Shown: one piece after another, positions 1-33,038 of the stretch | Layout: each line of letters opens with the position of its first letter | How positions within the stretch are numbered: the first letter of the stretch is position 1 | Origin: Candidatus Omnitrophota bacterium | GTDB lineage: Bacteria; Omnitrophota; Gorgyraeia; 2-01-FULL-45-10 | Assembly (NCBI GenBank): GCA_023247385.1 | Contig: JAHFGO010000003.1 | Coordinates: forward strand, 1 to 33,038 | Length of the DNA: 33,038 nt | Reading direction: 5' to 3' | Position numbers and translations under genes: made by a program | The notes under the pieces: model-generated | Told to the model about the DNA's origin: nothing | The model's database searches: none | What the model saw: only the letters and a program-made list of their open reading frames with translations

Positions 1-560
1 CAAAAAGAAACTATTACAACCACAGTTTGGTTATTTATCCAGGAGATCGCGCCAAAGAAGAAAAGGGCAATTACCGATATTCCGGCTGACAGACCGTTCA
101 TATTGTCCAACAGATTAAAAGAGTTCGTCATGCCAATGACCCAAAGATAGGTAAAAATGAGATTCAAATAATAATTTCCAAAAAACGATAAGCGCAGGCC
201 GGATTTATATAAGATCATAGCCGCCAGAAATTGACCTAATAATTTTATATTTGGACCCATTCCCATCTTATCATCAATGAGCCCCAGCACTAACAATATT
301 GATGTGCCCGAAAGTATCGCTAGAATCTGACTCTTTTGACTAAGCATCACCACGTCCCATTGAGATAAGATGCCTATAAAAAAGGCAATAAATATAGCGA
401 CGCCGCCCAAAAGCGGAGTGGAGTGTGCATGTCTTTTATTGTTTTGTGGATAGTCGAGGTATCCCATCTTTAATGCCACCACGCGCATAAGGGGCGTTAA
501 TAATAGGGAGACCACTGCGGTAGTTATAAATACCTCTAATATGTCAGCCGCCCTTAACAT
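1..560 (-). CDS. Polyprenyl-phosphate HexNAc-1-phosphate transferase, MraY/WecA family (N-terminal ~186 aa; the 3' end runs off the window)
   Basis: Absent from the ORF track because it is truncated by the window edge. Manual minus-strand translation from the ATG at 560-558 gives MLRAADILEVFITTAVVSLLLTPLMRVVALKMGYLDYPQNNKRHAHSTPLLGGVAIFIAFF...LGLIDDKMGM...YLWVIGMTNSFNLLDNMNGLSAG. It is polytopic and carries the P..RK.H...P.LGG, IDD and NxxNxxDxxxGL blocks typical of WecA/MraY-type phosphoglycosyltransferases. The ATG lies 2 nt after the upstream stop. Confidence 0.75.
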   Translation of the reverse strand, partial: MLRAADILEVFITTAVVSLLLTPLMRVVALKMGYLDYPQNNKRHAHSTPLLGGVAIFIAFFIGILSQWDVVMLSQKSQILAILSGTSILLVLGLIDDKMGMGPNIKLLGQFLAAMILYKSGLRLSFFGNYYLNLIFTYLWVIGMTNSFNLLDNMNGLSAGISVIALFFFGAISWINNQTVVVIVSF

Positions 561-562
561 TT

Positions 563-1531
563 CTACCTTTGAAAATATTTTATAGTTTGTGTCAATATCC
601 CATCTATGTCGATTTTAGGGGAAAACCCTATCAATTTTTTTATTTTGGATATGTCCGGGCATCTATGTCTCATATCTTCAAAACCCTTTTCATAAGCCTT
701 TTCGTATGGGATATGGAGTATCTTGGATTTGGATTTGGTGAGCTTGAGCACCTTCTTCGCAAGTTCATTTATAGAGATCGCGTTGGGATTGCCTATATTA
801 AATATCTCACCTATCGATTTTTTATTTTCAGAAAGTTCAATGAGCGCCTTTACGACATCCTTGACGTAAGTAAAACTTCTTGTCTGATTACCATCGCCAT
901 ATATCGTGAGCGGTTGACCGAGGAGGGCCTGTTTAATCAGCCTAGGTATGACCATCCCATACCGCCCGGTCTGCCTTGGGCCGCATGTGTTAAAAAACCT
1001 GACTATGATGACTGGCAGTTTCTTTTCACGCCAGTATGCCAACGCTAAAAATTCATCGATCGCCTTGGTGCATGAGTAGCTCCATCTCGTAATGGTTGTC
1101 GGGCCTAGCACCCTGTCATCATCTTCGTTAAACGACCTTTTACCAGGCCTATCTTTCCCATAGATTTCTGAGGTCGATGCCAGAACTACCTTCTTCTTGC
1201 CAGATATATTAGCCAGCTCCAAGATAATTTCTGTGCCCTGGACGTTTATCTGAATAGATTCAAGCGGATTATCGATGATGTATTCTACTCCAACCGCTGC
1301 CGCTAAATGATAGATCACGTCGCATTTTTTGATAAGTCGTCCCATCAGATTTCTATTCATAATGGTATCGATATGATAGAAAAATCCTGGATTCGCTTTA
1401 AGGTGATTTATGTTCTCCATGGTTCCAGTTGAAATGTCATCAACTATTATAACCTCTTGCTTTCGCCTCAAAAGTTCTTCTGCTAAGTGCGACCCTATAA
1501 AGCCGGCGCCACCGGTGATGAGACTTCTCAT
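563..1531 (-). CDS. Extended SDR resembling the ArnA C-terminal domain (NDP-sugar / UDP-glucuronate oxidative decarboxylase; epimerase-dehydratase family)
   Basis: 322 aa with an ATG start. Motifs: GGAGFIGSHL Rossmann, STSEIYG...YSCTK catalytic S/Y/K, FFNTCGPRQ, YGDGNQTRSF. From memory of E. coli ArnA, three blocks line up with its decarboxylase domain: KKCDVIYHLAA, GPTTITRWSYSCTK (ArnA GPVNKPRWIYSVSK) and YEKGFEDMRHRCPDISK (ArnA YGKGYQDVEHRKPSI). Confidence 0.7.
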   Translation of the reverse strand: MRSLITGGAGFIGSHLAEELLRRKQEVIIVDDISTGTMENINHLKANPGFFYHIDTIMNRNLMGRLIKKCDVIYHLAAAVGVEYIIDNPLESIQINVQGTEIILELANISGKKKVVLASTSEIYGKDRPGKRSFNEDDDRVLGPTTITRWSYSCTKAIDEFLALAYWREKKLPVIIVRFFNTCGPRQTGRYGMVIPRLIKQALLGQPLTIYGDGNQTRSFTYVKDVVKALIELSENKKSIGEIFNIGNPNAISINELAKKVLKLTKSKSKILHIPYEKAYEKGFEDMRHRCPDISKIKKLIGFSPKIDIDGILTQTIKYFQR

Positions 1532-1536
1532 TATTT

Positions 1537-2721
1537 TTAAACCCCCTTAGACCTTGTTATTTTTTTCTCAAAGCACGCGTCGTATAAGTTCTCGATATCG
1601 TTCAGCAAGCGCTTTTTCGAATATTTTTCTATCGCAAGTTCTCTACCGCGTCGCCCGAATCTCAATCTTGTTTCTTTATCATCCAAAAGGCTAAAAAGTT
1701 TGTTTGAAAAATCTTCTGTATTATTACTTTTGACCAAGAACCCATTCTCGCCATTTACAATTAAATCCCTTACTCCGCCGACATCCGTTGCAACAACAGG
1801 CCTGCCAGCCGCCATTGCTTCTATAAGAGAAACTGGTGTCCCCTCACTCAGCGAGGTAAGGCTGACTATATCCAGATCTGCATAAATAGAATATAATTCG
1901 CGTTTCCATCCTGTAAAGATAACCAGCTTCTCGATATCCAGTTTCTTCACATGTTCCCGCAATGCATTGCCAAGTTCCCCGTCGCCTATAATCACAAACA
2001 TCACCTTGATAGGCAAGTTCCTATTTATGATATTTTTTGCAACGGCCAAAAACATTCTATGATTTTTGATCGGGACAAGCCTCCCTACGATGCCTACGAG
2101 AACCGCATTGGTTGATATCCCTCGTTCTTTTCTGAAAATTCCCCTCATCTCTTCACAGTGTGAAAATTTCTCCAAGTCAAGCCCAAGCGGCATAACGATA
2201 CATTTGGATGCTTTTACAATTTTTAGCTTATTTACTATATCATTTTTTATCTGCTCGCTGACTACGATGATCTTATCGGTAAAAAGCGCCAAGAATTTTT
2301 CTATTGCCAGAAATAACCTCATCCTGACCGAATCGAAATATCCATTAAAGATATGGCCGTGGAAAGTATGAATCTTTATGGGCACGCCGGAAAGTACCGC
2401 TGCCAGCCTACCTAATAAACCTGCCTTAGATGCATGAGTGTGAACTATATCGGGCTTTTCTTTCTTCAATAGAAAGTACAATTTAAATAGGACCTTTAAA
2501 TCATTCTTTAAAGATATCTCTCGTTTAAGTTCGGGCAGGAAGAGCGGCTTAAGATTTTTGTCCTTAGCTAAATCGGACATATTTCCTTCCAATGCTGACG
2601 CCTTTCCGTATATTAATATATCCTTATAACCATCTTTGTTCAGCGCCTCTGATAAGAGAACGGTATGGAGAGCGGGCCCGCCAATATTAAGCCTTGATAT
2701 TATCCTTACTATCTTTTTCAT
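1537..2721 (-). CDS. GT-B fold glycosyltransferase, family 4 (GT4)
   Basis: 394 aa with an ATG start. The C-terminal EGTPVSLIEAMAAGRPVVATDVGGVRDLI block is the E-x7-E retaining GT4 signature. The N-terminal GGPALHTV and HTHASKAG blocks are typical of the GT4 N-domain. Confidence 0.85.
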   Translation of the reverse strand: MKKIVRIISRLNIGGPALHTVLLSEALNKDGYKDILIYGKASALEGNMSDLAKDKNLKPLFLPELKREISLKNDLKVLFKLYFLLKKEKPDIVHTHASKAGLLGRLAAVLSGVPIKIHTFHGHIFNGYFDSVRMRLFLAIEKFLALFTDKIIVVSEQIKNDIVNKLKIVKASKCIVMPLGLDLEKFSHCEEMRGIFRKERGISTNAVLVGIVGRLVPIKNHRMFLAVAKNIINRNLPIKVMFVIIGDGELGNALREHVKKLDIEKLVIFTGWKRELYSIYADLDIVSLTSLSEGTPVSLIEAMAAGRPVVATDVGGVRDLIVNGENGFLVKSNNTEDFSNKLFSLLDDKETRLRFGRRGRELAIEKYSKKRLLNDIENLYDACFEKKITRSKGV

Positions 2722-2740
2722 ATTTCGTTAAATATACACT

Positions 2741-3991
2741 TTATATCGACAGCAGCTTGATTTTCCTTAGCAACAACTCATAGGACTCGTTTATACCATA
2801 GCTAAAAAATATAATCAGTAGAGGTTCTACGAGCCATCTATGTCTTCCCTCTACGTAGAATAAGCTCTGCGTCAAAAAAATTGCCATGAAGATGAAAATT
2901 ATTAACCAAACGCTCCCTTTTATAACCTTTTCTCCAGACGCAAGCGAAAGGATTAAGCCTAAGATAGAAAAACCCAGTAAGATTGAATATAGATACCTGT
3001 AGATAATAAAATATGGCTTTGGATATATGATGCCGCTTTGTGGAGAAAACCACCAAAAATAATATATTTTCGTAATATACCGTTTTATAAAACCCAATGG
3101 GTCTTTTCGTATGAAATACATGGCTTCTTTCTCGAAGAAATTTTTTTGGCCAATTTCATCAAGCGCAAATACTTTTTTTCGAAACTCTTCTGGCCATAGT
3201 TCAATTATGGTCTTGCCTTCCTTATTAAATGACGTGCCGACTGCATACTTGTTATTTCCTCGCCACAGGTTCTCGCCGGTAGTTGAGACTATAAATATGA
3301 ATCTTTTATGAATGACATAATTTCTAATTATCCAAGGCGTTATGACAATAAACGCCGCGATCGCAAAGAATATGATAATCTTAAACTTTTCATGCAATGC
3401 CAGACGGGTTATAAACAAGATAAAATATAAACTCAAAAACGGTATGAGCGCCCATATAATGCCACGGCTTAGCGCGCCCAGACCAACCATCATTCCGAGT
3501 AACGATATATTTAAGATACTTGGTCTATCTTTAAATTTCAAAACCAATAACGCAGCGGTTGCTATCAAGAATGAATCTATGCTTAAAGGTATTAAATTGA
3601 ACACATCGTAATATATAAAGCCCGGGTGGAAGCTGACAATAATTGCCGACATAAAAGCCACTTTCTCATCAAATATAATCTTTGCTATCTTGAATATCAC
3701 GAGCGCTAAAAACATAGTAAAAAGTGACTGAGCTAACAACACTGCCAGATAACTATGGTTGGTCAGAATATATATACCTGCGCATAGAAAACTATATAAT
3801 GGCGCGTTGAGGGACCTATACGGAACATCGAAGAAATAAAACAAAAACCCCTTTCCAGATAACAGGTTATTAACTATGACCTCATATTCCCACGTCACTG
3901 GATGTATGTATGTCTTGAAAATTATTATTAAAGTCAGCCTGACTGCTAATGCCATGCTTAATATGATAAACAACTTATCTTTTGTAGTCAT
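2741..3991 (-). CDS. Polytopic GT-C type glycosyltransferase, ArnT/PMT_2-like (GT39/GT83-like)
   Basis: 416 aa with at least 9 strongly hydrophobic segments. The first loop after TM1 carries acidic residues followed by a PMT_2-like block (VTWEYEVIVNNLLSGKGF...APLYSFL). A later soluble loop reads NLWRGNNKYAVGTSFNKEG. It lies 9 nt downstream of a B12-radical SAM and ArnC-like GT2 pair. Confidence 0.55.
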   Translation of the reverse strand: MTTKDKLFIILSMALAVRLTLIIIFKTYIHPVTWEYEVIVNNLLSGKGFLFYFFDVPYRSLNAPLYSFLCAGIYILTNHSYLAVLLAQSLFTMFLALVIFKIAKIIFDEKVAFMSAIIVSFHPGFIYYDVFNLIPLSIDSFLIATAALLVLKFKDRPSILNISLLGMMVGLGALSRGIIWALIPFLSLYFILFITRLALHEKFKIIIFFAIAAFIVITPWIIRNYVIHKRFIFIVSTTGENLWRGNNKYAVGTSFNKEGKTIIELWPEEFRKKVFALDEIGQKNFFEKEAMYFIRKDPLGFIKRYITKIYYFWWFSPQSGIIYPKPYFIIYRYLYSILLGFSILGLILSLASGEKVIKGSVWLIIFIFMAIFLTQSLFYVEGRHRWLVEPLLIIFFSYGINESYELLLRKIKLLSI

Positions 3992-4000
3992 CTAAACGCC

Positions 4001-5431
4001 TTAATTGAAGATGAAGCGATTTAAATATTTAACCCCTTTTGAACAGATTTGCGATATACCTTTCAAGCCGTGTCTTCTGACCATACTCATGATCACCGAT
4101 GGCTTCGAATAAAATGTCCTATAAATACTCCTATAACCATCTTCGAGCTCTTCGCGCGATAATGTGCTCGGGATGAATGAGATATGATGCCCTGTCCTGT
4201 TTGAGTAATCCCCTAATAACGTGCCTTTATTTTCTATGCCGTGGTATATGGGCGAACCCGGAAACGGAACGAAATACCACAAAAACATGTAATCCAGATC
4301 GATCTTTTTTATCAGATCGATCGTATCCGATATAGATTCTTTGTCTTCACCGGGGCCGCCGATTATAAAGGAACCTGCAAGCGAAATACCGCCATCCATA
4401 ATCATCCTACATTTTTCAGGTAATTCATCAAGGTGCAATTTTTTATTATAGACGTTTAACATCTTTGATGAGCCAGATTCGATCCCGAATATGACGCTGC
4501 GGCATCCAGCATCATACAGCGCTTTACCGGTATATGAATCTACGCTGTCTGCGCGCATTGAGCAGCTCCATGTGATATTATATTTCAGGAATTTATCTCT
4601 CAGCAGTTCGCATATCTCATTAAATCTATTTTTAGTAATGCAGAAATTTTCATCGGCCAAGTCGAGACAATTTACTTTGAATTTTTTAAACAGCATATCG
4701 ATCATCTCTGAAAGATAATCGATGCTGTAAAATCTGACATTTCTGCCGAGCACAGTACGGTCACAGAAGGTGCATGCGAATGGGCATCCGCGCGCAGTGA
4801 TGATGGGAAGATTGATATCTCTTTTTTCTTTATATAGGGCGGGCGAATAAGGGGAAAGGGTAATATGATCGAAAATCGGAAAGGACAATTTATTAACATC
4901 CGTTATCGTATTGCTGCTGCCTAGTGTTATCAAATTTTTCTCTTTTCTAAATATCACTCCATTGATGCCCGCCGGGCCTCGCCCTTCTTTTAAAGCCCTC
5001 ATCACCTCGACTATGGCCTCCTCGGCTTCCCCCAATATGCCGATATCGATCTCAGGACATTCGTTCATCGTCTCTTGAGGAACGGCGGTAAAATGAACTC
5101 CTCCGACAATTATTTTTATCTTAGGCTCAAGTTTTTTTATCAACGATATGAGTTTCAAAGACTTATTTACAAGAAACGTAAAGTGGACGGCTACCCCTAC
5201 GAATTCCGGATTCATCTCAACGATATTTTTAGCCAGCATCTCGATGCTTTCCGTCCCGTATGACAAATCCAACAGCCTAGTATTGATATTCGCCTTTGCG
5301 AGGCTGGCTGCTAAATAGACTAGATTTATAGGTGTTCCATATTGTCCCACAAAATCTAACAGGCCAAAATTTTCCTCTAACCCAAATGGAGGGCTGGTTA
5401 AAACAATGCCCAGCTTCTGTCCGTTCAGCAA
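4001..5431 (-). CDS. B12-binding-domain radical SAM protein (class B type)
   Basis: 476 aa. The CxxxCxxC motif occurs in ITARGCPFACTFCDR. An N-terminal Rossmann-like cobalamin-binding-type region is present (IIVGGVHFTAVPQE...GEAEEAIVEV). The start is a TTG at 5431-5429 that overlaps the upstream stop by 7 nt, preceded by AAGGAAG. Confidence 0.8.
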   Translation of the reverse strand: MLNGQKLGIVLTSPPFGLEENFGLLDFVGQYGTPINLVYLAASLAKANINTRLLDLSYGTESIEMLAKNIVEMNPEFVGVAVHFTFLVNKSLKLISLIKKLEPKIKIIVGGVHFTAVPQETMNECPEIDIGILGEAEEAIVEVMRALKEGRGPAGINGVIFRKEKNLITLGSSNTITDVNKLSFPIFDHITLSPYSPALYKEKRDINLPIITARGCPFACTFCDRTVLGRNVRFYSIDYLSEMIDMLFKKFKVNCLDLADENFCITKNRFNEICELLRDKFLKYNITWSCSMRADSVDSYTGKALYDAGCRSVIFGIESGSSKMLNVYNKKLHLDELPEKCRMIMDGGISLAGSFIIGGPGEDKESISDTIDLIKKIDLDYMFLWYFVPFPGSPIYHGIENKGTLLGDYSNRTGHHISFIPSTLSREELEDGYRSIYRTFYSKPSVIMSMVRRHGLKGISQICSKGVKYLNRFIFN

Positions 5432-6375
5432 TTTATTTCTTCCTTCACCGTATAAACAGATTTTTTTGTAGTCTCATAATATATGCGTATATTGAGCTCT
5501 GCCAGTAAACCTATGAATATGATCTGTGTCCCCAAAATGAACAGAAAGACCGCCAGCAATAACAGGGGATTTCTGTGCACCCAGAATCCCCACATGAACT
5601 TCTGAAACAGCGTAAACATTCCGCACAGCGTTCCCAGCACCATTAAAAGGATTCCCCATCCCCCAAAAAAATATAAAGGACTCGTTGAATAGTTGCCCAA
5701 AAGGAATTTCACAGTTATCAGGTCAAAGATAACCTTAAGCATCCTGTTCATTCCATATTTGGAATTCCCCCATTTGCGCTCTCTGTGATGTACTTCGACT
5801 TCCGCTATCTTCCCACCCTGCCAGTAAACATATAATGGCATAAATCGGTGCATCTCTCCATATAGATTTATATTTTTTAGAAAATCTTTTCTATAGGCCT
5901 TTAAGGTGCAGCCATAATCATGCAATTTTAGACCAGTCGATGCGGATATTATATAATTGGCTATTAAGGAGGGAAGCCGCCTCTTTATGAAAGGCTCTTT
6001 TCTTTTTCTTCTCCATCCGCTTACTAAATCATAACCATCCCTTATTTTTTGCATAAGAGAAATGATATCCTGCGGGTCATTCTGCAGGTCTGCGTCCATC
6101 GTCATGATATAGCTGCCTTTGGAATAATCGATCCCTGCGGCTATCGCTGACGTCTGTCCATAATTTCTTCTAAATATAATCCCTTTCACGTTACTATCGC
6201 TCTTCGCTGTTTGCCTTATCATCGCCTCGCTCTTATCGGTGCTGCCATCATCAACGAAGATGATCTCATAAGGGTCCTTCGATTTCGACAAAACGCCTTT
6301 TAGCTCATTATAAAGATGGGGGAGGTTTCCCTCTTCATTATATACAGGTATTACAATTGAAATAAGAGCCGCCAT
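5425..6375 (-). CDS. Polyprenyl-phosphate glycosyltransferase, GT2, ArnC/GtrB/DPM1-like, with two C-terminal TM helices
   Basis: Blocks that match remembered E. coli ArnC: VIPVYNEE, DDGSTD, RRNYGQTSAIAAG, MDADLQNDP, DYGCTLKAYR, HHRERKWGNSKY. Two hydrophobic helices follow (LYFFGGWGILLMVLG... and LLLLAVFLFILGTQIIFIGLL). I place the start at the ATG at 6375 (MAALISIVIP) because GAGAGGTGG lies 5 nt upstream. The ORF-track start at 6390 is a GTG five codons further up. Confidence 0.85.
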   Translation of the reverse strand: MAALISIVIPVYNEEGNLPHLYNELKGVLSKSKDPYEIIFVDDGSTDKSEAMIRQTAKSDSNVKGIIFRRNYGQTSAIAAGIDYSKGSYIMTMDADLQNDPQDIISLMQKIRDGYDLVSGWRRKRKEPFIKRRLPSLIANYIISASTGLKLHDYGCTLKAYRKDFLKNINLYGEMHRFMPLYVYWQGGKIAEVEVHHRERKWGNSKYGMNRMLKVIFDLITVKFLLGNYSTSPLYFFGGWGILLMVLGTLCGMFTLFQKFMWGFWVHRNPLLLLAVFLFILGTQIIFIGLLAELNIRIYYETTKKSVYTVKEEINC

Positions 6376-6398
6376 ATCCACCTCTCTCACAAGTAGCG

Positions 6399-7583
6399 CT
6401 AATATAAATCGATATCTGAATCACCATATGTCAAATACCAATTCTTTCTATCTTGAAGGAATGAACCATTTTTATTTATCATCCCCTCATTCAATAAATG
6501 TATAAGGAACCTATCATTAGATTTTATATTGATAAAACCTGACGTTCTGACAGTCCGTTGTATTACGGGACTTAAAGAATCGCATCTCACAAGATCTACC
6601 CTGCCATTAAAATCTTGAAGAGCCGTGTTGAGAAGAGAGACGCCGATATTCTTTTCCTTCGGATCAAAGAAGATATCAGAGATTATCCCTACTTTTAATC
6701 CGCCGAATCTGATGTTATCGCTCTTAACGTTAGCTTCTCGTATTACAGCATAGCCTCTTAAGCCGCCTTTTATCTCTGCGGTTAATATCTTATAGCGCCG
6801 ATATGGTTGATCTATAAATCTCCATTTCAGCATGCCCTTGTCTCTAGTCGCTATGCATGTGGATTGTTTTGAAGCCTCTAGCCAAAAACTATCAAACCCT
6901 TCATCGAAATTCACAGCTTCTGAAACCTCAACATTTTCATTCTTATGGAATCTATTCCAAAGATGCGATAATTTAAATATTGCATTTATTGTGACATGTA
7001 AAAATGGTCGCATAAGTTCCATATCAATGCTCTTTTCTAATATATTTTTAAAATTTAGCGGATATACGCTTCTATTGATAGCCCCCATGTCAAGGAAACC
7101 TGCCTTTTTGAATAGATCGTATGAGCGTTCATTTGTACCAGCCGCCATTACTATATCAATAAGGCCATTTAATTTTTTTAATGCGTGTTGAATTAAAGAG
7201 TGACCGATACCCATATTTCTGAAAAGGGGTAATATTATAAAATCCTGAAACCAACCGCCTTTATAAGTCTCTTGTCCAACTTTCAAATCTATCGGCATCA
7301 CGCAGATTTGACCAACCATTTTATCCCTGAACCGACAGATCCAAATAATAGGTTTCCACCTTACCATGGTTGGATTATCCAGATATTTCCAGTCCCAAAA
7401 CTTCTTCACCATTTCGCGCTTTTCGAATTTATCACGGTTGAACTGGTCTTTATATGCAACCATTAAAAAATCTATATATTCCTCTTTATCCGCAAGAGAT
7501 AGATTTTCAAATTCCACTTTTGGCTCATTATCGGATAATAAGAGTCCCTCAGTCCTTACAGAGTTCTTCTTATCTTCTGCCAT
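6399..7583 (-). CDS. GNAT-family N-acyltransferase with an additional C-terminal domain
   Basis: 394 aa with an ATG start. The GNAT motif A is LFRNMGIGHSLIQHALKKL, preceded by a beta-strand block GQICVMPIDLKV. About 200 further residues are of unrecognised fold. The gene overlaps the upstream CE4 gene by 28 nt. Confidence 0.6.
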   Translation of the reverse strand: MAEDKKNSVRTEGLLLSDNEPKVEFENLSLADKEEYIDFLMVAYKDQFNRDKFEKREMVKKFWDWKYLDNPTMVRWKPIIWICRFRDKMVGQICVMPIDLKVGQETYKGGWFQDFIILPLFRNMGIGHSLIQHALKKLNGLIDIVMAAGTNERSYDLFKKAGFLDMGAINRSVYPLNFKNILEKSIDMELMRPFLHVTINAIFKLSHLWNRFHKNENVEVSEAVNFDEGFDSFWLEASKQSTCIATRDKGMLKWRFIDQPYRRYKILTAEIKGGLRGYAVIREANVKSDNIRFGGLKVGIISDIFFDPKEKNIGVSLLNTALQDFNGRVDLVRCDSLSPVIQRTVRTSGFINIKSNDRFLIHLLNEGMINKNGSFLQDRKNWYLTYGDSDIDLY

Positions 7584-8368
7584 AGTTCATACCAATCATA
7601 GGCGCCTTCTAACTCTTTTGCAAACTCATATTTATCATCGAACCAGGATATGCGCGTTCGCCTCATCAGGTAGGGATCGCTCTCGATGGTATTAGAGCCG
7701 GCTATTGTGGTGAATGCTGCTTTATACCCTGCGGATTTCACCGCATCCACAGCACTTTTATCAAAAGACCCATAGCAACCAAATGGATATGCAAAAAGAT
7801 CTATTGTGGTCCTGAGATGATCTTCTAAGATGTTTTTTGATAGGCCCATCTCATTCTTCAGCTCATTTGTTTCTAGGCGATGCAGCTTCTTATGACTTAA
7901 AGAATGCGAACCGAAAGAGAATATGCCCATCGCTGTCAACTCCATGAGGTCATCCCAGTTAAGCCATTGCTCGCTCCTTCCGATAAAATTTACGGTTAAA
8001 AATATCGTCGCCCTAAACCCATATCGCGCTAAGATGGGCGCGGCATTAGTCAGATTGTCTTTAAAACCGTCATCGAATGTTATGCATATTGTTTTTGGAG
8101 GCATCTCTTTGTTTTCCTTTATGTTATCAATCATCTCGCCGCATGGTATGACAGAGTAACTATTTTCATTTAAGTATCTCATCTGTTCTTTAAAGAGCTC
8201 CTTGGGCGTTGTCATCTGATAGTTATCGTCTCCGATAAGGTCATCTGTTATCGAATGATAGGTCAACACACGGAATTCTCCCCTTGCGACATCTAAAATG
8301 GTTCGGAATGGATTAAAATGAAAGGCTATATTTGCTATTGTCTTTTTCAATGTCAGTTTTTTATCCAT
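7556..8368 (-). CDS. Polysaccharide deacetylase, NodB-homology / carbohydrate esterase 4 family
   Basis: 270 aa. NodB motif 1 is ICITFDDGFKDN, the metal-binding motif is FGSHSLSHKKL, and a later block is AYPFGCY. Its ATG directly abuts the upstream stop (TAGATG). Confidence 0.8.
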   Translation of the reverse strand: MDKKLTLKKTIANIAFHFNPFRTILDVARGEFRVLTYHSITDDLIGDDNYQMTTPKELFKEQMRYLNENSYSVIPCGEMIDNIKENKEMPPKTICITFDDGFKDNLTNAAPILARYGFRATIFLTVNFIGRSEQWLNWDDLMELTAMGIFSFGSHSLSHKKLHRLETNELKNEMGLSKNILEDHLRTTIDLFAYPFGCYGSFDKSAVDAVKSAGYKAAFTTIAGSNTIESDPYLMRRTRISWFDDKYEFAKELEGAYDWYELWQKIRRTL

Positions 8369-10225
8369 CTATATATCACCATTAAGATAATAGTAAATTA
8401 TTGCAAGATATTCGTGAACTATCCCCTTGATTTGCCGAAGGTCTATCTGTTTATGAAAGACGCCTCTTTTCACATGTGAATAAAATGAACTCTGCGGCAA
8501 AGGGGTGTATGTTACTTGTACATCTTTGGCGATCTTATCAAAGACGAGCGATACGCGCCGCATATGATAAGGAGAGCTGACCAATAAAATTTTTTTCCAT
8601 TTTTCTCTGTCTAAAATTTTTTTTGTAAATGCCACATTTTCATAGGTATTTCGCGCGGCATCCTCCAAGATGACAGCCCTTTCAGGCACACCCAATGATA
8701 TCGCCAGACCCTTCATCACCAGCGTCTCTTTAAAGACGTACATATAACCTGAGGAAAAGATCAAACGATCTGCATAACCTTTTTTGTACAATTCAACAGC
8801 ATACCCCACTCGCTCTTCATAGCCCTGGCCGGCCTTACCGGATTCTCCAACACCTCCTCCAAAGACAACGATACAATCTGCCTTCCGGGGTGCCTCTGAA
8901 ATATTTAACGGCTCGGCAATCGACCAGACTATGGGTGTACAAAATATCAGCAGATACATGCCGCCAAGAAGACTGGCTATCTTCAGTGCTCTTTTACGCG
9001 ATACTATATAAAATTTGAGAAAACGCTCCTTCCAGTCTGCGGAACTTTTGGTTTTCTTCGCAATAGCGTCTCCCATTAAATCGCCCATCTTCTCGATCCG
9101 CGCTGCCCAGCCATGCTTCTTTGCCGACTCTATCCGCTGCTCCCTCAATTCGCCAGCCTTGCCGTCAAGCACGCCTGATATCCTTTCTATAAACTCGTCA
9201 TGAGTTTTCCCAACCAGTACAATGTTATCATTCTCGTTATTAAAGTTGACAATTTCTGGCAAATTCGTAGATACTACAGGTTTGCCCATTGCATGATATT
9301 CATTTAATTTCGTGGGGAAGACGGTTGTAGTATAGCCGCTCACTTCATAAGGTATGATACAGACATCGAATTGATCTACATAATTTGGAAGAGTGGAAAA
9401 ATCTCTTTTTCCTAATAGATATATATTTGTGAGATTGCTTATCGCAGAGATATCCGCCTGTACAGGCCCAACTAGAACTATAGACCAGTCAGGATGAGAC
9501 TGGGCCATGAACTTTATTAAACCGAAATCCATATGCCTATGTATGCCGCCAACATACCCGATCACGGGCCGTTTTATATCTTTTATATCATCTGGAATAT
9601 CGGTGCCATCCTCCAGTACACTAAAGGTCTCTATATTTACTCCGAATGGGAATATATGCACATTCTTATTCAGGCCTTCGCACTTCTCTTTCAGGGCATT
9701 GCCCTGTGCAAATATCACGTCACTTTTCCTTATTAGTTCATCTTCTGTCTGGCGTATCTTTTTTGGATCATTTACCAATTCATAAAAATCTGCTATGCAG
9801 TAATAGACTAATAATTTCCTATCGATATCATTTATGATGTCGATAGCCGTGCCCGTAGGCAAGAACGTCCAGATGATAGGTTCATGAAATTCCATTATCT
9901 TCATCCATCGCCTTATAGGATTGATGAGCATATATCTATTTATATATCTAGCGATTTTAGAATATGGAAAAGGCAAAATTATCGGCGAGTACACATACAG
10001 ATTATTCATCTCCTCTCTAAAACCTCTTACGCTTTTAAACCAGTTGGCTATCCTCTTTTTGAGCCTCTGAATGTCAGTTAGGCTAGGTGGCCTGACGCCG
10101 GTGTTTTCAATAAATAAGACCCTATTGCCGTTTTTGGCAAAAGTTGACATTATCTCCTGATGGCCCTGCCATATAAAATCCCAATCGATCGAGGATATAC
10201 AAATTATGTCTTCGCCCTTTAGCAT
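8369..10225 (-). CDS. Fusion protein: N-terminal GT-B glycosyltransferase (GT4, TuaH-like), one TM helix, C-terminal DUF218 (YdcF/ElyC/SanA-like) domain
   Basis: 618 aa with an ATG at 10225. The N-terminus reads IICISSIDWDFIWQGHQEIMSTFAKNGNRVLFIEN and the acceptor/donor half reads VIGYVGG...FPTKLNEYHAMGKPVVSTNLPEI. The hydrophobic helix is ALKIASLLGGMYLLIFCTPIVWSI. The DUF218 blocks are ADCIVVFGGGVGESG, RLIFSSGY, NTYENV and ILLVSSPYHMRRV. Confidence 0.65.
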   Translation of the reverse strand: MLKGEDIICISSIDWDFIWQGHQEIMSTFAKNGNRVLFIENTGVRPPSLTDIQRLKKRIANWFKSVRGFREEMNNLYVYSPIILPFPYSKIARYINRYMLINPIRRWMKIMEFHEPIIWTFLPTGTAIDIINDIDRKLLVYYCIADFYELVNDPKKIRQTEDELIRKSDVIFAQGNALKEKCEGLNKNVHIFPFGVNIETFSVLEDGTDIPDDIKDIKRPVIGYVGGIHRHMDFGLIKFMAQSHPDWSIVLVGPVQADISAISNLTNIYLLGKRDFSTLPNYVDQFDVCIIPYEVSGYTTTVFPTKLNEYHAMGKPVVSTNLPEIVNFNNENDNIVLVGKTHDEFIERISGVLDGKAGELREQRIESAKKHGWAARIEKMGDLMGDAIAKKTKSSADWKERFLKFYIVSRKRALKIASLLGGMYLLIFCTPIVWSIAEPLNISEAPRKADCIVVFGGGVGESGKAGQGYEERVGYAVELYKKGYADRLIFSSGYMYVFKETLVMKGLAISLGVPERAVILEDAARNTYENVAFTKKILDREKWKKILLVSSPYHMRRVSLVFDKIAKDVQVTYTPLPQSSFYSHVKRGVFHKQIDLRQIKGIVHEYLAIIYYYLNGDI

Positions 10226-10252
10226 ATAATTTTTTCCATATATTAATACTAA

Positions 10253-10281
10253 ATTATATAAGAAAGATATTAGGAAGGCAA
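10253..10281 (-). promoter_or_regulatory. Candidate sigma70-type promoter for the downstream (lower-coordinate) half of the cluster
   Basis: On the minus strand the sequence is TTGCCT (10281-10276), a 17-nt spacer, then TATAAT (10258-10253). The -10 element lies about 28 nt upstream of the ATG at 10225. It sits inside the 124-nt AT-rich gap, one of only two real intergenic gaps in the window. Confidence 0.35.
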
Positions 10282-10349
10282 CTACAATCTTACATCATAA
10301 ATATCGCTATATTTAGCTTTGAAAGACTTAGTGGGAAGCAATATCGCTC

Positions 10350-10862
10350 TTAATCGAATTCGCTTTTTTTCCCAAAAATGATAAGCTTCATCATTATAAA
10401 CAGCCTTGCTATCAATAAAACTATATGTCGTTTAAGATAATATCTTCCGCTTTTGAATGTGATTTGTCTATTGTTAAGCAATCTTTTAAGCCGATTGTCA
10501 ATCATCTCTTTAGCATTGTAGCGTTCGAGAATCTGCTGCATAGAAAGTCCGTCTCTAGCGTCGTATATCTCCCTTAAAATCCTGATCCTCCGCGCTGTTT
10601 CGCTTAAACATATAAAACTGAAATAACAGTAAGATAGCGACGCATAGATCAAGAGATTTACCAAAAACATAGCTATGCGGTCGGTTAGCGCCATCGCCTC
10701 AATTCTAAAAAAATAAGATTGGTATATCAACAAGCCAAATGCGCCGGCACCGACGCCGACGAAAACGGATCTCAACAAGTTGGTCTTCAAAATATATCGG
10801 AAACTTGCGATCTGGAACAGCATATTTATTATAAGACAGGCTATGGGAACGAACGCGACCAC
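10350..10862 (-). CDS. Uncharacterised small membrane protein (3-4 TM) with a winged-helix-like soluble segment; paralog of 10864..11385
   Basis: 170 aa. The GTG start at 10862 is preceded by AGGAGG with a 5-nt spacing. Three N-terminal hydrophobic helices are followed by ARRIRILREIYDARDGLSMQQILERYNAKEMIDNRLKRLLNNRQITFKSGRYYLKRH and then a hydrophobic tail IVLLIARLFIMMKLIIFG. I do not recognise the family. Confidence 0.6.
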   Translation of the reverse strand: MVAFVPIACLIINMLFQIASFRYILKTNLLRSVFVGVGAGAFGLLIYQSYFFRIEAMALTDRIAMFLVNLLIYASLSYCYFSFICLSETARRIRILREIYDARDGLSMQQILERYNAKEMIDNRLKRLLNNRQITFKSGRYYLKRHIVLLIARLFIMMKLIIFGKKSEFD

Positions 10863-10863
10863 C

Positions 10864-11385
10864 TCATCCTCCTTTCGGCATGTTTAGTATTCTACGATAA
10901 AATATAAAAACGCGTTCTGTATAATTGCCTTTTTTGGTCAATCTATAAATATCCCCACTTTTATAGACCAATCCGTCTTTCATCAAATCCATGATTCTCG
11001 TCTTTATTAACATATCGTCCGTCATCATCTTATACAACTCTTCCTTGGCCAAGCCGTGCGATCCCGCATCAGCGATGTGTTGTATAATAAGTAGGGACGG
11101 ACTGTCTGCCTCTATAGCTGGATAATTAAATATATAGAAAAGACCTAGGGAAAGATAAAGCAGCGATATGTGAAGGCATTCTAAAAGATTTTTAGGAAAA
11201 AATAAATTGATGACGAGGGTAGATCTTGATGCAATCCATAAAAGGATGAGCGACAAAATCAAATTCAATAAAAATAGACGGAACAAGCTATTCGTCGGTT
11301 GTTTCGGCGGATATATCCTCCATCTGGCGATATGGATAGTAAAGAATATGAAAAATATAAGTATGCCCCATATGAGGATTAGCAT
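10864..11385 (-). CDS. Uncharacterised small membrane protein (3 TM) with a winged-helix-like soluble segment; paralog of 10350..10862
   Basis: 173 aa. The ATG overlaps the upstream SDR stop by 7 nt. Three hydrophobic helices are followed by SPSLLIIQHIADAGSHGLAKEELYKMMTDDMLIKTRIMDLMKDGLVYKSGDIYRLTKKG. This aligns by eye with the equivalent segment of the next gene (GL...e.l......mi..R...L......fKSG.YyL.k). Confidence 0.6.
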   Translation of the reverse strand: MLILIWGILIFFIFFTIHIARWRIYPPKQPTNSLFRLFLLNLILSLILLWIASRSTLVINLFFPKNLLECLHISLLYLSLGLFYIFNYPAIEADSPSLLIIQHIADAGSHGLAKEELYKMMTDDMLIKTRIMDLMKDGLVYKSGDIYRLTKKGNYTERVFIFYRRILNMPKGG

Positions 11386-12302
11386 CTCACCGCTTCAAAA
11401 CTTTGAATAGTATATCGAATGCCTTCTTCAAGAGAGGTCTTTGCCTTAAAACCCAATACTCGTTGCGCATTTTTTGTATCGTTATATAATCTGCTGTTAT
11501 TATTGTTAAGAGCATTATCTGCAAATCTTATTTGAGATGAAGAACGTGTTTCTTTGACGATCAGTTTTGCCAATTCTGCTAAAGTTGTCACCCTGCCGTT
11601 GCATATCGAGAAATGTCTGAAAGTATGAGAATGGGAATTCCAGAGATATCTCATAGTCAGATAGACGGCCTCCACAGCATCCTTATAATATATAAAATCA
11701 AACTGTTGGCGAGGGGTGGTTATGATGATTTCCTTATTATCCAACGATCTTGACATAATGTTCGGAAGCGCCTTCTCTGGGTTATCATATGCCGACCCAT
11801 AAACGTCGGAGAAACGAAGTGCTATCGTCCTGATTGAGTAATCTTTAGCATATCGAAAACATAAAAGTTCAGATATAAATTTAGAAATACCGTACATGTT
11901 CGTGATCTCTCTAAGGTCACTCTTTAAATCATTAGCTTCCCAGTCAAAGTTGACCTCTCGGGTACTGCTTATAATCAACCATGGTCTTTTTTGAGAAAGG
12001 CGTATACTTTCCAAAATGTTCAATGTCCCAATGACATTCAAGTCAATGCATTCATAAGGCATTTCTCTGGCCAGACTCACCCTGCTGAGTGCTGCTAAAT
12101 GAATGACGCCATCCATCTCAGAACAGGCCTCTACCAGTTGTCTCAGATTATTGATATCGCCTTTAATGAATTTCATTGTATCTATATCATTTCTTTTTTG
12201 AATATCGAACAGATACAAGTCATATTCGCTATATAATGACAGCAACTCGATCAGATGCATGCCGATAAAACCGCAACCGCCTGTGATGAGAATCTTTTTC
12301 AT
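11379..12302 (-). CDS. NAD(P)-dependent epimerase/dehydratase/reductase (extended SDR) acting on an NDP-sugar
   Basis: Motifs: KKILITGGCGFIGMHL Rossmann, SST...YGISK catalytic triad, LRFSDVYG. I prefer the ATG at 12302 (MKKILITGG), 13 nt after the aminotransferase stop. The ORF-track start at 12350 is a TTG that would add 16 residues and overlap the upstream gene by 35 nt. Confidence 0.75.
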   Translation of the reverse strand: MKKILITGGCGFIGMHLIELLSLYSEYDLYLFDIQKRNDIDTMKFIKGDINNLRQLVEACSEMDGVIHLAALSRVSLAREMPYECIDLNVIGTLNILESIRLSQKRPWLIISSTREVNFDWEANDLKSDLREITNMYGISKFISELLCFRYAKDYSIRTIALRFSDVYGSAYDNPEKALPNIMSRSLDNKEIIITTPRQQFDFIYYKDAVEAVYLTMRYLWNSHSHTFRHFSICNGRVTTLAELAKLIVKETRSSSQIRFADNALNNNNSRLYNDTKNAQRVLGFKAKTSLEEGIRYTIQSFEAVRC

Positions 12303-12315
12303 AATTTCAGCTGTC

Positions 12316-13422
12316 TCATTTTTTATGATAAAATTTTTTGATTGCAGCAATCACCACATCTACTGCGGAATCTTCCATTTCAGGATATATCGGAAGTGAT
12401 AATACGGTCTTGGATACATATTCGGTGCGGGGCAGATTAAACTTGCCCAGACCTAATGCCTTCTGAAGGTGGACGGGTTTGCGCCAGTGCACAAACACCT
12501 CTATCCCTTTCCGAGCTAAATGCTCAACGAGATCATCTCTTCGCTCAGCGCATATACAATATGAACTATATACATCATAAAATTCGCCATCTGACGGTGG
12601 CGGCGGAAGCCTTAATTCCGAGATTGAGAATAAGCCTTGGTGGTATTTCGAGGCTATCGTGCGTCTTTTTTCAATCCACTTTTTTAAATATTTATATTTA
12701 ATGTTGAGGACAGCTGCGTGTAGATTATCGAGGCGGCTATTGAACCCAAACGCTTCTATCTCATCCTTTGTCTTCTGTCCATGGTCCCTTAAAAGGCGAA
12801 TCTTTTCAGCAAAACTTTCATCATCTGTTGCCAGGAAACCTCCGTCTCCCGGCGCGCCGACTGTTTTAATTGGATGCAGGCTGAAACAGCCGATACCGAA
12901 AGTCCCTGTCTTCTTGCCCTTATATGATGCGCCGAGTGCTTGACAGCTGTCTTCTATAACTACCAGATCGTGTCTTTTGGCAATCTCCATTATCTTTGAC
13001 ATCTCGCAGGCTCGGCCATTAAGATGAACGGGAATGATGCCACAGGTCCTATTGGTGACAGCCTCTTCTATCCGGTTGACATCCATATTATAATCTTCTC
13101 CTATGTCCACTAGGACTGGCTCAAGGCCACAGTGCTTGATGGCGGCTATCGTGGCGATGAAGGTATGGCTGACCGTGATGATCTCGCTAGCCGGTTCGAA
13201 TCTCTGGGCATGGATTGCTAAAAACAGGCTGTCCGTTCCGCTGTTCAACCCTATGATGCAGCGGCATCCAAGGTAATTGGCCATATTCTTCTCAAATTTT
13301 TTCACGTCATCTCTTAAAATAAAACTGCCGGAAGAGAAGACGGCCTTGATTGCGGAAGAGAGATCTGTTTCCATATTTGCATACTGCTTAGGTAAATCGA
13401 TGTAAGGCACTTTGAACTTCAT
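12316..13422 (-). CDS. PLP-dependent NDP-sugar aminotransferase, DegT/DnrJ/EryC1/StrS (ArnB-like) family
   Basis: 368 aa with an ATG start. Family blocks: GLNSGTDSLFLA, IIPVHLNGRACEM, VIEDSCQALGASYKGKKTGTFG and FSLHPIKTVGAPGDGGF, which carries the Schiff-base Lys context. RLLRDHG is also present. Confidence 0.85.
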   Translation of the reverse strand: MKFKVPYIDLPKQYANMETDLSSAIKAVFSSGSFILRDDVKKFEKNMANYLGCRCIIGLNSGTDSLFLAIHAQRFEPASEIITVSHTFIATIAAIKHCGLEPVLVDIGEDYNMDVNRIEEAVTNRTCGIIPVHLNGRACEMSKIMEIAKRHDLVVIEDSCQALGASYKGKKTGTFGIGCFSLHPIKTVGAPGDGGFLATDDESFAEKIRLLRDHGQKTKDEIEAFGFNSRLDNLHAAVLNIKYKYLKKWIEKRRTIASKYHQGLFSISELRLPPPPSDGEFYDVYSSYCICAERRDDLVEHLARKGIEVFVHWRKPVHLQKALGLGKFNLPRTEYVSKTVLSLPIYPEMEDSAVDVVIAAIKKFYHKK

Positions 13423-13434
13423 CGGGTTTATCTC

Positions 13435-14277
13435 TTAAGACAATATATCGCCTTTCTTTAATCTTGTGTCGGCATTCACTAAAATAACACCATCATTGGT
13501 GCTTATAACATATCTTCCGTCGCGAGTGACCCCCAAGACTTCCCCGGCCCTCTTTCCCGGATATGCGCGTCTAAATTGTATCCTCTCTCGATTTTTGAAA
13601 CCGAAGGCATTAGGCATCGGATCGACGAGAGCATTTATAAATCGATTCAACTGGAAGCTGGTCTTCATCCAGTCTATCCTGCTATCAGCAGGCGTTCTCT
13701 TGGCCAGATAGGTTGAAAAGCCACGTATCTGTTTCCTTCGGTATGCGCACTTATTCTCTATCTGCCGAACTGCTGTGAGTAACAATTTTTTGCCGCATGC
13801 GATCAGCCTCTTTGAGATGGTGCCATAATCATCGTCTCGCGCAAATTCGATGCTATCCTGCAGAACAATATCTCCATCATCTATATTTTCATTCATAAAA
13901 TGGACTGTGATGCCCATCTCTCTCTCGCCATTTATGATTGCCCAATTCACAGGGTGACGGCCCCTATATTTTGGTAATATTGAAGTATGTAGATTGACAG
14001 CCCCAATTTTAGGAATGCCCAATATAGACAGTTTTATTATTTCGGGGTAGGCAATAAAGATCATTAGATCAGGCTCGATCTTCTTTATTCTGCCTGCCAG
14101 AGAATGTATATCATCCGTCACAATCGTCTCTATCCCTAACCGGCCCAATGCCCTTTTAGAGATCTCGAGATAATTATGTCTATGGAGCACCAGCAATTCC
14201 GGCCTGTATCCGAACTTGCAGAGGTTCTTTACATTCTCTATAAAGGGCTCTGACGAACCTCCCATGACTATCTTCAA
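13435..14277 (-). CDS. Formyltransferase, ArnA N-terminal-domain / Fmt-like (sugar N-formyltransferase candidate)
   Basis: [48 protein letters not shown] matches remembered ArnA [45 protein letters not shown]...[10 protein letters not shown] matches ArnA RRTPDDSFLEW...AVADPWPGAF. I place the start at the TTG at 14277 (MKIVMGGS), which has GGAGGA 7 nt upstream and lies 4 nt after the upstream stop. The ORF-track start at 14304 is another TTG that overlaps the upstream gene. Confidence 0.8.
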   Translation of the reverse strand: [280 protein letters not shown]

Positions 14278-14281
14278 TGCC

Positions 14282-14971
14282 TTATCCTCCACGCAGGATA
14301 TCAAAGACGGATTTTAGAATGCCGATTATATTTTTTATTCTAAATGCCTTGGAATGGCCCTTTTTTCTATCCAATAAATATATACCTACCTCTATATAGC
14401 CATAGCCTCTTTTTAACAATTTTACGAGCGCCTCAGCCTGATAGGCAAAACTATCCGTCTTTATTGCGATGGAACTTATGATCGAAGTTTTGTGAAGGAC
14501 CATTCCATTATAATATTTCAATCTAAGGCCCGCCGCCAGATTCACCAACTGCACAAAGCCCTTTGATATGATCTGTCTCCATAAAGGCCTGGAGCGCTCG
14601 TTCAAATGAAACGGTATCACCATATCCGCTTTATTTCTTAAATCGAAAGTGTCTTCGAATGCCTTTTGCTCAACATCATTATCACCTGTGACCAACATCA
14701 GGTATTCCATTCTGGCCATCTTGATGCCAGATTTATAGACGTAACCAAGGTTCATAGGTCGAGGATGGTGCATGGCTCTTACTTTGGGGTTAGTGCGCGC
14801 TATTTCATCGACGATTTTACCGGTGTCATCCGTTGAGCCATCATTGAATATTATCATTTCATAATCCGCAAATCTTCCATCTATCGCCCGTTTTACTTTA
14901 TCGTATGTCTGAAGCAGGTTATCTTCCTCATTCAAAGCCGTTATGATGATCGATATCGTATCTCGGTTCAT
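14282..14971 (-). CDS. GT2 glycosyltransferase, Dpm1/ArnC-like catalytic domain without TM helices (paralog of 19541..20311)
   Basis: 229 aa with an ATG start. Blocks: ISIIITALNEEDNL, IIFNDGSTDDTGKIV, LVTGDNDVE, MVIPFHLNERSRPLWRQIISKGF. No hydrophobic C-terminal helices are present. It aligns by eye with the 256-aa GT2 at 19541..20311. Confidence 0.75.
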   Translation of the reverse strand: MNRDTISIIITALNEEDNLLQTYDKVKRAIDGRFADYEMIIFNDGSTDDTGKIVDEIARTNPKVRAMHHPRPMNLGYVYKSGIKMARMEYLMLVTGDNDVEQKAFEDTFDLRNKADMVIPFHLNERSRPLWRQIISKGFVQLVNLAAGLRLKYYNGMVLHKTSIISSIAIKTDSFAYQAEALVKLLKRGYGYIEVGIYLLDRKKGHSKAFRIKNIIGILKSVFDILRGG

Positions 14972-14977
14972 CTTCGT

Positions 14978-16474
14978 CTATCGTTTAAATACCATCATCG
15001 CCTCGTAGAAAAATATCTTCGCAAAAGAGCATAATATCCTAAACGCGAATTTGATTAGATAAGACCATTCCTCTATATTGAAGTACCACCTCTGGGGCAA
15101 TGCCAGCCATCCTGCGGGTCCGGTCTTCTCCTTCAGGATCTTATAGATGCTCTGCGGACGGAATGAATAATAAAGATTATATTTTAGTATGTCATGCCTG
15201 AGGTCGTCTTCCGATGCTGTGCATGGGACATACGCTAATGGATTCTCTTTGAACGGCGATTCCACAAGCGTTCCACAGGCATTCAAATTCTCCCAGTCTT
15301 TCCCAGGATTGAACCTATTTTCCTCGACTGCTATCTCGTATAATTTTGTGCCGGGATACGGCGTTGCGTTATTAAATCTCACGTAATCCAAAGACAATTC
15401 TTTCGCGAGCCTGTAAGTAGCCCTGCGCTCTTCTTTGGTCTCGGTCGGAAGCCCTAATATAAATGTGCTTGATACCTGGAGACCGTGCTTTTTAGTTAAT
15501 TTAATTCCATTTATGATCTCTTCAACCGTTTCTTTCTTATCGATCAGCTTCATCAACCTTTCTGAAGCCGTCTCTATACCGAAATGGATCGTCCGGAAAC
15601 CAGCGACCTTAAGCGTCGTTAATATATTATCATCTACGGTGTCCCCTCTTGCCTGACAATCAAATATTGCCTTTTTATGAAAACCTTTTGCAATTATCCT
15701 CTCGCATAGATCCATGACCCTTTCTTTCTTCATCAGAAAAGAATCATCCGCGAATGTTATATATGTCCGTTTATATTTGTTTACCAATTCATCCAAACTC
15801 TCCATGACAACTTCCGAAGAGAAGAATCTATACCTTCTGCCTGATATGCTTCTCTGGCTGCAGAACATGCAATCGTAAGGACACCCTCTGGAGCTTGCGA
15901 CAAATCCCAACTCATATCGATCCTGATGGTGATCGAATAGATGATAGGGAAATCTTGGGATCTTGGTTAAATCCGGCAGGGTTGCATCTGAATTATGAAT
16001 GACGCAACCGTCTTTACGAAAGGAAATGCCCTTTATATCATCATATGTCCTATTATTTTTTATTCTTTCATATAATAGATTCAGTGTCTCCTCGCCCTCG
16101 CCGCGAACTACTATATCCACATCCTCATCCTTTAAAACGTCGTTGGGCATAACGGTAGGATGTATGTTTCCGAATATCACTATGCTATGGGGGTATCGTT
16201 TCTTTATAAGGCCCGCCAATTCAAGACCTCTTGCGATTCCAGCGGTCAAACAAGAAAAGCCAAAAATATATGGACGTTCAAATAATCTCGTGCATTCATC
16301 AAGTAGTGGTTCAGATACGCAGACTATCTCCTCATCTAATATCTTGACTCTTCTACCATGTTTAACTAGATAGCCAGCAAGATAACCTATTCCTATCGGA
16401 ACGCTTATGGGCACATATTTTGAGAATCCGCCTAACTTCTGTTTACGATTATAAGCCGGGCTAATGAATATCAT
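14978..16474 (-). CDS. B12-binding-domain radical SAM protein (class B type)
   Basis: 498 aa with an ATG start. The CxxxCxxC motif occurs in ASSRGCPYDCMFCSQ. The N-terminal cobalamin-binding-type region reads IVIFGNIHPTVMPND...VRGEGEETLNLL. Its architecture matches that of 4001..5431. Confidence 0.8.
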   Translation of the reverse strand: MIFISPAYNRKQKLGGFSKYVPISVPIGIGYLAGYLVKHGRRVKILDEEIVCVSEPLLDECTRLFERPYIFGFSCLTAGIARGLELAGLIKKRYPHSIVIFGNIHPTVMPNDVLKDEDVDIVVRGEGEETLNLLYERIKNNRTYDDIKGISFRKDGCVIHNSDATLPDLTKIPRFPYHLFDHHQDRYELGFVASSRGCPYDCMFCSQRSISGRRYRFFSSEVVMESLDELVNKYKRTYITFADDSFLMKKERVMDLCERIIAKGFHKKAIFDCQARGDTVDDNILTTLKVAGFRTIHFGIETASERLMKLIDKKETVEEIINGIKLTKKHGLQVSSTFILGLPTETKEERRATYRLAKELSLDYVRFNNATPYPGTKLYEIAVEENRFNPGKDWENLNACGTLVESPFKENPLAYVPCTASEDDLRHDILKYNLYYSFRPQSIYKILKEKTGPAGWLALPQRWYFNIEEWSYLIKFAFRILCSFAKIFFYEAMMVFKR

Positions 16475-16486
16475 ATTCTACCAACA

Positions 16487-17416
16487 TCAGCGTTGAGTGG
16501 TTTTAGTTTTAAGGCCGCGAAAATAATAACGGACAATTCCAAAAGTCATAGCCAGCCTTCCCGCAAATATCAACGGAAAATAAAAAACGACCTTTTTATC
16601 GTAAGGGTACCATGCACTTACTATCTGCGCACTTAATAAAAACGCCAATGGAAAAGAGTATATCAAACTGGATAGATGATCAAATGGCAATAGGAACCAA
16701 TAACGGTGTCTATTCAGCCTCCTTGCCGGAATCCTGTCTATGCCTGCCAAATAGAAACATTTGATAAAATCCACAAACCGTTCACGGTCATAATGTTTTA
16801 CAACAGCGTCCGTCTTAAGCGCCATCCTATATCCAGCCTTGAGCGCCCTTTCACAAAAATCCGTATCCTCGCCTGTTCTGAGGGTAATGTTAAAAGTCCC
16901 TATCTTTTCAAAGACATTCCTCTTCACGGACATATTGTTGGTGACAAGATGCGTCTTTACTCTATTGACAGAATACGGGATGTTTAGAAACCAATGGCTG
17001 TAATTGTCGGCCTTGGCCACGAGCCCATTACCGATACCCTGTATTCCTCCTCCTACTATATGGGCCAATCTATCTCTATGAGCTAAAACATGTTTTGAGA
17101 TCAACTCATTATCATCGATGAAGCAATCGCTATCTATGAAAAGAATTATATCTCCAGATGACTCTCTGATGCCGATATTCCTTGAATACGCCGACCCATG
17201 ATTATCCTCATTTCTGATAATCTTAAGGCCTTCCGTCTTCTCCAAAATCTTATGAGTTCCGTCATTCGAATCGTCATCGACCACTATGATCTCATATGAA
17301 GGATAGTCCTGAGCCATAATGCCTCTCAAGACACCCCTTATAGTCTTCTTGGAATTATAGCACGGGATGATGACGCTGACTTTAGGGAGACCGTTATCAG
17401 TTCTATTTTTTTCCAA
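16487..17416 (-). CDS. GT2 glycosyltransferase with a hydrophobic C-terminal region
   Basis: 309 aa with a TTG start 1 nt after the upstream stop. Blocks: VSVIIPCYNS, IIVVDDDSNDGT, FIDSDC, GEDTDFCERA. The C-terminal hydrophobic stretches are YWFLLPFDHLSSLIYSFPLAFLLSAQIV and VVFYFPLIFAGRLAMTFGIV. Confidence 0.8.
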   Translation of the reverse strand: MEKNRTDNGLPKVSVIIPCYNSKKTIRGVLRGIMAQDYPSYEIIVVDDDSNDGTHKILEKTEGLKIIRNEDNHGSAYSRNIGIRESSGDIILFIDSDCFIDDNELISKHVLAHRDRLAHIVGGGIQGIGNGLVAKADNYSHWFLNIPYSVNRVKTHLVTNNMSVKRNVFEKIGTFNITLRTGEDTDFCERALKAGYRMALKTDAVVKHYDRERFVDFIKCFYLAGIDRIPARRLNRHRYWFLLPFDHLSSLIYSFPLAFLLSAQIVSAWYPYDKKVVFYFPLIFAGRLAMTFGIVRYYFRGLKTKTTQR

Positions 17417-17417
17417 T

Positions 17418-18440
17418 TTATCTTAATAATTTTAAATAGGAATTCGGATTCAATAAAATATTCTCGATCATGTTGCAGTCGTGCGTGCAAAAACAATCGC
17501 CCTTCCTAACAGACGAGATAGCTCGTTTCATTTCCGCGCTATTTAATAATCCTTCCAAAGTTTTTTCCCGGATGTTTCCGATTGAGGACAGAAGCTCGCA
17601 GATAGATACGCTACCTTCGGGCCATATCACTAGATGAGAGATGCCGGCCCGACATAGAACAGGCTGCCGCCTGACTTCCAGCGCCTTCATCGTCAGTTCC
17701 CTCTTGTATGCCTGGTAATTCCTTTGGACTCTTAAAAGAATTCCCCTCCGTCCATAATCATAGGAGCGCTGAATGCGATAGATATCGCTCTCCAGCATCT
17801 TCATTCGTTCTACGGATGGCAACCGCATTGAAGGGTCGCGGCTTACGCCTCTTAGCATAAGGATAGAGTGGAAAGCAGGTCTCAATCCTCTCACGAAATG
17901 CATCAAATCTATTATCTCCTCGACATTTTTCTCGCAGAGCACCGTATTGAACTTTATCCTCATCCCATTAATCTCTTTCAACCTATTAAAAGTCTGAATG
18001 GTTCTCTCAAAGGACATGGGACATCTTATCTCATCATGCGTCCTCTGCATCCCGTCCAGCGAAAGAGTAACGATAAGTTTTCCGTCCGTATTCAGATGGA
18101 TTTTTTTAAGCATCTTCACGATCCGGTTGGTATCCCATCCATTAGTCGGTATTGACAGCTCTTTAAAATCGAACAGGGAGACTATCTCCTCAAGGTCATC
18201 CCGCAATGTTGGCTCGCCTCCGCCTATATCCAACCATATGAGATCGGAAAACTTTTTGGAAATTGTCCCGATCTCGTTGAGCGTCAACTCCTGCACTGCT
18301 TTATCTATATCGACAAAGCAGTGTCTGCATCTCATATTGCATCTGTTGGTAATATGAAGGATGAGGTGCTTAATGCTGGGTCTGAAATAAGAGAGCATTG
18401 TCTCTTTCAGCACTTTTGTGATAACGGATATGTTTTTCAT
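17418..18440 (-). CDS. Radical SAM protein with a SPASM/twitch-like C-terminal cysteine cluster
   Basis: The CxxxCxxC motif occurs in HITNRCNMRCRHCF, followed by the GGGEPTLRDD SAM-binding block. The C-terminal cysteines are CRAGISHLVIWPEGSVSIC...GDCFCTHDC. I place the start at the ATG at 18440 (MKNISV), which forms an ATGA overlap with the upstream stop. The ORF-track start at 18512 would overlap the upstream gene by 76 nt. Confidence 0.8.
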   Translation of the reverse strand: MKNISVITKVLKETMLSYFRPSIKHLILHITNRCNMRCRHCFVDIDKAVQELTLNEIGTISKKFSDLIWLDIGGGEPTLRDDLEEIVSLFDFKELSIPTNGWDTNRIVKMLKKIHLNTDGKLIVTLSLDGMQRTHDEIRCPMSFERTIQTFNRLKEINGMRIKFNTVLCEKNVEEIIDLMHFVRGLRPAFHSILMLRGVSRDPSMRLPSVERMKMLESDIYRIQRSYDYGRRGILLRVQRNYQAYKRELTMKALEVRRQPVLCRAGISHLVIWPEGSVSICELLSSIGNIREKTLEGLLNSAEMKRAISSVRKGDCFCTHDCNMIENILLNPNSYLKLLR

Positions 18441-19540
18441 ACAAAATTTATATGCATAGGTCTGGCACCTTTTGACCGTTTGAGAACGGCCTTCCCCTGT
18501 TTCAAATCCCAAAGAAATTCATTCACTTTATGCTGAAGACACAAGGTGCCGCACATGGTTCTCGGGTCGAACGAACTGGACGCGATATGATGCATGACCT
18601 CCCAGTATAATTTGCTTTTCCATATCTCTTTAAAAGGCTTATCTGCTATATTGCCGATATGGAATCTTTTATATTTTTTGTTAAATAGCATGCCGCATGG
18701 CGCAACCAACCCTGAGCCTGACATCTGCAAGATAAATGGTGGGCCATAACATTGCGAATATCTCCGCCTGCCGCCGCTTAAAATCTTAGACCATTTGACT
18801 TTTACCAAATATCCTTCGTGTGAATATCGCTCAGCCTCTCTCAAAATATCTGATAATTTAAAATACTGAGAATAATCGACTTTTAAACTCCCGGTTTCGT
18901 CATCGCTGCAATGCTTGATAACGGCGTAGTCGACGCCAAGCTCCTTACCGAGTTTGGCAAATGGAACGACCTGATCAGCGTATTGAGGCATCAATACCAT
19001 CTGTATCCCTAAGCTGACAGGAAGACTCTTTTCCTTTTTTATCCGCGCACATTCTTTTATAGTGCGGCATACTTTATGAAAGCAGTCCTCCTTGCATCCC
19101 ATGATTTCAGCATAGCGTGTCGGTTCTGCTGCTGATATATTGAATCTAAGATAGGTAAGGTTGGGCAACACCTCTTCCAGTCTATCACCAGTCAACAAAT
19201 AACCGTTCGTCCCTAATGCCATATCAAGACCGTTTGCCTTGCCTCTTAAAATTGCATCGTATAAATAAGGAGAGCATGTGCTTTCTCCGTCGCTGACAAA
19301 ACTGACGGCCCTGACCCCTATTTCAGCAGCATCATCGAGGAACCTGAATATTACGTCCCTCGTCATCTTCTTCTCGTCGTTGGCCTGCAGCTGCCCGTAA
19401 CAATATATGCATCTATAAGTGCACCGCCTCGTCAGAGCGCAATCGATTGTTATAGGCGCTATCCTCTCACCCCTTAGCCACGCTTCTATTCTGTCCTTAT
19501 GCCAGACCACTTTTTGACCGTCGAGGATCAGCTCCGCCAT
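18437..19540 (-). CDS. Radical SAM protein with a C-terminal auxiliary Cys region (paralog of 22341..23408)
   Basis: 367 aa. The ATG abuts the upstream stop (TAAATG). The CxxxCxxC motif occurs in ALTRRCTYRCIYCYG, followed by the SDGEST block. The C-terminal cysteines are QCYGPPFILQMSGSGLVAPCG and MCGTLCLQHKVNEFLWDL...HINFV. It aligns along its full length by eye with 22341..23408. Confidence 0.8.
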   Translation of the reverse strand: MAELILDGQKVVWHKDRIEAWLRGERIAPITIDCALTRRCTYRCIYCYGQLQANDEKKMTRDVIFRFLDDAAEIGVRAVSFVSDGESTCSPYLYDAILRGKANGLDMALGTNGYLLTGDRLEEVLPNLTYLRFNISAAEPTRYAEIMGCKEDCFHKVCRTIKECARIKKEKSLPVSLGIQMVLMPQYADQVVPFAKLGKELGVDYAVIKHCSDDETGSLKVDYSQYFKLSDILREAERYSHEGYLVKVKWSKILSGGRRRYSQCYGPPFILQMSGSGLVAPCGMLFNKKYKRFHIGNIADKPFKEIWKSKLYWEVMHHIASSSFDPRTMCGTLCLQHKVNEFLWDLKQGKAVLKRSKGARPMHINFV

Positions 19541-20311
19541 TTATAAATCTCCTCGCCGCCTAATAGCCGTAGAAGAATCGTCTGAGTAACGAATCTCGGC
19601 GTCTTTCTTATTCCTGAAATAAAAATCTTTCACTAGATGCAGATATCCATTTATCACATTTAACAAAGACGGGAATGTGACTGCTTTCGAAGGGCCGTGC
19701 CCTCTCGATCCAACCCGATACGGCACCTCGGCAAAAAGATATCCTTTCTTTACGGCCCTTATCAATATATCGGTTTGAAAGAAAAATCCGTTTGACCTGT
19801 AGTCCATCTCCTTTAATATGGATTTTCGATAAAGATTAGTTCCGTTGGTGTAATTGAAATTTACCAGAAAGCTGGTGTTGACAATGAATCGATAGACGAG
19901 AGAAAGCACGTTTCTGAAAAGAGGCCTTGCCGCTTTATTAAATATGAATGGTATGACTATATCTACCTGTTCAAGTAGTTTGTAATAGCGGAATATCTCA
20001 TTGGGATCGTTCTCGTTATCGCCGGGAAGCATCACTATGATATCTCCGAAGGCGCTATCAAGGCCATCCCAAAACGATGTGCCGACGCCTTTAGGCATCT
20101 CGTGGATGACCATCCGTATTCGACGATCGACTTTTGCCGCATCCCTCACCACCGTCTCTGTGTTATCGCTGCTTCCGTCATTTATGACTATGACCTCGCC
20201 ATTGATATCAAACCTACGAAAAGCATCCAGTGCATTTTTGATGGCGTCCGCAATATTCTTTTCTTCATTGAGTGCCGGCATAATAACCGACACCTCGACC
20301 TTATTTTGCAT
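19541..20311 (-). CDS. GT2 glycosyltransferase, Dpm1/ArnC-like catalytic domain without TM helices (paralog of 14282..14971)
   Basis: 256 aa with an ATG start. Blocks: VSVIMPALNEEKNI, VIVINDGSSDNTETVV, MLPGDNENDP, IVIPFIFNKAARPLFRNVLSLVY. There is no C-terminal membrane helix. Confidence 0.75.
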   Translation of the reverse strand: MQNKVEVSVIMPALNEEKNIADAIKNALDAFRRFDINGEVIVINDGSSDNTETVVRDAAKVDRRIRMVIHEMPKGVGTSFWDGLDSAFGDIIVMLPGDNENDPNEIFRYYKLLEQVDIVIPFIFNKAARPLFRNVLSLVYRFIVNTSFLVNFNYTNGTNLYRKSILKEMDYRSNGFFFQTDILIRAVKKGYLFAEVPYRVGSRGHGPSKAVTFPSLLNVINGYLHLVKDFYFRNKKDAEIRYSDDSSTAIRRRGDL

Positions 20312-21344
20312 GGATAGCTCTCTTCACGCTTGCCATAATCTCTTCCTTGCCCGGATAATATGCCTCTTCGAGAACTGGGCTGGCCGGCGTAGGCGTATCG
20401 GGCAAGCAGACTATCTCTACGGGAGCCTTCAAACAGGAAAAGGCCTTCTCGTAAACGACTGCCGCTATATGGGAGCCGAGACCTCCGGTCTTACAACCAA
20501 CATCAGCGATGACGAGCCTTCCCGTCTTTCTTAAAGAATCGAGTATCAACTCTTCATCCAATGGCTTTATTGTCCTAGGATCTACGATCTCAATATCTAT
20601 ATTCTCAGATTGCAAGGAATCCGCTGCTTTTATTGCCTCGTATACCATCTGCGAGACCGCGACCACAGTTACGTCTTTACCCTGCCTCCTTACGATACCT
20701 TTACCAACAGGAACCTTATAAACATCTGGCGGAACGTATCCAATATAATCATATACCCACCTATGTTCGATAAATATAACGGGGTTGGCGTCTTCCACTG
20801 CCGATATCAAAAGGCCTTTTGCATCATAAGGTGTAGAAGGCATAACTACCTTCAGGCCCGGAATATGGACAAATAGAGAATGCAATGCCTGAGAGTGTTG
20901 TGCAGCCGATCCCCACCCCCTCCCGATAATGCTTCTTATAACAATGGGCACATTTACCCTGCCTCCTGTCATATAATTCCATTTCGCGGCATGATTTATT
21001 ATCTGATCCATGGCCATCAGGAGAAAATCCATCCTCATGTGCACAAATATCGGCCTCATACCGCATATGGCAGCGCCTATCGCTATTCCTGTCAAAGCGT
21101 TCTCTGCTACAGGTATATCCATAACCCTGTCTTTGCCGAACTCTTTAGCTAGCCCAGCCGTGGTTCCAAATATTCCGCCTGAATCATTGACACCCTCTCC
21201 CAGTATGAAAATCCGCTTATCCTTCTTGAGCAGTGCGGATTGCGTCTCCCTTAGCGCTTCGCGATAGGTGATGCCGCGTAGGCCGTCTCTGGCAAGGGTA
21301 TTCTCAAAATCGTCTTTATTTATATATACTCTAGTCCAAGGCAT
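20301..21344 (-). CDS. ThDP-dependent 2-oxoacid dehydrogenase E1 component, beta subunit-like (transketolase Pyr and C-terminal domains)
   Basis: Blocks: ITYREALRETQSALLKKDKRIFILGEGV, VMDIPVAENALTGIAIGAAICGMRPIF, SPYDAKGLL-type PSTPYDAKGLLISAVED. I place the start at the ATG at 21344 (MPWTRV), with AGGA 7 nt upstream. The ORF-track start at 21413 adds 23 residues and a long overlap with the alpha gene. Confidence 0.8.
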   Translation of the reverse strand: MPWTRVYINKDDFENTLARDGLRGITYREALRETQSALLKKDKRIFILGEGVNDSGGIFGTTAGLAKEFGKDRVMDIPVAENALTGIAIGAAICGMRPIFVHMRMDFLLMAMDQIINHAAKWNYMTGGRVNVPIVIRSIIGRGWGSAAQHSQALHSLFVHIPGLKVVMPSTPYDAKGLLISAVEDANPVIFIEHRWVYDYIGYVPPDVYKVPVGKGIVRRQGKDVTVVAVSQMVYEAIKAADSLQSENIDIEIVDPRTIKPLDEELILDSLRKTGRLVIADVGCKTGGLGSHIAAVVYEKAFSCLKAPVEIVCLPDTPTPASPVLEEAYYPGKEEIMASVKRAIHAK

Positions 21345-22326
21345 CTTTTGATCCTGCATAATAAACGTCGTCGTACAATTCTTCTTTTGCGGGAAATGGG
21401 CTCTTTTGCGCAAATCTTACTGCATCTTCTATTTCGCAATCGACGGCTTTAACCATCTCTTCTATCCCGCTTTGGTTAATGATTTTGTTCTTAAATAGAT
21501 ATTTTTTATACGATTCCAGAGGGCATCTCTTCATCCAATCGTATAGCTCTTTCTCAGGCCGGCATCCTTTCTCATAATCGCATTCCGGCCCCACGTGCCC
21601 TTTCCATCTGTATGTTCTGCATTCGATCAATGTTGGACCCTTTCCAGCCCTTATCCTTTCGATGGCCTTCTTCGCCGACTTATATATACCGAGCACATCG
21701 TTCCCATCAACTTGAATACCGGGGATATCGTATCCCTGTGCTCTCCTGGCTATATCATCATGTGGTTGCCGGACCGCTATATGGGAGTTGGTAGCATAAA
21801 AATTATTCTCACAGACAAAGACGACAGGAAGTTTTTTGAGCGAGGCGAAATTCATGCTTTCATGAAATGTGCCTTCATCGACAGCGCCATCCCCAAAGAA
21901 GGCAACAGCTATTTTCTTCTGGCCGTTCATTTTTATAGCCAGCGCCGCACCCGTCGCCAAGGCTATACCGCTGCCGACTATCGCCGAGGTCCCTAATATT
22001 CCAACCTCTGGACTTACCAGATGCATCGACCCGCCCTTGCCGCTTGAGCAGCCACTCGACTTGCCGTAAAGTTCGGCCATTAAAAATCTAATACTTGCGC
22101 CTTTGGCAATATAATGCCCGTGATTTCTGTGCGTGCTGAAGATGATGTCTTCTTTGCACAAGAGAGCGCATACGCCGGCCGCTATGGCTTCTTGTCCAAT
22201 ATATAGATGAACTGGCGTCTTCATATCCTGTGACGGATAAAGCTCCGTTACCTTCTCTTCAAAACGCCGGATCTTGAGCATCGTATAAAATAACTGTTTT
22301 TTTACCGCGGCTTGGATCTTATTCAA
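21331..22326 (-). CDS. ThDP-dependent 2-oxoacid dehydrogenase E1 component, alpha subunit-like
   Basis: The ThDP-binding motif is GDGAVDEGTFHESMNFASLKKLPVVFVCENNFYA (GDG...NN). The N-terminal block YTMLKIRRFEEKV and HLYIGQEAIAAG are also present. I place the start at the TTG at 22326 (MNKIQAAV), 10 nt after AGGAGG and downstream of the upstream TAG stop. The ORF-track start at 22383 is also a TTG but overlaps the upstream gene by 43 nt. Confidence 0.8.
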   Translation of the reverse strand: MNKIQAAVKKQLFYTMLKIRRFEEKVTELYPSQDMKTPVHLYIGQEAIAAGVCALLCKEDIIFSTHRNHGHYIAKGASIRFLMAELYGKSSGCSSGKGGSMHLVSPEVGILGTSAIVGSGIALATGAALAIKMNGQKKIAVAFFGDGAVDEGTFHESMNFASLKKLPVVFVCENNFYATNSHIAVRQPHDDIARRAQGYDIPGIQVDGNDVLGIYKSAKKAIERIRAGKGPTLIECRTYRWKGHVGPECDYEKGCRPEKELYDWMKRCPLESYKKYLFKNKIINQSGIEEMVKAVDCEIEDAVRFAQKSPFPAKEELYDDVYYAGSKDALD

Positions 22327-22340
22327 GATCGCATGCCCTC

Positions 22341-23408
22341 CTAAATAAAATTGACGTGTTCCGGAGGATGTCTCAATTCCCAAAGATACCTGTTTATCTC
22401 ATCCATCCTGCAGTTAACCCTGCACCTATTGGCATCAAGCTTATTTCCAGCCATATTTGCTATCTTCTTTCTTCTCGGCCCGTTCCAGATTTTCTTAAAA
22501 CTATTTTTATAAATGTTTCCGTAAATAAACGACCCATCTCCCAAATATGCACTACACCCCCAAATGTTTCCTCCGGCATCGATATAGCTCCAGAAAGGAA
22601 GGGCATAACAATGCCTGTAATTTCGCTCTGCTTCATCCCATTTCTTCATGGTCTTGACGCGGAAGACGATATTAAATTTTTCATCATTCAGAGCATTCAA
22701 CTCATCTGTTAAATACAGGTACTTGCTGTAACTTATATTCTTGTATTTGCTCGTCTTGCTAAACGGATGGTGTGAATAAGGCTTCACGACCAGATAATCC
22801 ATCCCTAGGGCCTTTGCCTTCTTCGCCAGAAGCACAACCTCGCCGGCGTTTTCATCTAGTAGTAAAAGCTGCATACCAAGAGCACATTCATACTTTTTCG
22901 CCCTTTTTACGCCGACGGCATATGAGAGGTTTTCCATCACTTTGTCGAAATCGTCCGCATTTGCATTATGTATCTTTGCATATCTATCTCGGGTGGCACC
23001 GTTTATGCTCACCTTGATCCAAGAGGTGCTGCCAAGCATCTTATTGATTAGTTCTTTTTTCAATAAGACGCCGTTTGTCGTTAGGGCAACATCAATACCA
23101 AGCCTTTTCGTATAATTGATTATATCCGCTATATCCTTATGAAGCAACGGTTCCCCTTCTCCTGCATACATGATGCTCTTTATGCCTAATCCAGCCATCT
23201 CACACAGCTGCTCTTTCAGTAAAGCGGTGTCGAGAAAGATCGGTCTATATTCCAAAAAATCCAGTGCGCAGAAGGTGCAGCGGTGGTTGCATCCTCCCGA
23301 AGGCGCTATCTCAAGATATATAGGATAAACGGCATTGCCTTTCAGCCAGTCATTAACACGCTCCACATGATAAATCAATTTGTGGCTGTCTATCTTAAAT
23401 TTATCCAT
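22341..23408 (-). CDS. Radical SAM protein with a C-terminal auxiliary Cys region (paralog of 18437..19540)
   Basis: 355 aa. The ATG overlaps the upstream stop by 8 nt. The CxxxCxxC motif occurs in APSGGCNHRCTFCAL, followed by the GEGEPLL block. The C-terminal cysteines are HCYALPFWSYIDAGGNIWGCS and RCRVNCRMDEINRYLWEL...HVNFI. Confidence 0.8.
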   Translation of the reverse strand: MDKFKIDSHKLIYHVERVNDWLKGNAVYPIYLEIAPSGGCNHRCTFCALDFLEYRPIFLDTALLKEQLCEMAGLGIKSIMYAGEGEPLLHKDIADIINYTKRLGIDVALTTNGVLLKKELINKMLGSTSWIKVSINGATRDRYAKIHNANADDFDKVMENLSYAVGVKRAKKYECALGMQLLLLDENAGEVVLLAKKAKALGMDYLVVKPYSHHPFSKTSKYKNISYSKYLYLTDELNALNDEKFNIVFRVKTMKKWDEAERNYRHCYALPFWSYIDAGGNIWGCSAYLGDGSFIYGNIYKNSFKKIWNGPRRKKIANMAGNKLDANRCRVNCRMDEINRYLWELRHPPEHVNFI

Positions 23409-23970
23409 TGCGCCCCTTCTTCTCTACCACCCTGTCCACTATGCAGTGGCATACGACAAGATGTGCTATCTCCACATAGCCGTAAGAATGGGACGGCACA
23501 TAGAAATTGATATCACCTATGCCTCTCAACGGATTATTCGGTTTAAATCCGGACATCGTCACTGCGAGGCATTTATTATTCATTGCCCTCGATGCTGCCT
23601 TCAGGATATTTGTGGATGCCCCTGAGCTCGATATAGCAAATAAGATATCACCGGCGCTGGATAACATCTCAACGGGTTTCTCGAAGACATGTTCATAGCC
23701 GAGGTCGTTGGACAGGCAGGTGAGAAGGCTTGCGTCATTGAATGCGATCGCTGGAACATCAGCGTTCTTCAAAAAATCGGTCGATATGTGGCTTGCAATT
23801 GAGGCGCTGCCGCCGTTTCCGATGAAGATTATCTTGTTCGTTCTTCTATCGAGGCTAGCGATTAAACCTGTTATCTTAGATATCGCCTTATCTAATGGCA
23901 TGGTTCTTCTCTTGCCGTCGGTAACTTCTATATTGAGCAAAATATTTTTCAACTGATTAAAATAATTCAT
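23401..23970 (-). CDS. gmhA: SIS-domain sugar-phosphate isomerase, GmhA-like (sedoheptulose-7-phosphate isomerase family)
   Basis: 189 aa with an ATG start. Three blocks line up with remembered E. coli GmhA: IFIGNGGSASIASHISTDF (GmhA CGNGGSHCDAMHFAEE), AFNDASLLTCLSNDLGYEHVF ([20 protein letters not shown]) and GDILFAISSSGASTNILKA (GDVLLGISTSGNSANVIKA). Confidence 0.65.
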   Translation of the reverse strand: MNYFNQLKNILLNIEVTDGKRRTMPLDKAISKITGLIASLDRRTNKIIFIGNGGSASIASHISTDFLKNADVPAIAFNDASLLTCLSNDLGYEHVFEKPVEMLSSAGDILFAISSSGASTNILKAASRAMNNKCLAVTMSGFKPNNPLRGIGDINFYVPSHSYGYVEIAHLVVCHCIVDRVVEKKGRNG

Positions 23971-23972
23971 AT

Positions 23973-25514
23973 TTATTTAAGAAGGGTTGTCACATATTTA
24001 TGCAGGGCCACCGGCTCTACGGACGAACGATTTCCTACGATCAAGACCTTCATCGCTCCTGCAGCATTTCCGATGAAACCCACGATATCGATCGGGATGT
24101 CTTTATATACACAGGGCGAGGTTATAGAAAAATACGCATCGCCAGCACCAATCCTATCCACCACCTCCTTGGAGAATACCGGTATCTCGATAAAACCGTC
24201 TTCCTTAGAATAGGCGAGGGCCCCTTTATGCCCGCGGGTGATTATTATCTTCTCGCAGGCGAGCCTCCTACTTATCTTAACGATCAGTTTTTCAAGATTG
24301 GAGACCCTGTCATGGCAGGCAAGCCTGATCTCCGGCTCATCGATACATATATAATCTGCCCTTGGGAATTTTGTGACGACGTTGAAGCCGAAGTTAGCGC
24401 TGTTCGTCTGAACATTTACCGCTAAGTATTTCGATTTCTTGCAAAGGATTTTTAATACCCTATCGGTTATCAGGCCGTGGCCAAAGTCGGCAACCATGAC
24501 CATATCGAACTCATTGAGGCGGGTTTTCAGATAATCGCAGATCTCGTCCTCTATTGTCCTTGGCAGAGGCATGCCGTCCGACAGATAGCATATCTCAAAT
24601 AATTTGTTCAAGAAACTGGGATCGACGAACCTGCGCTTCACCACTACAGGTGCATCGCCTCTGTAGTAAAAATTGCTCCTGACATTCCCTTTCAGGTGTT
24701 TGGGGATGAAATTCCTGTAATCATTGATTGTGCCGATACAGCTTAGCAGCGTGACATCCTTGCAAAATCCAGCCACGTGATTTGCCGCCGCCAGCACCCC
24801 GCCTGCGAAGATCTCTTCGTTCATGAACCTTGTTGCGATGATGTTGTCTTTCTGCGCTTTCCCCATCCCTATGCAATAGTGGTATTCATCTATGATTATG
24901 TCTCCGATAAGCAGGATCTTCACATCCTTGATTCCGTCGAGATGCCTGGTTATATCTCTCGAGGTGTAGCGGTTTTTAAATCTAATAAAAAAATCCTGGG
25001 CCTCTTTGGGATATGGGGCAAAATAACTGTTTATGAGAGCGGAGGAGCTGAATGATATCTCATCGGTAAAATGGAGGAAACCGCCTACTGACTTGACCGC
25101 CTCTTCCTCTTCGTAAATCCTTCCAGTGATATCCTCTCCCCTATTGGCGTAATCACTGCCTTTGACATAGAAATGGGGCTTCAATACCTCTATCGTCTTC
25201 ACAGCTGTGGGCCATTCATTGACCGCCACGAAGTCAACACATTCCATGGCAGCTATACTCTCTGCGCGTAAATTTTGATTAAATACAGGCCTGCCGGGCC
25301 CTTTATTCACATATTCGTCTTTTGTCACAGTAACAACCAATACATCCCCTTTCTGCTTTGCCGCTTCAAAGTGTTTTATATGACCCGGATGAAGCAGGTC
25401 GAATACGCCGTGACAATGAACTATCCTCTTGCCCTTTTTTCTTAAACCTTCCAGGATATCACCAAGCTTCTCAATAGTTTTAATTTTTGAGTAAGAATCT
25501 TGTCTCATCTTCAT
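23973..25514 (-). CDS. Bifunctional HldE/RfaE-like protein with inverted domain order: N-terminal cytidylyltransferase-fold nucleotidyltransferase, C-terminal PfkB sugar kinase
   Basis: 513 aa. The ATG forms an ATGA overlap with the upstream stop. The N-terminal region IVHCHGVFDLLHPGHIKHFEAAKQKGDVLVVTVTKDEYV carries the HxGH nucleotidyltransferase motif. The C-terminal region ILLIGDIIIDEYHY...FAGGVLAAANHVAGF...DRIGAGDAYFS...GNAAGAMKV carries the PfkB/ribokinase signatures. Confidence 0.7.
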   Translation of the reverse strand: MKMRQDSYSKIKTIEKLGDILEGLRKKGKRIVHCHGVFDLLHPGHIKHFEAAKQKGDVLVVTVTKDEYVNKGPGRPVFNQNLRAESIAAMECVDFVAVNEWPTAVKTIEVLKPHFYVKGSDYANRGEDITGRIYEEEEAVKSVGGFLHFTDEISFSSSALINSYFAPYPKEAQDFFIRFKNRYTSRDITRHLDGIKDVKILLIGDIIIDEYHYCIGMGKAQKDNIIATRFMNEEIFAGGVLAAANHVAGFCKDVTLLSCIGTINDYRNFIPKHLKGNVRSNFYYRGDAPVVVKRRFVDPSFLNKLFEICYLSDGMPLPRTIEDEICDYLKTRLNEFDMVMVADFGHGLITDRVLKILCKKSKYLAVNVQTNSANFGFNVVTKFPRADYICIDEPEIRLACHDRVSNLEKLIVKISRRLACEKIIITRGHKGALAYSKEDGFIEIPVFSKEVVDRIGAGDAYFSITSPCVYKDIPIDIVGFIGNAAGAMKVLIVGNRSSVEPVALHKYVTTLLK

Positions 25515-26506
25515 TTAGAAAGGTATTGAAACCATTCCTTCGTAGCTTCTCTGATCTTTTCAGGTGTCCATACCGGAGCGCTTCTCCAGTATTCGATCTT
25601 ATCAAGAATCGTTTTAACGCCTTCTTCAAAGGCAACCTTAGGAACCCAACCCAATATCCGCTTTATCTTAGCGATGTGGGCATGAGTGCGGTCCGGCTCT
25701 CCCGGCCTCTTCGGAATATGGACAATGTCACCGCCTAAAAGCTTCGTCAAATAATTGATGCTGTAAGTATTTCCTGATCCGACGTTCATCGTCTCCTGGT
25801 CGCACGTGGATTCAGCAGCCATTAAAAATGCGTTTACCGCATCCGTCACATAGACAAAATCTCTTGTCTGGGTGCCGTCGCCAACAACGGTGAACGGCTT
25901 ATTATTGAGTTTCTGAGCCAAAAATACCCCGAATACGGCGCCATAGGTACCTGATGTCCGCGAGCGCGGGCCGTACACATTAAATAGCCTTAAAGAGATG
26001 ACAGGCAATTTATATACCTGCCCCCAGTGAAGGATCGTCTCTTCTCCCAGATATTTCGTCAGCGCATATGGGTACTGAGGCTTGATGGGGGCTGTTTCCG
26101 CTGTGGGATAAACGTCCGGTATGCCATAGCAAGACGACGATGCAGCGTAAACAAGCCTATCGACTCCGGCTAATCGCGATGCCTCAGCCACACACATGGT
26201 ACCGATGACATTGGAGTTATAATAGATAGATGGATTCACAATAGACGGAACTATATCTGCTAAGGCGGCAATATGAAATACTACGTCGATGCCTTTAAAA
26301 TGCGCCTTTATCTTATCCAGATGAGATATATCCTCTTTGACAATGGTAAGATTTACATTATCCTTCTGATGCGCCAGATTCTCAAGGTTCCCAGTCGAGT
26401 AATTATCTATCACGGTAACCAAATGGCCTTTCTCCAACAACGCATCAACTAAATGGCTGCCGATAAATCCAGCCCCTCCAGTAACCAAACATCTCTCTCC
26501 TCTCAT
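25511..26506 (-). CDS. NAD-dependent NDP-sugar epimerase/dehydratase (extended SDR, WbpP / UDP-hexose 4-epimerase-like)
   Basis: 331 aa. The ATG forms an ATGA overlap with the upstream stop. Motifs: VTGGAGFIGSHL, ASSSCYG...YALTKYLGE (S/Y/K triad), LRLFNVYGPRS, VGDGTQTRDFVYVTD. Confidence 0.8.
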   Translation of the reverse strand: MRGERCLVTGGAGFIGSHLVDALLEKGHLVTVIDNYSTGNLENLAHQKDNVNLTIVKEDISHLDKIKAHFKGIDVVFHIAALADIVPSIVNPSIYYNSNVIGTMCVAEASRLAGVDRLVYAASSSCYGIPDVYPTAETAPIKPQYPYALTKYLGEETILHWGQVYKLPVISLRLFNVYGPRSRTSGTYGAVFGVFLAQKLNNKPFTVVGDGTQTRDFVYVTDAVNAFLMAAESTCDQETMNVGSGNTYSINYLTKLLGGDIVHIPKRPGEPDRTHAHIAKIKRILGWVPKVAFEEGVKTILDKIEYWRSAPVWTPEKIREATKEWFQYLSK

Positions 26507-28236
26507 CTCTCCACCCCTTGAAAAACCAACTCTTTAAGTTTATACCTAAGAGGATACTCACCTGGCGGAGGCAGGATAGGAAAATCCTTATGCAAAAGGT
26601 CCTTATAAGAAATATCCGGATAGTGAGTTAGTATCTCGCCGTTGACAAAGAGCTCGTTATCGCGATACCGCACAACAATAAATTCTTTCGGATCGAGCAT
26701 CTCCTCCCCCAAATTTGTAATCCTCTGACAGGTGGATGGCTTTTCGTCCCCAGATCTTCTTAACAACTCCCATTCCCCGAGAGCAATAGCTTTATATTTA
26801 AGAAATCGAACCGGGTCTTTTGAGTCGGTATACAATACATTAAGCGAAAACTCAAGGCTGTGGAACGATCTCACGCCTGAATTTTTTAGCGGTGTGTCAT
26901 CGATAGCGTCAATCAAAAATGTCGCATTCGGCGGAAGGCTTGGAAATCGCATGGTAAAAGCATTCCAGAATTTCTTTTCGCTATCCCATGCCTTGAAGTA
27001 TAGGTCTATATTGATATTATTGAACAAAACTCCCGCCGCTAAACAAAATGCTATAAATAAATTCATCCATCTCGATCTAATGCTGGGTGCATAGAAAATA
27101 CAATATAGAAAATAGATCAGCCCACCTATGAGAACAGCGTCACCAAACTGCAGGATTATACCGTGCCTATTCTGAAAACCGATGCCGGGTGCGCGGTCCG
27201 TGTATAAATATAGCAATATAGGGGGTATTAAAAGAACGGCGGCTAAAATAAAAATATCCCGCGTTGAAATCCATGCCGCCTTTAAGGATAATCGAACTGG
27301 CTTAAATATATCGGCTCTATTCAGTAGATATAAGCATAGAAAGAACGCAACCAGCCCTAATGACATTGACCATGATGTTGAATAGCGAAAGATGATCCCG
27401 TTCTTCAAATATGAAATCCAGTGATATGACATAAGCATCGCCAAAAGGAATAGGATTTTTCTTCCGTCGAGGAAAAAGCGCACATCTTGCGCATATATAC
27501 CGGAGCAAACGCCGAAAGGTTTATAGGCCATCTTATAGAAGCTTATAGGTAGACACAGCAGAAAGAATGGAAACCATGTCATCAGGGTTTTGTTTAGTAA
27601 AGCTTTATGGCCGAGCGGCTTTTTGGAAAGTATATACCAGATAAAAAAAAGCCTGGCCGGTTCCAGCGCAACGGCCCCTTCAATTAAAACATAATGGGAG
27701 ATGCCGGATAGAATAAGAGCGATTGTCAAGAAAACCCATCTCGCGTCGCGCGCCAGTGCCCTTTCGGTAAGATAAAATGATATTATCGTAAACATGACCC
27801 CCAGACGATATGGCAGGTTGCCATAAAATGGCAATGCGGTATGAATAGGAAAAATTATGAATGCAATAGCCGCAAAGAATGCAAAAAAACGTTTAGTTTT
27901 GAACAGGTTGTTCAATAATGTATAAAGATAAACGGATGAGACGATCTGTATAAAAATGCTTGCGGAATTCCATAGAGGATAAGCGTAGTCGATCTTCTTG
28001 TGAAGCGAATAAAAATAGTATTGAAATATGCCAAGAGGTACTCTCCTAAGCTGCGTAAACCCCATGTCGAGAAATTGCTTCAATCTGCCGGTTGAATATG
28101 CAGATAGGATCCAGCAATTATCGTCCCAGAAGATATCCCGCAGGAACCATAATCGTGCGACGCTAAGGATCCCTACCACAATTATCAGTGGCAAAAAGAA
28201 ATTTCTATCTCTATCACAATAGCGTTCTTCTGCCAT
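26503..28236 (-). CDS. Uncharacterised polytopic membrane protein with a C-terminal soluble domain (tandem paralog B); possible GT-C-type glycosyltransferase or polymerase
   Basis: 577 aa. The ATG shares one base with the upstream stop (TAATG). There are about 11-13 hydrophobic segments. The first loop after TM1 carries RDIFWDDNCWILSAYSTG. A roughly 150-aa non-hydrophobic C-terminus follows (AWDSEKKFWNAF...DPKEFIVVRYRDNELFVNGEIL). I do not recognise the family. Confidence 0.5.
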   Translation of the reverse strand: MAEERYCDRDRNFFLPLIIVVGILSVARLWFLRDIFWDDNCWILSAYSTGRLKQFLDMGFTQLRRVPLGIFQYYFYSLHKKIDYAYPLWNSASIFIQIVSSVYLYTLLNNLFKTKRFFAFFAAIAFIIFPIHTALPFYGNLPYRLGVMFTIISFYLTERALARDARWVFLTIALILSGISHYVLIEGAVALEPARLFFIWYILSKKPLGHKALLNKTLMTWFPFFLLCLPISFYKMAYKPFGVCSGIYAQDVRFFLDGRKILFLLAMLMSYHWISYLKNGIIFRYSTSWSMSLGLVAFFLCLYLLNRADIFKPVRLSLKAAWISTRDIFILAAVLLIPPILLYLYTDRAPGIGFQNRHGIILQFGDAVLIGGLIYFLYCIFYAPSIRSRWMNLFIAFCLAAGVLFNNINIDLYFKAWDSEKKFWNAFTMRFPSLPPNATFLIDAIDDTPLKNSGVRSFHSLEFSLNVLYTDSKDPVRFLKYKAIALGEWELLRRSGDEKPSTCQRITNLGEEMLDPKEFIVVRYRDNELFVNGEILTHYPDISYKDLLHKDFPILPPPGEYPLRYKLKELVFQGVER

Positions 28237-29969
28237 TAGCCCACCAACTCTTTAAGTTTATATCTAAGGGGATATTCTCCCGGCACAGGCAGCCTCGGGA
28301 AATCTTTATTTAAAAGCCCCTTATAGGGAATATCCGGATAACGATCGAGGATCTCACGATTGACAAGGAGCTCCTCGTCCCGATATCGGACTATGATAAA
28401 TTCCTTCGGATCCAAAATATCTTTCCCCCAATTCGTAATTCTTTCATAGATTGATGAATCTTGGATTCTTTTAGACTTTCGTATCAGATCCCACTCATCG
28501 AAGGCAACAGCTTTATGTTTGAGAAACTGTGACGCATCTTTTGAACAAGTATATAAAACATTCAAGGAAAACTCAAGGCTATGAAATGATCTCAGTCCTG
28601 AGTTTTTTAGCGGTGTATCGTCGACAGCGTCTATCAAGAATACGCCTTTTTCAGGTATGCTCGGAAATTTTTTGGTAAAGGCGTTCCAGAACCCTTTCTC
28701 GCTTTCCCATGCCTTGAAATAGAGATCCAGATTCACATTATTGAACAATACCCCACCCCCCAGACAAAGCGCTGTAAATAGATTGAGCCATCTTGATCTG
28801 ACGGCTGATGTATATAGTGTAGAATATAAAAGATATATTAGACCACCGATGAGAACGGCGTCACCGAACTGCAAAATTATACCATGCCTATTCGGGAAAC
28901 CGATGCCTGGTGCCCGGTCAGTAGCCAGATACAGCAAAATGGGGGGCAATAAGAGAAAGAGCGCTAAAATAAAGACGTCCCGAACCGATCTCCATGCGGC
29001 TTTCATGGTTAAATTAAGCGGTTTAAATATATCGGCCCGATTTAGTAGATATACGCATAGAATAAATGCGACCAATCCTAATGATACAGACCATGATGTC
29101 GAATAGTGAAAAACGATCCCTGTTTTCAAGTATGAGATCCAATGGTATGATATGAGCATACCTAAAAGAAATAATATCGTATGCCAATTTAAAAAGAACC
29201 GCACATTCTGCGCATATGTGCCTGCATATATTCCAAAGGGTTTATAGAACGTCTTGTAGAGACTTAGCGGCAGGCATATTAGAAAAAAAGGAAGCCAGAT
29301 CATCAGGCTTTGCTTTAGCGAAGCCTTCGTATCGACCATCTTCGGACGAAGGATATGCCATATCAGAAATAACCGCGCCGGTTCCAGCACAACCGTCCCT
29401 TCTATCAATACATAATGAGAGATGGCCGATAGCGTGAGAGCGACACCAAGAAGCAACATCTTCGTATCGCGCGCCAACGCCCTTTGAGTCAAATAAAAAG
29501 AGAGCATGCTAAACATAATTCCTAACCTATATGGGAGGTTGCTATAATACGGCACGGCAGTATGAATCGGAAAAACTATGAATGCGACGCTGACGAAAAA
29601 GGCCAAAATGCCCTTTGCCTTAAAAAGATTTTTCATAAGCATATAAAGAAAGACTGAAGAGGCAACCTCGATAAAGATGCTGATGGAATTCCATATCGCA
29701 TAGGTATAGTCTATATGTTTATGTAGCATAAAGAAATAATATAGAAATATGCCAAAGGGCGCTCTTCTGAGCTGCATAAATCCTGTATCGAGAAACTCTT
29801 TCAGGCTTCCTGTTGAATATGCGGATAATATCCAGCAATTATCATCCCAGAAGATATCGCGCAAAAACCATATCCTCCCGAAACTGAGAATCCCAGTGAG
29901 GATAATAAGCAACAGGAAGAAATTATTATCCCGTTCGTTTAAAGCCGATGTGCTCATTTTGGAAATCAT
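28236..29969 (-). CDS. Uncharacterised polytopic membrane protein with a C-terminal soluble domain (tandem paralog A); possible GT-C-type glycosyltransferase or polymerase
   Basis: 577 aa with an ATG at 29969; an alternative ATG lies four codons downstream. It is colinear with 26503..28236, and roughly two-thirds of residues look identical by eye. Shared blocks: RDIFWDDNCWILSAYSTG, ISHYVLIEG, SYHWISYLK, TDRAPGIGF.NRHGIILQFGDAVLIGGLIY, DDTPLKNSG.RSFHSLEFSLNVLYT, GEYPLRYKLKELV. Confidence 0.5.
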   Translation of the reverse strand: MISKMSTSALNERDNNFFLLLIILTGILSFGRIWFLRDIFWDDNCWILSAYSTGSLKEFLDTGFMQLRRAPFGIFLYYFFMLHKHIDYTYAIWNSISIFIEVASSVFLYMLMKNLFKAKGILAFFVSVAFIVFPIHTAVPYYSNLPYRLGIMFSMLSFYLTQRALARDTKMLLLGVALTLSAISHYVLIEGTVVLEPARLFLIWHILRPKMVDTKASLKQSLMIWLPFFLICLPLSLYKTFYKPFGIYAGTYAQNVRFFLNWHTILFLLGMLISYHWISYLKTGIVFHYSTSWSVSLGLVAFILCVYLLNRADIFKPLNLTMKAAWRSVRDVFILALFLLLPPILLYLATDRAPGIGFPNRHGIILQFGDAVLIGGLIYLLYSTLYTSAVRSRWLNLFTALCLGGGVLFNNVNLDLYFKAWESEKGFWNAFTKKFPSIPEKGVFLIDAVDDTPLKNSGLRSFHSLEFSLNVLYTCSKDASQFLKHKAVAFDEWDLIRKSKRIQDSSIYERITNWGKDILDPKEFIIVRYRDEELLVNREILDRYPDIPYKGLLNKDFPRLPVPGEYPLRYKLKELVG

Positions 29970-30019
29970 TCCTTTTATGTATCAGTTGATGACATATTAT
30001 TATAGCAAGATTAGATGAT

Positions 30020-30048
30020 ATTATATTCAGAAATTCACTATAAAACAA
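30020..30048 (-). promoter_or_regulatory. Candidate sigma70-type promoter upstream of the 577-aa paralog pair
   Basis: On the minus strand the sequence is TTGTTT (30048-30043), a 17-nt spacer, then TATAAT (30025-30020). It sits inside the 107-nt AT-rich gap between 30077 and 29969. A second TATAAT lies about 20 nt further downstream. AAGGA immediately precedes the ATG. Confidence 0.3.
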
Positions 30049-30076
30049 CTATAATTTCTACTGTAGCATACGATGC

Positions 30077-30994
30077 CTATTTAAATCCGAGCCTGAACCT
30101 TAAGAGGGCTGCGATGACTCCTATATATGCTTTATAATTTGCTGGGTATTCGCCCAGCGCCTTAACGTACCATCTCCTTGCCTCGTTAAAGTTCCTTTTA
30201 TGATTATACATCCTCCCCGCCCCGCACATGACCGATGACCTTCGTTTTTTTATCATCTTACGTATGGCTCTATTGCCTGCGTCAAGAGCCGCAAAATGAG
30301 AATCCAAAATGCGAAGGACATTTACGGTATCCGCATCTATGTTTCCCATCATAAGGCCGTTATCGACAACCCTATAGCATCCCAACACATCGCTTATCAG
30401 ATAGAAACGATACCTTTGGGCTAAGCGCAACCAGTATTCATAATCCTCGGCCGCAAAGAAATTTCTGTCTTCAGAAAATCTGTAACCGTCTTTATAGAAT
30501 ATGCTGCTGCGAATTACAACGGCAGACGTTCCGACACAGCTGCCTTCAAAGAGAAGCCTCCTATACAGCCCTTCCGTGTATGGGCCAAATGACGCATTCC
30601 TTATTATCTTGCCGTCATGCATTATAGCCAGATTATGGCAGACTACACCTATATCTGGCATATCATCGAAGGCCGTTTTGCATTTCCTTAATTTGTCTTT
30701 GTACCAGAAATCATCTCCGTCCAAAAATGCGATGAGATTGCCTCTTGCAAGGCCCATTCCTTTATTTCGCGGGCACGCCGATAAGCCGCAATTGGTTTCA
30801 TATACATACCTTATTCTCTTGTCGGAGAAGGAGGCCACGATCTCTTTTGTGTTGTCTGTGGAGCCGTGATCTACCACTATCACCTCGAAATCGCGAAAGG
30901 TCTGGCTCAGAACAGACTCTATCGTCTGGCGCAGAAAAAGGCCCTTGTTATGGGTTGTGATCACCACGCTAAACTCGCAAGTGCCTTCACTCAT
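30077..30994 (-). CDS. GT2 glycosyltransferase (WcaA/EpsJ-like soluble type)
   Basis: 305 aa. The ATG forms an ATGA overlap with the upstream stop. Blocks: FSVVITTHNKGLFLRQTIESVLSQT, VIVVDHGSTDNT, FLDGDDFWYKDKL. The C-terminus is helical and repeat-like (ARRWYVKALGEYPANYKAY). Confidence 0.8.
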   Translation of the reverse strand: MSEGTCEFSVVITTHNKGLFLRQTIESVLSQTFRDFEVIVVDHGSTDNTKEIVASFSDKRIRYVYETNCGLSACPRNKGMGLARGNLIAFLDGDDFWYKDKLRKCKTAFDDMPDIGVVCHNLAIMHDGKIIRNASFGPYTEGLYRRLLFEGSCVGTSAVVIRSSIFYKDGYRFSEDRNFFAAEDYEYWLRLAQRYRFYLISDVLGCYRVVDNGLMMGNIDADTVNVLRILDSHFAALDAGNRAIRKMIKKRRSSVMCGAGRMYNHKRNFNEARRWYVKALGEYPANYKAYIGVIAALLRFRLGFK

Positions 30995-33024
30995 AACATT
31001 GCTCCGACTTCGACCTTCTGCTTTCTTTTACTCAACAATAGGCTCTCCCATCCGTTTAAGTCTTTATTCAGCGACCAGTATCGTTTGAGGAACCGGCGAT
31101 ATTCATCGGGACTATGCAGACGATAACCGTCGATGATATGCCCCATAGCGGAAGCAAGTTCTTCTGCCGATCTTACTTTATGATGATATCCTTCGAAATC
31201 CGCCAAAGGGTTCATGAGCATCGAATCCGGAAATACTGGAACGATAACCTCACATCCAAATGCAAGCGCCTCAATTGCAACCGTGCTCGTCGGAACCAGA
31301 AGGGCCCATGCTTTTTTAAGGCAGCTGTAGATATCGTCGACGCAAATCTTATAATCTCTGCCATCCGGCGCTTCGATGCCCATATCTCTGAACAGTCTCT
31401 TCATTGGCATGCAGGGGTGCCCTTTGAACCACACCTCCAAACTTCCTGTTTTCGGAAAGGCACTCAGGGCCATTCTAACCAGGTTCATCGATTCCACTTT
31501 ATCTATCGATCCTGCCACCAATAAGAGAGGCCGCCTCCTTTCGCGCGCAGGGAGATCTTCAGTTGACAATATATCGCTAAGATATATGTGACGAAGGGCC
31601 TCTACCTTTTTTACATTGCGGAACCCGCGATCTTCAAAATATGCACAAGGGAGATCTCCGTTACATGCGAGGATATCAGGTAGCGGCATGGTCTTAATGC
31701 CATCGGTTGGACCCAATTCTCTCTTATCGTAAAGGTACTGAAAATCATTTTTTGAAAATGAGGTATGCAGAAAGCCTATTGTCCTGACATGTGGGGCACA
31801 TTCTCTTTTGGCAGCGTTAAGCGCCTTCTCCCATGCCTGCATCTCACAATAGTAAAGGCAATCGTTTATATTGGATATTTTTTTAAATGCTTCACGAAAA
31901 ATAAGGTAATGGATTATCCCGTTTATGGCTGTGGTGCCGTAAAACGATCTATCCCATAACGACTTTACGAACGGAATGGACTCCTCGCCAACCGGATCCG
32001 ACAGCAGCCTGCTTTTATCGATACAATTGAATAAATAGCGGCCAACCATCAGCTGGCGAAACCATAAAGCTAGACTTCTAAAGAGATGTCTCATTGTGAA
32101 AAACTCTTCTGTCATGAAGAGCTTCTCGCTATTTTGCACAAAATCGCGCACCATATATACAGCATCCTTATACGTATAATCGCCGAGTTCCGGGACATAC
32201 ATAACTAGCCACGCCACCTCAATATTTAGCTCTTTCAATTTATCCTGCAGCCCAGCGGCATACTTATTACGAAATACGCCTTTTAGAGAGGCGTCTTTTT
32301 CAACCATCGGGAAATACGTTATGAAGAGAAGCGATGGCCGACGAGGCGAACGTCCCTCGATCTGCCCAAGGAGCCTACGTGCAATGACTCCGCGTTGAAA
32401 GGCTCTTGCAGCGTATGCGACTATCGATATGACGTCTCCGATTATTCCTAACCCGCTCACCAAACTCCTAAGGCGCGTTGTTTCATTTTTCGGACGCTCC
32501 TTAAGCGACTTTACGCGCACGTTAAGCGAGCGGCAGACTGATTTTACTGCTTCTCGAAGATTCTTATCCGCCGCCGCGATCAGACACATATCATAGGAGC
32601 CTGCCTTAAGGATCTTCTTAATGGCTCTCGTCTGCGCTATTCGAAAGAAGGCGTTTGTCTTTAACGGATTTTTTTCGGAAAGGAGGCCGAGCCACCATGT
32701 GCTGATATTGAATCCAGGCATAGCTAAGTGCTCCTTGACCGTCCTTCCGTCAATAGCACATTCGCCGATTCGGGCTGACCATTCGGCAAGTCCATTCCGC
32801 AAGAGGCCGATCTCTTCATCCAATATTTTTATAGGGTCAAAACACCTTGTGGAAAGACAGCCTTGTCCAAGAAGACGTTTTGCGTCTTCAATCATAGTGC
32901 AATCAGACGTTAGCGGCAGGATATCCACCTCCCGCATTTCAATATTATCGATGAGATTTACTATGCCGTTTATCGAATCATCAAATATAAACAATCCCTT
33001 ATTAAAAAACATGCTTTTTATCAT
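30991..33024 (-). CDS. Large uncharacterised protein; the C-terminal third has a GT-B / capsule-polymerase-like Rossmann pattern
   Basis: 677 aa with an ATG at 33024; only 14 nt of upstream sequence are available. It is soluble-looking apart from one hydrophobic stretch (LVSGLGIIGDVISIVAYAA). Notable blocks: FNISTWWLGLLSEKNPLK, PLLLVAGSID, ALLVPTSTVAIEALAFGCEVIVP. I cannot assign a family from memory with confidence. Confidence 0.4.
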   Translation of the reverse strand: MIKSMFFNKGLFIFDDSINGIVNLIDNIEMREVDILPLTSDCTMIEDAKRLLGQGCLSTRCFDPIKILDEEIGLLRNGLAEWSARIGECAIDGRTVKEHLAMPGFNISTWWLGLLSEKNPLKTNAFFRIAQTRAIKKILKAGSYDMCLIAAADKNLREAVKSVCRSLNVRVKSLKERPKNETTRLRSLVSGLGIIGDVISIVAYAARAFQRGVIARRLLGQIEGRSPRRPSLLFITYFPMVEKDASLKGVFRNKYAAGLQDKLKELNIEVAWLVMYVPELGDYTYKDAVYMVRDFVQNSEKLFMTEEFFTMRHLFRSLALWFRQLMVGRYLFNCIDKSRLLSDPVGEESIPFVKSLWDRSFYGTTAINGIIHYLIFREAFKKISNINDCLYYCEMQAWEKALNAAKRECAPHVRTIGFLHTSFSKNDFQYLYDKRELGPTDGIKTMPLPDILACNGDLPCAYFEDRGFRNVKKVEALRHIYLSDILSTEDLPARERRRPLLLVAGSIDKVESMNLVRMALSAFPKTGSLEVWFKGHPCMPMKRLFRDMGIEAPDGRDYKICVDDIYSCLKKAWALLVPTSTVAIEALAFGCEVIVPVFPDSMLMNPLADFEGYHHKVRSAEELASAMGHIIDGYRLHSPDEYRRFLKRYWSLNKDLNGWESLLLSKRKQKVEVGAML

Positions 33025-33038
33025 ATTAAAATATCTGC

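Follow-up and report, generated by a model that had tools for sequence, protein, structure and literature searches.

A contiguous N-formyltransferase cassette in a Candidatus Omnitrophota surface-glycan operon, predicted to be a variant of three-component glycosylation

Introduction

Two described systems come closest to the locus considered here: the Arn pathway of polymyxin resistance and the three-component glycosylation scheme, in which a polyprenyl-phosphate sugar is combined with a GT-C glycosyltransferase. In O-antigens, Qui3NFo and Qui4NFo provide the model for the ordinary NDP-formamido-sugar route, and ArnD and DprE1/DprE2 are precedents for enzymes that act on lipid-linked sugars. 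Genes of the SDR, DegT, GT2, CE4, and GT-C types are the normal content of any large glycan locus.

A first-pass annotation had read a 33,038-nucleotide stretch of Candidatus Omnitrophota DNA (the window) as a dispersed Arn-like module with every functional analog present. The observation as a whole was confirmed: an ORF check and Pfam showed that all of the listed genes exist on the minus strand, with the coordinates and families claimed. The Arn-like interpretation was supported in part. The general logic, in which an amino sugar is N-formylated, loaded onto a lipid-phosphate carrier, and passed to a GT-C enzyme, held up. Dispersal did not, as the sole unit that recurs in other genomes is the contiguous segment 10350-14971, and the presence of every analog was too strong a claim, as no homologue of ArnD, ArnT, ArnE, or ArnF could be detected in the window.

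Results

The segment 10350-14971 comprises genes for a TM-less GT2 (GT2_s), a formyltransferase (FT), a DegT aminotransferase (AT), a second SDR (SDR2), and two small membrane proteins (small1 and small2). Together with the attached B12-radical SAM gene (14978..16474, minus strand), this cassette is a real unit, contiguous and tightly packed, with intergenic gaps of 6, 4, 12, 13, −7, and 1 nt from the B12-radical SAM gene through small2. The same order is found in locus L022 (GT2_s 63%, AT 62%, SDR2 48%, small1 38%, and small2 40% identity). In L006/L007, a single operon carries AT (51%), SDR2 (37%), GT2_s (45%), and FT (51%) and adjoins a YfhO GT-C gene and a 59% orthologue of GT2_d. The latter is a second TM-less, polyprenyl-phosphate-glycosyltransferase-like GT2 of the window (19541..20311, minus strand) that conserves the equivalents of R137, S141, and R205 and a GxSK motif. 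The AT-FT-SDR2 trio is retained in L016 and L018 (SDR2 32% and 30%, respectively), and AT orthologues (45-62%) adjoin FT and/or SDR2 in L006, L016, L018, and L022. Across the 80 genome loci that carry relatives of GT2_s, neither a formyltransferase nor SDR2 was found, which leaves the window and L006/L007 as the only documented cases of GT2-FT coupling. The distribution is accessory (non-vertical), with both FT and small2 absent from 40 relatives.

FT (13435..14277) is a two-domain Fmt/ArnA-type N-formyltransferase (Pfam Formyl_trans_N and Formyl_trans_C) of 280 aa, and its TTG start agrees with the gene call in an independent assembly. The alignment with the ArnA N domain, originally made by eye, holds at 30.5% identity over 275 aa, and the catalytic residues are intact, with N95, H97, and D133 aligned to ArnA N102, H104, and D140. 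The best match among solved structures was ArnA-N (115 bits), followed by Fmt (92), WbkC (79), and the WlaRD, QdtF, and VioF types (35-52), and FT was accordingly not grouped with the dTDP/GDP-sugar N-formyltransferases. Nor was it nested in ArnA: in the tree, FT fell in a clade of its own, with 18 sequences and support of 82/88, apart from ArnA-N and from Fmt. Since the catalytic residues are intact, a separate true Fmt is encoded in the same genome (on C23), and the FT clade adjoins a DegT aminotransferase in all contexts examined, it was concluded that FT is an extra, specialised copy. Nothing indicates later removal of the formyl group.

AT (12316..13422) is a DegT/DnrJ/EryC1 PLP aminotransferase (Lys186; Pfam, 324 bits). 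It had been described as ArnB-like and is 30% identical to E. coli ArnB, but C3-aminotransferases scored 200 to 305 bits against the PDB versus 150 for ArnB (7b0d 305, QdtB 241, WbpE 204; perosamine synthase 167). Judged solely by this similarity ranking, amination at C3 appears more likely than at C4, and a 4-amino sugar is doubtful since AT is closest to the C3 enzymes. Always directly downstream of the aminotransferase is SDR2 (11379..12302, minus strand; Pfam Epimerase), a divergent extended SDR of 307 aa whose best matches were weak and to RmlB-type 4,6-dehydratases (114 bits in NCBIfam and 86 bits in the PDB). It has the motifs GGCGFIG, S113-T-R-E, and Y137xxxK; the TDE triad is without its Asp, and the C-terminal motif of UXS and ArnA is absent. 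SDR2 is predicted to be a sugar oxidase making the keto substrate.

GT2_s (14282..14971; Pfam Glycos_transf_2), ending 4 nt upstream of the FT start, is a DPM1/PpgS-like GT2 and, as had been proposed of this neighbor, can be placed with the ArnC-type enzymes. When its AF2 model (pLDDT 91.6) was compared to the PDB with Foldseek, the top 19 matches were all ArnC, DPMS, or GtrB (TMq 0.75-0.82); GT-A folds are mutually alike, and for this predicted structure the argument is one of ranking (TMq 0.8 versus 0.7). Its R132, S136, and R202 are the equivalents of ArnC R137, S141, and R205, the acceptor-phosphate residues, and the RxxGxSK motif is also kept (both as defined in PMC12690121), while the ordinary GT2s of the operon, GT2_c and GT2_e, have neither. 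The DADLQ motif is without its first Asp, and the equivalent of ArnC R128 is ambiguous in the alignment. Within the GT2_s family, one member is fused to GtrA, the neighbors include YfhO, DUF2079, and PMT_2 genes, and GT-C genes lie within 10 kb at at least 14 of the 80 loci. The fold, the retained ligands, and the GT-C genes near the family support the lipid-carrier step, for which GT2_s is the predicted enzyme, a polyprenyl-phosphate glycosyltransferase charging the carrier with the completed sugar.

The same data bear on an ordinary nucleotide-sugar pathway, in which SDR2, AT, and FT would produce an NDP-formamido sugar and a cytoplasmic Leloir glycosyltransferase, possibly GT2_s itself, would add it to an Und-PP-linked repeat unit, with no monophosphate lipid carrier and no GT-C. 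Formyltransferase and DegT genes do occur in classical NDP-sugar contexts, beside FdtA (L017) and NeuB (L019), the operon is rich in ordinary GT2 and GT4 genes in addition to WecA and Wzy_C, and no GT-C gene adjoins the cassette within the window. This pathway is nonetheless considered unlikely, as the structures nearest to that of GT2_s all belong to polyprenyl-phosphate glycosyltransferases, its Arg/Ser ligands are those missing from GT2_c and GT2_e, and both the GtrA fusion and the YfhO, DUF2079, and PMT_2 neighbors of its family point to a lipid carrier. Furthermore, the membrane-protein pair at the cassette end flanks YfhO elsewhere.

This pair consists of the paralogues small1 (10864..11385; 173 aa, 3 TM segments and a soluble C-terminal domain) and small2 (10350..10862; 170 aa, 3 TM segments, a winged helix, and a C-terminal hydrophobic helix), with 3 to 4 hydrophobic segments (3 in small1). 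Profile searches assigned no Pfam family to either, small1 giving marginal winged-helix matches only, and Foldseek searches with the small2 model (AF2, pLDDT 87) returned winged-helix domains, with no whole-protein match and none to SMR, EamA, or GtrA. An identity as SMR/EamA transporters was ruled out for these 3-TM plus winged-helix proteins, and the suggested ArnE/F-like flippase was not sustained, as they share neither homology nor structural similarity with ArnE/F. An EamA/SMR small-transporter pair is carried by one related cassette of the GT2_s family. All 59 homologues of small2, which has an invariant motif of GETARRIRILRE type, are annotated as hypothetical. The two proteins are always paired, and across unrelated lineages they have YfhO GT-Cs and TM-less GT2s as neighbors; small1 orthologues (38-41%) adjoin small2 in L022, L025, and L026, and small2 adjoins YfhO genes in L025, L026, and L059. 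In L025 and L026, orthologues (42-43%) of the B12-radical SAM enzyme (Pfam B12-binding and Radical_SAM), encoded immediately upstream of GT2_s, also adjoin small1/small2/YfhO. Speculatively, small2 is a candidate accessory or flippase subunit, and the winged helices could equally serve a regulatory role.

That small1/small2 and the B12-radical SAM gene accompany GT-C genes even without an aminotransferase or formyltransferase also favors tailoring on the lipid. Here GT2_s, the first-transcribed gene of the cassette, would load a common sugar onto polyprenyl phosphate, and SDR2, AT, FT, and the B12-radical SAM enzyme would then modify it at the membrane, where small1/small2 would serve as a scaffold. 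Lipid-level epimerisation is known in related three-component systems (PMC11127046). This order of events was judged quite improbable because the characterised relatives of FT and AT all use soluble nucleotide sugars and none of SDR2, AT, and FT has a membrane-binding segment; the order in L006 is, moreover, a different one (AT-SDR2-GT2-FT).

The listed genes outside the cassette are relevant to a genuine Arn-type pathway distributed over single-domain proteins and ending on lipid A. Ugd and SDR1 would supply a UDP-4-keto-pentose, and the 4-amino-pentose formed by AT would be transiently N-formylated, loaded onto undecaprenyl phosphate, deformylated by the CE4 enzyme, flipped by the small pair, and transferred to lipid A by the PMT_2 GT-C. 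A search elsewhere in the genome did find a ugd-type gene, and LpxC is present, indicating that the organism makes lipid A. SDR1 (563..1531), flanked by GT4 and WecA-like initiating transferase genes, is a UXS-like member of the UDP-glucuronate decarboxylase family. Its by-eye alignment with the ArnA decarboxylase domain stands (32.7% identity over 343 aa), with the motifs STSEIYG, Y152xxxK, and KGFEDMRHRCP, the last matching ArnA KGYQDVEHRKP and conserving R619 as R290. However, SDR1 matches human UXS1 in the PDB better (175 bits) than it does ArnA-C (134 bits), a placement that the first-pass annotation had itself named as evidence against its reading. All NCBIfam models were under cutoff, and SDR1 is encoded 10 kb away from the cassette, which has its own SDR and lacks SDR1 in L006, L016, L018, and L022; it was therefore not retained as a module member.

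The ArnC-like GT2 (5425..6375), with two C-terminal TM helices, conserves all ArnC hallmark residues (DADLQN, R128, R137, S141, and R205), is 33.7% identical to E. coli ArnC, and matches ArnC best in the PDB (188 bits; GtrB 129) and in NCBIfam, where it scored 219 bits versus an equivalog cutoff of 529 bits. By sequence it appears to be a second, separate polyprenyl-phosphate glycosyltransferase branch. Only a B12-radical SAM gene (4001-5431) separates it from the GT-C gene (2741..3991; 8 hydrophobic segments), called ArnT/PMT-like, for which the family assignment stood (PMT_2, 41 bits) and the likeness to ArnT did not: there was no match to PF02366, on which E. coli ArnT scores 211 bits, no NCBIfam or PDB sequence match, and no BLAST similarity to ArnT. 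The CE4 de-N-acetylase (7556..8368; Polysacc_deac_1, 85 bits; FDDG and HSLSH motifs, D99-D100 and H155xxxH), offered as an analog of the ArnD deformylase, resembles ArnD in having no signal peptide, and it has no TM helix. It is PgaB/IcaB-like, without a match to the ArnD model or to ArnD by BLAST. Its gene overlaps a GNAT gene (6399-7583), a pairing conserved in all five close relatives, whereas in none of 39 loci does it accompany a formyltransferase, and L006 has no CE4 gene nearby. Since the CE4 enzyme is not ArnD-like and travels with GNAT, a transient N-formyl intermediate lacks support. No Arn equivalog model reached its cutoff in the window. Combined with the position of FT outside the ArnA clade, an AT score with C3-aminotransferases of up to twice that with ArnB, and small proteins differing from ArnE/F in sequence and fold, these data make a true Arn-type pathway very improbable, even though the best solved-structure match of FT is ArnA-N.

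Discussion

The cassette is one branch of a giant, multi-branch surface-glycan operon in which each branch would use a lipid carrier. Since the organism makes lipid A and the operon runs on into WecA, Wzy_C, and GT9 genes, LPS-type acceptors exist. The product of the cassette is probably an N-formylated amino sugar that is placed on a lipid carrier in the membrane to be attached extracellularly, and the following pathway is proposed as moderately probable. SDR2 would form a keto sugar by oxidizing a nucleotide sugar, with no dehydration, AT would convert the keto group to an amine, with C3 a likelier position than C4, and FT would N-formylate this amine with N10-formyl-tetrahydrofolate as the donor. 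GT2_s would then move the formamido sugar to polyprenyl phosphate, the predicted acceptor, at the inner membrane face. After flipping, in which the small1/small2 pair may take part, a GT-C of the operon would attach the sugar to a surface glycan as the presumed final acceptor; no GT-C of the window is assigned to this branch, and the candidates are the PMT_2 protein (2741-3991) and two 577-aa proteins encoded at 26503-29969.

In its logic this scheme is similar to the Arn pathway, but the parts are unrelated or only distantly related, and the cassette is not a set of Arn orthologues. It would work in the same way as other three-component glycosylation systems, and the cassette is predicted to be an uncharacterised, formyl-using variant of the scheme that joins a polyprenyl-phosphate sugar to a GT-C glycosyltransferase.

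Organization of the locus

The window constitutes the entire 33-kb contig (C75) of a 1.78-Mb MAG of 153 contigs, ~94% complete. All of its sizeable ORFs lie on the (−) strand and form one long operon, and every gene family label of the first-pass annotation was confirmed by Pfam at the same coordinates. An independent assembly (L005 9622-15788) carries the operon past the left end of the window with a full-length WecA-like protein (348 aa), a Wzy_C protein (415 aa), a GT9 heptosyltransferase, one further B12-radical SAM gene and six further GT2 genes; the glycan locus is therefore deduced to exceed 50 kb. The HldE-like protein at 23973-25514 has an N-terminal nucleotidyltransferase and a C-terminal PfkB kinase, the reverse of E. 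coli HldE, and this arrangement is kept in the related locus L022 (68% identity).

The window is read as several parallel lipid-carrier branches, which among them have three GT2s of the polyprenyl-P type and one or more GT-Cs. The earlier proposal of a single Arn-like module dispersed across 563-14971 merged genes of separate branches. The formyltransferase branch is instead a contiguous cassette (10350-14971) composed of a small GT2 without TM helices (GT2_s, 14282..14971), the formyltransferase (FT, 13435..14277), a DegT aminotransferase (AT, 12316..13422), a short-chain dehydrogenase/reductase (SDR2, 11379..12302) and two small membrane proteins (small1, 10864..11385; small2, 10350..10862), all on the (−) strand. 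The FT start at 14277 (TTG, 280 aa) is also the gene call in an independent assembly, and it lies 4 nt after the stop of GT2_s. In the 125-nt gap after small2, no terminator was found, and the count of promoter-like sites did not exceed the shuffled expectation. One such site lies at 10253-10281 (−) (TTGCCT, 17 nt, TATAAT; 10/12 matches), and a separate transcription unit past small2 is possible.

A search for ugd elsewhere in the genome, as had been suggested, located a ugd-type gene on contig C152 (TuaD model, 580 bits). There it lies in a small cluster (L001 227-2733) that also encodes an RmlA-like nucleotidyltransferase and an RmlC/WbuC-like cupin of 148 aa.

Comparison with the Arn proteins

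All window proteins were compared with the Arn and Fmt proteins of E. coli K-12 by BLAST, NCBIfam equivalog cutoffs and control Pfam scans. None of the window proteins reached the curated cutoff of an NCBIfam Arn equivalog model. FT scored 155 bits with the ArnA model NF005998 (cutoff 777) and 154 bits with the split-ArnA model PRK06988 (cutoff 316), while the SDR at 563..1531 (SDR1) scored 158 bits with NF005998 (cutoff 777) and 163 bits with NF008872 (cutoff 294). AT scored 206 bits with the ArnB model NF008658 (cutoff 631), and the GT2 at 5425..6375 scored 219 bits with the ArnC model (cutoff 529). The ArnD, ArnT, ArnE and ArnF models matched no window protein (ArnD at E<0.01), and neither did the corresponding E. 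coli proteins in BLAST. The identities obtained by BLAST were 30.5% for ArnA-N with FT (27.5% for Fmt), 32.7% and 21.7% for ArnA-C with SDR1 and SDR2, respectively, 30% for ArnB with AT, and 33.7% for ArnC with the GT2 at 5425..6375.

This GT2 had been described as ArnC-like, and the description holds as far as its hallmark residues and two C-terminal TM helices are concerned; at 34% identity and well below the cutoff, it is ArnC-like but not an equivalog. The GT-C at 2741..3991 had been likened to ArnT (GT83), which is characterized by a PF02366 PMT domain, ~550 aa and a periplasmic C-terminal domain. It is not supported as an ArnT homologue: E. coli ArnT matched PF02366 with 211 bits in the control scan, whereas the window protein (416 aa) matched PMT_2 only, with 41 bits, and had no BLAST or PDB sequence similarity to ArnT. 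Judged from their sequences, the cassette and the Arn operon are not orthologous. It would be a mistake to label loci of this kind polymyxin-resistance (arn) genes, as the resemblance stops at the family level and none of the defining Arn features is present beyond it.

The formyltransferase

FT was compared with the formyltransferases of known structure. The best score was with ArnA-N (115 bits), followed by Fmt (92 bits), the GDP-perosamine formyltransferase WbkC (79 bits) and the WlaRD/QdtF/VioF/PseJ types (35-52 bits). FT thus did not group with the dTDP/GDP-sugar N-formyltransferases, in line with the first-pass annotation. Its N95, H97, D133 and SILPKYRG align to N102, H104, D140 and SLLPKYRG of ArnA, and it carries an Fmt-like C-terminal subdomain (Formyl_trans_C, Pfam); the catalytic triad, the folate motif and the C-terminal subdomain are, however, also common to Fmt. 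A housekeeping role as Fmt was ruled out, because a 302-bit Fmt is encoded on contig C23, and FT is deduced to be an extra, specialised copy. A third formyltransferase-like gene lies on another contig (C137:8948-9577, a 352-aa frame, 27% identical to FT), and a PurN-like gene on C135.

Homologues of FT are rare, comprising ~20 metagenomic proteins at 35-51% identity, below which the matches were true Fmts. In a maximum-likelihood tree, FT fell in a clade of 18 sequences (support 82/88) that is distinct both from the ArnA-N clade (E. coli and P0072, 100/100) and from that of Fmt (97/100); the tree does not resolve the deep order among the three. Being outside the ArnA-N clade and below the ArnA cutoffs, FT is not the ArnA formyltransferase domain it had been aligned to by eye. 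No FT orthologue was found in 40 relatives from the same family, order or class. A single-sequence scan of genome contigs with FT was also empty, which is attributed to the enzyme being too rare and divergent.

The aminotransferase, the SDRs and the identity of the sugar

The structures most similar in sequence to AT were 7b0d (305 bits), 7n63 (259 bits), 2oga (245 bits) and QdtB (241 bits), ahead of WbpE (204 bits), perosamine synthase (167 bits), ArnB (150 bits) and PseC (113 bits). The best solved relatives are C3-aminotransferases, and AT is predicted to be of the C3 type. The ArnB-like 4-aminotransferase proposed earlier is not supported, given the low rank of ArnB in this series and the score of 206 against 631 bits with the ArnB model. 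Literature searches by PDB identifier (7B0D, 7N63, 8VR2 and others) brought up nothing but unrelated taxonomy papers and gave no function for the top match 7b0d, and one on 3-formamido pathways returned one marginal match.

SDR1 had been aligned with the ArnA decarboxylase domain. The expected motifs are indeed present (S119-T-S-E, Y152xxxK, and R290 in KGFEDMRHRCP, corresponding to the R619 motif of ArnA), but they also occur in UXS, and SDR1 is nearer to UXS1 than to ArnA-C (175 against 134 bits) as well as below the model cutoffs. SDR2 was also considered as an ArnA-C analogue and was ruled out on its 22% identity and absence of decarboxylase motifs, including the C-terminal one. Its best matches, all weak, were RmlB-type dehydratases, and SDR2 itself has S-T-R-E in place of the TDE or TSE triad.

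Three identities were considered for the sugar. An amine at C-3 is given about an even chance; it is suggested by the C3-type aminotransferase, the lack of the dehydratase Asp in SDR2, and the presence of FdtA or a GFO/MocA oxidoreductase in relatives of the cassette. The best, weak homology of SDR2 points to a 4-amino-4,6-dideoxyhexose, which is somewhat less probable. An Ara4N-like pentose, to which the UXS-like SDR1 and the ugd-type gene would point, is improbable. Amination of C-3 without deoxygenation is carried out by the oxidoreductase/aminotransferase pairs WbpB/WbpE, GnnA/GnnB and NtdC/NtdA. The cassette resembles such pairs in its fixed combination of oxidase and DegT protein, in the similarity of AT to WbpE, and in the GFO/MocA oxidoreductase of its relatives L008 and L016; it differs in that the predicted oxidase here would be an SDR rather than a GFO/MocA protein.

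The predicted lipid-carrier glycosyltransferase

GT2_s has ~130 homologues, many of them named dolichol-phosphate mannosyltransferase by JGI and one fused to GtrA. Its AlphaFold model (pLDDT 91.6) was compared with the PDB by Foldseek. The top 19 matches were all ArnC, DPMS or GtrB, aligned over the whole length with TMq 0.75-0.82 and headed by ArnC, while other GT-A enzymes gave TMq of at most 0.71. Full-length matches were also obtained with the models of PpgS and of an archaeal Dol-P-hexose transferase, although these were weak.

The ArnC structure paper (PMC12690121) takes as defining marks of the class DADLQx, the residues R128, R137 and S141, which are ligands of the acceptor phosphate, and R205, a ligand of the donor. 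When aligned with E. coli ArnC, the GT2 at 5425..6375 had DADLQN, R128, R137, S141 and R205. Of these, GT2_s kept only the equivalents of R137, S141 and R205, which were also present in the second GT2 without TM helices (GT2_d, 19541..20311), and both proteins had an RxxGxSK motif. The Ser and the GxSK motif were absent from the ordinary operon GT2s at 16487-17416 and 30077-30994. By its modelled fold, acceptor-phosphate Arg/Ser ligands and RxxGxSK motif, GT2_s belongs with the DPMS/GtrB/ArnC class and is predicted to be a polyprenyl-phosphate transferase.

The small1/small2 pair

The two small membrane proteins had been noted to lie where an ArnE/F-like flippase would be expected. The likeness to ArnE/F is limited to their being paired, paralogous, small membrane proteins and to their operon position. 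ArnE and ArnF are defined by ~110-130 aa, four TM helices and the EamA/SMR family, which they matched in the control Pfam scan, whereas small1 and small2 (170-173 aa) matched no family. In the model of small2 (pLDDT 87), three TM helices are accompanied by a winged helix and, at the C-terminus, a further hydrophobic helix; a Foldseek search found nothing that matched the whole protein or had a transporter fold, the sole matches being winged helices of the MarR/IclR type over ~70 residues. An ArnE/F-like identity is therefore not supported. The small2 family has 59 members with an invariant GETARRIRILRE motif, all annotated as hypothetical (Dissulfurispira, Scalindua and Deltaproteobacteria MAGs), and it was absent from the 40 relatives.

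In Scalindua (L025 2779-9516) and a JGI contig (L026 6905-11992), orthologues of small1 (41%) and small2 (44-49%) directly adjoin YfhO GT-C genes of 1333 and 804 aa, and both loci also contain an orthologue (42-43%) of the B12-radical SAM gene at 14978-16474, which lies upstream of GT2_s in the window. Neither contains an aminotransferase or a formyltransferase. The B12-radical SAM gene, small1/small2 and a YfhO GT-C are thus conserved together in Scalindua and one other lineage, and the GT2-FT-AT-SDR2 genes of the window look inserted between the B12-radical SAM gene and small1/small2. The pair was also found in L055, L059 (beside YfhO) and L105.

It was considered whether the Arn scheme could have been re-invented here independently, from non-orthologous parts, with the always-paired small1/small2 as a new two-subunit anchor and/or flippase family. 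The pair would then tether the soluble GT2 to the membrane, flip the polyprenyl-P-sugar or do both, and would replace ArnE/F, GtrA or DPM2/3 in GT-C systems of the YfhO type and their relatives in Nitrospirota, anammox Planctomycetota, Omnitrophota-like and other lineages. This joint claim is regarded as rather unlikely. An archaeal (Woesearchaeota) version of the cassette, with E1 alpha/beta, two DegT genes and a small-GT2 relative, has two adjacent EamA/SMR-type ORFs of 131 and 123 aa in place of small1/small2 (L078 6890-7622); this ArnE/F-like pair agrees with the need for a flippase, as a single case. To our knowledge, the flippase/anchor component of three-component glycosylation systems has never been biochemically proven, and small1/small2 are a concrete candidate for a missing flippase or anchor in them.

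The CE4 protein and its partner

The CE4 protein (7556..8368) had been suggested as a functional analogue of the deformylase ArnD. It is PgaB/IcaB-like with its catalytic motifs present, and no TM helix or signal peptide was detected. Its gene overlaps by 28 nt that of a 394-aa two-domain GNAT (together 6399-8368), and the overlapping pair is kept in five of the five close relatives that extend downstream (L115-L119; closest relatives at 47-60% identity). Of the 39 CE4 loci that span 6 kb or more, none has a formyltransferase, six have an ArnC-like GT2 and four have a PMT_2 gene. With the CE4 superfamily alone in common with ArnD, the analogy is not supported. The pairing with GNAT and the absence of a formyltransferase suggest instead that CE4-GNAT is a de-N-acetylation and re-acylation editing unit outside the formyl branch. 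It probably serves the adjacent branch of ArnC-like GT2, B12-radical SAM and PMT_2 GT-C.

The cassette in other genomes

The loci L006/L007 have AT (51%), SDR2 (37%), a GT2 without TM helices (45%) and FT (51%) in a single operon, which lies beside a YfhO GT-C gene and an orthologue of GT2_d (59%). The Oligoflexia locus L016 has FT, AT (50%), SDR2 (32%) and GFO/MocA, and L018 has AT, FT, SDR2, rSAM-SPASM2 (45%), two further AT genes and SDR3 (57%). Elsewhere the formyltransferase lies beside an FdtA ketoisomerase, as in Fuc3NFo/Qui3NFo pathways (L017, FT clade), beside GFO/MocA and YfhO (L008), or beside NeuB (L019). Two small ORFs in L008 were considered as small1/small2 homologues and proved to be transposase fragments.

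The closest GT2_s homologue, in L022, keeps the order of the window: HldE-like (68%), SIS (59%), rSAM3 (66%), rSAM2 (60%), GT2 (63%), AT (62%), SDR2 (48%), small1 (38%) and small2 (40%). The slot of FT is filled by a hexapeptide acyltransferase, and the same GT2-hexapeptide-DegT arrangement occurs in L033 and L039. A swap of N-formyl for N-acetyl was dropped as unproven, the enzyme scoring 70 bits with LacA/Maa O-acetyltransferases and 40 bits with QdtC.

Relatives of GT2_s were surveyed in 80 loci (one genome per species); the family extends across Elusimicrobiota, Planctomycetota, Omnitrophota, Bdellovibrionota, Myxococcota, Proteobacteria and DPANN archaea. Their usual partners were E1 beta (50 loci), E1 alpha (37), DegT (31), SDR3 (31), HldE-like (28) and SIS (20), and at least 14 of the 80 had a GT-C gene (YfhO, DUF2079, PMT_2 or relatives of the window's 577-aa proteins) within 10 kb. 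A formyltransferase or SDR2 was found in 0/80, from which the formyl branch is deduced to be a rare variant of a widespread type of cassette. In a Burkholderiales MAG (L091 15748-17613), a 32% relative of the 577-aa unannotated membrane proteins of the window adjoins an E1 alpha/beta, DegT and small-GT2 cassette, tying the 577-aa family to the same kind of system.

Proposed mechanism and relation to known systems

The most likely mechanism begins with oxidation by SDR2 and transamination by AT, after which FT would N-formylate the amine and GT2_s would transfer the sugar to polyprenyl phosphate; flipping and transfer by a GT-C to a surface glycan would follow. A charging-type GT2 is present, and GT-C genes occur in the operon (PMT_2) and beside relatives of the cassette. 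Among the cassette genes, no GtrA, SMR or MATE flippase gene, nor any other recognisable flippase, was found. Since LpxC was found in the genome, LPS is a possible acceptor; nothing connects the formyltransferase branch to lipid A, and nothing indicates that the formyl group is later removed. The cassette, the FT clade and the small1/small2 family are all uncharacterised. We know of no lipid-phosphate-linked formamido sugar outside Arn, and none was described in the literature searched. If the model is right, the FT clade would add a new branch to the sugar N-formyltransferases, and N-formylation followed by polyprenyl-P loading would be a more general route to extracytoplasmic sugar donors.

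WlaRD, QdtF/FdtF, VioF, WbtJ, WbkC and PseJ have the reaction type and the pairing with a DegT aminotransferase in common with FT. They differ in that the sequence of FT is nearer to ArnA-N/Fmt and has the Fmt-type C-terminal domain. Human DPM1 with DPM2/DPM3 and mycobacterial PpgS (Rv3631) with Rv3632 are polyprenyl-P glycosyltransferases that lack TM helices and have small membrane partners. The cassette likewise encodes a soluble DPM1-type catalytic subunit beside small membrane proteins, but small1/small2 have no detectable sequence or fold similarity to GtrA-like proteins.

With Arn, the cassette would share the order of nucleotide-sugar oxidation, transamination, N-formylation, polyprenyl-phosphate loading and GT-C transfer, and it has in common a two-domain Fmt/ArnA-type formyltransferase with an ArnC-fold GT2 encoded beside it. 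The differences are that FT and ArnA-N form separate clades, AT is of the C3 type rather than ArnB, the SDR is not a decarboxylase, the GT2 is without TM helices, a conserved deformylase is absent, and the acceptor need not be lipid A.

In extracytoplasmic glycosylation of the three-component kind, a GT2 that charges polyprenyl-P works together with a GT-C and with a flippase whose family varies, as in GtrA/GtrB/Gtr*, CsbB/GtcA/YfhO and polyprenyl-phosphoribose synthase/MATE/GT136 (PMC11127046, PMC8035078). GT2_s, GT2_d and the ArnC-like GT2, with their PMT_2, YfhO, DUF2079 or 577-aa partners, resemble these systems. They differ in that the donor sugar of the cassette would be made to order by an oxidase, an aminotransferase and a formyltransferase dedicated to it, in the GT2 without TM helices, and in the 3-TM and winged-helix pair that occupies the position of the flippase. 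The proposed scheme is a variant of the three-component glycosylation paradigm (PMC11127046) that is Arn-like in its logic.

What the first reader, a model, noticed from the sequence alone, without database searches (positions are those of the whole stretch)
4001..23408. Five radical SAM enzymes (two B12-class, three with SPASM/twitch-like Cys clusters) inside one glycan operon
Seen in the sequence:
- Five separate ORFs carry a CxxxCxxC motif: RGCPFACTFC (4001..5431), RGCPYDCMFC (14978..16474), NRCNMRCRHC (17418..18440), RRCTYRCIYC (18437..19540) and GGCNHRCTFC (22341..23408).
- The first two have an N-terminal cobalamin-binding-type Rossmann region.
- The other three have extra C-terminal cysteines: C-x17-C followed by C-x3-C in the paralog pair, and C-x18-C followed by CxCxxxC in the third.

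Established knowledge: radical SAM enzymes that modify sugars are known individually. Examples are DesII deamination/dehydration, BtrN-type twitch dehydrogenases, AprD4 dehydratase and GenK/Fom3-type class B C-methylases.

Inference: I am not aware of a characterised cell-surface polysaccharide locus that uses five. The product therefore probably contains one or more sugars with radical-installed modifications such as C-methylation, deoxygenation, oxidation or C-C extension. This is my best candidate for undescribed chemistry in the window.
Basis: partly seen in the sequence, partly recalled or inferred. Interest (0 to 1): 0.8.

Follow-up and report, generated by a model that had tools for sequence, protein, structure and literature searches.

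The report
Radical SAM enzymes tailoring envelope sugars
An uncultured anaerobe's cell-envelope sugar operon really does carry five radical SAM enzymes (seven on the full contig), and they belong to conserved, so far uncharacterised gene modules found in many anaerobic phyla that probably build unusual branched, methylated or otherwise rearranged surface sugars.

Summary
The window has exactly five CxxxCxxC proteins, all above Pfam cut-offs: two B12-binding plus Radical_SAM, and three Radical_SAM plus SPASM. The three SPASM types carry only 4-5 invariant extra Cys, so they are twitch-like rather than full SPASM. None reaches any NCBIfam equivalog cut-off, and all PDB relatives are distant.

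The window is part of a co-directional LPS-type array of more than 53 kb. That array includes a WecA-like transferase, Wzy_C, a heptosyltransferase, GT2s and GT-C-like proteins, and holds seven rSAMs in all.

Gene context splits the five enzymes into two groups.
- **SPASM_E (22341-23408).** In 16 ortholog loci from several phyla it follows GmhA-like, HldE-like and SDR genes. A TPP enzyme pair (E1 alpha/beta or split transketolase) is the next gene in 10 of 16 loci and lies within 10 kb in 14 of 16. I read this as radical chemistry on an activated heptose feeding a two-carbon C-C addition.
- **The other four.** Each sits next to a GT2. Orthologs keep this adjacency in 10 of 12 loci, and natural GT2 fusions exist. 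The likely role is tailoring of sugars handled by ArnC/DPM1-like transferases.

No peptide or cofactor context was seen, and ten literature searches found no description. The chemistry itself is inferred. Novelty: new variant of a known kind. Interest: about 0.66.

The parts
22341..23408 (-). SPASM_E: 355-aa twitch-like radical SAM enzyme. The rSAM cluster Cys are C40/C44/C47 and the auxiliary Cys are C267/C285/C329/C333.
   Evidence: Pfam Radical_SAM 74.4 and SPASM 31.2 bits. No NCBIfam equivalog. The family is very large and highly conserved: 5883 hits at E<=1e-10, and the top 120 are 63-72% identical and almost all 355 aa (344-362). The Cys are invariant. AF2 pLDDT is 89, and the best PDB fold match is DesII at E 7e-17 and TM 0.64-0.68. 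Conserved context is SIS/HldE-like/SDR upstream and a TPP enzyme downstream.
23401..23970 (-). GmhA-like SIS isomerase (189 aa)
   Evidence: Pfam SIS_2. TIGR00441 gmhA scores 100.9 bits against a cut-off of 209. It lies next to SPASM_E in most ortholog loci.
23973..25514 (-). HldE-like bifunctional protein with reversed domain order (nucleotidyltransferase at the N-terminus, PfkB kinase at the C-terminus)
   Evidence: CTP_transf_like covers residues 35-161 and PfkB covers 354-498. rfaE_dom_II matches 21-161 and rfaE_dom_I matches 195-495, and both are below cut-off. The gene is conserved upstream of SPASM_E.
25511..26506 (-). SDR3: epimerase-like short-chain dehydrogenase of the heptose cassette
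   Evidence: Pfam Epimerase 200.9 bits. The motifs ASSSCYG / YxxxK lack the dehydratase Asp-Glu pair. Orthologs at 61-74% identity lie next to HldE-like/SIS/SPASM_E.
20301..22383 (-). Stand-alone E1 alpha (21331-22383) and E1 beta (20301-21413) TPP-dependent pair. No E2 or E3 is in the array.
   Evidence: E1_dh 263 bits, Transket_pyr 132 bits and Transketolase_C 136 bits. NCBIfam PDH E1 beta subfamily 352.8 bits. An E1 pair or a split transketolase is the next gene after SPASM_E in 10 of 16 ortholog loci.
19541..20311 (-). GT2_256: soluble ArnC/DPM1-like GT2, partner of SPASM_D
   Evidence: Glycos_transf_2 74.8 bits. Best NCBIfam similarities are the ArnC N-domain, AglJ, PpgS and Dol-P hexose transferase, all below cut-off. 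It is adjacent to SPASM_D orthologs in 4 of 6 evaluable loci.
18437..19540 (-). SPASM_D: 367-aa twitch-like radical SAM enzyme, a 27% identical paralog of SPASM_E
   Evidence: Radical_SAM 57.6 and SPASM 27.9 bits. Paralogy is shown and the shared invariant Cys. Orthologs at 59-74% identity occur in eight loci.
17418..18440 (-). SPASM_C: 340-aa radical SAM enzyme with five invariant C-terminal Cys (C-x17-C, CxCx3C)
   Evidence: Radical_SAM 54.1 and SPASM 28.8 bits. 294 homologs. Cys conservation is 116 of 116. It is always followed by a ~300-aa GT2, including in Pelagibacter.
16487..17416 (-). GT2_309: GT2 with two C-terminal hydrophobic segments, partner of SPASM_C
   Evidence: Glycos_transf_2 113 bits. 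Hydrophobic segments at 248-296. Orthologs lie directly after SPASM_C in L033, L034 and L036.
14978..16474 (-). B12rSAM_B: 498-aa B12-binding radical SAM enzyme
   Evidence: B12-binding 59.6 and Radical_SAM 91.9 bits. Best NCBIfam hits are BchE and HpnJ at 186 and 167 bits, far below cut-offs. Best PDB hits are QCMT 9ccb and AprD4. The nearest representative is 52% identical. The 58% ortholog in L038 lies between a GT2 and a polysaccharide deacetylase, after a YerE/ALS-type TPP enzyme.
11379..14971 (-). Formamido-sugar (Arn-like) cassette: GT2_229 (14282-14971), formyltransferase (13435-14304), DegT aminotransferase (12316-13422) and SDR2 (11379-12350)
   Evidence: Pfam. NCBIfam ArnA formyltransferase domain 154.9 bits, PseC/ArnB 226/206 bits and dTDP-glucose 4,6-dehydratase 114.5 bits, all below cut-off. 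The cassette is absent from the otherwise syntenic L033, so it looks like an insertion into the conserved core.
10350..11385 (-). hyp173 and hyp170: a pair of small membrane proteins of unknown function. A flippase role is my guess only.
   Evidence: No Pfam match. Several hydrophobic segments in the N-terminal half of each protein. The conserved pair is present in L033, L034 and L047.
8369..10225 (-). GT1_DUF218: TuaH-like GT-B glycosyltransferase fused to a DUF218/ElyC-like domain
   Evidence: Pfam. NCBIfam TuaH 123.5 bits. Orthologs at 53-59% identity precede GT2_321 in L033 and L043.
6399..8368 (-). Polysaccharide deacetylase (7556-8368, ArnD-type family) and a GNAT acyltransferase (6399-7583)
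   Evidence: Polysacc_deac_1 85 bits and Acetyltransf_1 44.9 bits.
5425..6390 (-). GT2_321: full-length ArnC/GtrB-like polyprenyl-phosphate glycosyltransferase with C-terminal hydrophobic segments (238-302), partner of B12rSAM_A
   Evidence: NF007986 ArnC scores 218.9 bits over 7-311 of 316 positions, below the cut-off of 529. Hydrophobic segments. Orthologs at 68-69% identity lie upstream of a B12 rSAM in L043 (directly) and L033 (one methyltransferase gene between).
4001..5431 (-). B12rSAM_A: 476-aa B12-binding radical SAM enzyme
   Evidence: B12-binding 76.8 and Radical_SAM 49.5 bits. Best NCBIfam hit is HpnJ at 168 bits against a cut-off of 577.6. The best PDB hit is AprD4. Orthologs at 55-66% identity occur in Omnitrophota and Nitrospirota. 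It lies between GT2_321 and PMT_2 here and next to a GT2 in L043 and L044. More distant relatives are fused to a GT2 (P0356) or to class I methyltransferases.
2741..3991 (-). PMT_2 family GT-C membrane glycosyltransferase (ArnT / protein O-mannosyltransferase type)
   Evidence: PMT_2 41 bits against a GA of 26.1. About ten overlapping hydrophobic segments were flagged. Orthologs follow the B12 rSAM in L033, L043 and L047.
1..2721 (-). GT4 glycosyltransferase (1537-2721), UXS/ArnA-decarboxylase-like SDR1 (563-1531) and the N-terminal part of a WecA-like Glycos_transf_4 (1 to about 560)
   Evidence: Pfam. The ASTSEIYG motif is and the edge translation. The native contig annotates Glycos_transf_4, Wzy_C, Glyco_transf_9 and a B12 rSAM next.
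26503..33024 (-). Upstream envelope genes: tandem 70%-identical polytopic membrane proteins hyp577a and hyp577b, GT2_305 (30077-30994) and hyp677
   Evidence: No Pfam or PDB matches for the hyp proteins. Hydrophobic segments. 70% identity and a FWDDN motif after TM1. Reading them as GT-C-like is only a guess.

Best explanation
The window is a slice of a long LPS-type or cell-envelope glycan biosynthesis operon. It comes from an uncultured anaerobe whose closest gene matches split between Brocadiales and Omnitrophota. The five radical SAM enzymes are glycan-pathway enzymes of two kinds.

(1) SPASM_E is the radical step of a conserved heptose module.
- A GmhA-like isomerase, a reversed-order HldE-like kinase/nucleotidyltransferase and an epimerase-like SDR make an activated heptose.
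- SPASM_E is a DesII/BtrN-like enzyme with one auxiliary cluster. It abstracts a sugar hydrogen to oxidise or dehydrate the heptose to a carbonyl intermediate.
- The adjacent TPP enzyme (an E1 alpha/beta pair here, a split transketolase in other lineages) adds a two-carbon unit.
- The product would be a branched or chain-extended nine-carbon sugar.

(2) SPASM_D, SPASM_C, B12rSAM_A and B12rSAM_B each work with the GT2 encoded beside them.
- Those partner GT2s are ArnC/DPM1-like.
- The operon also holds a small membrane-protein pair, an ArnD-type deacetylase and GT-C membrane transferases.
- These rSAMs therefore most likely tailor sugars once they sit on polyprenyl phosphate or on the lipid-linked glycan.
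- The B12 enzymes would perform C-methylation, or an HpnJ-like rearrangement.
- The SPASM types would perform oxidation, epimerisation or deoxygenation.
- Tailoring would precede flipping and transfer to LPS or a surface protein.

Shown: the domains, the conserved cysteines, the gene linkages and their conservation across phyla.

Inferred: the substrates, the reaction types and the order of steps.
For: - **Domains and motifs:**
- **Glycan/LPS context:** GT2, GT4, GT1 and GT-C genes, the amino-sugar cassette, and a WecA-like gene, Wzy_C and a heptosyltransferase on the native contig. The Brocadiales version sits in a Wza/Wzz/Wzy_C locus.
- **SPASM_E linkage:** SIS, HldE-like or SDR3 genes lie directly upstream in 12 of 14 genome loci. 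A TPP pair is the very next gene in 10 of 16 ortholog loci and in the window. It is separated only by a NUDIX gene in 2 more, and lies within 10 kb in 14 of 16. E1 and split-transketolase forms replace each other at this position.
- **Fold:** the best match of a confident model (pLDDT 89) is DesII, a nucleotide-sugar rSAM. BlsE and BtrN are also matched.
- **GT2 pairing:** orthologs of C, D, A and B lie directly beside a same-strand GT2 in 10 of 12 evaluable loci, against a rough chance expectation of 10%. SPASM_E orthologs do so in 0 of 15.
- **Natural fusions:** B12-rSAM+GT2 (P0356), B12-rSAM+DUF2334 (my reading: deacetylase-like), B12-rSAM+LPG_synthase_TM and B12-rSAM+class I methyltransferase.
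- **L038:** the order is TPP enzyme, GT2, B12rSAM_B ortholog, deacetylase.
- **GT2 types:** GT2_321 aligns full-length to ArnC. GT2_256 and GT2_229 resemble the ArnC N-domain, PpgS and Dol-P hexose transferase.
- **Precedents:** E1-like AviB1/B2 and Pau11/12, and YerE, add C-4 acetyl branches to sugars (PMC4753412). HpnJ is proposed to contract the sugar ring of lipid-bound bacteriohopanetetrol glucosamine (PMC9204698). An rSAM calditol synthase forms the calditol head group of archaeal tetraether lipids (PMC13459092). MoeK5 is listed among the Csp3 rSAM methyltransferases (PMC12931638).
- **Product plausibility:** anammox surface glycans contain heptose chains and methylated sugars (10.1101/2020.12.03.409086; PMC5088730).
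Against: - No member of any of the five families has a known activity. All similarity to characterised enzymes is at superfamily level: NCBIfam scores are a third or less of the cut-offs, and PDB identities are 14-20%.
- Gene adjacency cannot tell whether an rSAM acts before its GT2 (on the nucleotide sugar) or after it (on the lipid-linked sugar).
- GT2_256 and GT2_229 have no membrane segments, and their assignment as polyprenyl-phosphate transferases rests on weak scores.
- No GmhB-type phosphatase is present, and the GmhA and HldE models are not met, so the starting sugar may not be a heptose.
- SDR3 looks like an epimerase and not a dehydratase, so the source of a keto group is unclear.
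- The final acceptor (LPS, capsule or S-layer protein) is not identified.
- Co-transcription has not been demonstrated.
Confidence: 0.6

Rival explanations
1. All five rSAMs act only on soluble nucleotide sugars, as in deoxysugar pathways of natural products (DesII, AprD4/GenK-type logic). The adjacent GT2s simply use the finished donors, and no chemistry happens on lipid-linked sugars.
For: - SPASM_E clearly sits among nucleotide-sugar genes, and its best fold match is DesII.
- A NUDIX gene follows it in L003 and L047.
- Adjacency to a GT2 is equally expected if the GT2 consumes the modified donor.
- To my knowledge, most characterised sugar rSAMs act on soluble substrates.
Against: - SPASM_E, the enzyme linked to nucleotide-sugar genes, is never GT2-adjacent (0 of 15). 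The other four are (10 of 12). This suggests two different stages.
- Fusions of B12-rSAM relatives to a GT2, to a membrane LPG_synthase_TM domain and to a DUF2334 domain point to the membrane stage.
- The order GT2, rSAM, deacetylase in L038 mirrors ArnC then ArnD, which acts on the lipid-linked sugar.
- Both B12 enzymes have their strongest amphipathic helix at the extreme C-terminus. This is a weak hint only.
Confidence: 0.25
2. The modules decorate a membrane lipid head group or a glycolipid rather than a polysaccharide. This would be hopanoid cyclitol-ether (HpnI/J/K) or calditol-type chemistry, or ladderane-related chemistry. The B12 enzymes would be HpnJ-like ring-contraction enzymes.
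For: - HpnJ is the best NCBIfam hit for B12rSAM_A and the second best for B12rSAM_B.
- The GT2, deacetylase and B12-rSAM combination resembles HpnI/HpnK/HpnJ.
- The lipid B12-rSAM model TIGR04072 is also hit.
- rSAMs that remodel sugar head groups on lipids are known (PMC9204698, PMC13459092).
Against: - HpnJ scores are 167-168 bits against a cut-off of 577.6, no better than BchE, ApyD or PhpK.
- No hopanoid, squalene or fatty-acid genes occur in 53 kb of context.
- The array carries Wzy_C, a heptosyltransferase, a WecA-like transferase and many GTs, which is typical of LPS or polysaccharide loci.
- The deacetylase is Polysacc_deac_1, whereas to my knowledge HpnK is YdjC-type.
Confidence: 0.08
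3. The SPASM-type enzymes are peptide or cofactor maturases (RiPP, sulfatase-maturase, MoaA/PqqE-like) that merely lie inside a sugar locus.
For: The best NCBIfam and PDB sequence hits include MoaA, a tungsten-cofactor maturase, SkfB, SuiB, anSME and PqqE.
Against: - All those scores are far below family cut-offs.
- Among ORFs of 100 aa or more and the called genes, no peptidase, RiPP transporter or cofactor gene appears in the window or in some 20 homologous loci. Short precursor-peptide ORFs were not searched for specifically.
- The neighbours are instead consistently SIS/HldE-like/SDR, TPP enzymes and GT2s across phyla.
- The enzymes have 4-5 auxiliary Cys, whereas peptide maturases typically have the 7-Cys SPASM set.
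Confidence: 0.03

Closest known systems
DesII (dTDP-4-amino-4,6-dideoxy-D-glucose ammonia-lyase; also dehydrogenates TDP-quinovose) and BtrN (twitch rSAM dehydrogenase)
   Same: These are rSAM enzymes with a C-terminal auxiliary-cluster domain that abstract H from a sugar or cyclitol carbon. DesII is the top structural match of the SPASM_E model (E 7e-17, TM 0.64-0.68), and BtrN is also matched. SPASM_D and E have four invariant extra Cys, consistent with a single auxiliary cluster of the kind I recall for twitch enzymes such as BtrN.
   Different: Identity is only 14-16%. TIGR04426 DesII scores 33-37 bits against a cut-off of 450. The context is heptose activation plus a TPP enzyme in envelope glycan loci, not a dTDP-deoxyhexose antibiotic pathway. 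The substrate and reaction are unknown.
Class B cobalamin-dependent rSAM enzymes acting on sugars or lipid-linked sugars (GenK, Fom3, MoeK5 methylases; HpnJ ring contraction; AprD4 as a B12-less relative)
   Same: They share the N-terminal B12-binding Rossmann domain plus rSAM core. Best hits are HpnJ, BchE, QCMT and AprD4. Relatives are fused to class I methyltransferases and to a GT2.
   Different: No equivalog model is met: scores are 168-186 bits against cut-offs of 480-580. The nearest representative of B12rSAM_B is only 52% identical. The genes sit in LPS-type operons next to ArnC-like GT2s, a context not described for any characterised member.
AviB1/AviB2 and Pau11/Pau12 (E1-like pairs) and YerE: TPP-dependent two-carbon branching of keto-sugars
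   Same: This is a stand-alone E1 alpha/beta pair without E2 or E3 inside a sugar pathway. The literature precedent is installation of a C-4 acetyl branch from pyruvate (PMC4753412). A YerE/ALS-type TPP enzyme sits beside the B12rSAM_B ortholog in L038.
   Different: Here the TPP enzyme is coupled to an rSAM and to heptose genes, and in other lineages it is replaced by a split transketolase. Direct homology to AviB1/B2 was not tested, and the acceptor sugar is unknown.
Arn (L-Ara4N) pathway and Gtr-type three-component periplasmic glycosylation (ArnB/A/C/D/E/F/T; GtrA/B/C)
   Same: The logic is the same. An aminotransferase and a formyltransferase feed an ArnC-like polyprenyl-P transferase. 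An ArnD-family deacetylase, small membrane proteins and a PMT_2/ArnT-type GT-C follow.
   Different: Every NCBIfam Arn equivalog scores below cut-off (ArnC 219/529, ArnB 206/631, ArnA 155/777). No ArnE/F homologs were detected. rSAM genes are inserted between the GT2 and GT-C steps, which the Arn and Gtr systems lack.
ADP-L-glycero-D-manno-heptose pathway (GmhA, HldE, GmhB, HldD)
   Same: A SIS isomerase and a kinase/nucleotidyltransferase protein are most similar to GmhA and HldE.
   Different: The domain order is reversed. All scores are below cut-off (100.9/209, 143.6/521). No GmhB is present. The SDR is closer to GalE/LegB than to HldD. An rSAM and a TPP enzyme follow.

Membership tests
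Radical SAM superfamily (PF04055) | CX3CX2C cluster-binding motif near the start of the core domain | tested here: met
   There are five motifs, one per protein, and they are invariant in the family alignments.
Radical SAM superfamily (PF04055) | Profile match above Pfam gathering score | tested here: met
   Scores of 49.5, 91.9, 54.1, 57.6 and 74.4 bits against a GA of 29.5.
Radical SAM superfamily (PF04055) | Reductive cleavage of SAM by a [4Fe-4S] cluster | not testable with these tools
   This needs purified, reconstituted protein.
Cobalamin-dependent (class B) radical SAM enzymes | N-terminal B12-binding Rossmann domain followed by the rSAM core | tested here: met
   PF02310 scores 76.8 bits (residues 28-143) and 59.6 bits (24-132) against a GA of 32.1. 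The rSAM domains follow at 210-374 and 195-357.
Cobalamin-dependent (class B) radical SAM enzymes | Membership of a characterised subfamily (HpnJ, BchE, PhpK, HpnR, QCMT, KedN5, etc.) | tested here: not met
   The best scores are 168-186 bits against cut-offs of 481-578.
Cobalamin-dependent (class B) radical SAM enzymes | Cobalamin actually bound and used (methyl transfer or other) | not testable with these tools
   AprD4 shows that a B12-like domain need not bind B12, and AprD4 is among the best PDB hits.
SPASM subfamily | PF13186 match above gathering score | tested here: met
   Scores of 28.8, 27.9 and 31.2 bits against a GA of 21.5.
SPASM subfamily | Seven-cysteine motif (CX9-15GX4C ... 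CX2CX5CX3C ... C) for two auxiliary clusters | tested here: not met
   Only C-x17-C plus C-x3-C (4 Cys) is invariant in the D/E family, and C-x17-C plus CxCx3C (5 Cys) in the C family. The first half-motif, including Gx4C, is present.
Twitch subfamily (BtrN-like, one auxiliary cluster) | Abridged SPASM domain with about four Cys for a single auxiliary cluster | tested here: met
   There are four invariant Cys in D/E. The AF2 model (pLDDT 89) superposes on DesII, BlsE and BtrN. The cluster count itself has not been measured.
ADP-heptose pathway (GmhA/HldE/GmhB/HldD) | Proteins reach the equivalog cut-offs, with canonical HldE domain order and GmhB present | tested here: not met
   gmhA scores 100.9/209.45, HldE 143.6/521 with domains swapped, and heptose_epim 112.8/274.6. 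No HAD phosphatase occurs in the window or the listed flanks.
Arn lipid A L-Ara4N modification system | ArnB, ArnA, ArnC, ArnD, ArnT and ArnE/F equivalogs | tested here: not met
   ArnC scores 218.9/529, ArnB 205.9/631 and ArnA 154.9/777. PMT_2 and Polysacc_deac_1 match only at Pfam family level. No ArnE/F was found.
AviB1/AviB2-type sugar C2-branching E1 pairs | Adjacent E1 alpha and beta genes without E2 or E3, inside a sugar pathway | tested here: met
   Searches show the pair, and no E2 or E3 appears in the gene lists.
AviB1/AviB2-type sugar C2-branching E1 pairs | Specific sequence relationship to AviB1/B2 or Pau11/12, and transfer of a C2 unit to a keto-sugar | not tested
Hopanoid HpnI/HpnJ/HpnK cyclitol-ether system | HpnJ equivalog with hopanoid biosynthesis genes nearby | tested here: not met
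   HpnJ scores 168.1/577.6. No hopanoid genes occur in about 53 kb.
RiPP or cofactor rSAM maturases | Conserved neighbourhood with a precursor peptide, peptidase/transporter or cofactor genes | tested here: not met
   Among ORFs of 100 aa or more and the called genes, neighbourhoods of homologs in about 20 loci are sugar and glycosyltransferase genes only. Short precursor-peptide ORFs were not searched for.

The most novel reading that the evidence does not exclude
Two undescribed kinds of radical sugar chemistry operate in the envelopes of many anaerobic phyla.

(a) A widespread 355-aa twitch rSAM family converts an activated heptose into a carbonyl intermediate. A TPP enzyme then extends or branches it by two carbons. 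This would be a new route to nine-carbon or branched higher sugars in LPS or S-layer glycans.

(b) Modular GT2-rSAM pairs, including B12-dependent ones, tailor sugars while they are carried on polyprenyl phosphate. The tailoring could be C-methylation, ring contraction or deoxygenation. This would be a stage of glycan biosynthesis where, to my knowledge, radical chemistry has not been demonstrated.
Probability: 0.35. Interest if true: 0.85.

Novelty: new variant of a known kind. Interest (0 to 1): 0.66.

Why it matters
Radical SAM sugar chemistry is known almost entirely from antibiotic pathways. Here it appears as a conserved, modular part of cell-envelope glycan synthesis across Brocadiales, Omnitrophota, Nitrospirota, Desulfobacterota, Lentisphaerota and SAR11. 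One family, SPASM_E, gives thousands of database hits, yet no member has a known function.

If the proposed roles hold, they would explain how anaerobes make C-branched, C-methylated or higher-carbon sugars without oxygen. They would also add new reactions to the rSAM repertoire and point to unusual surface antigens in environmentally important, uncultured bacteria such as anammox organisms.

The conserved trio of heptose-activation genes, rSAM and TPP enzyme gives a concrete in vitro experiment that can be run directly.

Tried and rejected
- **NCBIfam equivalogs.** None reached cut-off for any of the five rSAMs or their partners.
- **PDB sequence searches.** All five rSAMs gave only distant superfamily hits. 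hyp577a, hyp677 and PMT_2 gave none.
- **AF2 of hyp577a.** The two-sequence alignment gave pLDDT 36, which is unusable, so its GT-C assignment stays a guess.
- **Metagenome scan for B12rSAM_B.** It returned only five loci, one of them a clear ortholog.
- **Rfam.** No riboswitch or other RNA family was found in the window.
- **Promoter and terminator scan.** Promoter-like sites were at chance level and no convincing intergenic terminator stood out, so it was uninformative about operon boundaries.
- **Ten literature searches.** None found a paper that links rSAM enzymes with heptose, LPS or polyprenyl-sugar modules. The two anammox S-layer glycan papers that I read were term-searched only. One holds no 'radical SAM'. 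The other was not scanned for that term.
- **Rejected readings.**
  - RiPP or cofactor maturases: the context is wrong.
  - Hopanoid or ladderane lipid pathway: no lipid genes are present and scores are far below cut-off.
  - A genuine arn operon or ADP-heptose pathway: the equivalog tests are not met.
- **Source organism.** It could not be fixed.

Full report
**1. Observation**

The window is one long minus-strand gene array of 29 ORFs from 563 to 33024. A truncated gene lies at the left edge. Gaps between genes are 19 nt or less, or the genes overlap, except for two gaps of about 120 nt.

Pfam confirms all five claimed radical SAM proteins above the gathering cut-offs.

| Name | Coordinates | Length | Pfam domains |
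|---|---|---|---|
| B12rSAM_A | 4001-5431 | 476 aa | B12-binding + Radical_SAM |
| B12rSAM_B | 14978-16474 | 498 aa | B12-binding + Radical_SAM |
| SPASM_C | 17418-18440 | 340 aa | Radical_SAM + SPASM |
| SPASM_D | 18437-19540 | 367 aa | Radical_SAM + SPASM |
| SPASM_E | 22341-23408 | 355 aa | Radical_SAM + SPASM |

- The five CxxxCxxC motifs are the only ones in any six-frame ORF of at least 100 codons. About 0.05 would be expected by chance.
- D and E are 27% identical paralogs, and so are A and B.
- The D/E family has four invariant extra cysteines, C-x17-C ... C-x3-C.
- The C family has five in 116 of 116 sequences, C-x17-C ... CxCx3C.
- The three enzymes therefore pass the SPASM profile but lack the seven-Cys SPASM set. 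They are twitch-like.

**2. No known subfamily**

- None of the five reaches any NCBIfam equivalog cut-off. The best scores are HpnJ/BchE at 168-186 bits against cut-offs of 481-578, and the tungsten-cofactor maturase or rSAM_ACGX at 73-89 bits against 380-400.
- PDB sequence hits are distant: MoaA, BlsE, DesII, SkfB, AprD4, QCMT (9CCB; identified in PMC12931638), TokK and OxsB.
- A confident AF2 model of SPASM_E (pLDDT 89) matches DesII best (E 7e-17, TM 0.64-0.68). SuiB, SkfB, BlsE, anSME, viperins, PqqE, MoaA and BtrN follow, at 14-20% identity.

**3. Setting**

The other window genes are as follows.
- Five GT2s.
- A GT4.
- A TuaH-like GT fused to DUF218.
- A PMT_2 GT-C.
- Two 70%-identical polytopic membrane proteins.
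- A pair of small membrane proteins.
- A GmhA-like SIS protein.
- An HldE-like protein with swapped domain order.
- Three SDRs.
- A stand-alone E1 alpha/beta pair.
- An aminotransferase/formyltransferase cassette.
- A polysaccharide deacetylase.
- A GNAT.

The left edge encodes the start of a WecA-like Glycos_transf_4.

The exact proteins occur on a 168.7-kb ENA contig (ERZ27297570) and on Logan contigs of SRR14366766. The gene lists of that contig show the same-strand array continuing in both directions.
- Downstream: Glycos_transf_4, Wzy_C, Glyco_transf_9, a third B12 rSAM (452 aa, 25-26% identical to A and B) and six more GT2s.
- Upstream: among others, methyltransferases, a formyltransferase and a further rSAM/SPASM protein of 328 aa.

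The native locus thus has at least seven rSAMs in more than 53 kb and looks like an LPS core or O-antigen type region.

The source phylum is unresolved. The best matches split between Brocadiales (Anammoxibacter, Wunengus) and Omnitrophota.

**4. Related loci: SPASM_E**

- SPASM_E belongs to a very large family: 5883 proteins at E<=1e-10. The best 120 are 63-72% identical and almost all exactly 355 aa (344-362).
- Orthologs were fetched from Brocadiales, Thermodesulfovibrionales, Nitrospiraceae, Omnitrophota, Actinomycetota, Planctomycetia, Desulfobacterota, Victivallales and Lentisphaerae.
- In 12 of 14 genome loci, SIS, HldE-like or SDR3 genes lie directly upstream.
- A TPP enzyme pair is the very next gene after SPASM_E in 10 of 16 ortholog loci, and in the window. 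It is an E1 alpha/beta pair in some lineages and a split transketolase in others.
- The TPP pair is separated only by a NUDIX gene in two more loci, and lies within 10 kb in 14 of 16.
- SPASM_E is never next to a GT2 (0 of 15).
- This three-way linkage across phyla is the strongest functional evidence obtained. It ties SPASM_E to an activated heptose-like sugar and to a TPP-dependent C-C bond-forming step.
- The precedent for that step is AviB1/B2, Pau11/12 and YerE, which add a C-4 acetyl branch to keto-sugars (PMC4753412).

**5. Related loci: the other four**

Each of the other four lies beside a GT2 in the window, and orthologs keep the pairing.
- SPASM_C is followed by a ~300-aa GT2 in all three independent ortholog loci, including Pelagibacter.
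- SPASM_D is adjacent to a GT2_256-type gene in 4 of 6 evaluable loci.
- B12rSAM_A orthologs (55-65% identity) directly follow a GT2 in L043 and L044.
- The B12rSAM_B ortholog (58%) in L038 lies between a GT2 and a polysaccharide deacetylase, after a YerE/ALS-type TPP enzyme.
- Together that is 10 of 12, against a rough 10% expectation.

Natural fusions strengthen the link.
- B12-rSAM+GT2 (P0356).
- B12-rSAM+DUF2334, which I read as deacetylase-like.
- B12-rSAM+LPG_synthase_TM.
- Several B12-rSAM+class I methyltransferase proteins.

The partner GT2s are ArnC-like.
- GT2_321 aligns over its full length to ArnC (219 bits, below cut-off) and has hydrophobic segments in its C-terminal part (residues 238-302).
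- GT2_256 and GT2_229 resemble the ArnC catalytic domain, PpgS and Dol-P hexose transferase.

Whole-block synteny is also conserved.
- GT1_DUF218, GT2_321, B12 rSAM, PMT_2, GT4, SDR1, then Glycos_transf_4, Wzy_C and a heptosyltransferase recur in L043. Most of this block also recurs in L033, which ends within PMT_2. Extra methyltransferase genes are interspersed in both loci.
- A Brocadiales MAG carries a compact version of the whole system inside a Wza/Wzz/Wzy_C locus.
- The formamido-sugar cassette with B12rSAM_B is absent from L033, so it looks like an insertion into the conserved core.

**6. Interpretation**

The evidence supports glycan-pathway rSAMs of two kinds.
- **Nucleotide-sugar-stage enzyme (SPASM_E).** It is coupled to a two-carbon addition.
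- **GT2-coupled tailoring enzymes (C, D, A, B).** They plausibly act on polyprenyl-phosphate-linked sugars, between an ArnC-like transferase and a GT-C transferase. ArnD acts at that stage in the Arn pathway. HpnJ is likewise proposed to rearrange a lipid-bound glucosamine, and an rSAM calditol synthase forms a lipid head group (PMC9204698, PMC13459092). MoeK5 is a further rSAM sugar methylase precedent (PMC12931638).

The reaction types are inferred from superfamily resemblance only. They include C-methylation, HpnJ-like rearrangement, oxidation, dehydration and epimerisation.

Anammox S-layer glycans with oligo-heptose chains, methylated HexNAc and dimethyl-deoxyhexoses show that heptose-rich, heavily methylated surface glycans exist in this group (PMC5088730; 10.1101/2020.12.03.409086). 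No structure can be tied to this locus.

**7. Rivals**

- Action only on soluble nucleotide sugars cannot be excluded for C, D, A and B.
- A lipid-head-group role is unlikely, because no lipid genes are present and the markers are typical of LPS loci.
- A peptide or cofactor maturase role is contradicted by every neighbourhood examined.

**8. Novelty**

The superfamilies and the general idea of rSAM sugar tailoring are known. Three things were not found in the searchable literature.
- The conserved heptose-rSAM-TPP module.
- The recurrent GT2-rSAM pairs.
- Their wide phyletic spread in envelope glycan loci.

None of the five reaches a curated NCBIfam family cut-off.

I rate this a new variant of a known kind, with interest of about 0.66.

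Noticed in passing
window 26503-28236 and 28236-29969 (-): Two adjacent 577-aa polytopic membrane proteins are 70% identical, so this is a recent tandem duplication. They have no Pfam or PDB match and share a conserved FWDDN motif just after the first TM helix. They could be GT-C-type transferases or polymerases. The AF2 attempt failed (pLDDT 36).
   Followed up: partly
window 23973-25514 (-): The HldE-like protein has its two domains in the opposite order to canonical HldE: nucleotidyltransferase first, kinase second. The same 510-517-aa architecture is conserved next to SPASM_E in many phyla. No GmhB phosphatase is present in the array.
   Followed up: partly
native contig ERZ27297570 (outside the window; L046:12994-14352 for one of them): Two further rSAM genes lie in the same co-directional array. 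One is a 328-aa rSAM/SPASM about 6 kb upstream of 33024. The other is a 452-aa B12 rSAM about 4 kb beyond position 1, again directly next to a GT2 and followed by six GT2 genes in a row.
   Followed up: partly
window 10350-11385 (-); L033:9962-10994; L034:12838-13891; L047:16047-17103: A conserved pair of ~170-aa proteins has hydrophobic N-terminal halves and soluble C-terminal tails with faint winged-helix-like hits. They have no family assignment and always travel with the SPASM_D/GT2 module.
   Followed up: partly
L044 (Nitrospirota MAG GCA_016208875.1) 1587-11503: This locus has five rSAM genes (three with B12 domains) plus an asparagine-synthase-like gene and a GT2. Multi-rSAM sugar loci are therefore recurrent in anaerobes.
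   Followed up: no
proteins P0421, P0432, P0446, P0481, P0373: Relatives of B12rSAM_B include giant proteins of 1900-2600 aa that match the query in two to five separate stretches, which suggests repeated B12-rSAM units. One relative carries an intein inserted before the rSAM core.
   Followed up: no
L036/L037 (Candidatus Pelagibacter, marine metagenomes) 5925-7870: A 40% identical SPASM_C ortholog followed by a GT2 lies in a SAR11 glycosylation island. The SPASM_C-GT2 pair thus extends to aerobic marine Alphaproteobacteria.
   Followed up: no
window 4001-5431 (-), residues C274, C290, C310: The B12rSAM_A family has three further highly conserved cysteines inside the rSAM domain (conserved in 106-112 of 112 sequences). 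Two of them align with Cys in B12rSAM_B. This may be an additional metal site.
   Followed up: no
window 4001-5431 and 14978-16474 (-), C-termini: In both B12 rSAMs the strongest amphipathic helix of the whole protein is at the extreme C-terminus (residues 457-474 and 471-488). This could be an interfacial membrane anchor.
   Followed up: no
L047:11091-11534 and L003:7795-8270: A NUDIX hydrolase gene is inserted between SPASM_E and the split transketolase in two lineages. It hints that the nucleotide may be removed from the sugar before the TPP step.
   Followed up: no
window 17418-18512 (-): The longest ORF for SPASM_C starts at a TTG 72 nt upstream and would overlap SPASM_D. Homologs and the public gene call support the 340-aa form starting at 18440.
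   Followed up: yes

Follow-up and report, generated by a model that had tools for sequence, protein, structure and literature searches.

Conserved pairing of Dpm1/ArnC-type glycosyltransferase and radical SAM genes in a putative lipid-carrier glycan locus of Candidatus Omnitrophota

Introduction

Why are radical SAM enzymes encoded directly beside glycosyltransferases of the kind that load sugars onto lipid carriers? The question is raised by a 33,038-nt stretch of DNA from a Candidatus Omnitrophota bacterium, the whole of which is called the window below. An earlier note on it had proposed that each Dpm1/ArnC-type GT2 gene is physically coupled to a radical SAM (rSAM) gene and that the rSAMs may act on sugars destined for, or already attached to, polyprenyl phosphate.

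Three-component systems charge polyprenyl phosphate with one sugar by means of a Dpm1/ArnC-type GT2; once the lipid-sugar has been flipped, a GT-C enzyme passes the sugar on at the outer side of the membrane. The Arn pathway (ArnA/B/C/D/E/F/T) modifies lipid A with L-Ara4N. ArnD edits the sugar on the lipid carrier, DprE1/E2 also act at the lipid-attached-sugar stage in known pathways, with DprE1 oxidising a decaprenyl-phosphate-linked sugar, and MoeK5 reportedly acts on a lipid-linked intermediate. The substrates of DesII and BlsE are nucleotide-bound sugars. ThDP-dependent two-carbon branching of NDP-sugars is known from YerE (yersiniose) and from the E1-like pairs AviB1/B2 and AlmDI/DII (branched-sugar antibiotics), and needs a keto-sugar acceptor.

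Results

Layout of the locus and its junctions

The window has 29 open reading frames of 170 aa or more, every one of them on the minus strand, as are all its features described here. Five rSAMs and five GT2s are encoded, so that the gene list of the earlier note, right in its three Dpm1-type GT2s, was incomplete. Just beyond the window edge lie a sixth rSAM gene with a GT2 after it and, as LPS context, Wzy_C, a GT9 heptosyltransferase and a WecA-like gene.

The three GT2-rSAM junctions that had been described proved exact when read from the sequence. In pair 1 the stop codon of GT2a (5425..6375; TGA, 5425-5427) and the TTG start of the cobalamin-type rSAM B12rSAM_1 (4001..5431; TTG, 5429-5431) share the 7-nt overlap TTGCTGA; this start has a Shine-Dalgarno-like stretch (GAAGGAAG), and the N-termini of 15 orthologs align full-length. 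In pair 2 the stop codon of B12rSAM_2 (14978..16474; TAG, 14978-14980) is separated by the 6-nt spacer ACGAAG from the ATG of GT2b (14282..14971) at 14971, while in pair 3 the TAA of GT2c (19541..20311) at 19541-19543 abuts the ATG of rSAM_S2 (18437..19540) at 19540. A third SPASM radical SAM, rSAM_S3 (17418..18440), likely starts with the ATG at 18440 (ATGA overlap), its longest reading frame extending to 18512.

Coupling to an rSAM thus holds for all three Dpm1-type GT2s but is not exclusive to them: the ordinary, chain-extending (EpsD/MftF-like) GT2d (16487..17416) has an rSAM gene on either side, and the fusion protein P0125 also involves an ordinary GT2. When gene order was shuffled, all three Dpm1-type GT2s touched an rSAM in 2.7% of permutations, and four of the five GT2s did so in ~3% (29 co-directional genes), which is not extreme. 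Comparative conservation is the stronger evidence for the pairing.

Class of the glycosyltransferases

The assignment of GT2a, GT2b and GT2c to the Dpm1/ArnC/GtrB class of polyprenyl-phosphate-sugar synthases is supported by sequence comparison. GT2a, a full-length ArnC/GtrB-type enzyme with C-terminal hydrophobic helices (~244-297), can be aligned with ArnC over its whole length (NF007986, E 8e-65; PDB ArnC, E 3e-54; GtrB, 2e-36). GT2b and GT2c are mutual paralogs (29% identity, E 4e-37) for which no TM helices are predicted. Their best matches as single sequences are weak (E 1e-9 to 1e-15); their family profile covers the whole catalytic domain of DPMS (5.6e-25), ArnC (4.9e-23) and GtrB (5.7e-20), whereas nearly all other GT2 structures match over the N-terminal 100-130 residues only (TarP and SpsA, ~170). 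By these profiles both are TM-less paralogs of the PpgS/GacI/DPM1 type and candidate polyprenyl-phosphate sugar synthases.

Three polytopic proteins had been put forward as GT-C candidates, and all three stand as GT-C or GT-C-like. The PMT_2/ArnT-like protein (2741..3991) matches PF13231 with 41 bits against a cut-off of 26.1. TM577a (28236..29969) and its tandem paralog TM577b (26503..28236; 70% identity), both of 577 aa with 7-8 hydrophobic segments and a C-terminal soluble domain, gave no match in Pfam, NCBIfam and PDB sequence searches. Their assignment as GT-C-like candidates is one profile-profile match between hydrophobic proteins (hhalign against a PMT_2-family profile, 94.7%, E 6e-8, 199 columns from TM1), together with a W-D-D motif directly after TM1; the predicted structure has a pLDDT of 37.

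A cassette shared across phyla

Eighty species genomes, spanning over 10 bacterial phyla as well as DPANN archaea, carry the cassette to which pair 3 belongs (module A, 10350-29969). Besides the GT2 and its rSAM, this cassette includes NDP-heptose genes, a second, paralogous rSAM, a ThDP enzyme, a pair of small membrane proteins and a protein of GT-C type. In the window, the heptose block consists of an SDR epimerase/dehydratase (25511..26506; PF01370, PF16363), which travels with the HldE-like and GmhA-like genes in cassette loci, an HldE-like heptose-1-P nucleotidyltransferase/heptose-7-P kinase with swapped domain order (23973..25514) and a GmhA-like sedoheptulose-7-P isomerase (23401..23970; TIGR00441, E 7e-29). 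It is followed by rSAM_S1 (22341..23408), a twitch/SPASM paralog of rSAM_S2 (27% identity), and by the alpha (21331..22383; PF00676, E 4e-78) and beta (20301..21413) subunits of a ThDP-dependent E1 enzyme.

In the 80 cassette loci rSAM_S2 retains 65-78% identity, and across phyla 65-80%. A GT2c/b-like gene directly adjoins it in 54 of the 80 loci (upstream in 46, downstream in 8) and does not in 26; in 18 of the latter, several of them incomplete, no such gene lies within the available flanking sequence, and there rSAM_S2 keeps its ThDP-enzyme neighbour. A ThDP enzyme is present in 69/80 loci, of the E1 alpha/beta type in 36 and split and transketolase-like in 33, and rSAM_S1 in 48/80; variant cassettes carry two DegT aminotransferases and an SDR in its place. 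Three kinds of fusion join these partners, namely GT2c::rSAM_S2 (P0299), E1 beta::GT2c (L010) and Transket_pyr-like::rSAM_S2 (L081). Hence, the adjacency of pair 3 is conserved beyond this genome.

The GT-C-type protein that comes after the cassette is interchangeable between genomes: it may belong to the TM577 family or to DUF2079, which from its Pfam clan we take to be GT-C-type, be YfhO-like, or be a TPR-repeat polytopic protein whose membrane part matches no family. Polytopic proteins of GT-C type follow the cassette in most genomes with sufficient flanking sequence, and TM577 family members follow the small membrane protein pair TM173/TM170 in L005, L021, L031, L053, L055, L099 and L101. 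A lipid-carrier/GT-C framework for the modules is well supported.

The twitch/SPASM enzyme rSAM_S2 (PF04055 + PF13186) has DesII as its top PDB sequence match (E 2e-5), and a Foldseek search with its AlphaFold2 model (pLDDT 81) likewise returned DesII at the top (E 1e-14, TM-score 0.56-0.66), with BlsE also among the matches. This likeness is at fold level only, with 15-17% identity and nearly equal scores for peptide-modifying SPASM enzymes, and the score against TIGR04426 is 36.6 with a cut-off of 450. Since rSAM_S2 has four invariant C-terminal cysteines, it probably holds one auxiliary cluster. Because it is DesII-like by sequence and fold and keeps its ThDP neighbour where the GT2 is missing, these comparisons favour a nucleotide-sugar over a lipid-linked substrate.

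Pair 1 recurs and pair 2 does not

The second module (module B, 563-6390) contains pair 1, the PMT_2 protein and, with synteny in L001, a GT4 glycosyltransferase (1537..2721) and a UDP-GlcA decarboxylase-like SDR (563..1531; UXS/ArnA C-terminal domain; NF008872, E 1e-47; NF005998, E 3e-46). A CE4 polysaccharide deacetylase (7556..8368; PF01522, E 5e-24) possibly provides an ArnD-like step. An ArnC-type or AglJ/PpgS-type GT2 directly adjoins the B12rSAM_1 ortholog in the window, L001, L002, L003, L086 and L090 and lies within 2 kb of it in L087 and L103, in both gene orders. Among 11 distinct loci (window counted) with close orthologs (45-66% identity), three lack a GT2 at a distance of up to 2 kb: L088 and L089/L091 are short contigs, and in L104 the GT2 is four genes off. 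A PMT_2 or GT87 protein is near the ortholog in the window and in L001, L003, L087, L103, L104, L105 and L106; it is an ortholog of the window's own PMT_2 protein in L001 and L087 and another PMT_2 protein in L003, L103 and L104. The pair recurs in otherwise differing surroundings, one of them a housekeeping context, and in L003 it forms a free-standing module, PMT_2 | rSAM-GT2-AsnB, with no NDP-sugar tailoring genes nearby. GT2a, B12rSAM_1 and PMT_2 thus recur together in orthologous loci. B12rSAM_1 (PF02310 + PF04055, CxxxCxxC motif) has AprD4 as its top PDB match and HpnJ as its top NCBIfam match (168 bits against a cut-off of 578).

The expectation that the adjacency is conserved, borne out for pairs 1 and 3, fails for pair 2, as conservation of the B12rSAM_2/GT2b pairing was not found in orthologous loci. 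GT2b instead goes with a block of an ArnA-N-like formyltransferase (13435..14304; NF005998, E 3e-45, under the family cut-off), a DegT/ArnB-like sugar aminotransferase (12316..13422; PF01041, E 1e-96) and an NDP-sugar dehydratase-like SDR (11379..12350); L083 has the gene order DegT-SDR-GT2b. The constant companions of B12rSAM_2 (PF02310 + PF04055, CxxxCxxC motif) orthologs are TM173/TM170 and a GT-C-like protein. TM173 (10864..11385) is a small membrane protein of an unannotated family with three TM helices and a winged-helix-like C-terminal domain, and its paralog TM170 (10350..10862; no Pfam model, 1270 cluster representatives) is always paired with it. Neither passed any family threshold, with weak matches of 2/17 members to DUF2304 and of 6/17 to HemN_C, an rSAM-associated domain that the TM173 C-terminal domain weakly resembles. 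The two occur together in 18/45 loci with GT2c/b and in 0/9 without (p = 0.022). In L101 the B12rSAM_2 ortholog lies beside a DprE1-like FAD oxidase (NF053785, E 1.6e-75, far under the equivalog cut-off), followed by a class III aminotransferase, TM173, TM170 and a polytopic protein of ~640 aa.

Discussion

A proposed role for the radical SAM enzymes

Taken together, we propose with a probability of roughly 0.55 for the reading as a whole that the window is the core of an LPS/surface-glycan locus of more than 50 kb with two conserved modules of the three-component kind, and that the radical SAM genes sit beside the GT2s because their products tailor the sugars which these routes carry. The gene families, junctions, module conservation and fusions described above are its basis, and from them we infer the substrates, the step order and the roles of TM173/TM170. 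The three parallel lipid-linked-sugar routes suggested earlier fit the gene content: GT2c would serve a route derived from heptose, GT2b an Arn-like formamido-sugar route together with the formyltransferase, the DegT aminotransferase and an SDR, and the third would be an ArnC-like/PMT_2 route that includes the UDP-GlcA-decarboxylase-like SDR.

In module A, the GmhA-like, HldE-like and SDR enzymes would make an NDP-heptose, on which the DesII-like rSAM_S1 and rSAM_S2, probably dehydrogenases or lyases, would create a carbonyl. The ThDP enzyme, E1 alpha/beta here and split transketolase-like elsewhere, could then add a two-carbon unit. TM-less GT2c would load the product onto polyprenyl phosphate, probably assisted by TM173 and TM170 in the manner of GacJ, Rv3632 or DPM2/3, and a GT-C-type protein, here TM577a or TM577b, would transfer the sugar. 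B12rSAM_2 may be an accessory of this module, into which the GT2b block would have been inserted as the Arn-like route. In module B, B12rSAM_1 is paired with the ArnC-like GT2a and the PMT_2/ArnT-like GT-C; it would C-methylate or rearrange the sugar, which at that point might be either still unloaded or already bound to the lipid carrier.

Comparison with known systems

The closest parallels of module A are GacI/GacJ/GacK/GacL of Streptococcus pyogenes and PpgS/Rv3632/Rv3779 of Mycobacterium tuberculosis, where a TM-less GT2 makes a polyprenyl-P monosaccharide, a small three-TM protein from an adjacent gene binds and stimulates it, and a GT-C transfers the sugar outside (10.1101/180810). Sizes, topology and gene order of GT2c/GT2b, TM173/TM170 and TM577 are the same. 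However, there are two paralogous small proteins here, each with an extra winged-helix-like cytoplasmic domain and below the DUF2304 model threshold, radical SAM and ThDP enzymes lie between the components, and the sugar is probably a modified heptose instead of GlcNAc or GalNAc.

With the Arn pathway the window shares, besides the full-length ArnC alignment of GT2a, the PMT_2/ArnT-like GT-C, the ArnA-N-like formyltransferase, the ArnB-like aminotransferase, the ArnA-C/UXS-like SDR and the CE4 deacetylase. These matches are all under equivalog cut-offs, the genes are spread over two operons, a B12-radical SAM gene stands between the ArnC-like and ArnT-like genes, and no ArnE/F homologs were detected in the window. 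The DegT aminotransferases beside rSAM_S2 in variant cassettes resemble the DesI-DesII pair of the TDP-desosamine pathway, from which rSAM_S2 differs in its four-Cys auxiliary-cluster motif and its link to heptose genes, a ThDP enzyme and a lipid-carrier GT2. As in the ThDP branching systems, genes for ThDP enzymes, E1 alpha/beta-type or other, stand amid sugar-tailoring genes; here the enzymes have two radical SAM proteins and a Dpm1-type GT2 as partners, occur in surface-glycan loci of uncultivated phyla and are of two alternative types.

Alternative explanations

The main alternative, which we regard as possible but distinctly less probable than the proposed tailoring, is that the sugar is already attached to polyprenyl phosphate when the rSAMs, or at any rate the two of B12 type, act on it at the cytoplasmic face, with TM173/TM170 as membrane adaptors or substrate presenters. 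The earlier note held that such a reaction would be unusual, but precedents exist. In the HpnI/HpnK/HpnJ system, HpnI links N-acetylglucosamine to bacteriohopanetetrol, and the B12-rSAM HpnJ has this lipid-bound sugar, as bacteriohopanetetrol-glucosamine, for its substrate; the calditol synthase Cds has been proposed to carry out a comparable ring contraction, and C-methylation in moenomycin is the work of MoeK5 (PMC9204698, PMC13459092). MoeK5 clusters with HpnJ in a similarity network of B12-rSAM enzymes (PMC9204698), and B12rSAM_1 finds its top NCBIfam match in HpnJ, although these two are not orthologs and the lipid here would be no end product but polyprenyl phosphate, a carrier that supplies a GT-C. 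DprE1/DprE2 epimerise decaprenyl-phospho-ribose, and in three-component pentofuranose systems the sugar is remodelled on polyprenyl phosphate and then used by a GT-C (PMC11127046); the DprE1-like oxidase in L101 recalls them, whereas the chemistry here would be radical-based and no DprE1-like gene lies within the window. The order ArnC-like GT2, B12-rSAM and PMT_2 with its 7-nt overlap, the L003 module, the constant company of B12rSAM_2 and the HemN_C likeness of TM173 also fit. This support is contextual throughout, however: the HpnJ and DprE1 matches are far under equivalog cut-offs, L101 is a single locus, no membrane segments are predicted in the rSAMs, and rSAM_S2 is DesII-like and stays with the ThDP enzyme in loci without a GT2c/b-like gene in the available sequence. 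For the B12-type enzymes the genomic context is compatible with a lipid-linked substrate.

It is unlikely that GT2c and GT2b glycosylate a non-polyprenyl acceptor (a phosphorylated metabolite as for GpgS, a lipid or a protein), the product then being modified by the rSAMs and the ThDP enzyme. They have no TM helix, GT2c also matches glucosyl-3-phosphoglycerate synthase (E 9e-14, N-terminal half only), and the E1 beta and rSAM_S2 fusions suggest a soluble multi-enzyme complex; yet full-length profile alignment is obtained only with DPMS, ArnC and GtrB, GT-C-type proteins follow the cassette in most genomes with sufficient flank, and the known TM-less members of the class, GacI, PpgS and human DPM1, have small membrane partners (10.1101/180810). 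Incidental adjacency in a GT2/rSAM-rich locus, each rSAM serving another glycan or cofactor step, would fit the shuffling statistics, the lack of conservation of pair 2 and the position of GT2d between rSAMs, but is very improbable overall and, where pairs 1 and 3 are concerned, already mostly refuted by the 54/80 adjacencies in many phyla and both orders, the three fusion kinds and the recurrence of pair 1 in otherwise different surroundings.

We found no published description of module A or module B in the literature. With two of its three pairings shared by many unrelated microbes, the locus points to undescribed pathways of sugar decoration.

Gene content and surroundings of the window

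The substantial ORFs of the window all lie on the minus strand and, according to the ORF listing, nearly all of them are tightly packed. Scanned against Pfam and NCBIfam, 29 products characterize the stretch by their domain content as a surface-glycan locus, with five GT2 glycosyltransferases (30077–30994, 19541–20311, 16487–17416, 14282–14971 and 5425–6390, minus strand), three SPASM-type radical SAM proteins (22341–23408, 18437–19540 and 17418–18512, minus strand) and two B12-type radical SAM proteins (14978–16474 and 4001–5431, minus strand). None of the radical SAM proteins of the window reaches an NCBIfam equivalog threshold. The proteins of the source contig, a MAG contig of 168,720 bp, are mostly singletons in a collection of 15 billion proteins, and the best relatives of the window proteins are annotated as Omnitrophica/Omnitrophota or Nitrospirae. 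Beyond window coordinate 1 lie, on the same contig, a WecA-like gene (PF00953), Wzy_C and a GT9 heptosyltransferase, and farther on a sixth radical SAM gene of the B12 type, followed directly by a GT2 of 390 aa and then by five further GT2s in a row; by gene content these surroundings are an LPS/O-antigen-type context. A promoter and terminator scan found no excess of promoter-like sites (52 versus 49 ± 7 in shuffled sequence), and the sole support for a layout in two operons comes from the intergenic gaps at 10226–10349 and 29970–30076.

Two further products deserve mention. The 677-aa protein encoded at 30991–33024 (minus strand) matches the TIGR04326 family of LIC13510-type surface carbohydrate biosynthesis proteins with an E-value of 4e-65, slightly under the cut-off, and contains no domain detected in the Pfam scan. 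The 394-aa protein encoded at 6399–7583 (minus strand) matches GNAT acetyltransferases only in its first ~170 residues, and its C-terminal 220 residues are without a family match.

Three GT2s resemble polyprenyl-phosphate glycosyltransferases

The earlier note had assigned three of the GT2s, GT2a (5425–6375), GT2b (14282–14971) and GT2c (19541–20311), to the Dpm1/ArnC type. All three contain the GT-A catalytic domain PF00535 (E-values of 5e-35, 1.5e-18 and 9.8e-21, respectively), residues D45, D98 and D117 are invariant in the family alignment, and a DxD-type motif is present. For GT2a the assignment follows from full-length homology, as residues 5–312 align with the solved ArnC in a PDB sequence search (E 3e-54); it further matches NF007986 (E 8e-65) and GtrB in the PDB (2e-36), and possesses C-terminal hydrophobic segments at residues 244–297. 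With a cut-off of 529 bits for the ArnC equivalog NF007986, GT2a (218.9 bits), GT2c (56.8 bits) and GT2b (30.1 bits) all remain below membership. GT2b (229 aa) and GT2c (256 aa), in which no TM helix was found, form a paralogous pair (29% identity, E 4e-37), and their matches as single sequences are ambiguous. The best PDB matches of a 26-member GT2b/c family profile are DPMS (5.6e-25), ArnC (4.9e-23) and GtrB (5.7e-20), the three solved polyprenyl-phosphate glycosyltransferases. On these matches the profile is covered from position 4 to 228 of 254 (up to 169 for GtrB); with nearly all other GT2 structures the alignment is confined to the nucleotide-binding half, at profile position 100–130. 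From the full-length homology of GT2a, and from the alignment of the GT2b/c profile with DPMS, ArnC and GtrB across the whole catalytic domain, we assign the three GT2s to the Dpm1/ArnC class, in agreement with what had been proposed. On the profile alignment we also reject the idea that these GT2s are ordinary chain-extending transferases, an outcome that the earlier note would have counted against its proposal. GT2b and GT2c fall into the subclass without TM helices, whose type examples are GacI, PpgS and DPM1.

Candidate GT-C transferases

Lipid-linked sugars made by such enzymes would be consumed by GT-C transferases, three of which had been proposed for the window. The product of 2741–3991 bears this out with a match to PF13231 (PMT_2) that scores 41 bits (cut-off 26.1), while the case for the two 577-aa polytopic proteins TM577a (28236–29969) and TM577b (26503–28236) is built from a profile match and a sequence motif. 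TM577a and TM577b are a tandem duplication with 70% identity, with base 28236 common to both genes (minus strand), and neither has a sequence match in Pfam, NCBIfam or the PDB, including a profile search of the PDB sequences. A TM577 profile aligns with a profile of the PMT_2 family over the N-terminal 199 columns, beginning with TM1 (hhalign 94.7%, E 6e-8). W-D-D follows directly after TM1, in the first loop, in six of nine family members, and a seventh carries Q-D-D. With 7–8 hydrophobic segments and, behind these, a soluble tail of ~165 aa, the proteins combine the acidic-loop motif of GT-C enzymes with a polytopic core and a soluble C-terminal domain. The AlphaFold2 model of TM577a, calculated from an alignment of only the two window paralogs, was unusable (pLDDT 37). 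Two members of the family are also found in each of the loci L005, L021, L031 and L099 of other genomes.

Conservation of the GT2–radical SAM pairs

Reading of the sequence confirmed the three close junctions between GT2 and radical SAM genes that had been described: GT2a and B12rSAM_1 (4001–5431) share TTGCTGA at 5425–5431, B12rSAM_2 (14978–16474) and GT2b are separated by a 6-nt spacer (14972–14977), and GT2c and the SPASM-type rSAM_S2 (18437–19540) meet in TAAATG at 19538–19543. The TTG start of B12rSAM_1 is backed by an end-to-end alignment with 15 orthologs. When the gene order was shuffled, all three Dpm1-type GT2s touched a radical SAM gene in only 2.7% of cases. At the other end of rSAM_S2, the third SPASM-type protein rSAM_S3 (17418–18512, minus strand) most likely starts at ATG 18440 and not at the upstream TTG 18512; this ATG overlaps the TGA stop of rSAM_S2 (ATGA), and rSAM_S3 forms with the GT2 gene GT2d (16487–17416) a unit missing from the closest related genome, L005. 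The earlier note had made its proposal dependent on conservation of these adjacencies in related genomes, and this holds for two of the pairs and fails for the third.

The pair of GT2c and rSAM_S2 is conserved across many phyla. More than 120 cluster representatives are at least 74% identical to rSAM_S2, and a scan with one genome per species yielded 80 loci with 65–78% identity, which span Omnitrophota, Elusimicrobiota, Planctomycetota, Patescibacteria, Nitrospirota, Desulfobacterota, Chloroflexota, Verrucomicrobiota, Fibrobacterota, Latescibacterota and DPANN archaea. Carriers include MAGs with relatives in Desulfarculus, Desulfovibrionaceae, Fibrobacter and Nitrospira (loci L059, L065, L074 and L015). 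Identities of 65–80% between bacterial phyla and DPANN archaea suggest that rSAM_S2 is often transferred horizontally while under strong constraint. Mapping of the window proteins onto the ORFs of the 80 loci revealed the recurrent order [SDR – HldE-like – GmhA-like] – rSAM_S1 (22341–23408) – ThDP enzyme – GT2c – rSAM_S2 – TM173 – TM170 – large polytopic protein. Directly next to rSAM_S2, 54 of the 80 loci carry a GT2c/b-like gene (upstream of it in 46, downstream in 8), and in several more this gene is fused, frameshifted or located less than 1 kb away. Eighteen of the 80 loci, which include some incomplete ones, showed no such gene within the available stretch, and in most of these rSAM_S2 keeps its ThDP-enzyme neighbor. 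ThDP enzymes are encoded in 69 of the 80 loci, either as E1 alpha/beta (36) or as a split transketolase-like pair (33), two types that are unrelated to each other. Natural fusions join GT2c to rSAM_S2 (P0299), E1 beta to GT2c (L010) and a Transket_pyr-like domain to rSAM_S2 (L081). The HldE-like bifunctional enzyme of the window (23973–25514, minus strand) has its domains swapped relative to E. coli HldE, with the adenylyl/cytidylyltransferase domain N-terminal and the PfkB kinase domain C-terminal, an architecture of 510–513 aa that recurs across many cassette loci.

The polytopic protein following TM170 varies by genome and belongs to the TM577 family, is a DUF2079 or YfhO-like protein, or is a TPR-repeat polytopic protein whose membrane part is without a family match. 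YfhO is a known GT-C enzyme, and DUF2079 is presumably of the GT-C type given its Pfam clan. Such a variable partner is to be expected if the product of GT2c is a lipid-linked donor from which differing GT-C enzymes supply lineage-specific acceptors.

For the pair of GT2a and B12rSAM_1, a metagenome scan with the B12rSAM_1 alignment gave 14 loci, only seven of them orthologous, and the statistics of this pair hence rest on about 11 distinct ortholog loci (45–66% identity). A GT2 of the polyprenyl-phosphate type directly adjoins the ortholog in six of them (the window, L001, L002, L003, L086 and L090), in either gene order; it is ArnC-like in most and AglJ/PpgS-like in L002. L087 and L103 have such a GT2 within 2 kb and L104 has it four genes off, and it is absent from two short contigs (L088 and L089/L091). 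A PMT_2 gene is located nearby in the window, L001, L003, L087, L103 and L104. Since the trio of GT2, radical SAM and PMT_2 genes is set in L003, together with an AsnB-like amidotransferase, among housekeeping genes, it looks like a self-contained module. Distant relatives (36% identity) keep GT-C genes (GT87, PMT) and AsnB-like genes, and one has a short GT2. Several B12rSAM_1 relatives (P0043, P0047, P0052, P0076, P0104 and P0125) are fusions, with class I SAM methyltransferase domains and in one case (P0125, 816 aa) with an ordinary rhamnosyltransferase-like GT2. A GT4-type glycosyltransferase fused to a DUF218 (ElyC-like) domain is encoded at 8369–10225 (minus strand) of the window and also upstream of the ArnC-like GT2 in L001 (857 bits).

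The adjacency of GT2b and B12rSAM_2 did not recur among the B12rSAM_2 ortholog loci. These orthologs (54–73% identity) adjoin rSAM_S2, TM173/TM170 or TM577-like genes in L005, L031, L033, L053, L065, L099 and L101, and a GT2c-like gene only in L100 and L102. L005 has the order GT2c – rSAM_S2 – B12rSAM_2 – TM173 – TM170, relative to which both the rSAM_S3–GT2d unit and a block of GT2b, formyltransferase, DegT and SDR genes look like insertions. GT2b has an aminotransferase and an SDR as its own partners (DegT–SDR–GT2b in L083), which together with the formyltransferase would point to an Arn-like formamido-sugar route.

A paired family of small membrane proteins

TM173 (10864–11385) and TM170 (10350–10862) are related as paralogs (hhalign 95.5%), and each has three TM helices and a winged-helix-like C-terminal domain. 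Neither passes a Pfam model, permissive thresholds gave only weak and scattered matches, and no relative was found in the PDB, where a profile search with TM170 also returned nothing useful. They are not members of DUF2304 (PF10066), the family of the GacJ/Rv3632 activators of TM-less GT2s, which only two of 17 TM173 members match, with E-values of 0.014 or weaker, and none of the TM170 members. The TM170 family comprises 1270 representatives at 50% clustering. The pair occurs in 18 of 45 cassette loci with a GT2c/b-like gene and in none of nine without (p = 0.022), which places a small three-TM protein in the vicinity of a TM-less Dpm1-type GT2. The closest known arrangement is that of GacI/GacJ and PpgS/Rv3632, where the gene of a three-TM protein adjoins that of a TM-less GT2; the protein binds this GT2 and makes it more active, in a step that precedes a GT-C enzyme (10.1101/180810). 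On the strength of this analogy and of the co-occurrence with GT2c/b, TM173 and TM170 may well act as membrane partners.

Possible stages of the radical SAM chemistry

A role of the SPASM-type proteins as RiPP maturases can be dismissed, as no precursor-like surroundings were seen, the setting in 80 genomes is one of sugar genes, and the top match is DesII. For rSAM_S2, DesII is the top hit both in a PDB sequence search (E 2e-5) and in Foldseek searches with its AlphaFold2 model (pLDDT 81, pTM 0.84; E 1e-14, TM-score 0.56–0.66); other Foldseek matches are BlsE, a radical SAM enzyme acting on a nucleoside-bound sugar, and peptide-modifying SPASM enzymes. The score of rSAM_S2 in the DesII model TIGR04426 is 36.6 bits (cut-off 450), a resemblance and not membership. 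The seven-cysteine SPASM motif for two auxiliary clusters is not found, though PF13186 matches; only four C-terminal cysteines are invariant (C264, C282, C330 and C334), which would fit a single twitch-like auxiliary cluster. Several genomes carry two DegT aminotransferases and an SDR beside rSAM_S2 in place of rSAM_S1, and these variant cassettes mirror the DesI/DesII logic. The likeness to DesII, the one auxiliary cluster, the DegT variants and the retention of the ThDP neighbor without GT2c/b favor a nucleotide-activated heptose as the substrate of rSAM_S2, so that action on a lipid-linked sugar is less likely for this enzyme. rSAM_S2 would create a carbonyl on the heptose, the group that the ThDP enzyme would need for the addition of two carbons; both this substrate and the order of steps we infer.

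For the two B12-type enzymes, action on a lipid-linked sugar is plausible. Both are cobalamin-dependent (class B) by their N-terminal B12-binding domain (PF02310), radical SAM core (PF04055) and CxxxCxxC motif (CPFACTFC at residue 216 of the product of 4001–5431, CPYDCMFC at residue 198 of that of 14978–16474), and stay below the cut-offs of HpnJ, BchE, PhpK and the other named equivalogs (best matches HpnJ 168 bits, cut-off 578; BchE 186 bits, cut-off 481). Closest to B12rSAM_1 are HpnJ in NCBIfam, far under the cut-off, and AprD4 in the PDB (9e-20). The best contextual hint for the lipid-linked stage comes from L101 (7001–14615, KSB1), a compact module of a methyltransferase, a B12rSAM_2 ortholog, a DprE1-like FAD oxidase (NF053785, E 1.6e-75) and a class III aminotransferase, together with TM173, TM170 and a ~640-aa polytopic protein, with no GT2 within 7 kb of flank on either side. 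DprE1 acts on a decaprenyl-phosphate-linked sugar. Radical chemistry on the sugars of polyprenyl-phosphate carriers has, to our knowledge, not been described. The earlier view that a radical SAM enzyme acting on a lipid-linked sugar would be unusual has to be qualified, since HpnJ, calditol synthase Cds and MoeK5 are precedents, though not on polyprenyl-phosphate carriers: HpnJ and AprD4 both act on sugars, HpnJ on hopanoid-bound glucosamine, a similar ring contraction has been proposed for Cds, and MoeK5 serves as C-methylase for moenomycin (PMC9204698, PMC13459092).

Implications for three-component glycosylation

While the lipid-carrier/GT-C framework is well supported, we give about a one-in-four chance to the reading that B12rSAM_1 (4001–5431) and B12rSAM_2 (14978–16474) edit polyprenyl-phosphate monosaccharides at the membrane with TM173 and TM170 as adaptors. 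This would constitute an unrecognized radical step in three-component GT-C glycosylation, one with a wide distribution among uncultivated bacterial phyla and DPANN archaea. Three-component glycosylation, consisting of a polyprenyl-phosphate-sugar synthase, flipping and a GT-C enzyme, is a general means by which bacteria decorate LPS, teichoic acids, arabinogalactan and proteins, and affects antigenicity, phage receptors and antibiotic resistance. What emerges here is a putative form of this process that incorporates tailoring enzymes of the radical SAM and ThDP types as well as a new family of paired membrane proteins, in two conserved module versions that both have radical SAM chemistry built in and one of which also has ThDP chemistry. 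Our literature search found no description of either module, and neither is covered by an NCBIfam equivalog; the paired membrane proteins form a family of more than 1000 cluster representatives for which there is no Pfam model. If characterized, these modules would yield new sugars, probably a C2-extended or C2-branched heptose, might show radical chemistry on a lipid-linked sugar, and would provide a function for many of the 'radical SAM protein' annotations in glycan loci.

Follow-up and report, generated by a model that had tools for sequence, protein, structure and literature searches.

Two adjacent genes in a 33,038-nucleotide stretch of DNA from Candidatus Omnitrophota bacterium (the window) encode small membrane proteins, A and B, which represent a previously undescribed family of always-paired three-helix membrane proteins with a winged helix (wH). 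We propose that A and B form a heterodimer (A·B) that acts as the dedicated membrane partner or activator of a polyprenyl-phosphate GT2 without transmembrane (TM) helices in three-component glycosylation. We put the chances of this reading at about even. TM-less polyprenyl-phosphate glycosyltransferases need a route to their lipid acceptor. The enzyme served in the window would probably be the GT2 encoded at 19541..20311, and its paralog at 14282..14971 as well.

Both genes lie on the minus strand, where ORF calls place A at 10864..11385 (ATG start, 173 aa) and B at 10350..10862 (GTG start, 170 aa). A single base (10863) separates the TGA stop codon of A (10866-10864) from the GTG of B (10862-10860), and the Shine-Dalgarno sequence of B, AGGAGG (10868..10873, minus strand), overlaps the end of gene A and stands 5 nt before the GTG. 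The 1-nt separation, the two lengths and the AGGAGG-5 nt-GTG start are thus as the sequence-only reading had described them. Upstream of A is an epimerase gene (11379..12350) whose stop codon overlaps the ATG of A by 7 nt, which places A and B within an operon. The two GT2 genes lie 2.9 and 8.2 kb upstream of the pair, in the same operon direction.

Judged by their sequences, A and B are distant paralogs. BLASTP aligns them with 23% identity over 86 aa (E 0.005), and when the two family profiles are compared with hhalign they match with a probability of 76% (E 2.2e-5) over 106 columns, pairing the very soluble segments that had been aligned between the two proteins at the outset. The A-family HMM matches B of the window (E 2e-7), and the B-family HMM matches A-family members in many loci (1e-4 to 4e-7). 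At 90% identity the A family falls into at least 349 clusters, each annotated 'hypothetical'; at 50% identity the B family has 1,898 representatives (E ≤ 1e-3) with a uniform length of about 175 aa. Members of the families are uniformly 160–190 aa long. No Pfam or NCBIfam model scored above threshold for A or B, nor did any Pfam model for 98 family members (51 A and 47 B), in line with the initial remark that the family was not recognised. Sequence-profile searches of the PDB with A and B returned only Sso10a, at E 0.44.

The pair recurs in homologous loci far beyond the window. B comes after A in every one of the 50 loci of our first set, a set with 43 species-level genomes that represent at least 10 phyla. 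Of 80 metagenome loci, 77 show the same order, the other three being contig ends or an inserted gene. A YfhO gene stands between A and B in two loci (L008 and L054). The pair is obligate, being kept in about 130 independent loci, which makes the adjacency more than chance. The phyla that carry it are mostly uncultivated.

AlphaFold2 models (mean pLDDT 86.3 for A and 84.5 for B) predict the same architecture for both proteins: three TM helices, a wH and a C-terminal amphipathic helix. In A, the predicted TM helices (residues 2-24, 30-53 and 67-91; together aa 2-91, 11113..11382, minus strand) are followed within a few residues by the wH domain (aa 96-149, 10939..11100), which consists of helices 96-106, 114-120 and 123-136 and strands 140-143 and 146-149, and then by a basic amphipathic helix (aa 151-167, 10885..10935). 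In B, helices are predicted at residues 2-23, 29-54 and 59-101, with the TM region at aa 2-85 (10608..10859, minus strand). Here TM3 runs on into a juxtamembrane RRIRILRE helix with no linker between TM3 and the wH; this helix and the wH together span aa 88-143 (10434..10601) and include helices 108-114 and 118-130 and strands 134-137 and 140-143. A hydrophobic/amphipathic helix (aa 146-163, 10374..10427) completes the chain. The three N-terminal hydrophobic helices seen in each sequence at the start are therefore also what AlphaFold2 gives.

The winged-helix-like character that had been read from the soluble segments is borne out by the modeled three helices and β-hairpin and by structural comparison. 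Foldseek alignments to the PDB are confined to the soluble part and fall on classical winged-helix domains, including MexR (rmsd 1.7 Å over 66 columns), the CggR DNA-binding domain (2.3 Å over 76) and MotA (2.8 Å over 77), with all E-values >0.08. Further wH matches include DtxR, YodB, Sso10a and the O-methyltransferase (OMT) dimerisation wH; MexR, CggR, MotA, DtxR and the OMT domain are among the matches of B. Neither A nor B has a whole-chain structural match in the PDB by Foldseek. The top neighbors of B (3dp7, MpaG', SibL and MotA) are wH domains that make protein contacts, namely OMT dimerisation domains (PF08100/PF21212) and the MotA activation domain. These domains come from soluble proteins, and the likeness to B is at the level of the fold only (E >0.08). 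Among the 47 B-family members, 3 also have weak Dimerisation2-like Pfam matches (best E 0.0023).

Charge and conservation suggest how the two proteins sit in the membrane. In the A family, loop 1 has a mean charge of +3.4 and loop 2 of –0.4, from which we infer a topology with the N terminus out, loop 1 in and loop 2 out, and hence a cytoplasmic wH. Arg/Lys-rich insertions in loop 1 of some B homologs fit a cytoplasmic loop 1. The C-terminal helix of A, which belongs to a region (aa 151-173) of mean charge +4.5, is probably placed at the membrane interface. In A, the wH has a net acidic character (family mean –1.2; helix 3, –0.4), with conserved Asp residues in helix 3; that of B is net basic (+3.2; helix 3, +1.9), with R124 and R127 of helix 3 invariant, and part of its charge comes from the membrane-facing RRIR motif. 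Conserved positions concentrate at the end of TM1, in loop 1, in the C-terminal half of TM3 and in the juxtamembrane segment, and the periplasmic loops are variable. A carries an invariant motif, TYSA-x-E-A-D-S-P-S-L, at the boundary between TM3 and the cytoplasm, and B a conserved motif, Y-C-Y-F-H-F-x-N-L-G-E-T-A-R-R-I-R-I-L-R-E. Polar residues are conserved in TM1 of both (N13 and Q17 of B, H/Q18 of A).

Both GT2s of the window match Pfam Glycos_transf_2, are encoded on the minus strand, lack TM segments and belong to one TM-less subfamily of ArnC/DPM1/GtrB type, defined here by a score of ≥199 bits and full-length coverage against a subfamily HMM that was run on all ORFs. The 256-aa enzyme at 19541..20311 scores 376.8 bits, and the 229-aa enzyme at 14282..14971, which lies inside an Arn-like block, scores 219.8 bits. 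Against NCBIfam, the 256-aa enzyme matches ArnC at 1.7e-15, below the model cutoff, and PpgS and AglJ also fall below their cutoffs. Against the PDB, its relatives are ArnC (9e-12), the dolichol-phosphate-mannose synthase of P. furiosus (PfDPMS, 7e-10) and GtrB; the matches cover only the catalytic domain of all three, whose C-terminal TM helices are missing from the window enzyme.

This subfamily is the commonest neighbor of A and B: 34 of the 47 non-redundant loci have it, as do 14 of the 20 metagenome loci that extend 5 kb or more to either side. In at least 13 loci the GT2 gene abuts A or B directly, and adjacency is seen in both gene orders: the neighbor is A in L028, L031, L033 and L040 (4-nt overlap) and also in L020 and L023, and it is B in L038, L039, L041, L042, L044, L046 and L049. 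In L001, L005, L012 and L013, all fully flanked, the surrounding 8–10 kb contain no TM-less GT2; in these four loci the pair has YfhO on one side and a B12-radical-SAM gene on the other.

The sequence-only reading had cast A and B as anchors or activators of the two GT2s. Of the ideas it put forward this is the best supported, through the GT2 linkage and the GacI/GacJ precedent described below, but its argument from a 2:2 count does not stand. Related loci normally have one TM-less GT2 per A+B pair, and the count in the window is coincidental. In those loci the pair follows an HldE-SIS-rSAM-E1α/β-GT2-rSAM module, in which the counterpart of the partner GT2 is the 256-aa enzyme at 19541-20311. 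The genes of the Arn-like block seem to have been inserted between the conserved module and A/B. We also considered, and rejected, a specific tie of the pair to the Arn-like block: related loci mostly have no Arn-like genes.

A close functional parallel is GacJ, a DUF2304 protein of 113 aa with three TM helices that co-purifies with the cytoplasmic GT2 GacI, brings its Km for Und-P down from 18.7 µM to 1.1 µM and increases its Vmax about 340-fold; Rv3632, the M. tuberculosis homolog of GacJ, stimulates PpgS (10.1101/180810). A and B resemble GacJ and Rv3632 in having three TM helices and in being encoded beside, or co-transcribed with, a TM-less DPM1/ArnC-like GT2 in a system of synthase, flippase and GT-C enzyme. 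They differ in being about 60 residues longer, owing to the wH and the C-terminal helix, and in forming an obligate pair of two diverged paralogs, whereas GacJ is a single gene. DUF2304 is sometimes fused to GacI homologs; for A and B, no GT2 fusions were seen, and no Rosetta-stone fusions to glycosylation partners occur among family members. A single long match (P0324, 336 aa) has a C-terminal YraN/UPF0102-like segment, recognised by eye, and we judged it to be a gene-call fusion unrelated to glycosylation.

At the sequence level, neither A nor B of the window matches DUF2304 (PF10066; gathering score 25.5 bits). Weak matches to this model are seen in 7 of 51 A-family members (best E 0.009) and in none of the 47 B-family members. 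In P0066 (13.1 bits, E 0.12), residues 8-103 are collinear with model positions 5-101 of 106, so that the match spans the whole three-TM region. The similarity could simply reflect shared three-TM composition. A tblastn search with the GT2 against plasmids found GT2s of Azospirillum, haloarchaea and Nonomuraea, none with a DUF2304 neighbor.

The second parallel is eukaryotic. In mammalian dolichol-phosphate-mannose synthase, two small membrane proteins, DPM2 and DPM3, tether and stabilise the TM-less DPM1, and DPM3 holds DPM1 through a cytoplasmic soluble segment. A and B, as proposed, would likewise be two different small membrane proteins serving a TM-less catalytic subunit. DPM2 and DPM3, however, are not a paralogous pair and each have two TM helices, whereas A and B are paralogs with three; the cytoplasmic segment of DPM3 is a coiled coil, that of A and B a winged helix. 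A winged-helix domain is absent from GacJ, Rv3632, DPM2 and DPM3 alike. The Pfam DPM2 and DPM3 models match neither A nor B nor any of the 98 family members. Were A·B the equivalent of GacJ and DPM2/DPM3, it would be a third, structurally distinct answer to the same problem, with a winged helix serving as a membrane-proximal protein adaptor.

The proposed partnership would operate in an extracytoplasmic three-component pathway of cell-surface glycosylation, in which a polyprenyl-P-sugar is made by a GT2 in the cytoplasm and flipped across the membrane, after which a GT-C enzyme on the periplasmic side passes the sugar on to its acceptor. The three-TM bundles of A and B would pair in the inner membrane, where the acidic E-A-D of A (E92 and D94) would be complementary to the R-R-x-R of B (R91, R92 and R94), both invariant and at the same membrane boundary. 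The conserved surface at the cytoplasmic leaflet could bind the polyprenyl-phosphate head group. The wH domains may act as protein-protein adaptors that dimerise, dock the soluble GT2 and possibly receive enzymes that tailor the lipid-linked sugar. The GT2 would then be expected to show a lower Km towards its lipid acceptor and to turn over faster. A·B might also contribute to flipping the product.

Two of the three components are visible in the window. The polyprenyl-phosphate GT2 synthase is represented by the relatives of ArnC, DPMS and GtrB described above, and a polytopic PMT_2 protein (2741..3991, minus strand; Pfam PMT_2 3e-10) is a candidate GT-C acceptor-side glycosyltransferase. Large GT-C-type membrane proteins (YfhO, PMT_2, DUF2079) are the next commonest neighbors of A and B after the GT2s. 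In addition, two tandem polytopic membrane paralogs of 577 aa (26503..29969, minus strand; 70% mutual identity) have no Pfam match even at E ≤ 1. Their type (neighbor cluster 13) adjoins A-B in L005, L009, L011, L012 and L030 and usually follows A-B in related loci; we infer that the two are candidate periplasmic transferases. The third component is a different matter: we recognised no dedicated flippase in the 33-kb window among candidates of the Wzx, GtrA, SMR, MATE and ABC types. A/B may be that flippase, or its gene may lie elsewhere. To our knowledge, the flippase step of three-component glycosylation has not been identified in most bacteria.

Given this, the leading alternative is that A·B itself moves the polyprenyl-phosphate-sugar across the membrane, as a heterodimeric flippase or scramblase-like facilitator, filling the slot of GtrA, ArnE/ArnF, Rv3789 or MATE. 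We regard this as rather unlikely, although it comes closest to the proposed partner role. Three-component systems require a flippase, and the small-protein families concerned differ between systems (PMC11127046). Like the window, most related loci offer no other candidate from the families named above. A and B belong to the same kind of pathway as ArnE/ArnF, GtrA and Rv3789, which are likewise small polytopic proteins, and they are adjacent paralogs, as are ArnE and ArnF, which act as a heterodimer. Their position, closing an Arn-like block of genes for GT2, formyltransferase, DegT and epimerase, adds to that likeness. In operons A and B lie between the GT2 and GT-C genes, often abutting the latter, and YfhO can even separate them, as noted above. 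The conserved polar residues of TM1 would also suit a flippase, as would retention of the pair in loci where the only visible GT2 carries TM helices of its own (L001, L012 and L022).

Yet A and B have three TM helices each, whereas ArnE/F and GtrA have four, belong to the SMR/DMT or GtrA families and carry no soluble domain. The GtrA, EamA/SMR and MATE models showed no similarity to window proteins at E ≤ 10 or to the 98 family members at E ≤ 1. Conservation lies at the cytoplasmic boundary rather than in the periplasmic halves and loops, and it is not obvious what a winged helix in the cytoplasm would do for flipping. In about 8 of 47 loci, moreover, a flippase-like gene is present separately from the pair, mostly directly adjoining it: an LPG_synthase_TM gene stands beside the pair in L001, L021, L034, L040, L041 and L045, and an EamA-like gene in L029. 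These genes indicate that A/B is not simply the flippase slot. For the earlier suggestion of an ArnE/F-like flippase substitute, the lack of another flippase candidate in most loci counts in favor, and the absence of similarity to SMR/EamA or GtrA counts against. If A·B does flip its product as well, the missing flippase would have a name.

Slightly less probable still, in our estimation, is that A·B is an accessory or scaffold for other membrane steps, either as a subunit of the GT-C enzymes (YfhO, PMT_2 or the 577-aa type) or as a platform on which lipid-linked sugars are tailored by B12-radical-SAM enzymes, SPASM radical-SAM enzymes or methyltransferases. At least 14 loci have a GT-C-type protein directly next to the pair, and the interposed YfhO genes mentioned earlier fit as well, but these partners come from at least four families that look unrelated, which speaks against A/B being a specific subunit of any of them. 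For the platform variant, the pair has a B12-radical-SAM gene directly beside it in L003/L027, L005, L007, L011, L012, L013, L015 and L023, and HemN_C, a wH-like C-terminal domain of radical-SAM proteins, is weakly matched by 8 of 51 A-family members. Verrucomicrobial loci, however, retain HldE, E1α/β, GT2, A, B and a YfhO::GT2 fusion and have no radical-SAM genes, so the pair is not linked to radical-SAM enzymes; and in the window itself, which also encodes a TM-bearing GT2 (5425-6390) and a SPASM radical-SAM protein (17418-18512), A/B adjoins neither a GT-C nor a radical-SAM gene.

The partner and flippase readings could also be combined, with A·B docking and activating the GT2 through the wH and passing the polyprenyl-P-sugar on to the GT-C enzymes as a synthase-coupled translocator. 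This is a speculative extension, to which we give somewhat less weight than to the scaffold. If true, it would bring a cytoplasmic wH adaptor to a polyprenyl-P-sugar flippase family for the first time, and would be the first such family in which synthesis is physically coupled to flipping.

The last of the earlier proposals, that A and B are membrane-tethered wH regulators of the promoter region at 10226-10349, to which we would add the sensing of, for example, lipid-linked intermediates, is very improbable: MarR, MexR, DtxR and CggR DNA-binding domains are the nearest structural neighbors of the wHTH domains, the wH of B is basic, as a DNA-contacting surface would be, with invariant arginines in helix 3, and the gap contains a –10/–35-like match (10281..10253), but the wH of A is acidic with conserved Asp residues in its third helix, and each wH is so close to TM3, or continuous with it, that little room is left for DNA. 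The pair lies within biosynthetic operons and most loci have the next gene directly after B, so the downstream gap is not conserved. Promoter-like sites number 8 versus a shuffled expectation of 6.1 ± 2.3, not above it, and the 124-nt gap has only trivial, AT-rich inverted repeats. The DNA-binding families of Pfam all stay below threshold, the best matches being HTH_45 (E 0.05; 14 bits versus a cutoff of 25.5) and MCM_C (E 0.16). DNA binding by A or B is unlikely.

Neighboring SPASM radical-SAM genes led us to consider whether the wH might be a RiPP-recognition element of the PqqD-like type. We rejected this candidate: the element order in A and B is helix-helix-helix-hairpin, no RRE proteins are among the Foldseek matches listed, and the Verrucomicrobial A/B pairs occur without any radical-SAM gene. 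In practical terms, A/B can serve in genomes as a sharp marker of an unusual glycan pathway, derived from heptose and rich in radical-SAM enzymes.

The two small membrane proteins are encoded on the minus strand by A (10864..11385; ATG start, 173 aa) and B (10350..10862; GTG start, 170 aa). A single base separates the TGA stop of A from the GTG of B, and an AGGAGG is placed 5 nt upstream of that GTG, as the sequence-only reading had described. The start of A (ATG) overlaps with the stop codon of the epimerase gene that comes before it, and hence the pair is operon-internal. All large ORFs of the 33-kb window lie on the minus strand and form one large glycan-biosynthesis cluster, with transferases (GT1, GT2, PMT_2), B12- and SPASM-type radical-SAM enzymes, E1α/β thiamine-diphosphate (TPP) enzymes, HldE-like and SIS proteins, DegT, a formyltransferase and epimerases. 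The first gene past the 124-nt gap downstream of B (8369-10225) encodes a 618-aa protein in which a GT1-type glycosyltransferase domain is fused to a C-terminal DUF218 domain.

In 43/43 loci from species-representative genomes and in 7/7 metagenome loci, a B-family ORF comes after an A-family one. The sole non-adjacent case in this set is locus L008, where a YfhO gene (7071-10322) separates A from B. In a second set of 80 independent metagenome loci, chosen through B, A lies directly upstream of B in 77; of the other three, L067 and L094 stop at a contig end, and in L054 a YfhO gene (1-2592) lies before B, with the contig breaking off before an A is reached. Insertions that split a contiguous pair are rare, one example being the class I methyltransferase and 51-aa B-fragment ORF between A and B in L076 (4947-5822). 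No fusions of A or B to other domains were seen. The pair is obligate, and the conservation in homologous loci on which the earlier proposals depended was found in both sets (50/50 and 77/80).

A and B had been described as paralogs. Although BLASTP between them is marginal (E 0.005), hhalign aligns the family profiles over 106 columns (probability 76%, E 2.2e-5), the A-family HMM matches the window's B at 2e-7, and the B-family HMM matches A members down to 4e-7; by these profile comparisons, A and B are old, diverged paralogs. Neither protein is matched by any Pfam or NCBIfam model, in keeping with the earlier failure to recognise the family. By profile search the A family comprises at least 349 clusters at 90% identity, every one either unnamed or called 'hypothetical', and an exhaustive HMM search gave 1,898 B-family representatives at 50% identity (E<=1e-3; 316 at E<=1e-30), essentially all of ~175 aa. 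The original observation is thus confirmed; it marks a family that is large, strictly paired and unannotated, and carries far more weight than could have been known from one sequence. Named sources include Nitrospirota/Thermodesulfovibrionia, Desulfobacterota, Omnitrophota, Elusimicrobiota, Verrucomicrobiota (Chthoniobacterales), Nitrospinota, Latescibacterota and Scalindua. The locus also occurs in single MAGs labelled Levybacteria (L015, assigned to a CPR bacterium) and Woesearchaeota (L022, assigned to a DPANN archaeon), which may reflect binning artefact or horizontal transfer; the gene content of L022 resembles that of the Scalindua locus L001.

Confident AlphaFold2 models built with family alignments (pLDDT 86.3 for A, 84.5 for B) show, in each protein, three TM helices, as had been proposed, then three helices with a β-hairpin, and one more helix at the C terminus. 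Between TM3 and the first soluble-domain helix, A has a conserved E-A-D-S-P break; in B, the two are continuous, forming a single 43-residue helix. Foldseek against the PDB found no whole-chain relative of A or B. The soluble part aligns to MexR, CggR, DtxR, MotA, YodB and Sso10a, and to the winged-helix dimerisation domain of O-methyltransferases, with rmsd values of 1.7-2.8 Å over 66-77 columns and every E-value >0.08. Together with the element order, these alignments bear out the winged-helix call at the level of fold. Loop 1 carries a charge of +3.4 (A) or +1.7 (B), with Arg/Lys-rich insertions in some B homologs, and loop 2 is about neutral, from which, by the positive-inside rule, we infer an external N terminus and a cytoplasmic winged helix. 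The C-terminal helices may be either interfacial or membrane-spanning, an ambiguity greatest for that of B.

Neighbours were clustered within ±10 kb of 47 non-redundant loci and cluster representatives annotated. The conserved module reads HldE-like – SIS – SPASM radical-SAM – E1α – E1β – TM-less GT2 (~257 aa) – SPASM radical-SAM – (TIM-barrel or B12-radical-SAM) – A – B – GT-C-type membrane protein, the last being YfhO, PMT_2, DUF2079 or an unknown ~590-aa type. A verrucomicrobial variant, HldE – E1α/β – methyltransferase – ADH – A – B – TM-less GT2 – … – YfhO::GT2 fusion, has no radical-SAM genes in its loci. The TM-less GT2 subfamily (HMM score of at least 199 bits, full length) is present in 34/47 loci; it abuts A in six (L020, L023, L028, L031, L033, L040), with a 4-nt gene overlap in four, and B in L038, L039, L041, L042, L044, L046 and L049. 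Its closest solved relatives, ArnC, P. furiosus DPMS and GtrB, match in the catalytic domain only, and their TM helices are missing from it.

The whole looks like a three-component extracytoplasmic glycosylation pathway, a kind of system that comprises a flippase and a GT-C enzyme besides the synthase of a polyprenyl-P-sugar (background in PMC11127046). The closest functional precedent for A and B is GacJ (DUF2304), a small three-TM neighbour of a TM-less GT2, which co-purifies with GacI, lowers its Km for Und-P ~17-fold and raises its Vmax ~340-fold; Rv3632, the M. tuberculosis homolog, stimulates PpgS (10.1101/180810). Weak DUF2304 matches were seen in 7/51 A-family members, and in one, P0066, the match is collinear across the entire 3-TM region; since it is far below threshold, we treat this similarity as a lead, not as membership. 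Conservation in both families is concentrated at the cytoplasmic boundary: in A, at the end of TM1, in loop 1 and along the C-terminal half of TM3, then in T-Y-S-A-x-E-A-D-S-P-S-L; in B, at N13 and Q17 of TM1, then in Y-x-Y-F-H-F-x-N-L-G-E-T-A-R-R-I-R-I-L-R-E. Periplasmic regions vary. At this boundary the lipid acceptor's phosphate and a cytoplasmic GT2 would meet. The winged helix has a net acidic charge in A and a basic one in B, and invariant acidic (A) and basic (B) motifs sit at the same membrane boundary, a sequence pattern that would suit DNA binding less well than heterodimerisation and the docking of proteins.

We favour, at roughly even chances, a reading in which an A·B heterodimer docks the TM-less GT2 and activates it. 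Of the earlier proposals, that of an anchor or activator for such GT2s is the best supported, given the subfamily's distribution, its frequent abutment and the GacJ precedent. Both GT2s flagged in the window (14282..14971 and 19541..20311) belong to the subfamily (219.8 and 376.8 bits, respectively), but the 2:2 match in gene number no longer counts among its supports. Accessory membrane subunits that serve polyprenyl-phosphate GT2s are already known; the 3-TM plus winged-helix architecture with obligate heteropairing is unprecedented.

A flippase role, proposed earlier as an ArnE/F-like substitute, is less probable, though the best of the other readings. Most loci lack another candidate, A and B are adjacent paralogs like ArnE/F, and the pair persists next to YfhO where the TM-less GT2 is not within range (L001, L005, L012, L013). 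However, A and B resemble no flippase family, have three TM helices each rather than four, and are conserved on the cytoplasmic side only. Moreover, a separate flippase-like gene lies near or adjoins the pair in ~8/47 loci: EamA-like in L029 and LPG_synthase_TM in seven (L001, 8597-9583; L014, 945-1952; L045, 10876-11991; and L021, L034, L040, L041). The MprF-flippase-like LPG_synthase_TM family may be a lipid-linked-sugar flippase in these systems; one such gene also adjoins a GT2 on an Azospirillum plasmid (L052). Slightly less probable still is a GT-C accessory or scaffold for tailoring enzymes: GT-C and B12-radical-SAM genes often adjoin the pair, but the GT-C partners are heterogeneous and the radical-SAM genes dispensable. 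Membrane-tethered DNA-binding regulators, the remaining proposal, are very improbable, as the winged helix of A is acidic, no linker separates it from the membrane, the pair is operon-internal in ~130 loci, and the gap downstream of B, called promoter-containing in the sequence-only reading, is not conserved, while promoter and operator signals there do not rise above background.

In the window, the conserved module (19541-25514) is separated from A/B by an Arn-like block (11379-14971) encoding GT2-229 (the 229-aa TM-less GT2), a formyltransferase (N- and C-terminal domains), a DegT aminotransferase and an epimerase/dehydratase. This block is missing from most related loci and has the look of a second branch, for a lipid-linked amino sugar, inserted into the cluster. 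The HldE-like kinase/nucleotidyltransferase–SIS isomerase–SPASM–E1α/E1β–GT2–second SPASM module also occurs in L007, L008, L009, L011, L018, L033 and L048; it is a conserved sugar-pathway module, apparently not yet described, and its content suggests a heptose-derived sugar, carbon-extended or branched and radical-SAM-tailored. The window has five radical-SAM genes (two B12-binding, three SPASM; 4001-5431, 14978-16474, 17418-19540, 22341-23408), an unusually dense set, which suggests that sugars are C-methylated or epimerised.

A tandem pair of polytopic membrane proteins (577 aa each; 26503-28236 and 28236-29969; 70% mutual identity) has no Pfam match even at E<=1 and may represent an unrecognised GT-C-like family; this type, often in tandem, comes after A-B(-B12-radical-SAM) in L005, L009, L011, L012 and L030. 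A 677-aa protein (30991-33024) has no Pfam domain and matches NCBIfam TIGR04326, the model for surface carbohydrate biosynthesis proteins of the O_ant_LIC13510 type, at 3.9e-65, below the model cutoff. In Chthoniobacterales loci L041 (16080-19286), L039, L042, L044 and L049, a YfhO-like N-terminal polytopic part is fused to a DPM1-like C-terminal GT2 (~1,050-1,140 aa; 761 aa in L049, where the contig edge ends the gene), and these fusions tie the synthase step to the GT-C step of one system in Rosetta-stone fashion.

Follow-up and report, generated by a model that had tools for sequence, protein, structure and literature searches.

The window analysed here, a stretch of 33,038 nucleotides from a Candidatus Omnitrophota bacterium, encodes the alpha and beta subunits of a ThDP-dependent E1-like enzyme within a cell-surface glycan cassette. 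Does this pair belong to a 2-oxoacid dehydrogenase complex, or does it serve a different reaction? Judged from the sequence, we hold with slightly better than even confidence that it is an E2-independent ThDP carboligase of the alpha2beta2 type, acting in a sugar-modification pathway and not as part of such a complex. Most likely it would attach a pyruvate-derived two-carbon piece to a sugar.

An earlier note on this DNA had described overlapping alpha and beta genes spanning 20301-22383. Both genes and their overlap are present (Table 1), and the ThDP motif of the alpha subunit (GDG at 145-147, NN at 174-175) was taken straight from the translation. The upper end of the span was not retained. 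The mechanical open reading frame of E1 alpha (22383..21331) reaches past the likely start, an in-frame TTG at 22326 with AGGAGG 9-10 nt before it and an upstream stop codon 14 nt before it. The contig's own gene caller gave the same protein length as this start based on the ribosome-binding site. For E1 beta the ATG at 21344 is the likely start, in agreement with the contig gene call. Thus, the overlap amounts to 14 nt and not to the 83 nt of the mechanical frames. The 3' end of E1 beta shares 11 nt with the GT2 gene, and the neighbours claimed by the earlier note, a radical SAM gene upstream and a Dpm1-like GT2 gene plus a paralogous radical SAM gene downstream, were all found. Pfam assigned E1_dh to the alpha subunit (263 bits, E 3.6e-78) and Transket_pyr and Transketolase_C to the beta subunit (132 and 136 bits). 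The alpha subunit scored 349.6 with NCBIfam TIGR03182, under the cut-off of 393.85; the beta subunit passed the subfamily model NF006667 (352.8 > 321). In public databases relatives are annotated as 'pyruvate dehydrogenase E1 component'.

Table 1. Features of the window (coordinates refer to the window; for the E1 genes the likely starts are used).
Feature	Position	Strand	Length	Domains and remarks
hyp173 and hyp170, two small membrane proteins	10350..11385	(-)	173 and 170 aa	3-4 predicted TM segments each, plus soluble tail
B12-binding radical SAM enzyme	14978..16474	(-)		B12-binding and Radical_SAM domains
rSAM2, radical SAM/SPASM enzyme	18437..19540	(-)		Downstream of GT2; rSAM1 paralogue
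GT2, Dpm1/ArnC-like, putative polyprenyl-phosphate glycosyltransferase	19541..20311	(-)	256 aa	Pfam GT2
E1 beta-like subunit	20301..21344	(-)	347 aa	Transket_pyr and Transketolase_C
E1 alpha-like ThDP subunit	21331..22326	(-)	331 aa	Pfam E1_dh; GDG-x26-NN
rSAM1, radical SAM/SPASM enzyme	22341..23408	(-)		Directly upstream of E1 alpha; Radical_SAM and SPASM domains
SIS-domain isomerase, GmhA-like	23401..23970	(-)		SIS_2 domain; present in 14/80 loci
HldE-like bifunctional enzyme	23973..25514	(-)		CTP_transf_like 35-161, PfkB 354-498; present in 23/80 loci
SDR3, extended SDR (epimerase, dehydratase or 4-oxidase type)	25511..26506	(-)		Pfam Epimerase, 201 bits

The lack of E2 and E3 genes in the 33 kb, also claimed before, was confirmed. 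No lipoyl, E2 catalytic or E3 Pfam domain was detected in any of the window's 29 minus-strand open reading frames, and tblastn with five E2/E3 proteins against the window gave no match at E <= 1e-3. The search at the source covered the window and 10 kb on either side, within a contig of 168,720 bp. The genes called in these flanks were further glycan genes and no E2 or E3, and no E2/E3 homologue was found around 80 related E1 pairs (1.295 Mb in all). A cognate E2/E3 just outside the window was an outcome which the earlier note had counted against its own reading, as was tight clustering with the E1 of housekeeping PDH or acetoin dehydrogenase. The latter was not seen. In a neighbour-joining tree of concatenated alpha and beta sequences the window pair and 77 other E2-less pairs formed one clade, and the E2-linked reference set, a small one of seven E2-adjacent plasmid pairs, fell entirely outside it with 97/100 bootstrap support for the split.

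The window pair has the fold and domains of acetoin dehydrogenase and PDH E1 (AcoA/AcoB, PdhA/PdhB; Ao:DCPIP oxidoreductase) at 39-48% identity, and shares with them the ThDP motif, the cofactor Glu and both catalytic His. Catalytic His244 of the alpha subunit is kept in 81/81 clade members, cofactor Glu81 and His150 of the beta subunit in 80/80 each. Unlike these enzymes, the window pair has no E2/E3 nearby and belongs to a separate clade, and it deviates from them at four beta positions and in an alpha loop; the columns were compared with eight E2-linked sequences per subunit (the seven plasmid pairs and one PDB chain). The beta subunit reads GEGV where acetoin dehydrogenase and PDH E1 read GEDV; beta G51 occurs in 79/80 members, against Asp in 8/8 E2-linked sequences. 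Beta K306, at Gst position 286 (3duf numbering), is K/R in 76/80 members, compared with Asp/Glu in 8/8. Two residues of the pyrimidine-binding (Pyr) domain, H102 (78/80) and R104 (80/80, versus Phe in 7/8), occupy positions where acetoin dehydrogenase and PDH E1 have an aliphatic residue and Phe, respectively. The alpha loop after the catalytic His is longer and different in the clade and carries the clade-specific motif W-K/R-G-H-V-G-P-x-x-D; its two Cys are poorly kept (25/81 and 35/81). The sole actinomycete member, on a plasmid of S. griseofuscus, has as neighbours not sugar genes but genes for an NRPS condensation-domain protein and an ACP. Consequently, the E2-less clade is not exclusively sugar-related.

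The core order rSAM–E1α–E1β–GT2–rSAM is repeated across many phyla, and sugar or radical SAM genes were present in 75 of the 80 loci. Among the 69 loci with enough sequence, 36 have a radical SAM-SPASM gene directly upstream of E1 alpha. A GT2 gene directly follows E1 beta in 34/72 loci and is itself followed by a radical SAM gene in 21 and by a B12-binding radical SAM gene in 10. Further neighbours in related loci are GT9 genes (18/80), Bac_transf, DUF2079 and methyltransferases. Fusions were also observed: E1 beta is joined to GT2 in 13 protein clusters of 63-100% identity (the open reading frame was checked), GT2 is joined to rSAM2 in one protein (P0172), and a second protein joins GT2 to a radical SAM domain. 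Variant loci have the order E1a-E1b-DegT, and the PLP-binding Lys is kept in all their DegT proteins; such loci are examples of clade members without any radical SAM gene. The cassette is widely conserved and builds cell-surface sugars. We found no published description of it.

rSAM1 and rSAM2 are paralogous over their full length (27% identity, E 3e-48). The PDB sequence matches of rSAM1 were weak and comprised MoaA, BlsE, viperin and DesII. DesII was the top PDB sequence match of rSAM2 and also the top PDB fold match of its AF2 model (pLDDT 72.5; E 2.6e-14, TM 0.61). DesII, the TDP-4-amino-4,6-dideoxy-D-glucose deaminase, converts a nucleotide-sugar substrate to a keto-sugar. The window enzymes differ from DesII in being 17-19% identical, about 100 residues shorter and equipped with four conserved Cys in the C-terminal region. 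Copies of rSAM2 with 74-80% identity occur in >120 clusters from several phyla. Based on the gene order and the sequence matches to DesII and BlsE, rSAM1 probably acts before E1 and makes the keto acceptor, instead of merely processing the product later. In this point the earlier proposal of sugar carboligation, in which both radical SAM enzymes act on the product, was amended; its core is supported in part, by the E2-less clade, the sugar context and the precedents given below.

The GT2 protein resembles the ArnC/DPM1/GtrB group. Its top NCBIfam matches were ArnC, AglJ, PpgS and dolichyl-phosphate hexose transferase, and one relative carries a GtrA/DPMS transmembrane domain. Unlike members of that group, it is short, has no predicted TM segment and scores far under the equivalog cut-offs.

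The SIS and HldE-like genes lie directly upstream of the rSAM1/E1 block. Their co-occurrence with related pairs, together with that of GT9 genes, backs the link to GmhA/HldE-like genes made in the earlier note. The SIS protein scored 100.9 with the gmhA model TIGR00441, under the cut-off of 209, and the HldE-like protein remained under the cut-offs of both rfaE domain models (II and I). Since both fall short of heptose-specific cut-offs, the sugar may be something other than a heptose. The domain order of the HldE-like protein, nucleotidyltransferase followed by PfkB kinase, is swapped compared with E. coli HldE, and the cassette contains no GmhB-type phosphatase. The top PDB matches of SDR3 were UDP-glucose 4-epimerases, UDP-glucuronate decarboxylases and 4,6-dehydratases; copies with 59-72% identity stand at the cassette head in nine loci (among them L009, L010, L036, L063, L048, L067 and L076). 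A CTP_transf_3 gene (CMP-ulosonic acid synthetase-like) is located 6-8 kb upstream of the window.

The precedent of PDH-E1-like pairs that install two-carbon branches, named in the earlier note, is real: E2-less E1 alpha/beta pairs put a pyruvate-derived C2 branch on keto-sugars of avilamycin, paulomycin, aldgamycin, kosinostatin and kibdelomycin (PMC12247030; PMC4802897; PMC4753412). These αKADH2 pairs are AviB1/AviB2 (avilamycin), Pau11/Pau12 = Plm8/Plm9 (paulomycin), the aldgamycin and kosinostatin pairs and KbDH-α/β (kibdelomycin), the last of which was assayed in vitro with simplified ketone substrates, sugar analogues among them (PMC12247030 section 2.2; PMC4802897; PMC4753412). In gene organisation the window pair is like them, having separate alpha and beta genes amid sugar-nucleotide genes and no E2/E3. 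The ketone of the C2 branch may undergo transamination in E2-less pathways, which fits the E1a-E1b-DegT variant (PMC12247030; PMC4802897; PMC4753412); for kibdelomycin, too, the branch is transaminated (PMC12247030 section 2.2). However, the αKADH2 pairs belong to secondary-metabolite deoxysugar pathways of aerobic actinomycetes, whereas the window clade is found in cell-envelope glycan clusters of mostly uncultured bacteria from many phyla. Moreover, the window pair is flanked by two DesII-like paralogues and followed by a polyprenyl-phosphate-type GT2, which is sometimes fused to it, and heptose-type activation genes often precede it. The chemistry proposed here is also that of YerE/ErwE-type enzymes of LPS pathways, in which a nucleotide keto-sugar receives an acyl anion equivalent derived from a 2-oxoacid (PMC9306805), but YerE is a single chain of the decarboxylase/AHAS superfamily and the window pair combines E1_dh with transketolase-type Pyr and C-terminal domain families. 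Our best reading is that the pair represents the known αKADH2 sugar-branching kind in this cassette.

Alternatively, the pair could be transketolase- or DXS-like. With pyruvate, hydroxypyruvate or a ketose phosphate as C2 donor and an aldose phosphate or sugar aldehyde as acceptor, it would make or lengthen a higher-carbon sugar instead of branching a ring ketone. We regard this as unlikely. It would suit the SIS and kinase/nucleotidyltransferase genes of ketose/aldose-phosphate type in 14-23/80 loci, and as acceptors aldehydes are chemically less demanding than ketones. The invariant beta Arg104 together with His102 could bind phosphate; the phosphate-binding residues of transketolase are located in the same Pyr domain. 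Yet many clade members have no SIS/HldE within 10 kb but DegT aminotransferases of the nucleotide keto-sugar type, the fusions join E1 beta to a GT2 that uses nucleotide sugars and not to an enzyme of sugar-phosphate metabolism, and known E2-less sugar pairs place their branch on a ring ketone (PMC12247030). Rather more doubtful is a non-oxidative decarboxylase of a sugar-derived 2-oxo acid (e.g., ulosonic) or an alpha-hydroxyketone lyase, neither of which would make a C-C bond. Acetoin-cleaving systems are among the nearest E2-linked relatives, and phosphonate pathways are known to pair a ThDP decarboxylase with a subsequent aminotransferase. The CTP_transf_3 gene would agree with such a role, but it lies outside the conserved cassette, and no ulosonic-acid synthase is conserved beside the pair. 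Furthermore, acetoin-type cleavage needs an acetyl acceptor, and no E2 was found in the loci.

It is improbable, and already largely refuted, that an ordinary PDH or acetoin-dehydrogenase E1 with E2/E3 encoded elsewhere in the genome came to lie in a glycan cluster by chance. The public annotation of relatives, the NF006667 score, the identity to E2-linked pairs and a search at the source confined to the window and its 10-kb flanks are compatible with this. Against it stand the sugar/radical SAM surroundings across many phyla with no E2/E3 in 1.3 Mb, the separate clade, the alpha score under the PDH equivalog cut-off, the reversed charge at a beta position where all E2-linked sequences have an acidic residue and the fusions of E1 beta to a glycosyltransferase. 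We give least credence to an electron source, in which ThDP-dependent pyruvate oxidation would feed the iron-sulfur clusters of the neighbouring radical SAM enzymes in a complex. Tight linkage to two radical SAM genes and the chain of E1beta-GT2 and GT2-rSAM2 fusions speak for it, and in PFOR hydroxyethyl-ThDP is able to reduce iron-sulfur clusters. However, Pfam detected no iron-sulfur or flavin domain in the pair, the alpha-loop Cys are not conserved, and clade members without any radical SAM gene occur, for instance in the E1a-E1b-DegT loci.

For the preferred sugar carboligase the following pathway can be proposed. The SIS isomerase and the kinase/nucleotidyltransferase would provide a nucleotide-activated heptose-like sugar, on which SDR3 and/or the upstream DesII-like enzyme would create a carbonyl. 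E1 alpha/beta would decarboxylate pyruvate to hydroxyethylidene-ThDP and transfer the C2 unit to this carbonyl, giving a branched or chain-extended C-acetyl sugar. The GT2 would then move the sugar to a presumed lipid acceptor, polyprenyl phosphate, the second DesII-like enzyme would change the sugar further, and a membrane glycosyltransferase (PMT_2, or 577-aa paralogues) would pass it to a cell-envelope acceptor. As in the Arn pathway, the cluster encodes a PMT_2 (ArnT-like) protein and an ArnB/ArnA-formyltransferase/ArnC-like trio.

Other genes of the window recur in related cassettes. Copies of the B12-binding radical SAM enzyme (52-56% identical) were found in six loci (L013, L023, L029, L034, L040 and L047). 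In the same six, hyp173 directly follows rSAM2, and in all but L047 hyp170 follows as well. Neither hyp173 nor hyp170 had a Pfam match. In the window itself both genes stand apart from rSAM2.

The minus strand carries all substantial open reading frames of the window, which constitute a single long glycan-biosynthesis cluster (see the table below). Two of them encode E1 alpha and E1 beta, the subunits of a ThDP-dependent E1-like enzyme. The probable true start of E1 alpha is an in-frame TTG at position 22326, which is preceded by AGGAGG, lies 14 nt past the stop codon of the upstream gene and yields a protein of 331 amino acids, in agreement with the gene caller of the source contig. For E1 beta the ATG at 21344 is the most likely start, giving 347 amino acids. 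Thus, the two genes overlap by 14 nt. The ThDP/Mg motif of E1 alpha, searched for as GDG-x(25-30)-NN, consists of GDG at residues 145-147, a spacer of 26 residues and NN at 174-175. With E1_dh and this motif in alpha, and the Pyr and C-terminal domains together with Glu81 and His150 in beta, the pair has the features of the heterotetrameric ThDP E1 fold. It is composed of two E1_dh/transketolase-type subunits and does not show the single-chain YerE-type architecture of TPP_enzyme N, M and C domains known from the decarboxylase/AHAS superfamily; the only related match in the pair was a weak, partial TPP_enzyme_C hit of 31.6 bits. The overlapping E1 pair with a GDG-x26-NN motif described in the earlier note was therefore confirmed by Pfam domains and motif, with corrected gene starts, and so were its flanks, a radical SAM/SPASM gene upstream (rSAM1) and a glycosyltransferase gene (GT2) followed by a paralogous radical SAM/SPASM gene (rSAM2) downstream.

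Features of the window, with strand where assigned
Feature	Position	Strand	Remarks
E1 alpha ORF	22383..21331	-	Pfam E1_dh, 263 bits
E1 beta ORF	21413..20301	-	Pfam Transket_pyr and Transketolase_C
rSAM1, radical SAM/SPASM	22341..23408	-	upstream of E1 alpha
GT2, 256 aa	19541..20311	-	overlaps the end of E1 beta by 11 nt
rSAM2, radical SAM/SPASM	18437..19540	-	after GT2
Third radical SAM/SPASM, other family	17418-18512		best NCBIfam matches ACGX-system rSAM, NirJ2, MoaA
Two tandem 577-aa paralogues	26503-28236 and 28236-29969		70% identical, at least 7 predicted TM segments each
hyp173 and hyp170, small membrane proteins of 173 and 170 aa	10350-11385		in each protein, 3-4 N-terminal TM segments and a soluble tail that gave faint winged-helix matches
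B12-radical SAM, GT2, GNAT-domain protein, polysaccharide deacetylase	4001-8368		consecutive genes
Arn-like module	2741-3991 and 12316-14971		DegT aminotransferase, formyltransferase (N and C domains), ArnC-like GT2

The best NCBIfam matches of GT2 were the polyprenyl-phosphate glycosyltransferases ArnC, AglJ and PpgS. rSAM1 and rSAM2 are full-length paralogues with 27% identity (E 3e-48). Farther upstream of rSAM1 the cluster encodes a GmhA-like SIS protein, an HldE-like protein whose domain order is swapped, as well as an extended SDR (SDR3).

Pfam searches revealed no lipoyl, E2 catalytic or E3 domain in any open reading frame of the window. The window was drawn from a metagenome contig of 168,720 bp, and 10 kb past each of its ends were inspected for E2 and E3 genes. 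One side carries a GT4 of the MraY/WecA type, Wzy_C, GT9, a B12-radical SAM enzyme and six GT2s, the other methyltransferases, a radical SAM/SPASM protein, a CTP_transf_3-aminotransferase fusion, a 2-hydroxyacid dehydrogenase, an SDR and a cyclase; a cognate E2 or E3 was present on neither. E. coli AceF and Lpd, the Desulfotalea E2 and Enterococcus E2 and LpdA served as tblastn/phmmer queries. At E ≤ 1e-3, tblastn gave no E2 or E3 match in the window and 80 related loci (1,295,422 bases), and a crude regex scan for the E2 motif DHRxxDG and the E3 disulfide motif found nothing. Domain searches and tblastn thus bear out the absence of lipoyl-E2 and E3 from the 33 kb that had been claimed.

Is the pair nevertheless a housekeeping E1? 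E1 alpha scored below the NCBIfam cut-offs of both the PDH E1 alpha equivalog TIGR03182 (349.6; cut-off 393.85) and TIGR03181 (236.3; cut-off 411.35), and E1 beta passed only the looser subfamily model NF006667 (352.8 > 321). Reference pairs were obtained by a search of plasmid records, which returned pairs 41-48% identical to the query. Seven of these, from Enterococcus, Staphylococcus, Priestia, Brevibacillus, Aminobacter, Agrobacterium and Desulfotalea, had an E2 gene, usually also an E3 gene, annotated adjacent. Such a neighbour was found for 7/7 of these references and not for the window pair. A neighbour-joining tree was calculated from concatenated alpha and beta sequences (85 taxa, 641 columns), which were rebuilt from the frames of tblastn matches and freed of fragments. 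In this tree the seven E2-linked pairs, a small reference set, were split from all E2-less pairs with 97/100 bootstrap support; each subunit alone gave the same split with bootstrap values of 54 and 63. Tight clustering of the window pair with housekeeping PDH or acetoin dehydrogenase E1 was hence not seen, as judged against this small E2-linked set. Taken together, the comparative evidence supports E2 independence and a role in a sugar pathway well, while the reaction itself is putative and the interpretation as a whole is partly supported.

The clade of E2-less pairs has retained the catalytic apparatus, namely the ThDP motif, the catalytic His of alpha (81/81), and Glu81 (80/80) and His150 (80/80) of beta. 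Several other positions distinguish it from the E2-linked pairs (see the following table).

Residues that distinguish E2-less from E2-linked pairs
Position	E2-less	E2-linked
Beta GExV motif	GEGV, G 79/80	GEDV, D 8/8
Beta 102	His 78/80	Ile, Leu or Phe
Beta 104	Arg 80/80	Phe 7/8
Beta 306	Lys/Arg 76/80 (K306 in the window)	Asp/Glu 8/8
Alpha loop past the catalytic His	longer, H-V-G-P-x-x-D	shorter, other sequence

The beta 306 column lies in the C-terminal domain of beta and corresponds to Glu286 of the G. stearothermophilus beta subunit (3duf numbering). We take the acidic residue in this column to be among those that touch the subunit-binding domain of E2 in the E1 structure of G. stearothermophilus (1W85 family); the literature searched yielded no residue-level text on E1beta-PSBD contacts. 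Judged from the alignment, beta 306 is a clean clade-specific charge reversal, which is not proof of lost E2 binding. In the Pyr domain, Arg104 and His102 would adjoin the Phe that lines the cofactor pocket of the homologues. A metal site formed by the two Cys of the alpha loop GPECDYEKGC was considered and rejected, as these residues are conserved in only 25/81 and 35/81 sequences.

Relatives were collected by a scan of one genome per species, which resulted in 80 loci with an alpha subunit 45-69% identical to that of the window. They span Planctomycetota, Desulfobacterota, Nitrospirota, Omnitrophota, Patescibacteria, Elusimicrobiota, Chloroflexota, cyanobacteria and one archaeon. Mapping of the window proteins onto these loci revealed sugar or radical SAM genes in 75/80. 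An rSAM/SPASM gene is located immediately upstream of alpha in 36 of the 69 loci with enough sequence, and a GT2 immediately downstream of beta in 34/72; the gene after this GT2 is rSAM/SPASM in 21 loci and a B12-radical SAM gene in 10. Of the 80 loci, 23 have HldE-like genes and 14 have SIS genes. Two further arrangements recur, HldE - SIS - SDR - DegT - DegT - E1a - E1b and the minimal E1a - E1b - DegT. Genes for GT9 (heptosyltransferase family), Bac_transf, membrane proteins with DUF2079, small radical SAM proteins and methyltransferases are likewise conserved near the pair. A cultured carrier of a variant locus is Azospirillum oryzae KACC 14407, whose plasmid (L091, NZ_CP054615.1, 208642-219589) shows the order SDR - SDR - PfkB - SIS - SDR - E1a - E1b - DegT - DegT - hypothetical - radical SAM, with the E1 pair at 212576-214625. 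The paired DegT proteins upstream of E1 in some loci were considered as ColD/E1-type PMP dehydratases that would supply a 3-deoxy-4-keto acceptor; this was rejected, since the PLP-binding Lys is kept in 24/24 of the DegT proteins adjoining the pairs.

The only actinomycete member of the clade found resides on plasmid pSGRIFU1 of Streptomyces griseofuscus (L085, 8992-14522). The neighbours of this E2-less pair are a condensation-domain protein of 1103 aa, an ACP and a PPTase, and no sugar cluster surrounds it. The clade may also feed C2 units into carrier-protein pathways.

Gene fusions were absent from the 80 scanned loci and were found solely via the protein database. A Patescibacteria cassette (L092, GCA_035506195.1) has the order SDR - HldE-like - SIS - rSAM - E1a - [E1b-GT2] - rSAM. 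Its E1b-GT2 gene (8178-10004) is one 608-codon open reading frame without internal stop. A protein search with this fusion recovered Transket_pyr, Transketolase_C and Glycos_transf_2 together in 13 clusters (P0391-P0403). As these are 63-100% identical and stem from contigs of up to 196 kb, the fusion is evolutionarily maintained and no assembly error. Furthermore, GT2 is joined to rSAM2 in a single protein (P0172), and 50%-identity representatives of GT2 relatives are fused to an SDR, a B12-radical SAM enzyme, a cytidylyltransferase, a methyltransferase, a radical SAM domain or a GtrA/DPMS membrane domain. Together, the fusions tie E1 beta, GT2 and rSAM2 into one process, and they support a polyprenyl-phosphate glycosyltransferase role of GT2. 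In public records the 608-aa fusion is labelled 'pyruvate dehydrogenase complex E1 component subunit beta', probably wrongly.

The radical SAM partner rSAM2 is far more conserved (74-80% identity) than the E1 subunits (45-70%). Its relatives fill more than 120 protein clusters from Omnitrophota, Patescibacteria, Auribacterota and others, all annotated merely as "radical SAM protein". The best PDB sequence match of rSAM2 was DesII. DesII was also the best fold match (E 2.6e-14, TM 0.61) of a moderately reliable AlphaFold model (mean pLDDT 72.5), followed by SuiB, anSME, SkfB, PqqE, BlsE and viperins. rSAM1 showed weak matches to MoaA, BlsE, viperin and DesII. DesII, BlsE, viperin and MoaA use nucleoside-linked substrates, and the product of DesII is a keto-sugar. 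Both rSAM1 and rSAM2 have kept CxxxCxxC and four C-terminal Cys, as is compatible with a single auxiliary cluster.

Pairs of E1 alpha and beta that work without E2 and attach a C2 unit from pyruvate to a keto-sugar, the precedent named in the earlier note, are indeed a published and established kind (PMC12247030 section 2.2; PMC4802897; PMC4753412). The pairs of avilamycin (AviB1/B2), paulomycin (Plm8/9 = Pau11/12), aldgamycin and kosinostatin biosynthesis are proposed and genetically supported (PMC12247030; PMC4802897; PMC4753412). In vitro, KbDH-α/β of kibdelomycin biosynthesis was assayed with simplified ketones, among them sugar analogues; the branch ketone can afterwards be reduced, methylated, oxidised or transaminated, and such pairs reportedly occur in about 120 gene clusters (PMC12247030 section 2.2; PMC4802897; PMC4753412). 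The known branching enzymes of Gram-negative LPS are of the unrelated single-chain YerE type (PMC9306805). Like αKADH2 of the AviB1/B2 type, the window pair is without E2 and lies inside a sugar-nucleotide biosynthesis cluster, and the E1a-E1b-DegT arrangement of its relatives fits the transamination of the branch in known pairs. For the rSAM - E1 - GT2 - rSAM cassette no description was found in the literature searched (O-antigen, heptose, thiamine and radical SAM context). The conserved cassette, its spread over uncultured phyla and the fusions are new here; E2-free sugar-branching pairs were already known.

From the observed gene content, the missing E2/E3, the separate clade, the conserved gene order and the fusions the following pathway can be proposed. 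The SIS isomerase and the kinase/nucleotidyltransferase would generate a nucleotide-activated heptose-like sugar, on which SDR3 and/or the DesII-like rSAM1 would create a carbonyl. E1 alpha/beta would then add pyruvate-derived hydroxyethylidene-ThDP to this carbonyl. GT2 would transfer the sugar to polyprenyl phosphate, rSAM2 would modify it further, and a membrane transferase of the cluster would hand it over to an acceptor in the envelope. The chief alternative to carbonyl branching is that the pair, like transketolase or DXS, extends the chain of an aldehyde or an aldose phosphate by a C2 unit. A cationic pocket around Arg104 and His102 would suit an anionic acceptor, phosphorylated or nucleotide-linked, rather than lipoamide.

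Branching and extension are both covered by a joint reading, which we put forward tentatively as possible rather than probable. According to it, rSAM1-E1alpha-E1beta-GT2-rSAM2 would be a so far undescribed route to a lipid-linked higher sugar with a C2 branch or a C2 extension, carried for the most part by lineages of anoxic habitats, with SDR - nucleotidyltransferase/kinase - SIS as an optional head of the module. DesII-like radical SAM enzymes would replace NAD- or PMP-dependent enzymes in the making and reworking of the keto-sugar, and the ThDP enzyme, GT2 and rSAM2 would form one physical membrane assembly. The module is distributed over Patescibacteria, Omnitrophota, Nitrospirota, Desulfobacterota and Planctomycetota.

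If the pair does act on sugars as proposed, sugar C2 branching or extension by E2-free E1 pairs is not confined to actinomycete antibiotics and would be widespread in the envelope glycans of uncultured bacteria. Public annotation describes these proteins, including those of Patescibacteria, as pyruvate or acetoin dehydrogenase E1, so metabolic reconstructions would credit the genomes with a PDH that they most likely lack. Moreover, the cassette defines a radical SAM family of very high conservation (74-80% identity across phyla) without assigned function and a glycosyltransferase repeatedly fused to sugar-tailoring enzymes. The plasmid variant of the cultured A. oryzae KACC 14407 makes the question experimentally approachable by genetics and glycan analysis.

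Several other genes of the window are of note. The third radical SAM gene, as a mechanical open reading frame, overlaps the end of rSAM2 by 76 nt and has a relative in only 1/80 loci (L016, 46%). Neither of the 577-aa tandem paralogues had a Pfam match, and a PDB sequence search with the first gave no match; the two may represent an undescribed family of membrane glycosyltransferases or polymerases. A relaxed-threshold Pfam search with all five membrane or unassigned window proteins gave nothing usable. The small membrane protein hyp173 directly follows rSAM2 in six loci (L013, L023, L029, L034, L040 and L047), and hyp170 does so in five of these, L047 excepted; in the window both are located about 7 kb away from rSAM2. 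They could be membrane anchors or flippase-like partners for GT2, which has no TM segment. The gene row at 4001-8368 resembles HpnI/HpnJ/HpnK, the set responsible for the cyclitol ether of hopanoids; no hopanoid genes were seen in the window. Finally, a PMT_2 (ArnT-like) membrane protein is encoded elsewhere in the same cluster as the Arn-like module, which suggests a second lipid-linked amino-sugar branch at the locus.

Follow-up and report, generated by a model that had tools for sequence, protein, structure and literature searches.

Two adjacent genes in the window, by which we mean the whole 33,038-nucleotide stretch of Omnitrophota DNA analyzed here, probably encode a pair of catalytically competent members of an unannotated family of integral-membrane glycosyltransferases with the GT-C_A fold. 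This reading draws on the fold class, topology, and conservation pattern of the two proteins, on the synteny of their genes, and on the purifying selection that acts on both.

Results

A tandem pair of paralogs from an unnamed family

The two genes, copies A and B, have the following coordinates in the ORF listing:

28236..29969, minus strand: copy A, a member of the unnamed GT-C-like family (577 aa; 1734 nt including the stop codon)
26503..28236, minus strand: copy B, the tandem paralog of A (577 aa; 1734 nt including the stop codon)

The first-pass annotation had described tandem genes of 1734 nt each joined by a TAATG overlap, and the ORF listing and junction sequence (...GGGC-TAATG-GCA) agree with it, one base being common to the stop codon of A and the start codon of B. 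BLASTP aligns the proteins with 401 identities over 572 positions (70%), 82% positives, and one gap (E = 0), in line with the by-eye estimate that about two-thirds of residues are identical; the four conserved blocks quoted with that estimate are all identical in this alignment. Given a 4-residue offset at the N terminus, the internal gap, and a 5-residue offset at the C terminus, the equal length of 577 aa, previously listed as a feature of the pair, is a coincidence. The start of copy A is itself ambiguous: 577 aa corresponds to the longest ORF and the public gene call of 573 aa begins at M5, and the sole AAGGA-type Shine-Dalgarno-like motif directly abuts the first ATG. Besides exact identity, the earlier annotation had called for a dN/dS estimate, which by the NG86 method is about 0.09 (pS 0.71) and indicates purifying selection on both copies. 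Family-invariant residues are kept in both A and B, and the notable change in B among near-invariant positions is Y248 to C. The copies are 81-100% identical in external loops EL1, EL3, and EL5, and residues 481-520 of copy A form the most diverged stretch (49% identity).

An HMM search against Pfam and NCBIfam places A and B in no characterized family, neither protein matching any model, so their initial description as unrecognized holds. The family is small and unnamed and occurs mostly in Nitrospirota MAGs; we aligned it as a narrow set of 27 sequences and a broad set of 59, the latter with a mean column identity of only 21%. Pfam PMT_2 (PF13231) matches none of 27 family members at E <= 10 and none of 10 distant members at E <= 1. 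The family thus lies outside the gathering threshold that delimits PMT_2 (CAZy GT39-GT83), to which it has only a remote profile-profile link (probability 83%). YfhO (PF09586) likewise matches neither A and B nor the 27 family members.

Structure model and profile comparison

The AlphaFold2 (AF2) model of copy A (pLDDT 85.9, pTM 0.87) contains 11 long TM helices, short EL1 helices, and a C-terminal α/β domain. DSSP places TM1 at residues 2-35 and TM2 at 89-115, with EL1 helices at 41-52, 56-60, and 70-85 between them (pLDDT 87-94). In a Foldseek search of the PDB, the model retrieves GT-C enzymes alone among the best 14 matches (probability 0.91-1.0), these being OST complex chains of 640-706 residues (STT3-sized), Pmt4, DPY19, and ArnT. 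Lower matches include AglB and ALG3, and matches outside GT-C, including unrelated transporters, have probabilities of 0.25 or less. The GT-C matches have E values of only 1e-3 to 3e-2, and with TM-scores of 0.28-0.40 and RMSD values of 12-18 Å the global superposition is poor.

At the sequence level, hhalign matches the 59-sequence profile to 36 ArnT-like PMT_2 proteins with a probability of 82.9, an E value of 9.2e-6, and a score of 54.0, whereas 32 composition-matched controls score lower (reversed, about 22; 30 block-shuffled, at most 33.5). The match runs in register over 171 columns from late EL1 to TM7 at about 12% identity, a confident stretch that excludes the DD motif described below. 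The narrow 27-sequence profile gives an hhalign probability of only 5%, and profile searches against PDB sequences found nothing. In a permissive alignment, WDD falls no more than two residues from WEYE of PMT_2, and (S/N)RH362 pairs with the invariant GRH.

GT-C_A enzymes are defined by their first seven TM helices together with JM1 and JM2, the catalytic Asp lying at the apex of JM1 (PMC12041525). With 11 TM helices, inside the range of 7-13 for this class, the family has a polytopic, N-in core with a first-seven-TM module (from the AF2 helices, the positive-inside count, and hhalign), JM-type helices within the TM1-TM2 external loop (from DSSP on the AF2 model), and three-dimensional similarity to solved GT-C_A enzymes at modest Foldseek TM-scores. 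These features support a predicted GT-C_A fold for A and B. The GT-C clade proposed in the first-pass annotation has come through the three refuting conditions named with it, each of which was examined computationally (AF2 with Foldseek, topology, and HMM searches) and none of which refuted GT-C. Because the family folds like GT-C enzymes, which join lipid-borne sugars to acceptors beyond the cytoplasmic membrane, the pair most likely represents a new family within that well-known enzyme class.

Relationship to ArnT/PMT_2 proteins and oligosaccharyltransferases

The family resembles ArnT/PMT_2 (GT83/GT39; PF13231) in its N-in core, the W-[DE]-x-[DE]-like motif after TM1, the EL1 helices, the in-register hhalign match, and a conserved R-H in a late periplasmic loop, and ArnT and Pmt4 are among the best structural matches of A. 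The donor would likewise be a lipid-P-monosaccharide from an ArnC/Dpm1-type GT2. It differs in the missing PMT_2 match of its 27 members, in its low identity, and in combining 11 TM helices with a C-terminal domain of about 140 residues, which the 416-aa ArnT-like protein of the window does not have. The domain coordinates are as follows:

28239..28667, minus strand: C-terminal periplasmic α/β domain of copy A (about residues 435-577)
26506..26946, minus strand: C-terminal periplasmic domain of copy B (from the colinear alignment with A)

Modeled separately by AF2, the domain of copy A has a pLDDT of 88.7, and a Foldseek search of the PDB with it found no structural match (best E 0.4, probability below 0.25).

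The STT3-sized OST chains with the best Foldseek E values, the listing of AglB, and the position of an extracytoplasmic domain at the C terminus, after the TM core, would all suit STT3/PglB/AglB-type oligosaccharyltransferases (GT66), which move lipid-PP-oligosaccharides en bloc onto proteins. That A and B act in this way is nevertheless very improbable. The WWDYG-type motif (WWD, W.D[YWF]G) is absent from 27 of 27 family members, as are TIXE and SVSE; the isolated C-terminal domain matches no OST periplasmic domain and has an unrelated fold; and the sequence-level link leads to PMT_2/ArnT-type proteins. The genomic context, with GtrA and a PgfS/ArnC-type monosaccharide-P-lipid synthase, also points to a monosaccharide-P-lipid donor. 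Furthermore, these oligosaccharyltransferases have 13 TM helices and the family has 11.

A near-invariant Asp-Asp motif on the periplasmic face

The positive-inside count was applied to the AF2 helix boundaries. Across 27 members, K+R residues are denser in the predicted cytoplasmic loops (0.22) than in the external ones (0.085), and EL1 carries a net charge of -2.7, a distribution that puts the FWDD loop outside the membrane, as the GT-C proposal of the first-pass annotation requires. Copy A is thus predicted to have its N terminus inside, 11 TM helices, and its C-terminal domain outside, which refines the initial picture of many TM segments and a soluble tail of about 150 aa to a C-terminal domain of roughly 135-160 residues. 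The motif occupies these positions, read from the translation:

29835..29852, minus strand: FWDDNC in copy A
29841..29846, minus strand: D42-D43 codons in copy A, the acidic pair proposed for catalysis, located where the first EL1 helix begins
28114..28131, minus strand: FWDDNC in copy B
28120..28125, minus strand: D38-D39 codons of copy B, the same DD motif

The earlier observation that FWDD lies just after TM1 agrees with the AF2 helix boundaries, and the translation shows FWDDNC in both copies. D42 and D43, located at the N terminus of helix 41-52, reach at least 90% conservation in the 27-sequence and the 59-sequence alignment alike, matching by conservation and position the catalytic Asp of GT-C_A. 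Among 66 conserved positions, none falls in a cytoplasmic loop and 58 lie in external loops, outer TM halves, or the C-terminal domain; the conserved charged residues are all on the periplasmic face.

A GT-C-like fold also occurs in PIGU, which is not a glycosyltransferase (PMC12041525), and no GtrA, SMR, or MATE flippase is recognizable in the window, so A and B might be proteins of this fold that have no transferase activity and work instead as a PIGU-like accessory subunit, a scaffold, or a flippase for lipid-linked sugars. We give this very little credence: even in an alignment of 59 sequences with such low mean identity, DD hardly varies at the canonical catalytic position, the conserved charges face the periplasm, and in one related locus (L018) a GtrA flippase already stands beside the family gene.

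Operon context in the window

The neighboring genes that bear on a glycosyltransferase function are listed here:

30077..33024, minus strand: upstream operon genes, encoding a TIGR04326-like protein (677 aa) and a WcaA/TuaG-like GT2 (305 aa)
18437..23408, minus strand: candidate sugar-tailoring block (from Pfam, NCBIfam, and synteny)
19541..20311, minus strand: GT2_256, a 256-aa Dpm1-like GT2 and candidate polyprenyl-phosphate sugar synthase
14978..16474, minus strand: B12-binding radical SAM protein (Pfam B12-binding plus Radical_SAM)
10350..11385, minus strand: pair of neighboring small membrane proteins of 170 and 173 aa, both of them conserved family partners
5425..6390: GT2_321, an ArnC-like GT2 (ArnC E 8e-65)
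2741..3991, minus strand: ArnT-like PMT_2 GT-C protein of 416 aa (Pfam PMT_2 E 3e-10)

The 677-aa surface carbohydrate biosynthesis protein scores 220 bits against NCBIfam TIGR04326 (cutoff 250). The Dpm1-like GT2 context invoked in the first-pass annotation holds in part: Dpm1/ArnC-like GT2s do occur in the operon, further down, but the GT2 that directly precedes the pair (30077..30994) resembles WcaA/TuaG/PglI and not Dpm1. GT2_256 is short, has no TM helices, and matches NCBIfam models for ArnC (1.7e-15), AglJ (1.9e-12), PpgS (1.3e-9), and dolichyl-P-hexose transferase (1.4e-8), in each case far below the equivalog cutoff. The tailoring block around it comprises a radical SAM (rSAM)/SPASM protein of 355 aa, the α and β subunits of a TPP-dependent E1, GT2_256, and a second rSAM/SPASM protein of 367 aa. 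The 170- and 173-aa proteins, with about three N-terminal TM helices and a soluble tail by hydropathy, match no Pfam or NCBIfam model; speculatively, they could have a flippase or accessory role. The recognizable GT-C enzyme of this operon is the 416-aa PMT_2 protein, and the sources of its homologs call them GT39/ArnT-like. Its partner is most likely the ArnC-like GT2_321 and not the new family.

As previously reported for the window, no Wzy, Wzx, Wzz, or ABC transporter is recognizable among its 29 ORFs, and the same is true of WaaL. This had raised the idea that A and B stand in for the O-antigen polymerase (Wzy) or ligase (WaaL) missing from the locus, an idea that we now judge extremely improbable. 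WaaL (7tpg) has a Foldseek probability of 0.23 and a TM-score of 0.12, far below the GT-C_A matches, no SEDS protein is among the top 50, and the family shows, as GT-C_A enzymes typically do, an acidic motif right after TM1 and helices in EL1. Ligases and SEDS proteins form a separate GT-C_B class and polymerases form separate clans, a group that uses lipid-PP-oligosaccharide donors (PMC10920833). The window covers only 33 kb of a 168.7-kb contig, so polymerase and ligase functions may be encoded elsewhere.

Synteny and copy number in related loci

Parts of this neighborhood recur around family genes in other loci (numbered L001 to L018). The tailoring block is syntenic with the family in L001, L004, L008, and L015 at 57-73% identity, and in the same four loci GT2_256 has orthologs near family genes (61-66%). 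Orthologs of the B12-binding radical SAM protein lie upstream of family genes in seven other loci (L001, L004, L005, L006, L010, L011, and L018; 41-44% identity), and orthologs of the 170/173-aa proteins occur in L001, L004, L005, L008, L015, and L016 (36-49%). L001 also has a YfhO GT-C protein within the same module, a genuine YfhO protein that is recognized by the Pfam resource used here.

In three-component Gtr-type systems, which include the GT136 pentofuranose systems, a GtrA flippase and a GtrB lipid-P-sugar synthase serve a GtrC-type GT-C enzyme (PMC11127046). The gene order in L018 is GtrA (PF04138), a PgfS/ArnC-like GT2 (1.5e-60), and then the family gene, which is in the GtrC slot; in L012, an SDR epimerase and a PgfS/ArnC-like GT2 (6.7e-68) precede the family gene, again in the GT-C position. 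Candidate synthases are present in the window (GT2_256 and GT2_321) and adjoin the family gene in L012 and L018, and L005, L014, L016, and L017 have no Dpm1-like GT2 within about 9-10 kb. The family differs from Gtr-type systems in that the window and most Nitrospirota loci have no recognizable GtrA, SMR, or MATE flippase, that the synthase candidate in the window is a short Dpm1-like GT2 free of TM helices, and that the family is embedded in a large TPP-E1, rSAM/SPASM, and B12-rSAM module, usually with two GT-C paralogs.

The Pgf system of Streptococcus mutans offers a parallel for two paralogs: it comprises the GT-A enzyme PgfS, the epimerase PgfE, and the GT-C paralogs PgfM1, needed for GalNAc attachment, and PgfM2, whose loss still shifts the mobility of the glycoprotein PrsA and which thus also contributes (bioRxiv 10.1101/2024.05.05.592596). 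Here too a single lipid-P-sugar synthase would serve two paralogous GT-C enzymes in one operon, and the L012 GT2 is a full-length PgfS match with an epimerase ahead of it. In contrast, PgfM1 and PgfM2 belong to the YfhO family (PF09586), which the present proteins do not match, and Pgf acts on Ser/Thr-rich protein regions in a monoderm, whereas the hosts of this family are mostly Nitrospirota.

Of the 14 informative loci, 9 have two family members side by side, and these pairs trace to at least four different evolutionary origins. Paired copies are 70% identical in the window, 45% in L001, and 58% in L005; L017 is also paired, and L004, L006, L008, L010, and L011 pair a long form (about 685 aa) with a short form. 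This recurrence, the translational coupling suggested by the TAATG overlap, and the appearance of Pmt4 as a homodimer among the Foldseek matches would favor A and B forming an obligate heterodimeric GT-C enzyme, one functional unit like Pmt1-Pmt2 or EmbA-EmbB. Dimeric GT-C enzymes are an established precedent. Even so, we find an obligate heterodimer unlikely. The closest syntenic relative, L015, has one family gene in the same position, preceded in the same order by orthologs of the 677-aa protein and the WcaA/TuaG-like GT2 (45% and 58% identical), and L012, L014, L016, and L018 are also single-copy. The single copy in L015 speaks against obligate heterodimers as a rule across the family and makes the pair in the window a lineage-specific duplication. 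Moreover, neither copy resembles a degenerate partner, since A and B each retain the conserved periplasmic residues in full.

Discussion

We propose that A and B are parallel or sequential monosaccharide transferases. Each protein would have a cytoplasmic N terminus and 11 TM helices, with short juxtamembrane helices in EL1 and the near-invariant Asp-Asp at the start of the first of them being the putative metal ligand or catalytic base. On the periplasmic face there is a ring of polar, conserved residues (R69, R148, E190, E196, R199, H362, N411, N413, and D415), and the C-terminal periplasmic domain, about 140 residues of unmatched fold, may be an acceptor-binding module. The tabulated GT-C_A families consist of inverting enzymes, and lipid-P-monosaccharides are the donors in every family except GT66 (PMC10920833, Table 1). 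Each enzyme would take a polyprenyl-phosphate-linked monosaccharide on the periplasmic side and, probably by an inverting reaction, pass it to a surface glycan or some other acceptor in the envelope. The donor would be built in the cytoplasm by a Dpm1/ArnC/PgfS-type GT2, here most plausibly the 256-aa enzyme, and then flipped across the membrane. The co-traveling TPP-E1, rSAM/SPASM, and B12-rSAM enzymes are probable sugar-tailoring enzymes, and this genetic tie to TPP- and radical-SAM-dependent chemistry suggests an unusual sugar. Having probably arisen by tandem duplication in this lineage, A and B most likely differ in acceptor site or linkage.

A more ambitious reading, which as a whole strikes us as decidedly doubtful, combines a new CAZy-level GT-C_A family having a new periplasmic acceptor-binding fold with an unprecedented C-branched and/or C-methylated sugar on the Nitrospirota envelope. 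In this reading, the TPP-E1, rSAM/SPASM, and B12-rSAM enzymes would make the sugar, with polyprenyl phosphate as its carrier. Adjacent paralogs would have been kept repeatedly and independently because the two work as a heteromeric or a strictly sequential machine, and the 170- and 173-aa proteins would be a new lipid-linked-sugar flippase or accessory.

GT-C enzymes determine how LPS, cell-wall polymers, and surface proteins are finally decorated outside the cytoplasm, and new GT-C families are still founded singly, as with GT136 in 2024 (PMC11127046). The family to which A and B belong is a new branch of a well-understood system and not a new kind of system, and part of its interest lies in a C-terminal domain with no structural counterpart in the PDB. 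Neither Pfam nor NCBIfam detects the family, which is annotated as hypothetical only and has mainly uncultured Nitrospirota and Omnitrophota as hosts. A family name would improve the annotation of these envelope loci, and the DD motif, the synthase partner, and the paired paralogs provide handles on their glycan chemistry.

Two diverged copies of an unannotated membrane protein

The tandem membrane proteins, copies A and B, lie side by side on the minus strand as longest open reading frames (ORFs) of equal size:

28236..29969, minus strand, copy A, 577 aa
26503..28236, minus strand, copy B, 577 aa

They meet at the sequence GGGC-TAATG-GCA, in which one base is common to the stop codon of A and the start codon of B; ORFs and junction sequence agree that the back-to-back pair and TAATG overlap described in the first-pass annotation are real. 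BLASTP aligns the copies with 401 of 572 identities (70%), 82% positives, and a single gap, close to the "roughly two-thirds" given earlier, and all four conserved blocks quoted there occur in the alignment. The identical length of 577 aa also noted there holds for the longest ORFs but is accidental, because the alignment is offset by four residues at the N terminus and five at the C terminus and contains one internal gap; the public gene call for copy A, moreover, takes the second ATG as the start and is 573 aa long. The sole AAGGA motif near the start of copy A directly abuts the first ATG.

A Nei-Gojobori comparison of the copies gave a dN of 0.195 and a dS of ≈2.2 (pS 0.71, near saturation), with a dN/dS of ≈0.09. 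The duplication is old, with purifying selection on both copies. No segment with unusually low synonymous divergence was found, the sliding-window pS being uniformly high (0.56–1.03), and there is therefore no sign of gene conversion between A and B. The copies have diverged mainly in cytoplasmic loops, some transmembrane (TM) helices, and residues 481 to 520 of the C-terminal domain (49% identity); external loops EL1, EL3, and EL5 are 81 to 100% identical, and the family-invariant residues are kept in both copies. Near the pair, just one sizeable intergenic space occurs, a 107-bp AT-rich gap (29970..30076) with TATAAT-like hexamers on each strand; for promoter-like sites, the region overall shows no significant enrichment (19 versus 13.7 ± 3.4 in shuffles).

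Neither copy matched a Pfam or NCBIfam model at E ≤ 0.01, and the earlier description of an unrecognized family is borne out insofar as these searches assigned no characterized one. Across 27 family members, no Pfam model matched consistently even at E ≤ 10, and these members, like 10 distant ones searched at E ≤ 1, yielded nothing beyond scattered noise and faint TPR tails. Among 5.8 billion proteins, a word-indexed search picked out 28 relatives of 518 to 596 aa and one 355-aa fragment, with 31 to 52% identity to copy A; where named, these are hypothetical proteins of Nitrospirota or Nitrospiraceae metagenome-assembled genomes (MAGs). When 1.84 billion cluster representatives were searched exhaustively with an HMM, 471 proteins matched at E ≤ 1e-3, 112 of them at E ≤ 1e-30. 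Among them are distant forms of 660 to 900 aa, whose membrane part lacks any Pfam domain and a few of which carry C-terminal TPR repeats. A third search with a broad profile added only entries that were hypothetical or annotated as TPR proteins. The genomes found to encode the family are Nitrospirota/Thermodesulfovibrionia MAGs, one Omnitrophota, one labeled Levybacteria, and one unclassified uncultured bacterium.

Predicted fold, topology, and conserved residues

Using the 27-sequence family alignment as input, AlphaFold2 produced a confident model of copy A (pLDDT 85.9, pTM 0.87). The model begins with TM1 (residues 2–35) and short first-loop helices (41–52, 56–60, and 70–85), continues with ten more long helices, TM7 and TM8 being joined by a 50-residue loop of lower confidence, and ends with a long helix projecting from the membrane followed by a C-terminal α/β domain. 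In a Foldseek search of the PDB, the top 14 matches were exclusively GT-C glycosyltransferases (probability 0.91–1.0, E 1e-3 to 3e-2), comprising oligosaccharyltransferase (OST)-complex chains of 640 to 706 residues from yeast, human, and canine sources, Pmt4, the C-mannosyltransferase DPY19, and ArnT; AglB, a second ArnT entry, and ALG3 followed lower in the list. From their size, we infer the OST chains to be the catalytic STT3 subunits. Unrelated membrane proteins (MFS transporters and GPCRs) and the ligase WaaL scored a probability of at most 0.25. The TM-scores are modest (0.28–0.40), so the case for the fold rests on the specificity of the ranking and not on tight superposition. Despite the STT3 matches at the top, an OST-type enzyme is very unlikely, the OST motif WWDYG being missing from all 27 family members.

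The same structural comparison bears on the suggestion that the pair might instead supply the polymerase or ligase function of the locus. The match to WaaL is poor (probability 0.23, TM-score 0.12), and the structural class differs, in that ligases and SEDS proteins belong to GT-C_B and Wzy-type polymerases to separate clans, all of them using lipid-PP-oligosaccharide donors (PMC10920833). This alternative fails. By its published definition (PMC12041525), GT-C_A comprises JM1, JM2, and the first seven TM helices, with a catalytic Asp at the JM1 apex and a donor-gating loop following TM7; the predicted structure, topology, and conservation pattern of the family match that definition.

A naive Kyte-Doolittle scan gave inconsistent TM helix counts for A and B and was dropped; AlphaFold2 helix boundaries and a positive-inside count were therefore used. 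Over 27 members, the K+R density is 0.22 in predicted cytoplasmic loops versus 0.085 in predicted external loops, and EL1, the DD-bearing first external loop, has a net charge of −2.7. These values support a predicted N-in orientation with EL1 and the C-terminal domain outside, which makes the FWDD loop periplasmic and not cytoplasmic. Cytoplasmic loops hold none of the 66 invariant or near-invariant positions; external loops hold 20, outer TM halves 14, the C-terminal region 24, and inner TM halves eight. The conserved charged residues (D42, D43, R69, R148, E190, E196, R199, H362, and D415, copy A numbering) are all predicted to be periplasmic, and D42 and D43 are at least 90% conserved in a 59-sequence alignment with a mean column identity of just 21%. 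PIGU offers a precedent for non-catalytic GT-C-like proteins (PMC12041525), but a non-catalytic pair fits poorly with a DD motif that is near-invariant and with the conservation on the periplasmic face.

For the C-terminal domain alone (residues 420–577), the AlphaFold2 pLDDT is 88.7. Foldseek found no meaningful match to the isolated domain in the PDB (best E 0.4, probability <0.25, TM-score <0.26), which therefore gives no clue to the acceptor. We regard this domain as a candidate acceptor-binding module of unmatched fold. Because some distant relatives end in TPR repeats behind a membrane part without a Pfam domain, the acceptor-side domain may be exchangeable.

A remote sequence link to PMT_2

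Profile searches against PDB sequences gave no match with the narrow alignment and one spurious match with the broad alignment (L4 at E 2.7). In a direct profile comparison, the PMT_2 template was built from 36 bona fide PMT_2/GT39-like proteins, aligned around a seed gene of the window:

2741..3991, minus strand, ArnT-like PMT_2 protein (a GT-C), 416 aa

With the broad 59-sequence family profile, hhalign matched this template with a probability of 82.9% (E 9.2e-6, score 54.0, 171 columns), placing family residues 56 to 237 on PMT_2 positions 50 to 222, the Pfam PMT_2 core region. Reversed templates scored ≈22 and thirty block-shuffled templates at most 33.5 (mean ≈23); these scores are far lower, so the match is not an artefact of hydrophobic composition. 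PMT_2 was reached by the broadened profile only, the narrow 27-sequence profile giving a probability of 5%. When the alignment is extended permissively, the W-E-Y-E motif that follows TM1 in PMT_2 lies no more than two residues from the family W-D-D, and the invariant (S/N)-R-H362 falls on the invariant G-R-H of the PMT_2 set; both correspondences are only suggestive because they lie outside the confident core. All tests run (fold, topology, HMM searches, and profile-profile comparison) support the GT-C interpretation proposed in the first-pass annotation, and the model-based evidence supports placing a new, unannotated family within the well-known class GT-C_A.

Genomic neighborhood

The entire window is one minus-strand glycan operon. 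An apparently complete Arn-like (4-amino-arabinose-type) pathway, interleaved with B12-rSAM, GNAT, and GT4 genes, spans 563..14304. It includes a UXS/ArnA-C-like SDR, an ArnB-like aminotransferase, an ArnA-N-like formyltransferase, a polysaccharide deacetylase, the ArnT-like PMT_2 protein, and a 321-aa ArnC-like GT2 (E 8e-65, full length, with C-terminal TM helices), and should account for the recognizable PMT_2 GT-C of the window. The family accompanies a different module, which contains

19541..20311, minus strand, Dpm1-like GT2 (GT2_256), 256 aa

In Nitrospirota, this module runs from an rSAM/SPASM gene (some loci) through TPP-dependent E1 α and β, the 256-aa Dpm1-like GT2, and a further rSAM/SPASM gene to an AP_endonuc_2-like gene (some loci), small membrane proteins of 173 and 170 aa, a B12-rSAM gene, and one or two family genes. 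The Dpm1-like GT2 is 61 to 66% identical to its window counterpart, and the rSAM/SPASM protein after it 70 to 73%.

Two divergent loci have a textbook-like arrangement of Gtr-type systems, for which a three-component framework of lipid-P-sugar synthase, flippase, and GT-C has been described (PMC11127046). L018 encodes, in order, a GtrA-family protein (PF04138), a full-length PgfS/ArnC-like GT2 (1.5e-60), and a family protein; L012, from Omnitrophota, encodes an SDR epimerase, a PgfS/ArnC-like GT2 (6.7e-68), and a family protein. These orders put the family in the GtrC slot of such a system. The association is frequent and not universal, since no Dpm1/ArnC-type GT2 was found within ≈9 to 10 kb in L005, L014, L016, or L017; the GT2 of L014, at first sight a Dpm1-type partner, is only weakly EpsE/PgaC-like and was dropped from the count. 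GT2_256, which is in the module, is a candidate for the proposed Dpm1-like partner; the GT2 immediately upstream of the pair is WcaA/TuaG-like, not Dpm1-like.

Candidate tailoring genes occupy 14978..23408 (PDH-E1-like TPP α and β, two to three rSAM/SPASM proteins, and a B12-binding rSAM). The set is conserved alongside the family also in L001, L004, L008, L015, and L018, with an acetolactate-synthase-like TPP enzyme in place of the E1 pair in L018, and suggests a C-branched and/or C-methylated sugar. Two longest-ORF overlaps in this region, of 76 nt (17418..18512/18437..19540) and 83 nt (20301..21413/21331..22383), each have a TTG start in the downstream ORF and are probably over-extensions by the mechanical ORF rule. 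A GmhA-like isomerase (23401..23970) adjoins an HldE-like bifunctional heptose enzyme (23973..25514) whose domain order is reversed relative to the E. coli-type model, with the nucleotidyltransferase N-terminal (residues 3–154 on HldE 314–463) and the PfkB kinase C-terminal (195–495).

The adjacent 170- and 173-aa proteins (10350..11385) have approximately three N-terminal TM helices and a soluble tail with faint winged-helix matches. Nothing matched in Pfam or NCBIfam searches for GtrA/SMR-like families; orthologs (36–49% identity) lie beside those of the family in six or more other loci, and a flippase or accessory role is pure speculation. In L001, a 1080-aa YfhO-family GT-C (4680..7922) is inserted between these two genes, giving three GT-C-type proteins in a row over ≈9 kb.

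In every Nitrospirota locus examined (L001, L004, L005, L006, L008, L009, L010, and L011), the gene directly downstream of the family gene(s) encodes a soluble TIGR04396/BFO_1060 "surface carbohydrate biosynthesis" glycosyltransferase of ≈445 aa (e.g., L004:11748..13085), which at 66 to 88% identity is better conserved than the family itself. The window has none; a TIGR04326-like protein (30991..33024, under the curated cutoff) lies upstream there, and kinship between the two was rejected for want of BLAST similarity.

Recurrent pairing of family members

Each copy has the other as its closest relative. The next closest, P0003 (52% identity), is a single family gene in a locus collinear with the window, the common order being TIGR04326-like, GT2_305-like, and family genes, then GT2_256, rSAM367, GT2_309, and small173/170. 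Because that locus is collinear yet single-copy, the window pair is a lineage-specific tandem duplication. Of the 14 informative loci, nine nevertheless have two family members side by side, and such pairs arose separately at least four times.

Origins of adjacent family pairs
Window: 70% identity
L001: 45% identity
L005: 58% identity
L017: two adjacent family members
L004, L006, L008, L010, L011: ≈685-aa long form directly upstream of the short form

The long form (in L004, 7049..9106) is ≈21% identical to the short form, with HMM E values of 1e-43 to 1e-56. Three small ORFs, one ParE-like (toxin-antitoxin family), separate the two forms in L004 (9239..9949). A heterodimer like Pmt1-Pmt2 or EmbA-EmbB is less likely for A and B, and the single-copy relatives mean that it cannot be obligatory for the family. 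We favor two active enzymes, each of which would have its own acceptor position or linkage. A precedent is the Pgf system of S. mutans, in which one PgfS synthase serves the GT-C paralogs PgfM1 and PgfM2 (bioRxiv 10.1101/2024.05.05.592596).

The family is marked by its unmatched C-terminal domain and its unusual conserved neighborhood; what we say of the donor, the acceptor, the stereochemistry, and why copies come in pairs is inferred. The family is not a new kind of system; its worth would lie in a useful annotation, in a discovery at the CAZy level, and in pointing to unusual glycan chemistry in Nitrospirota.
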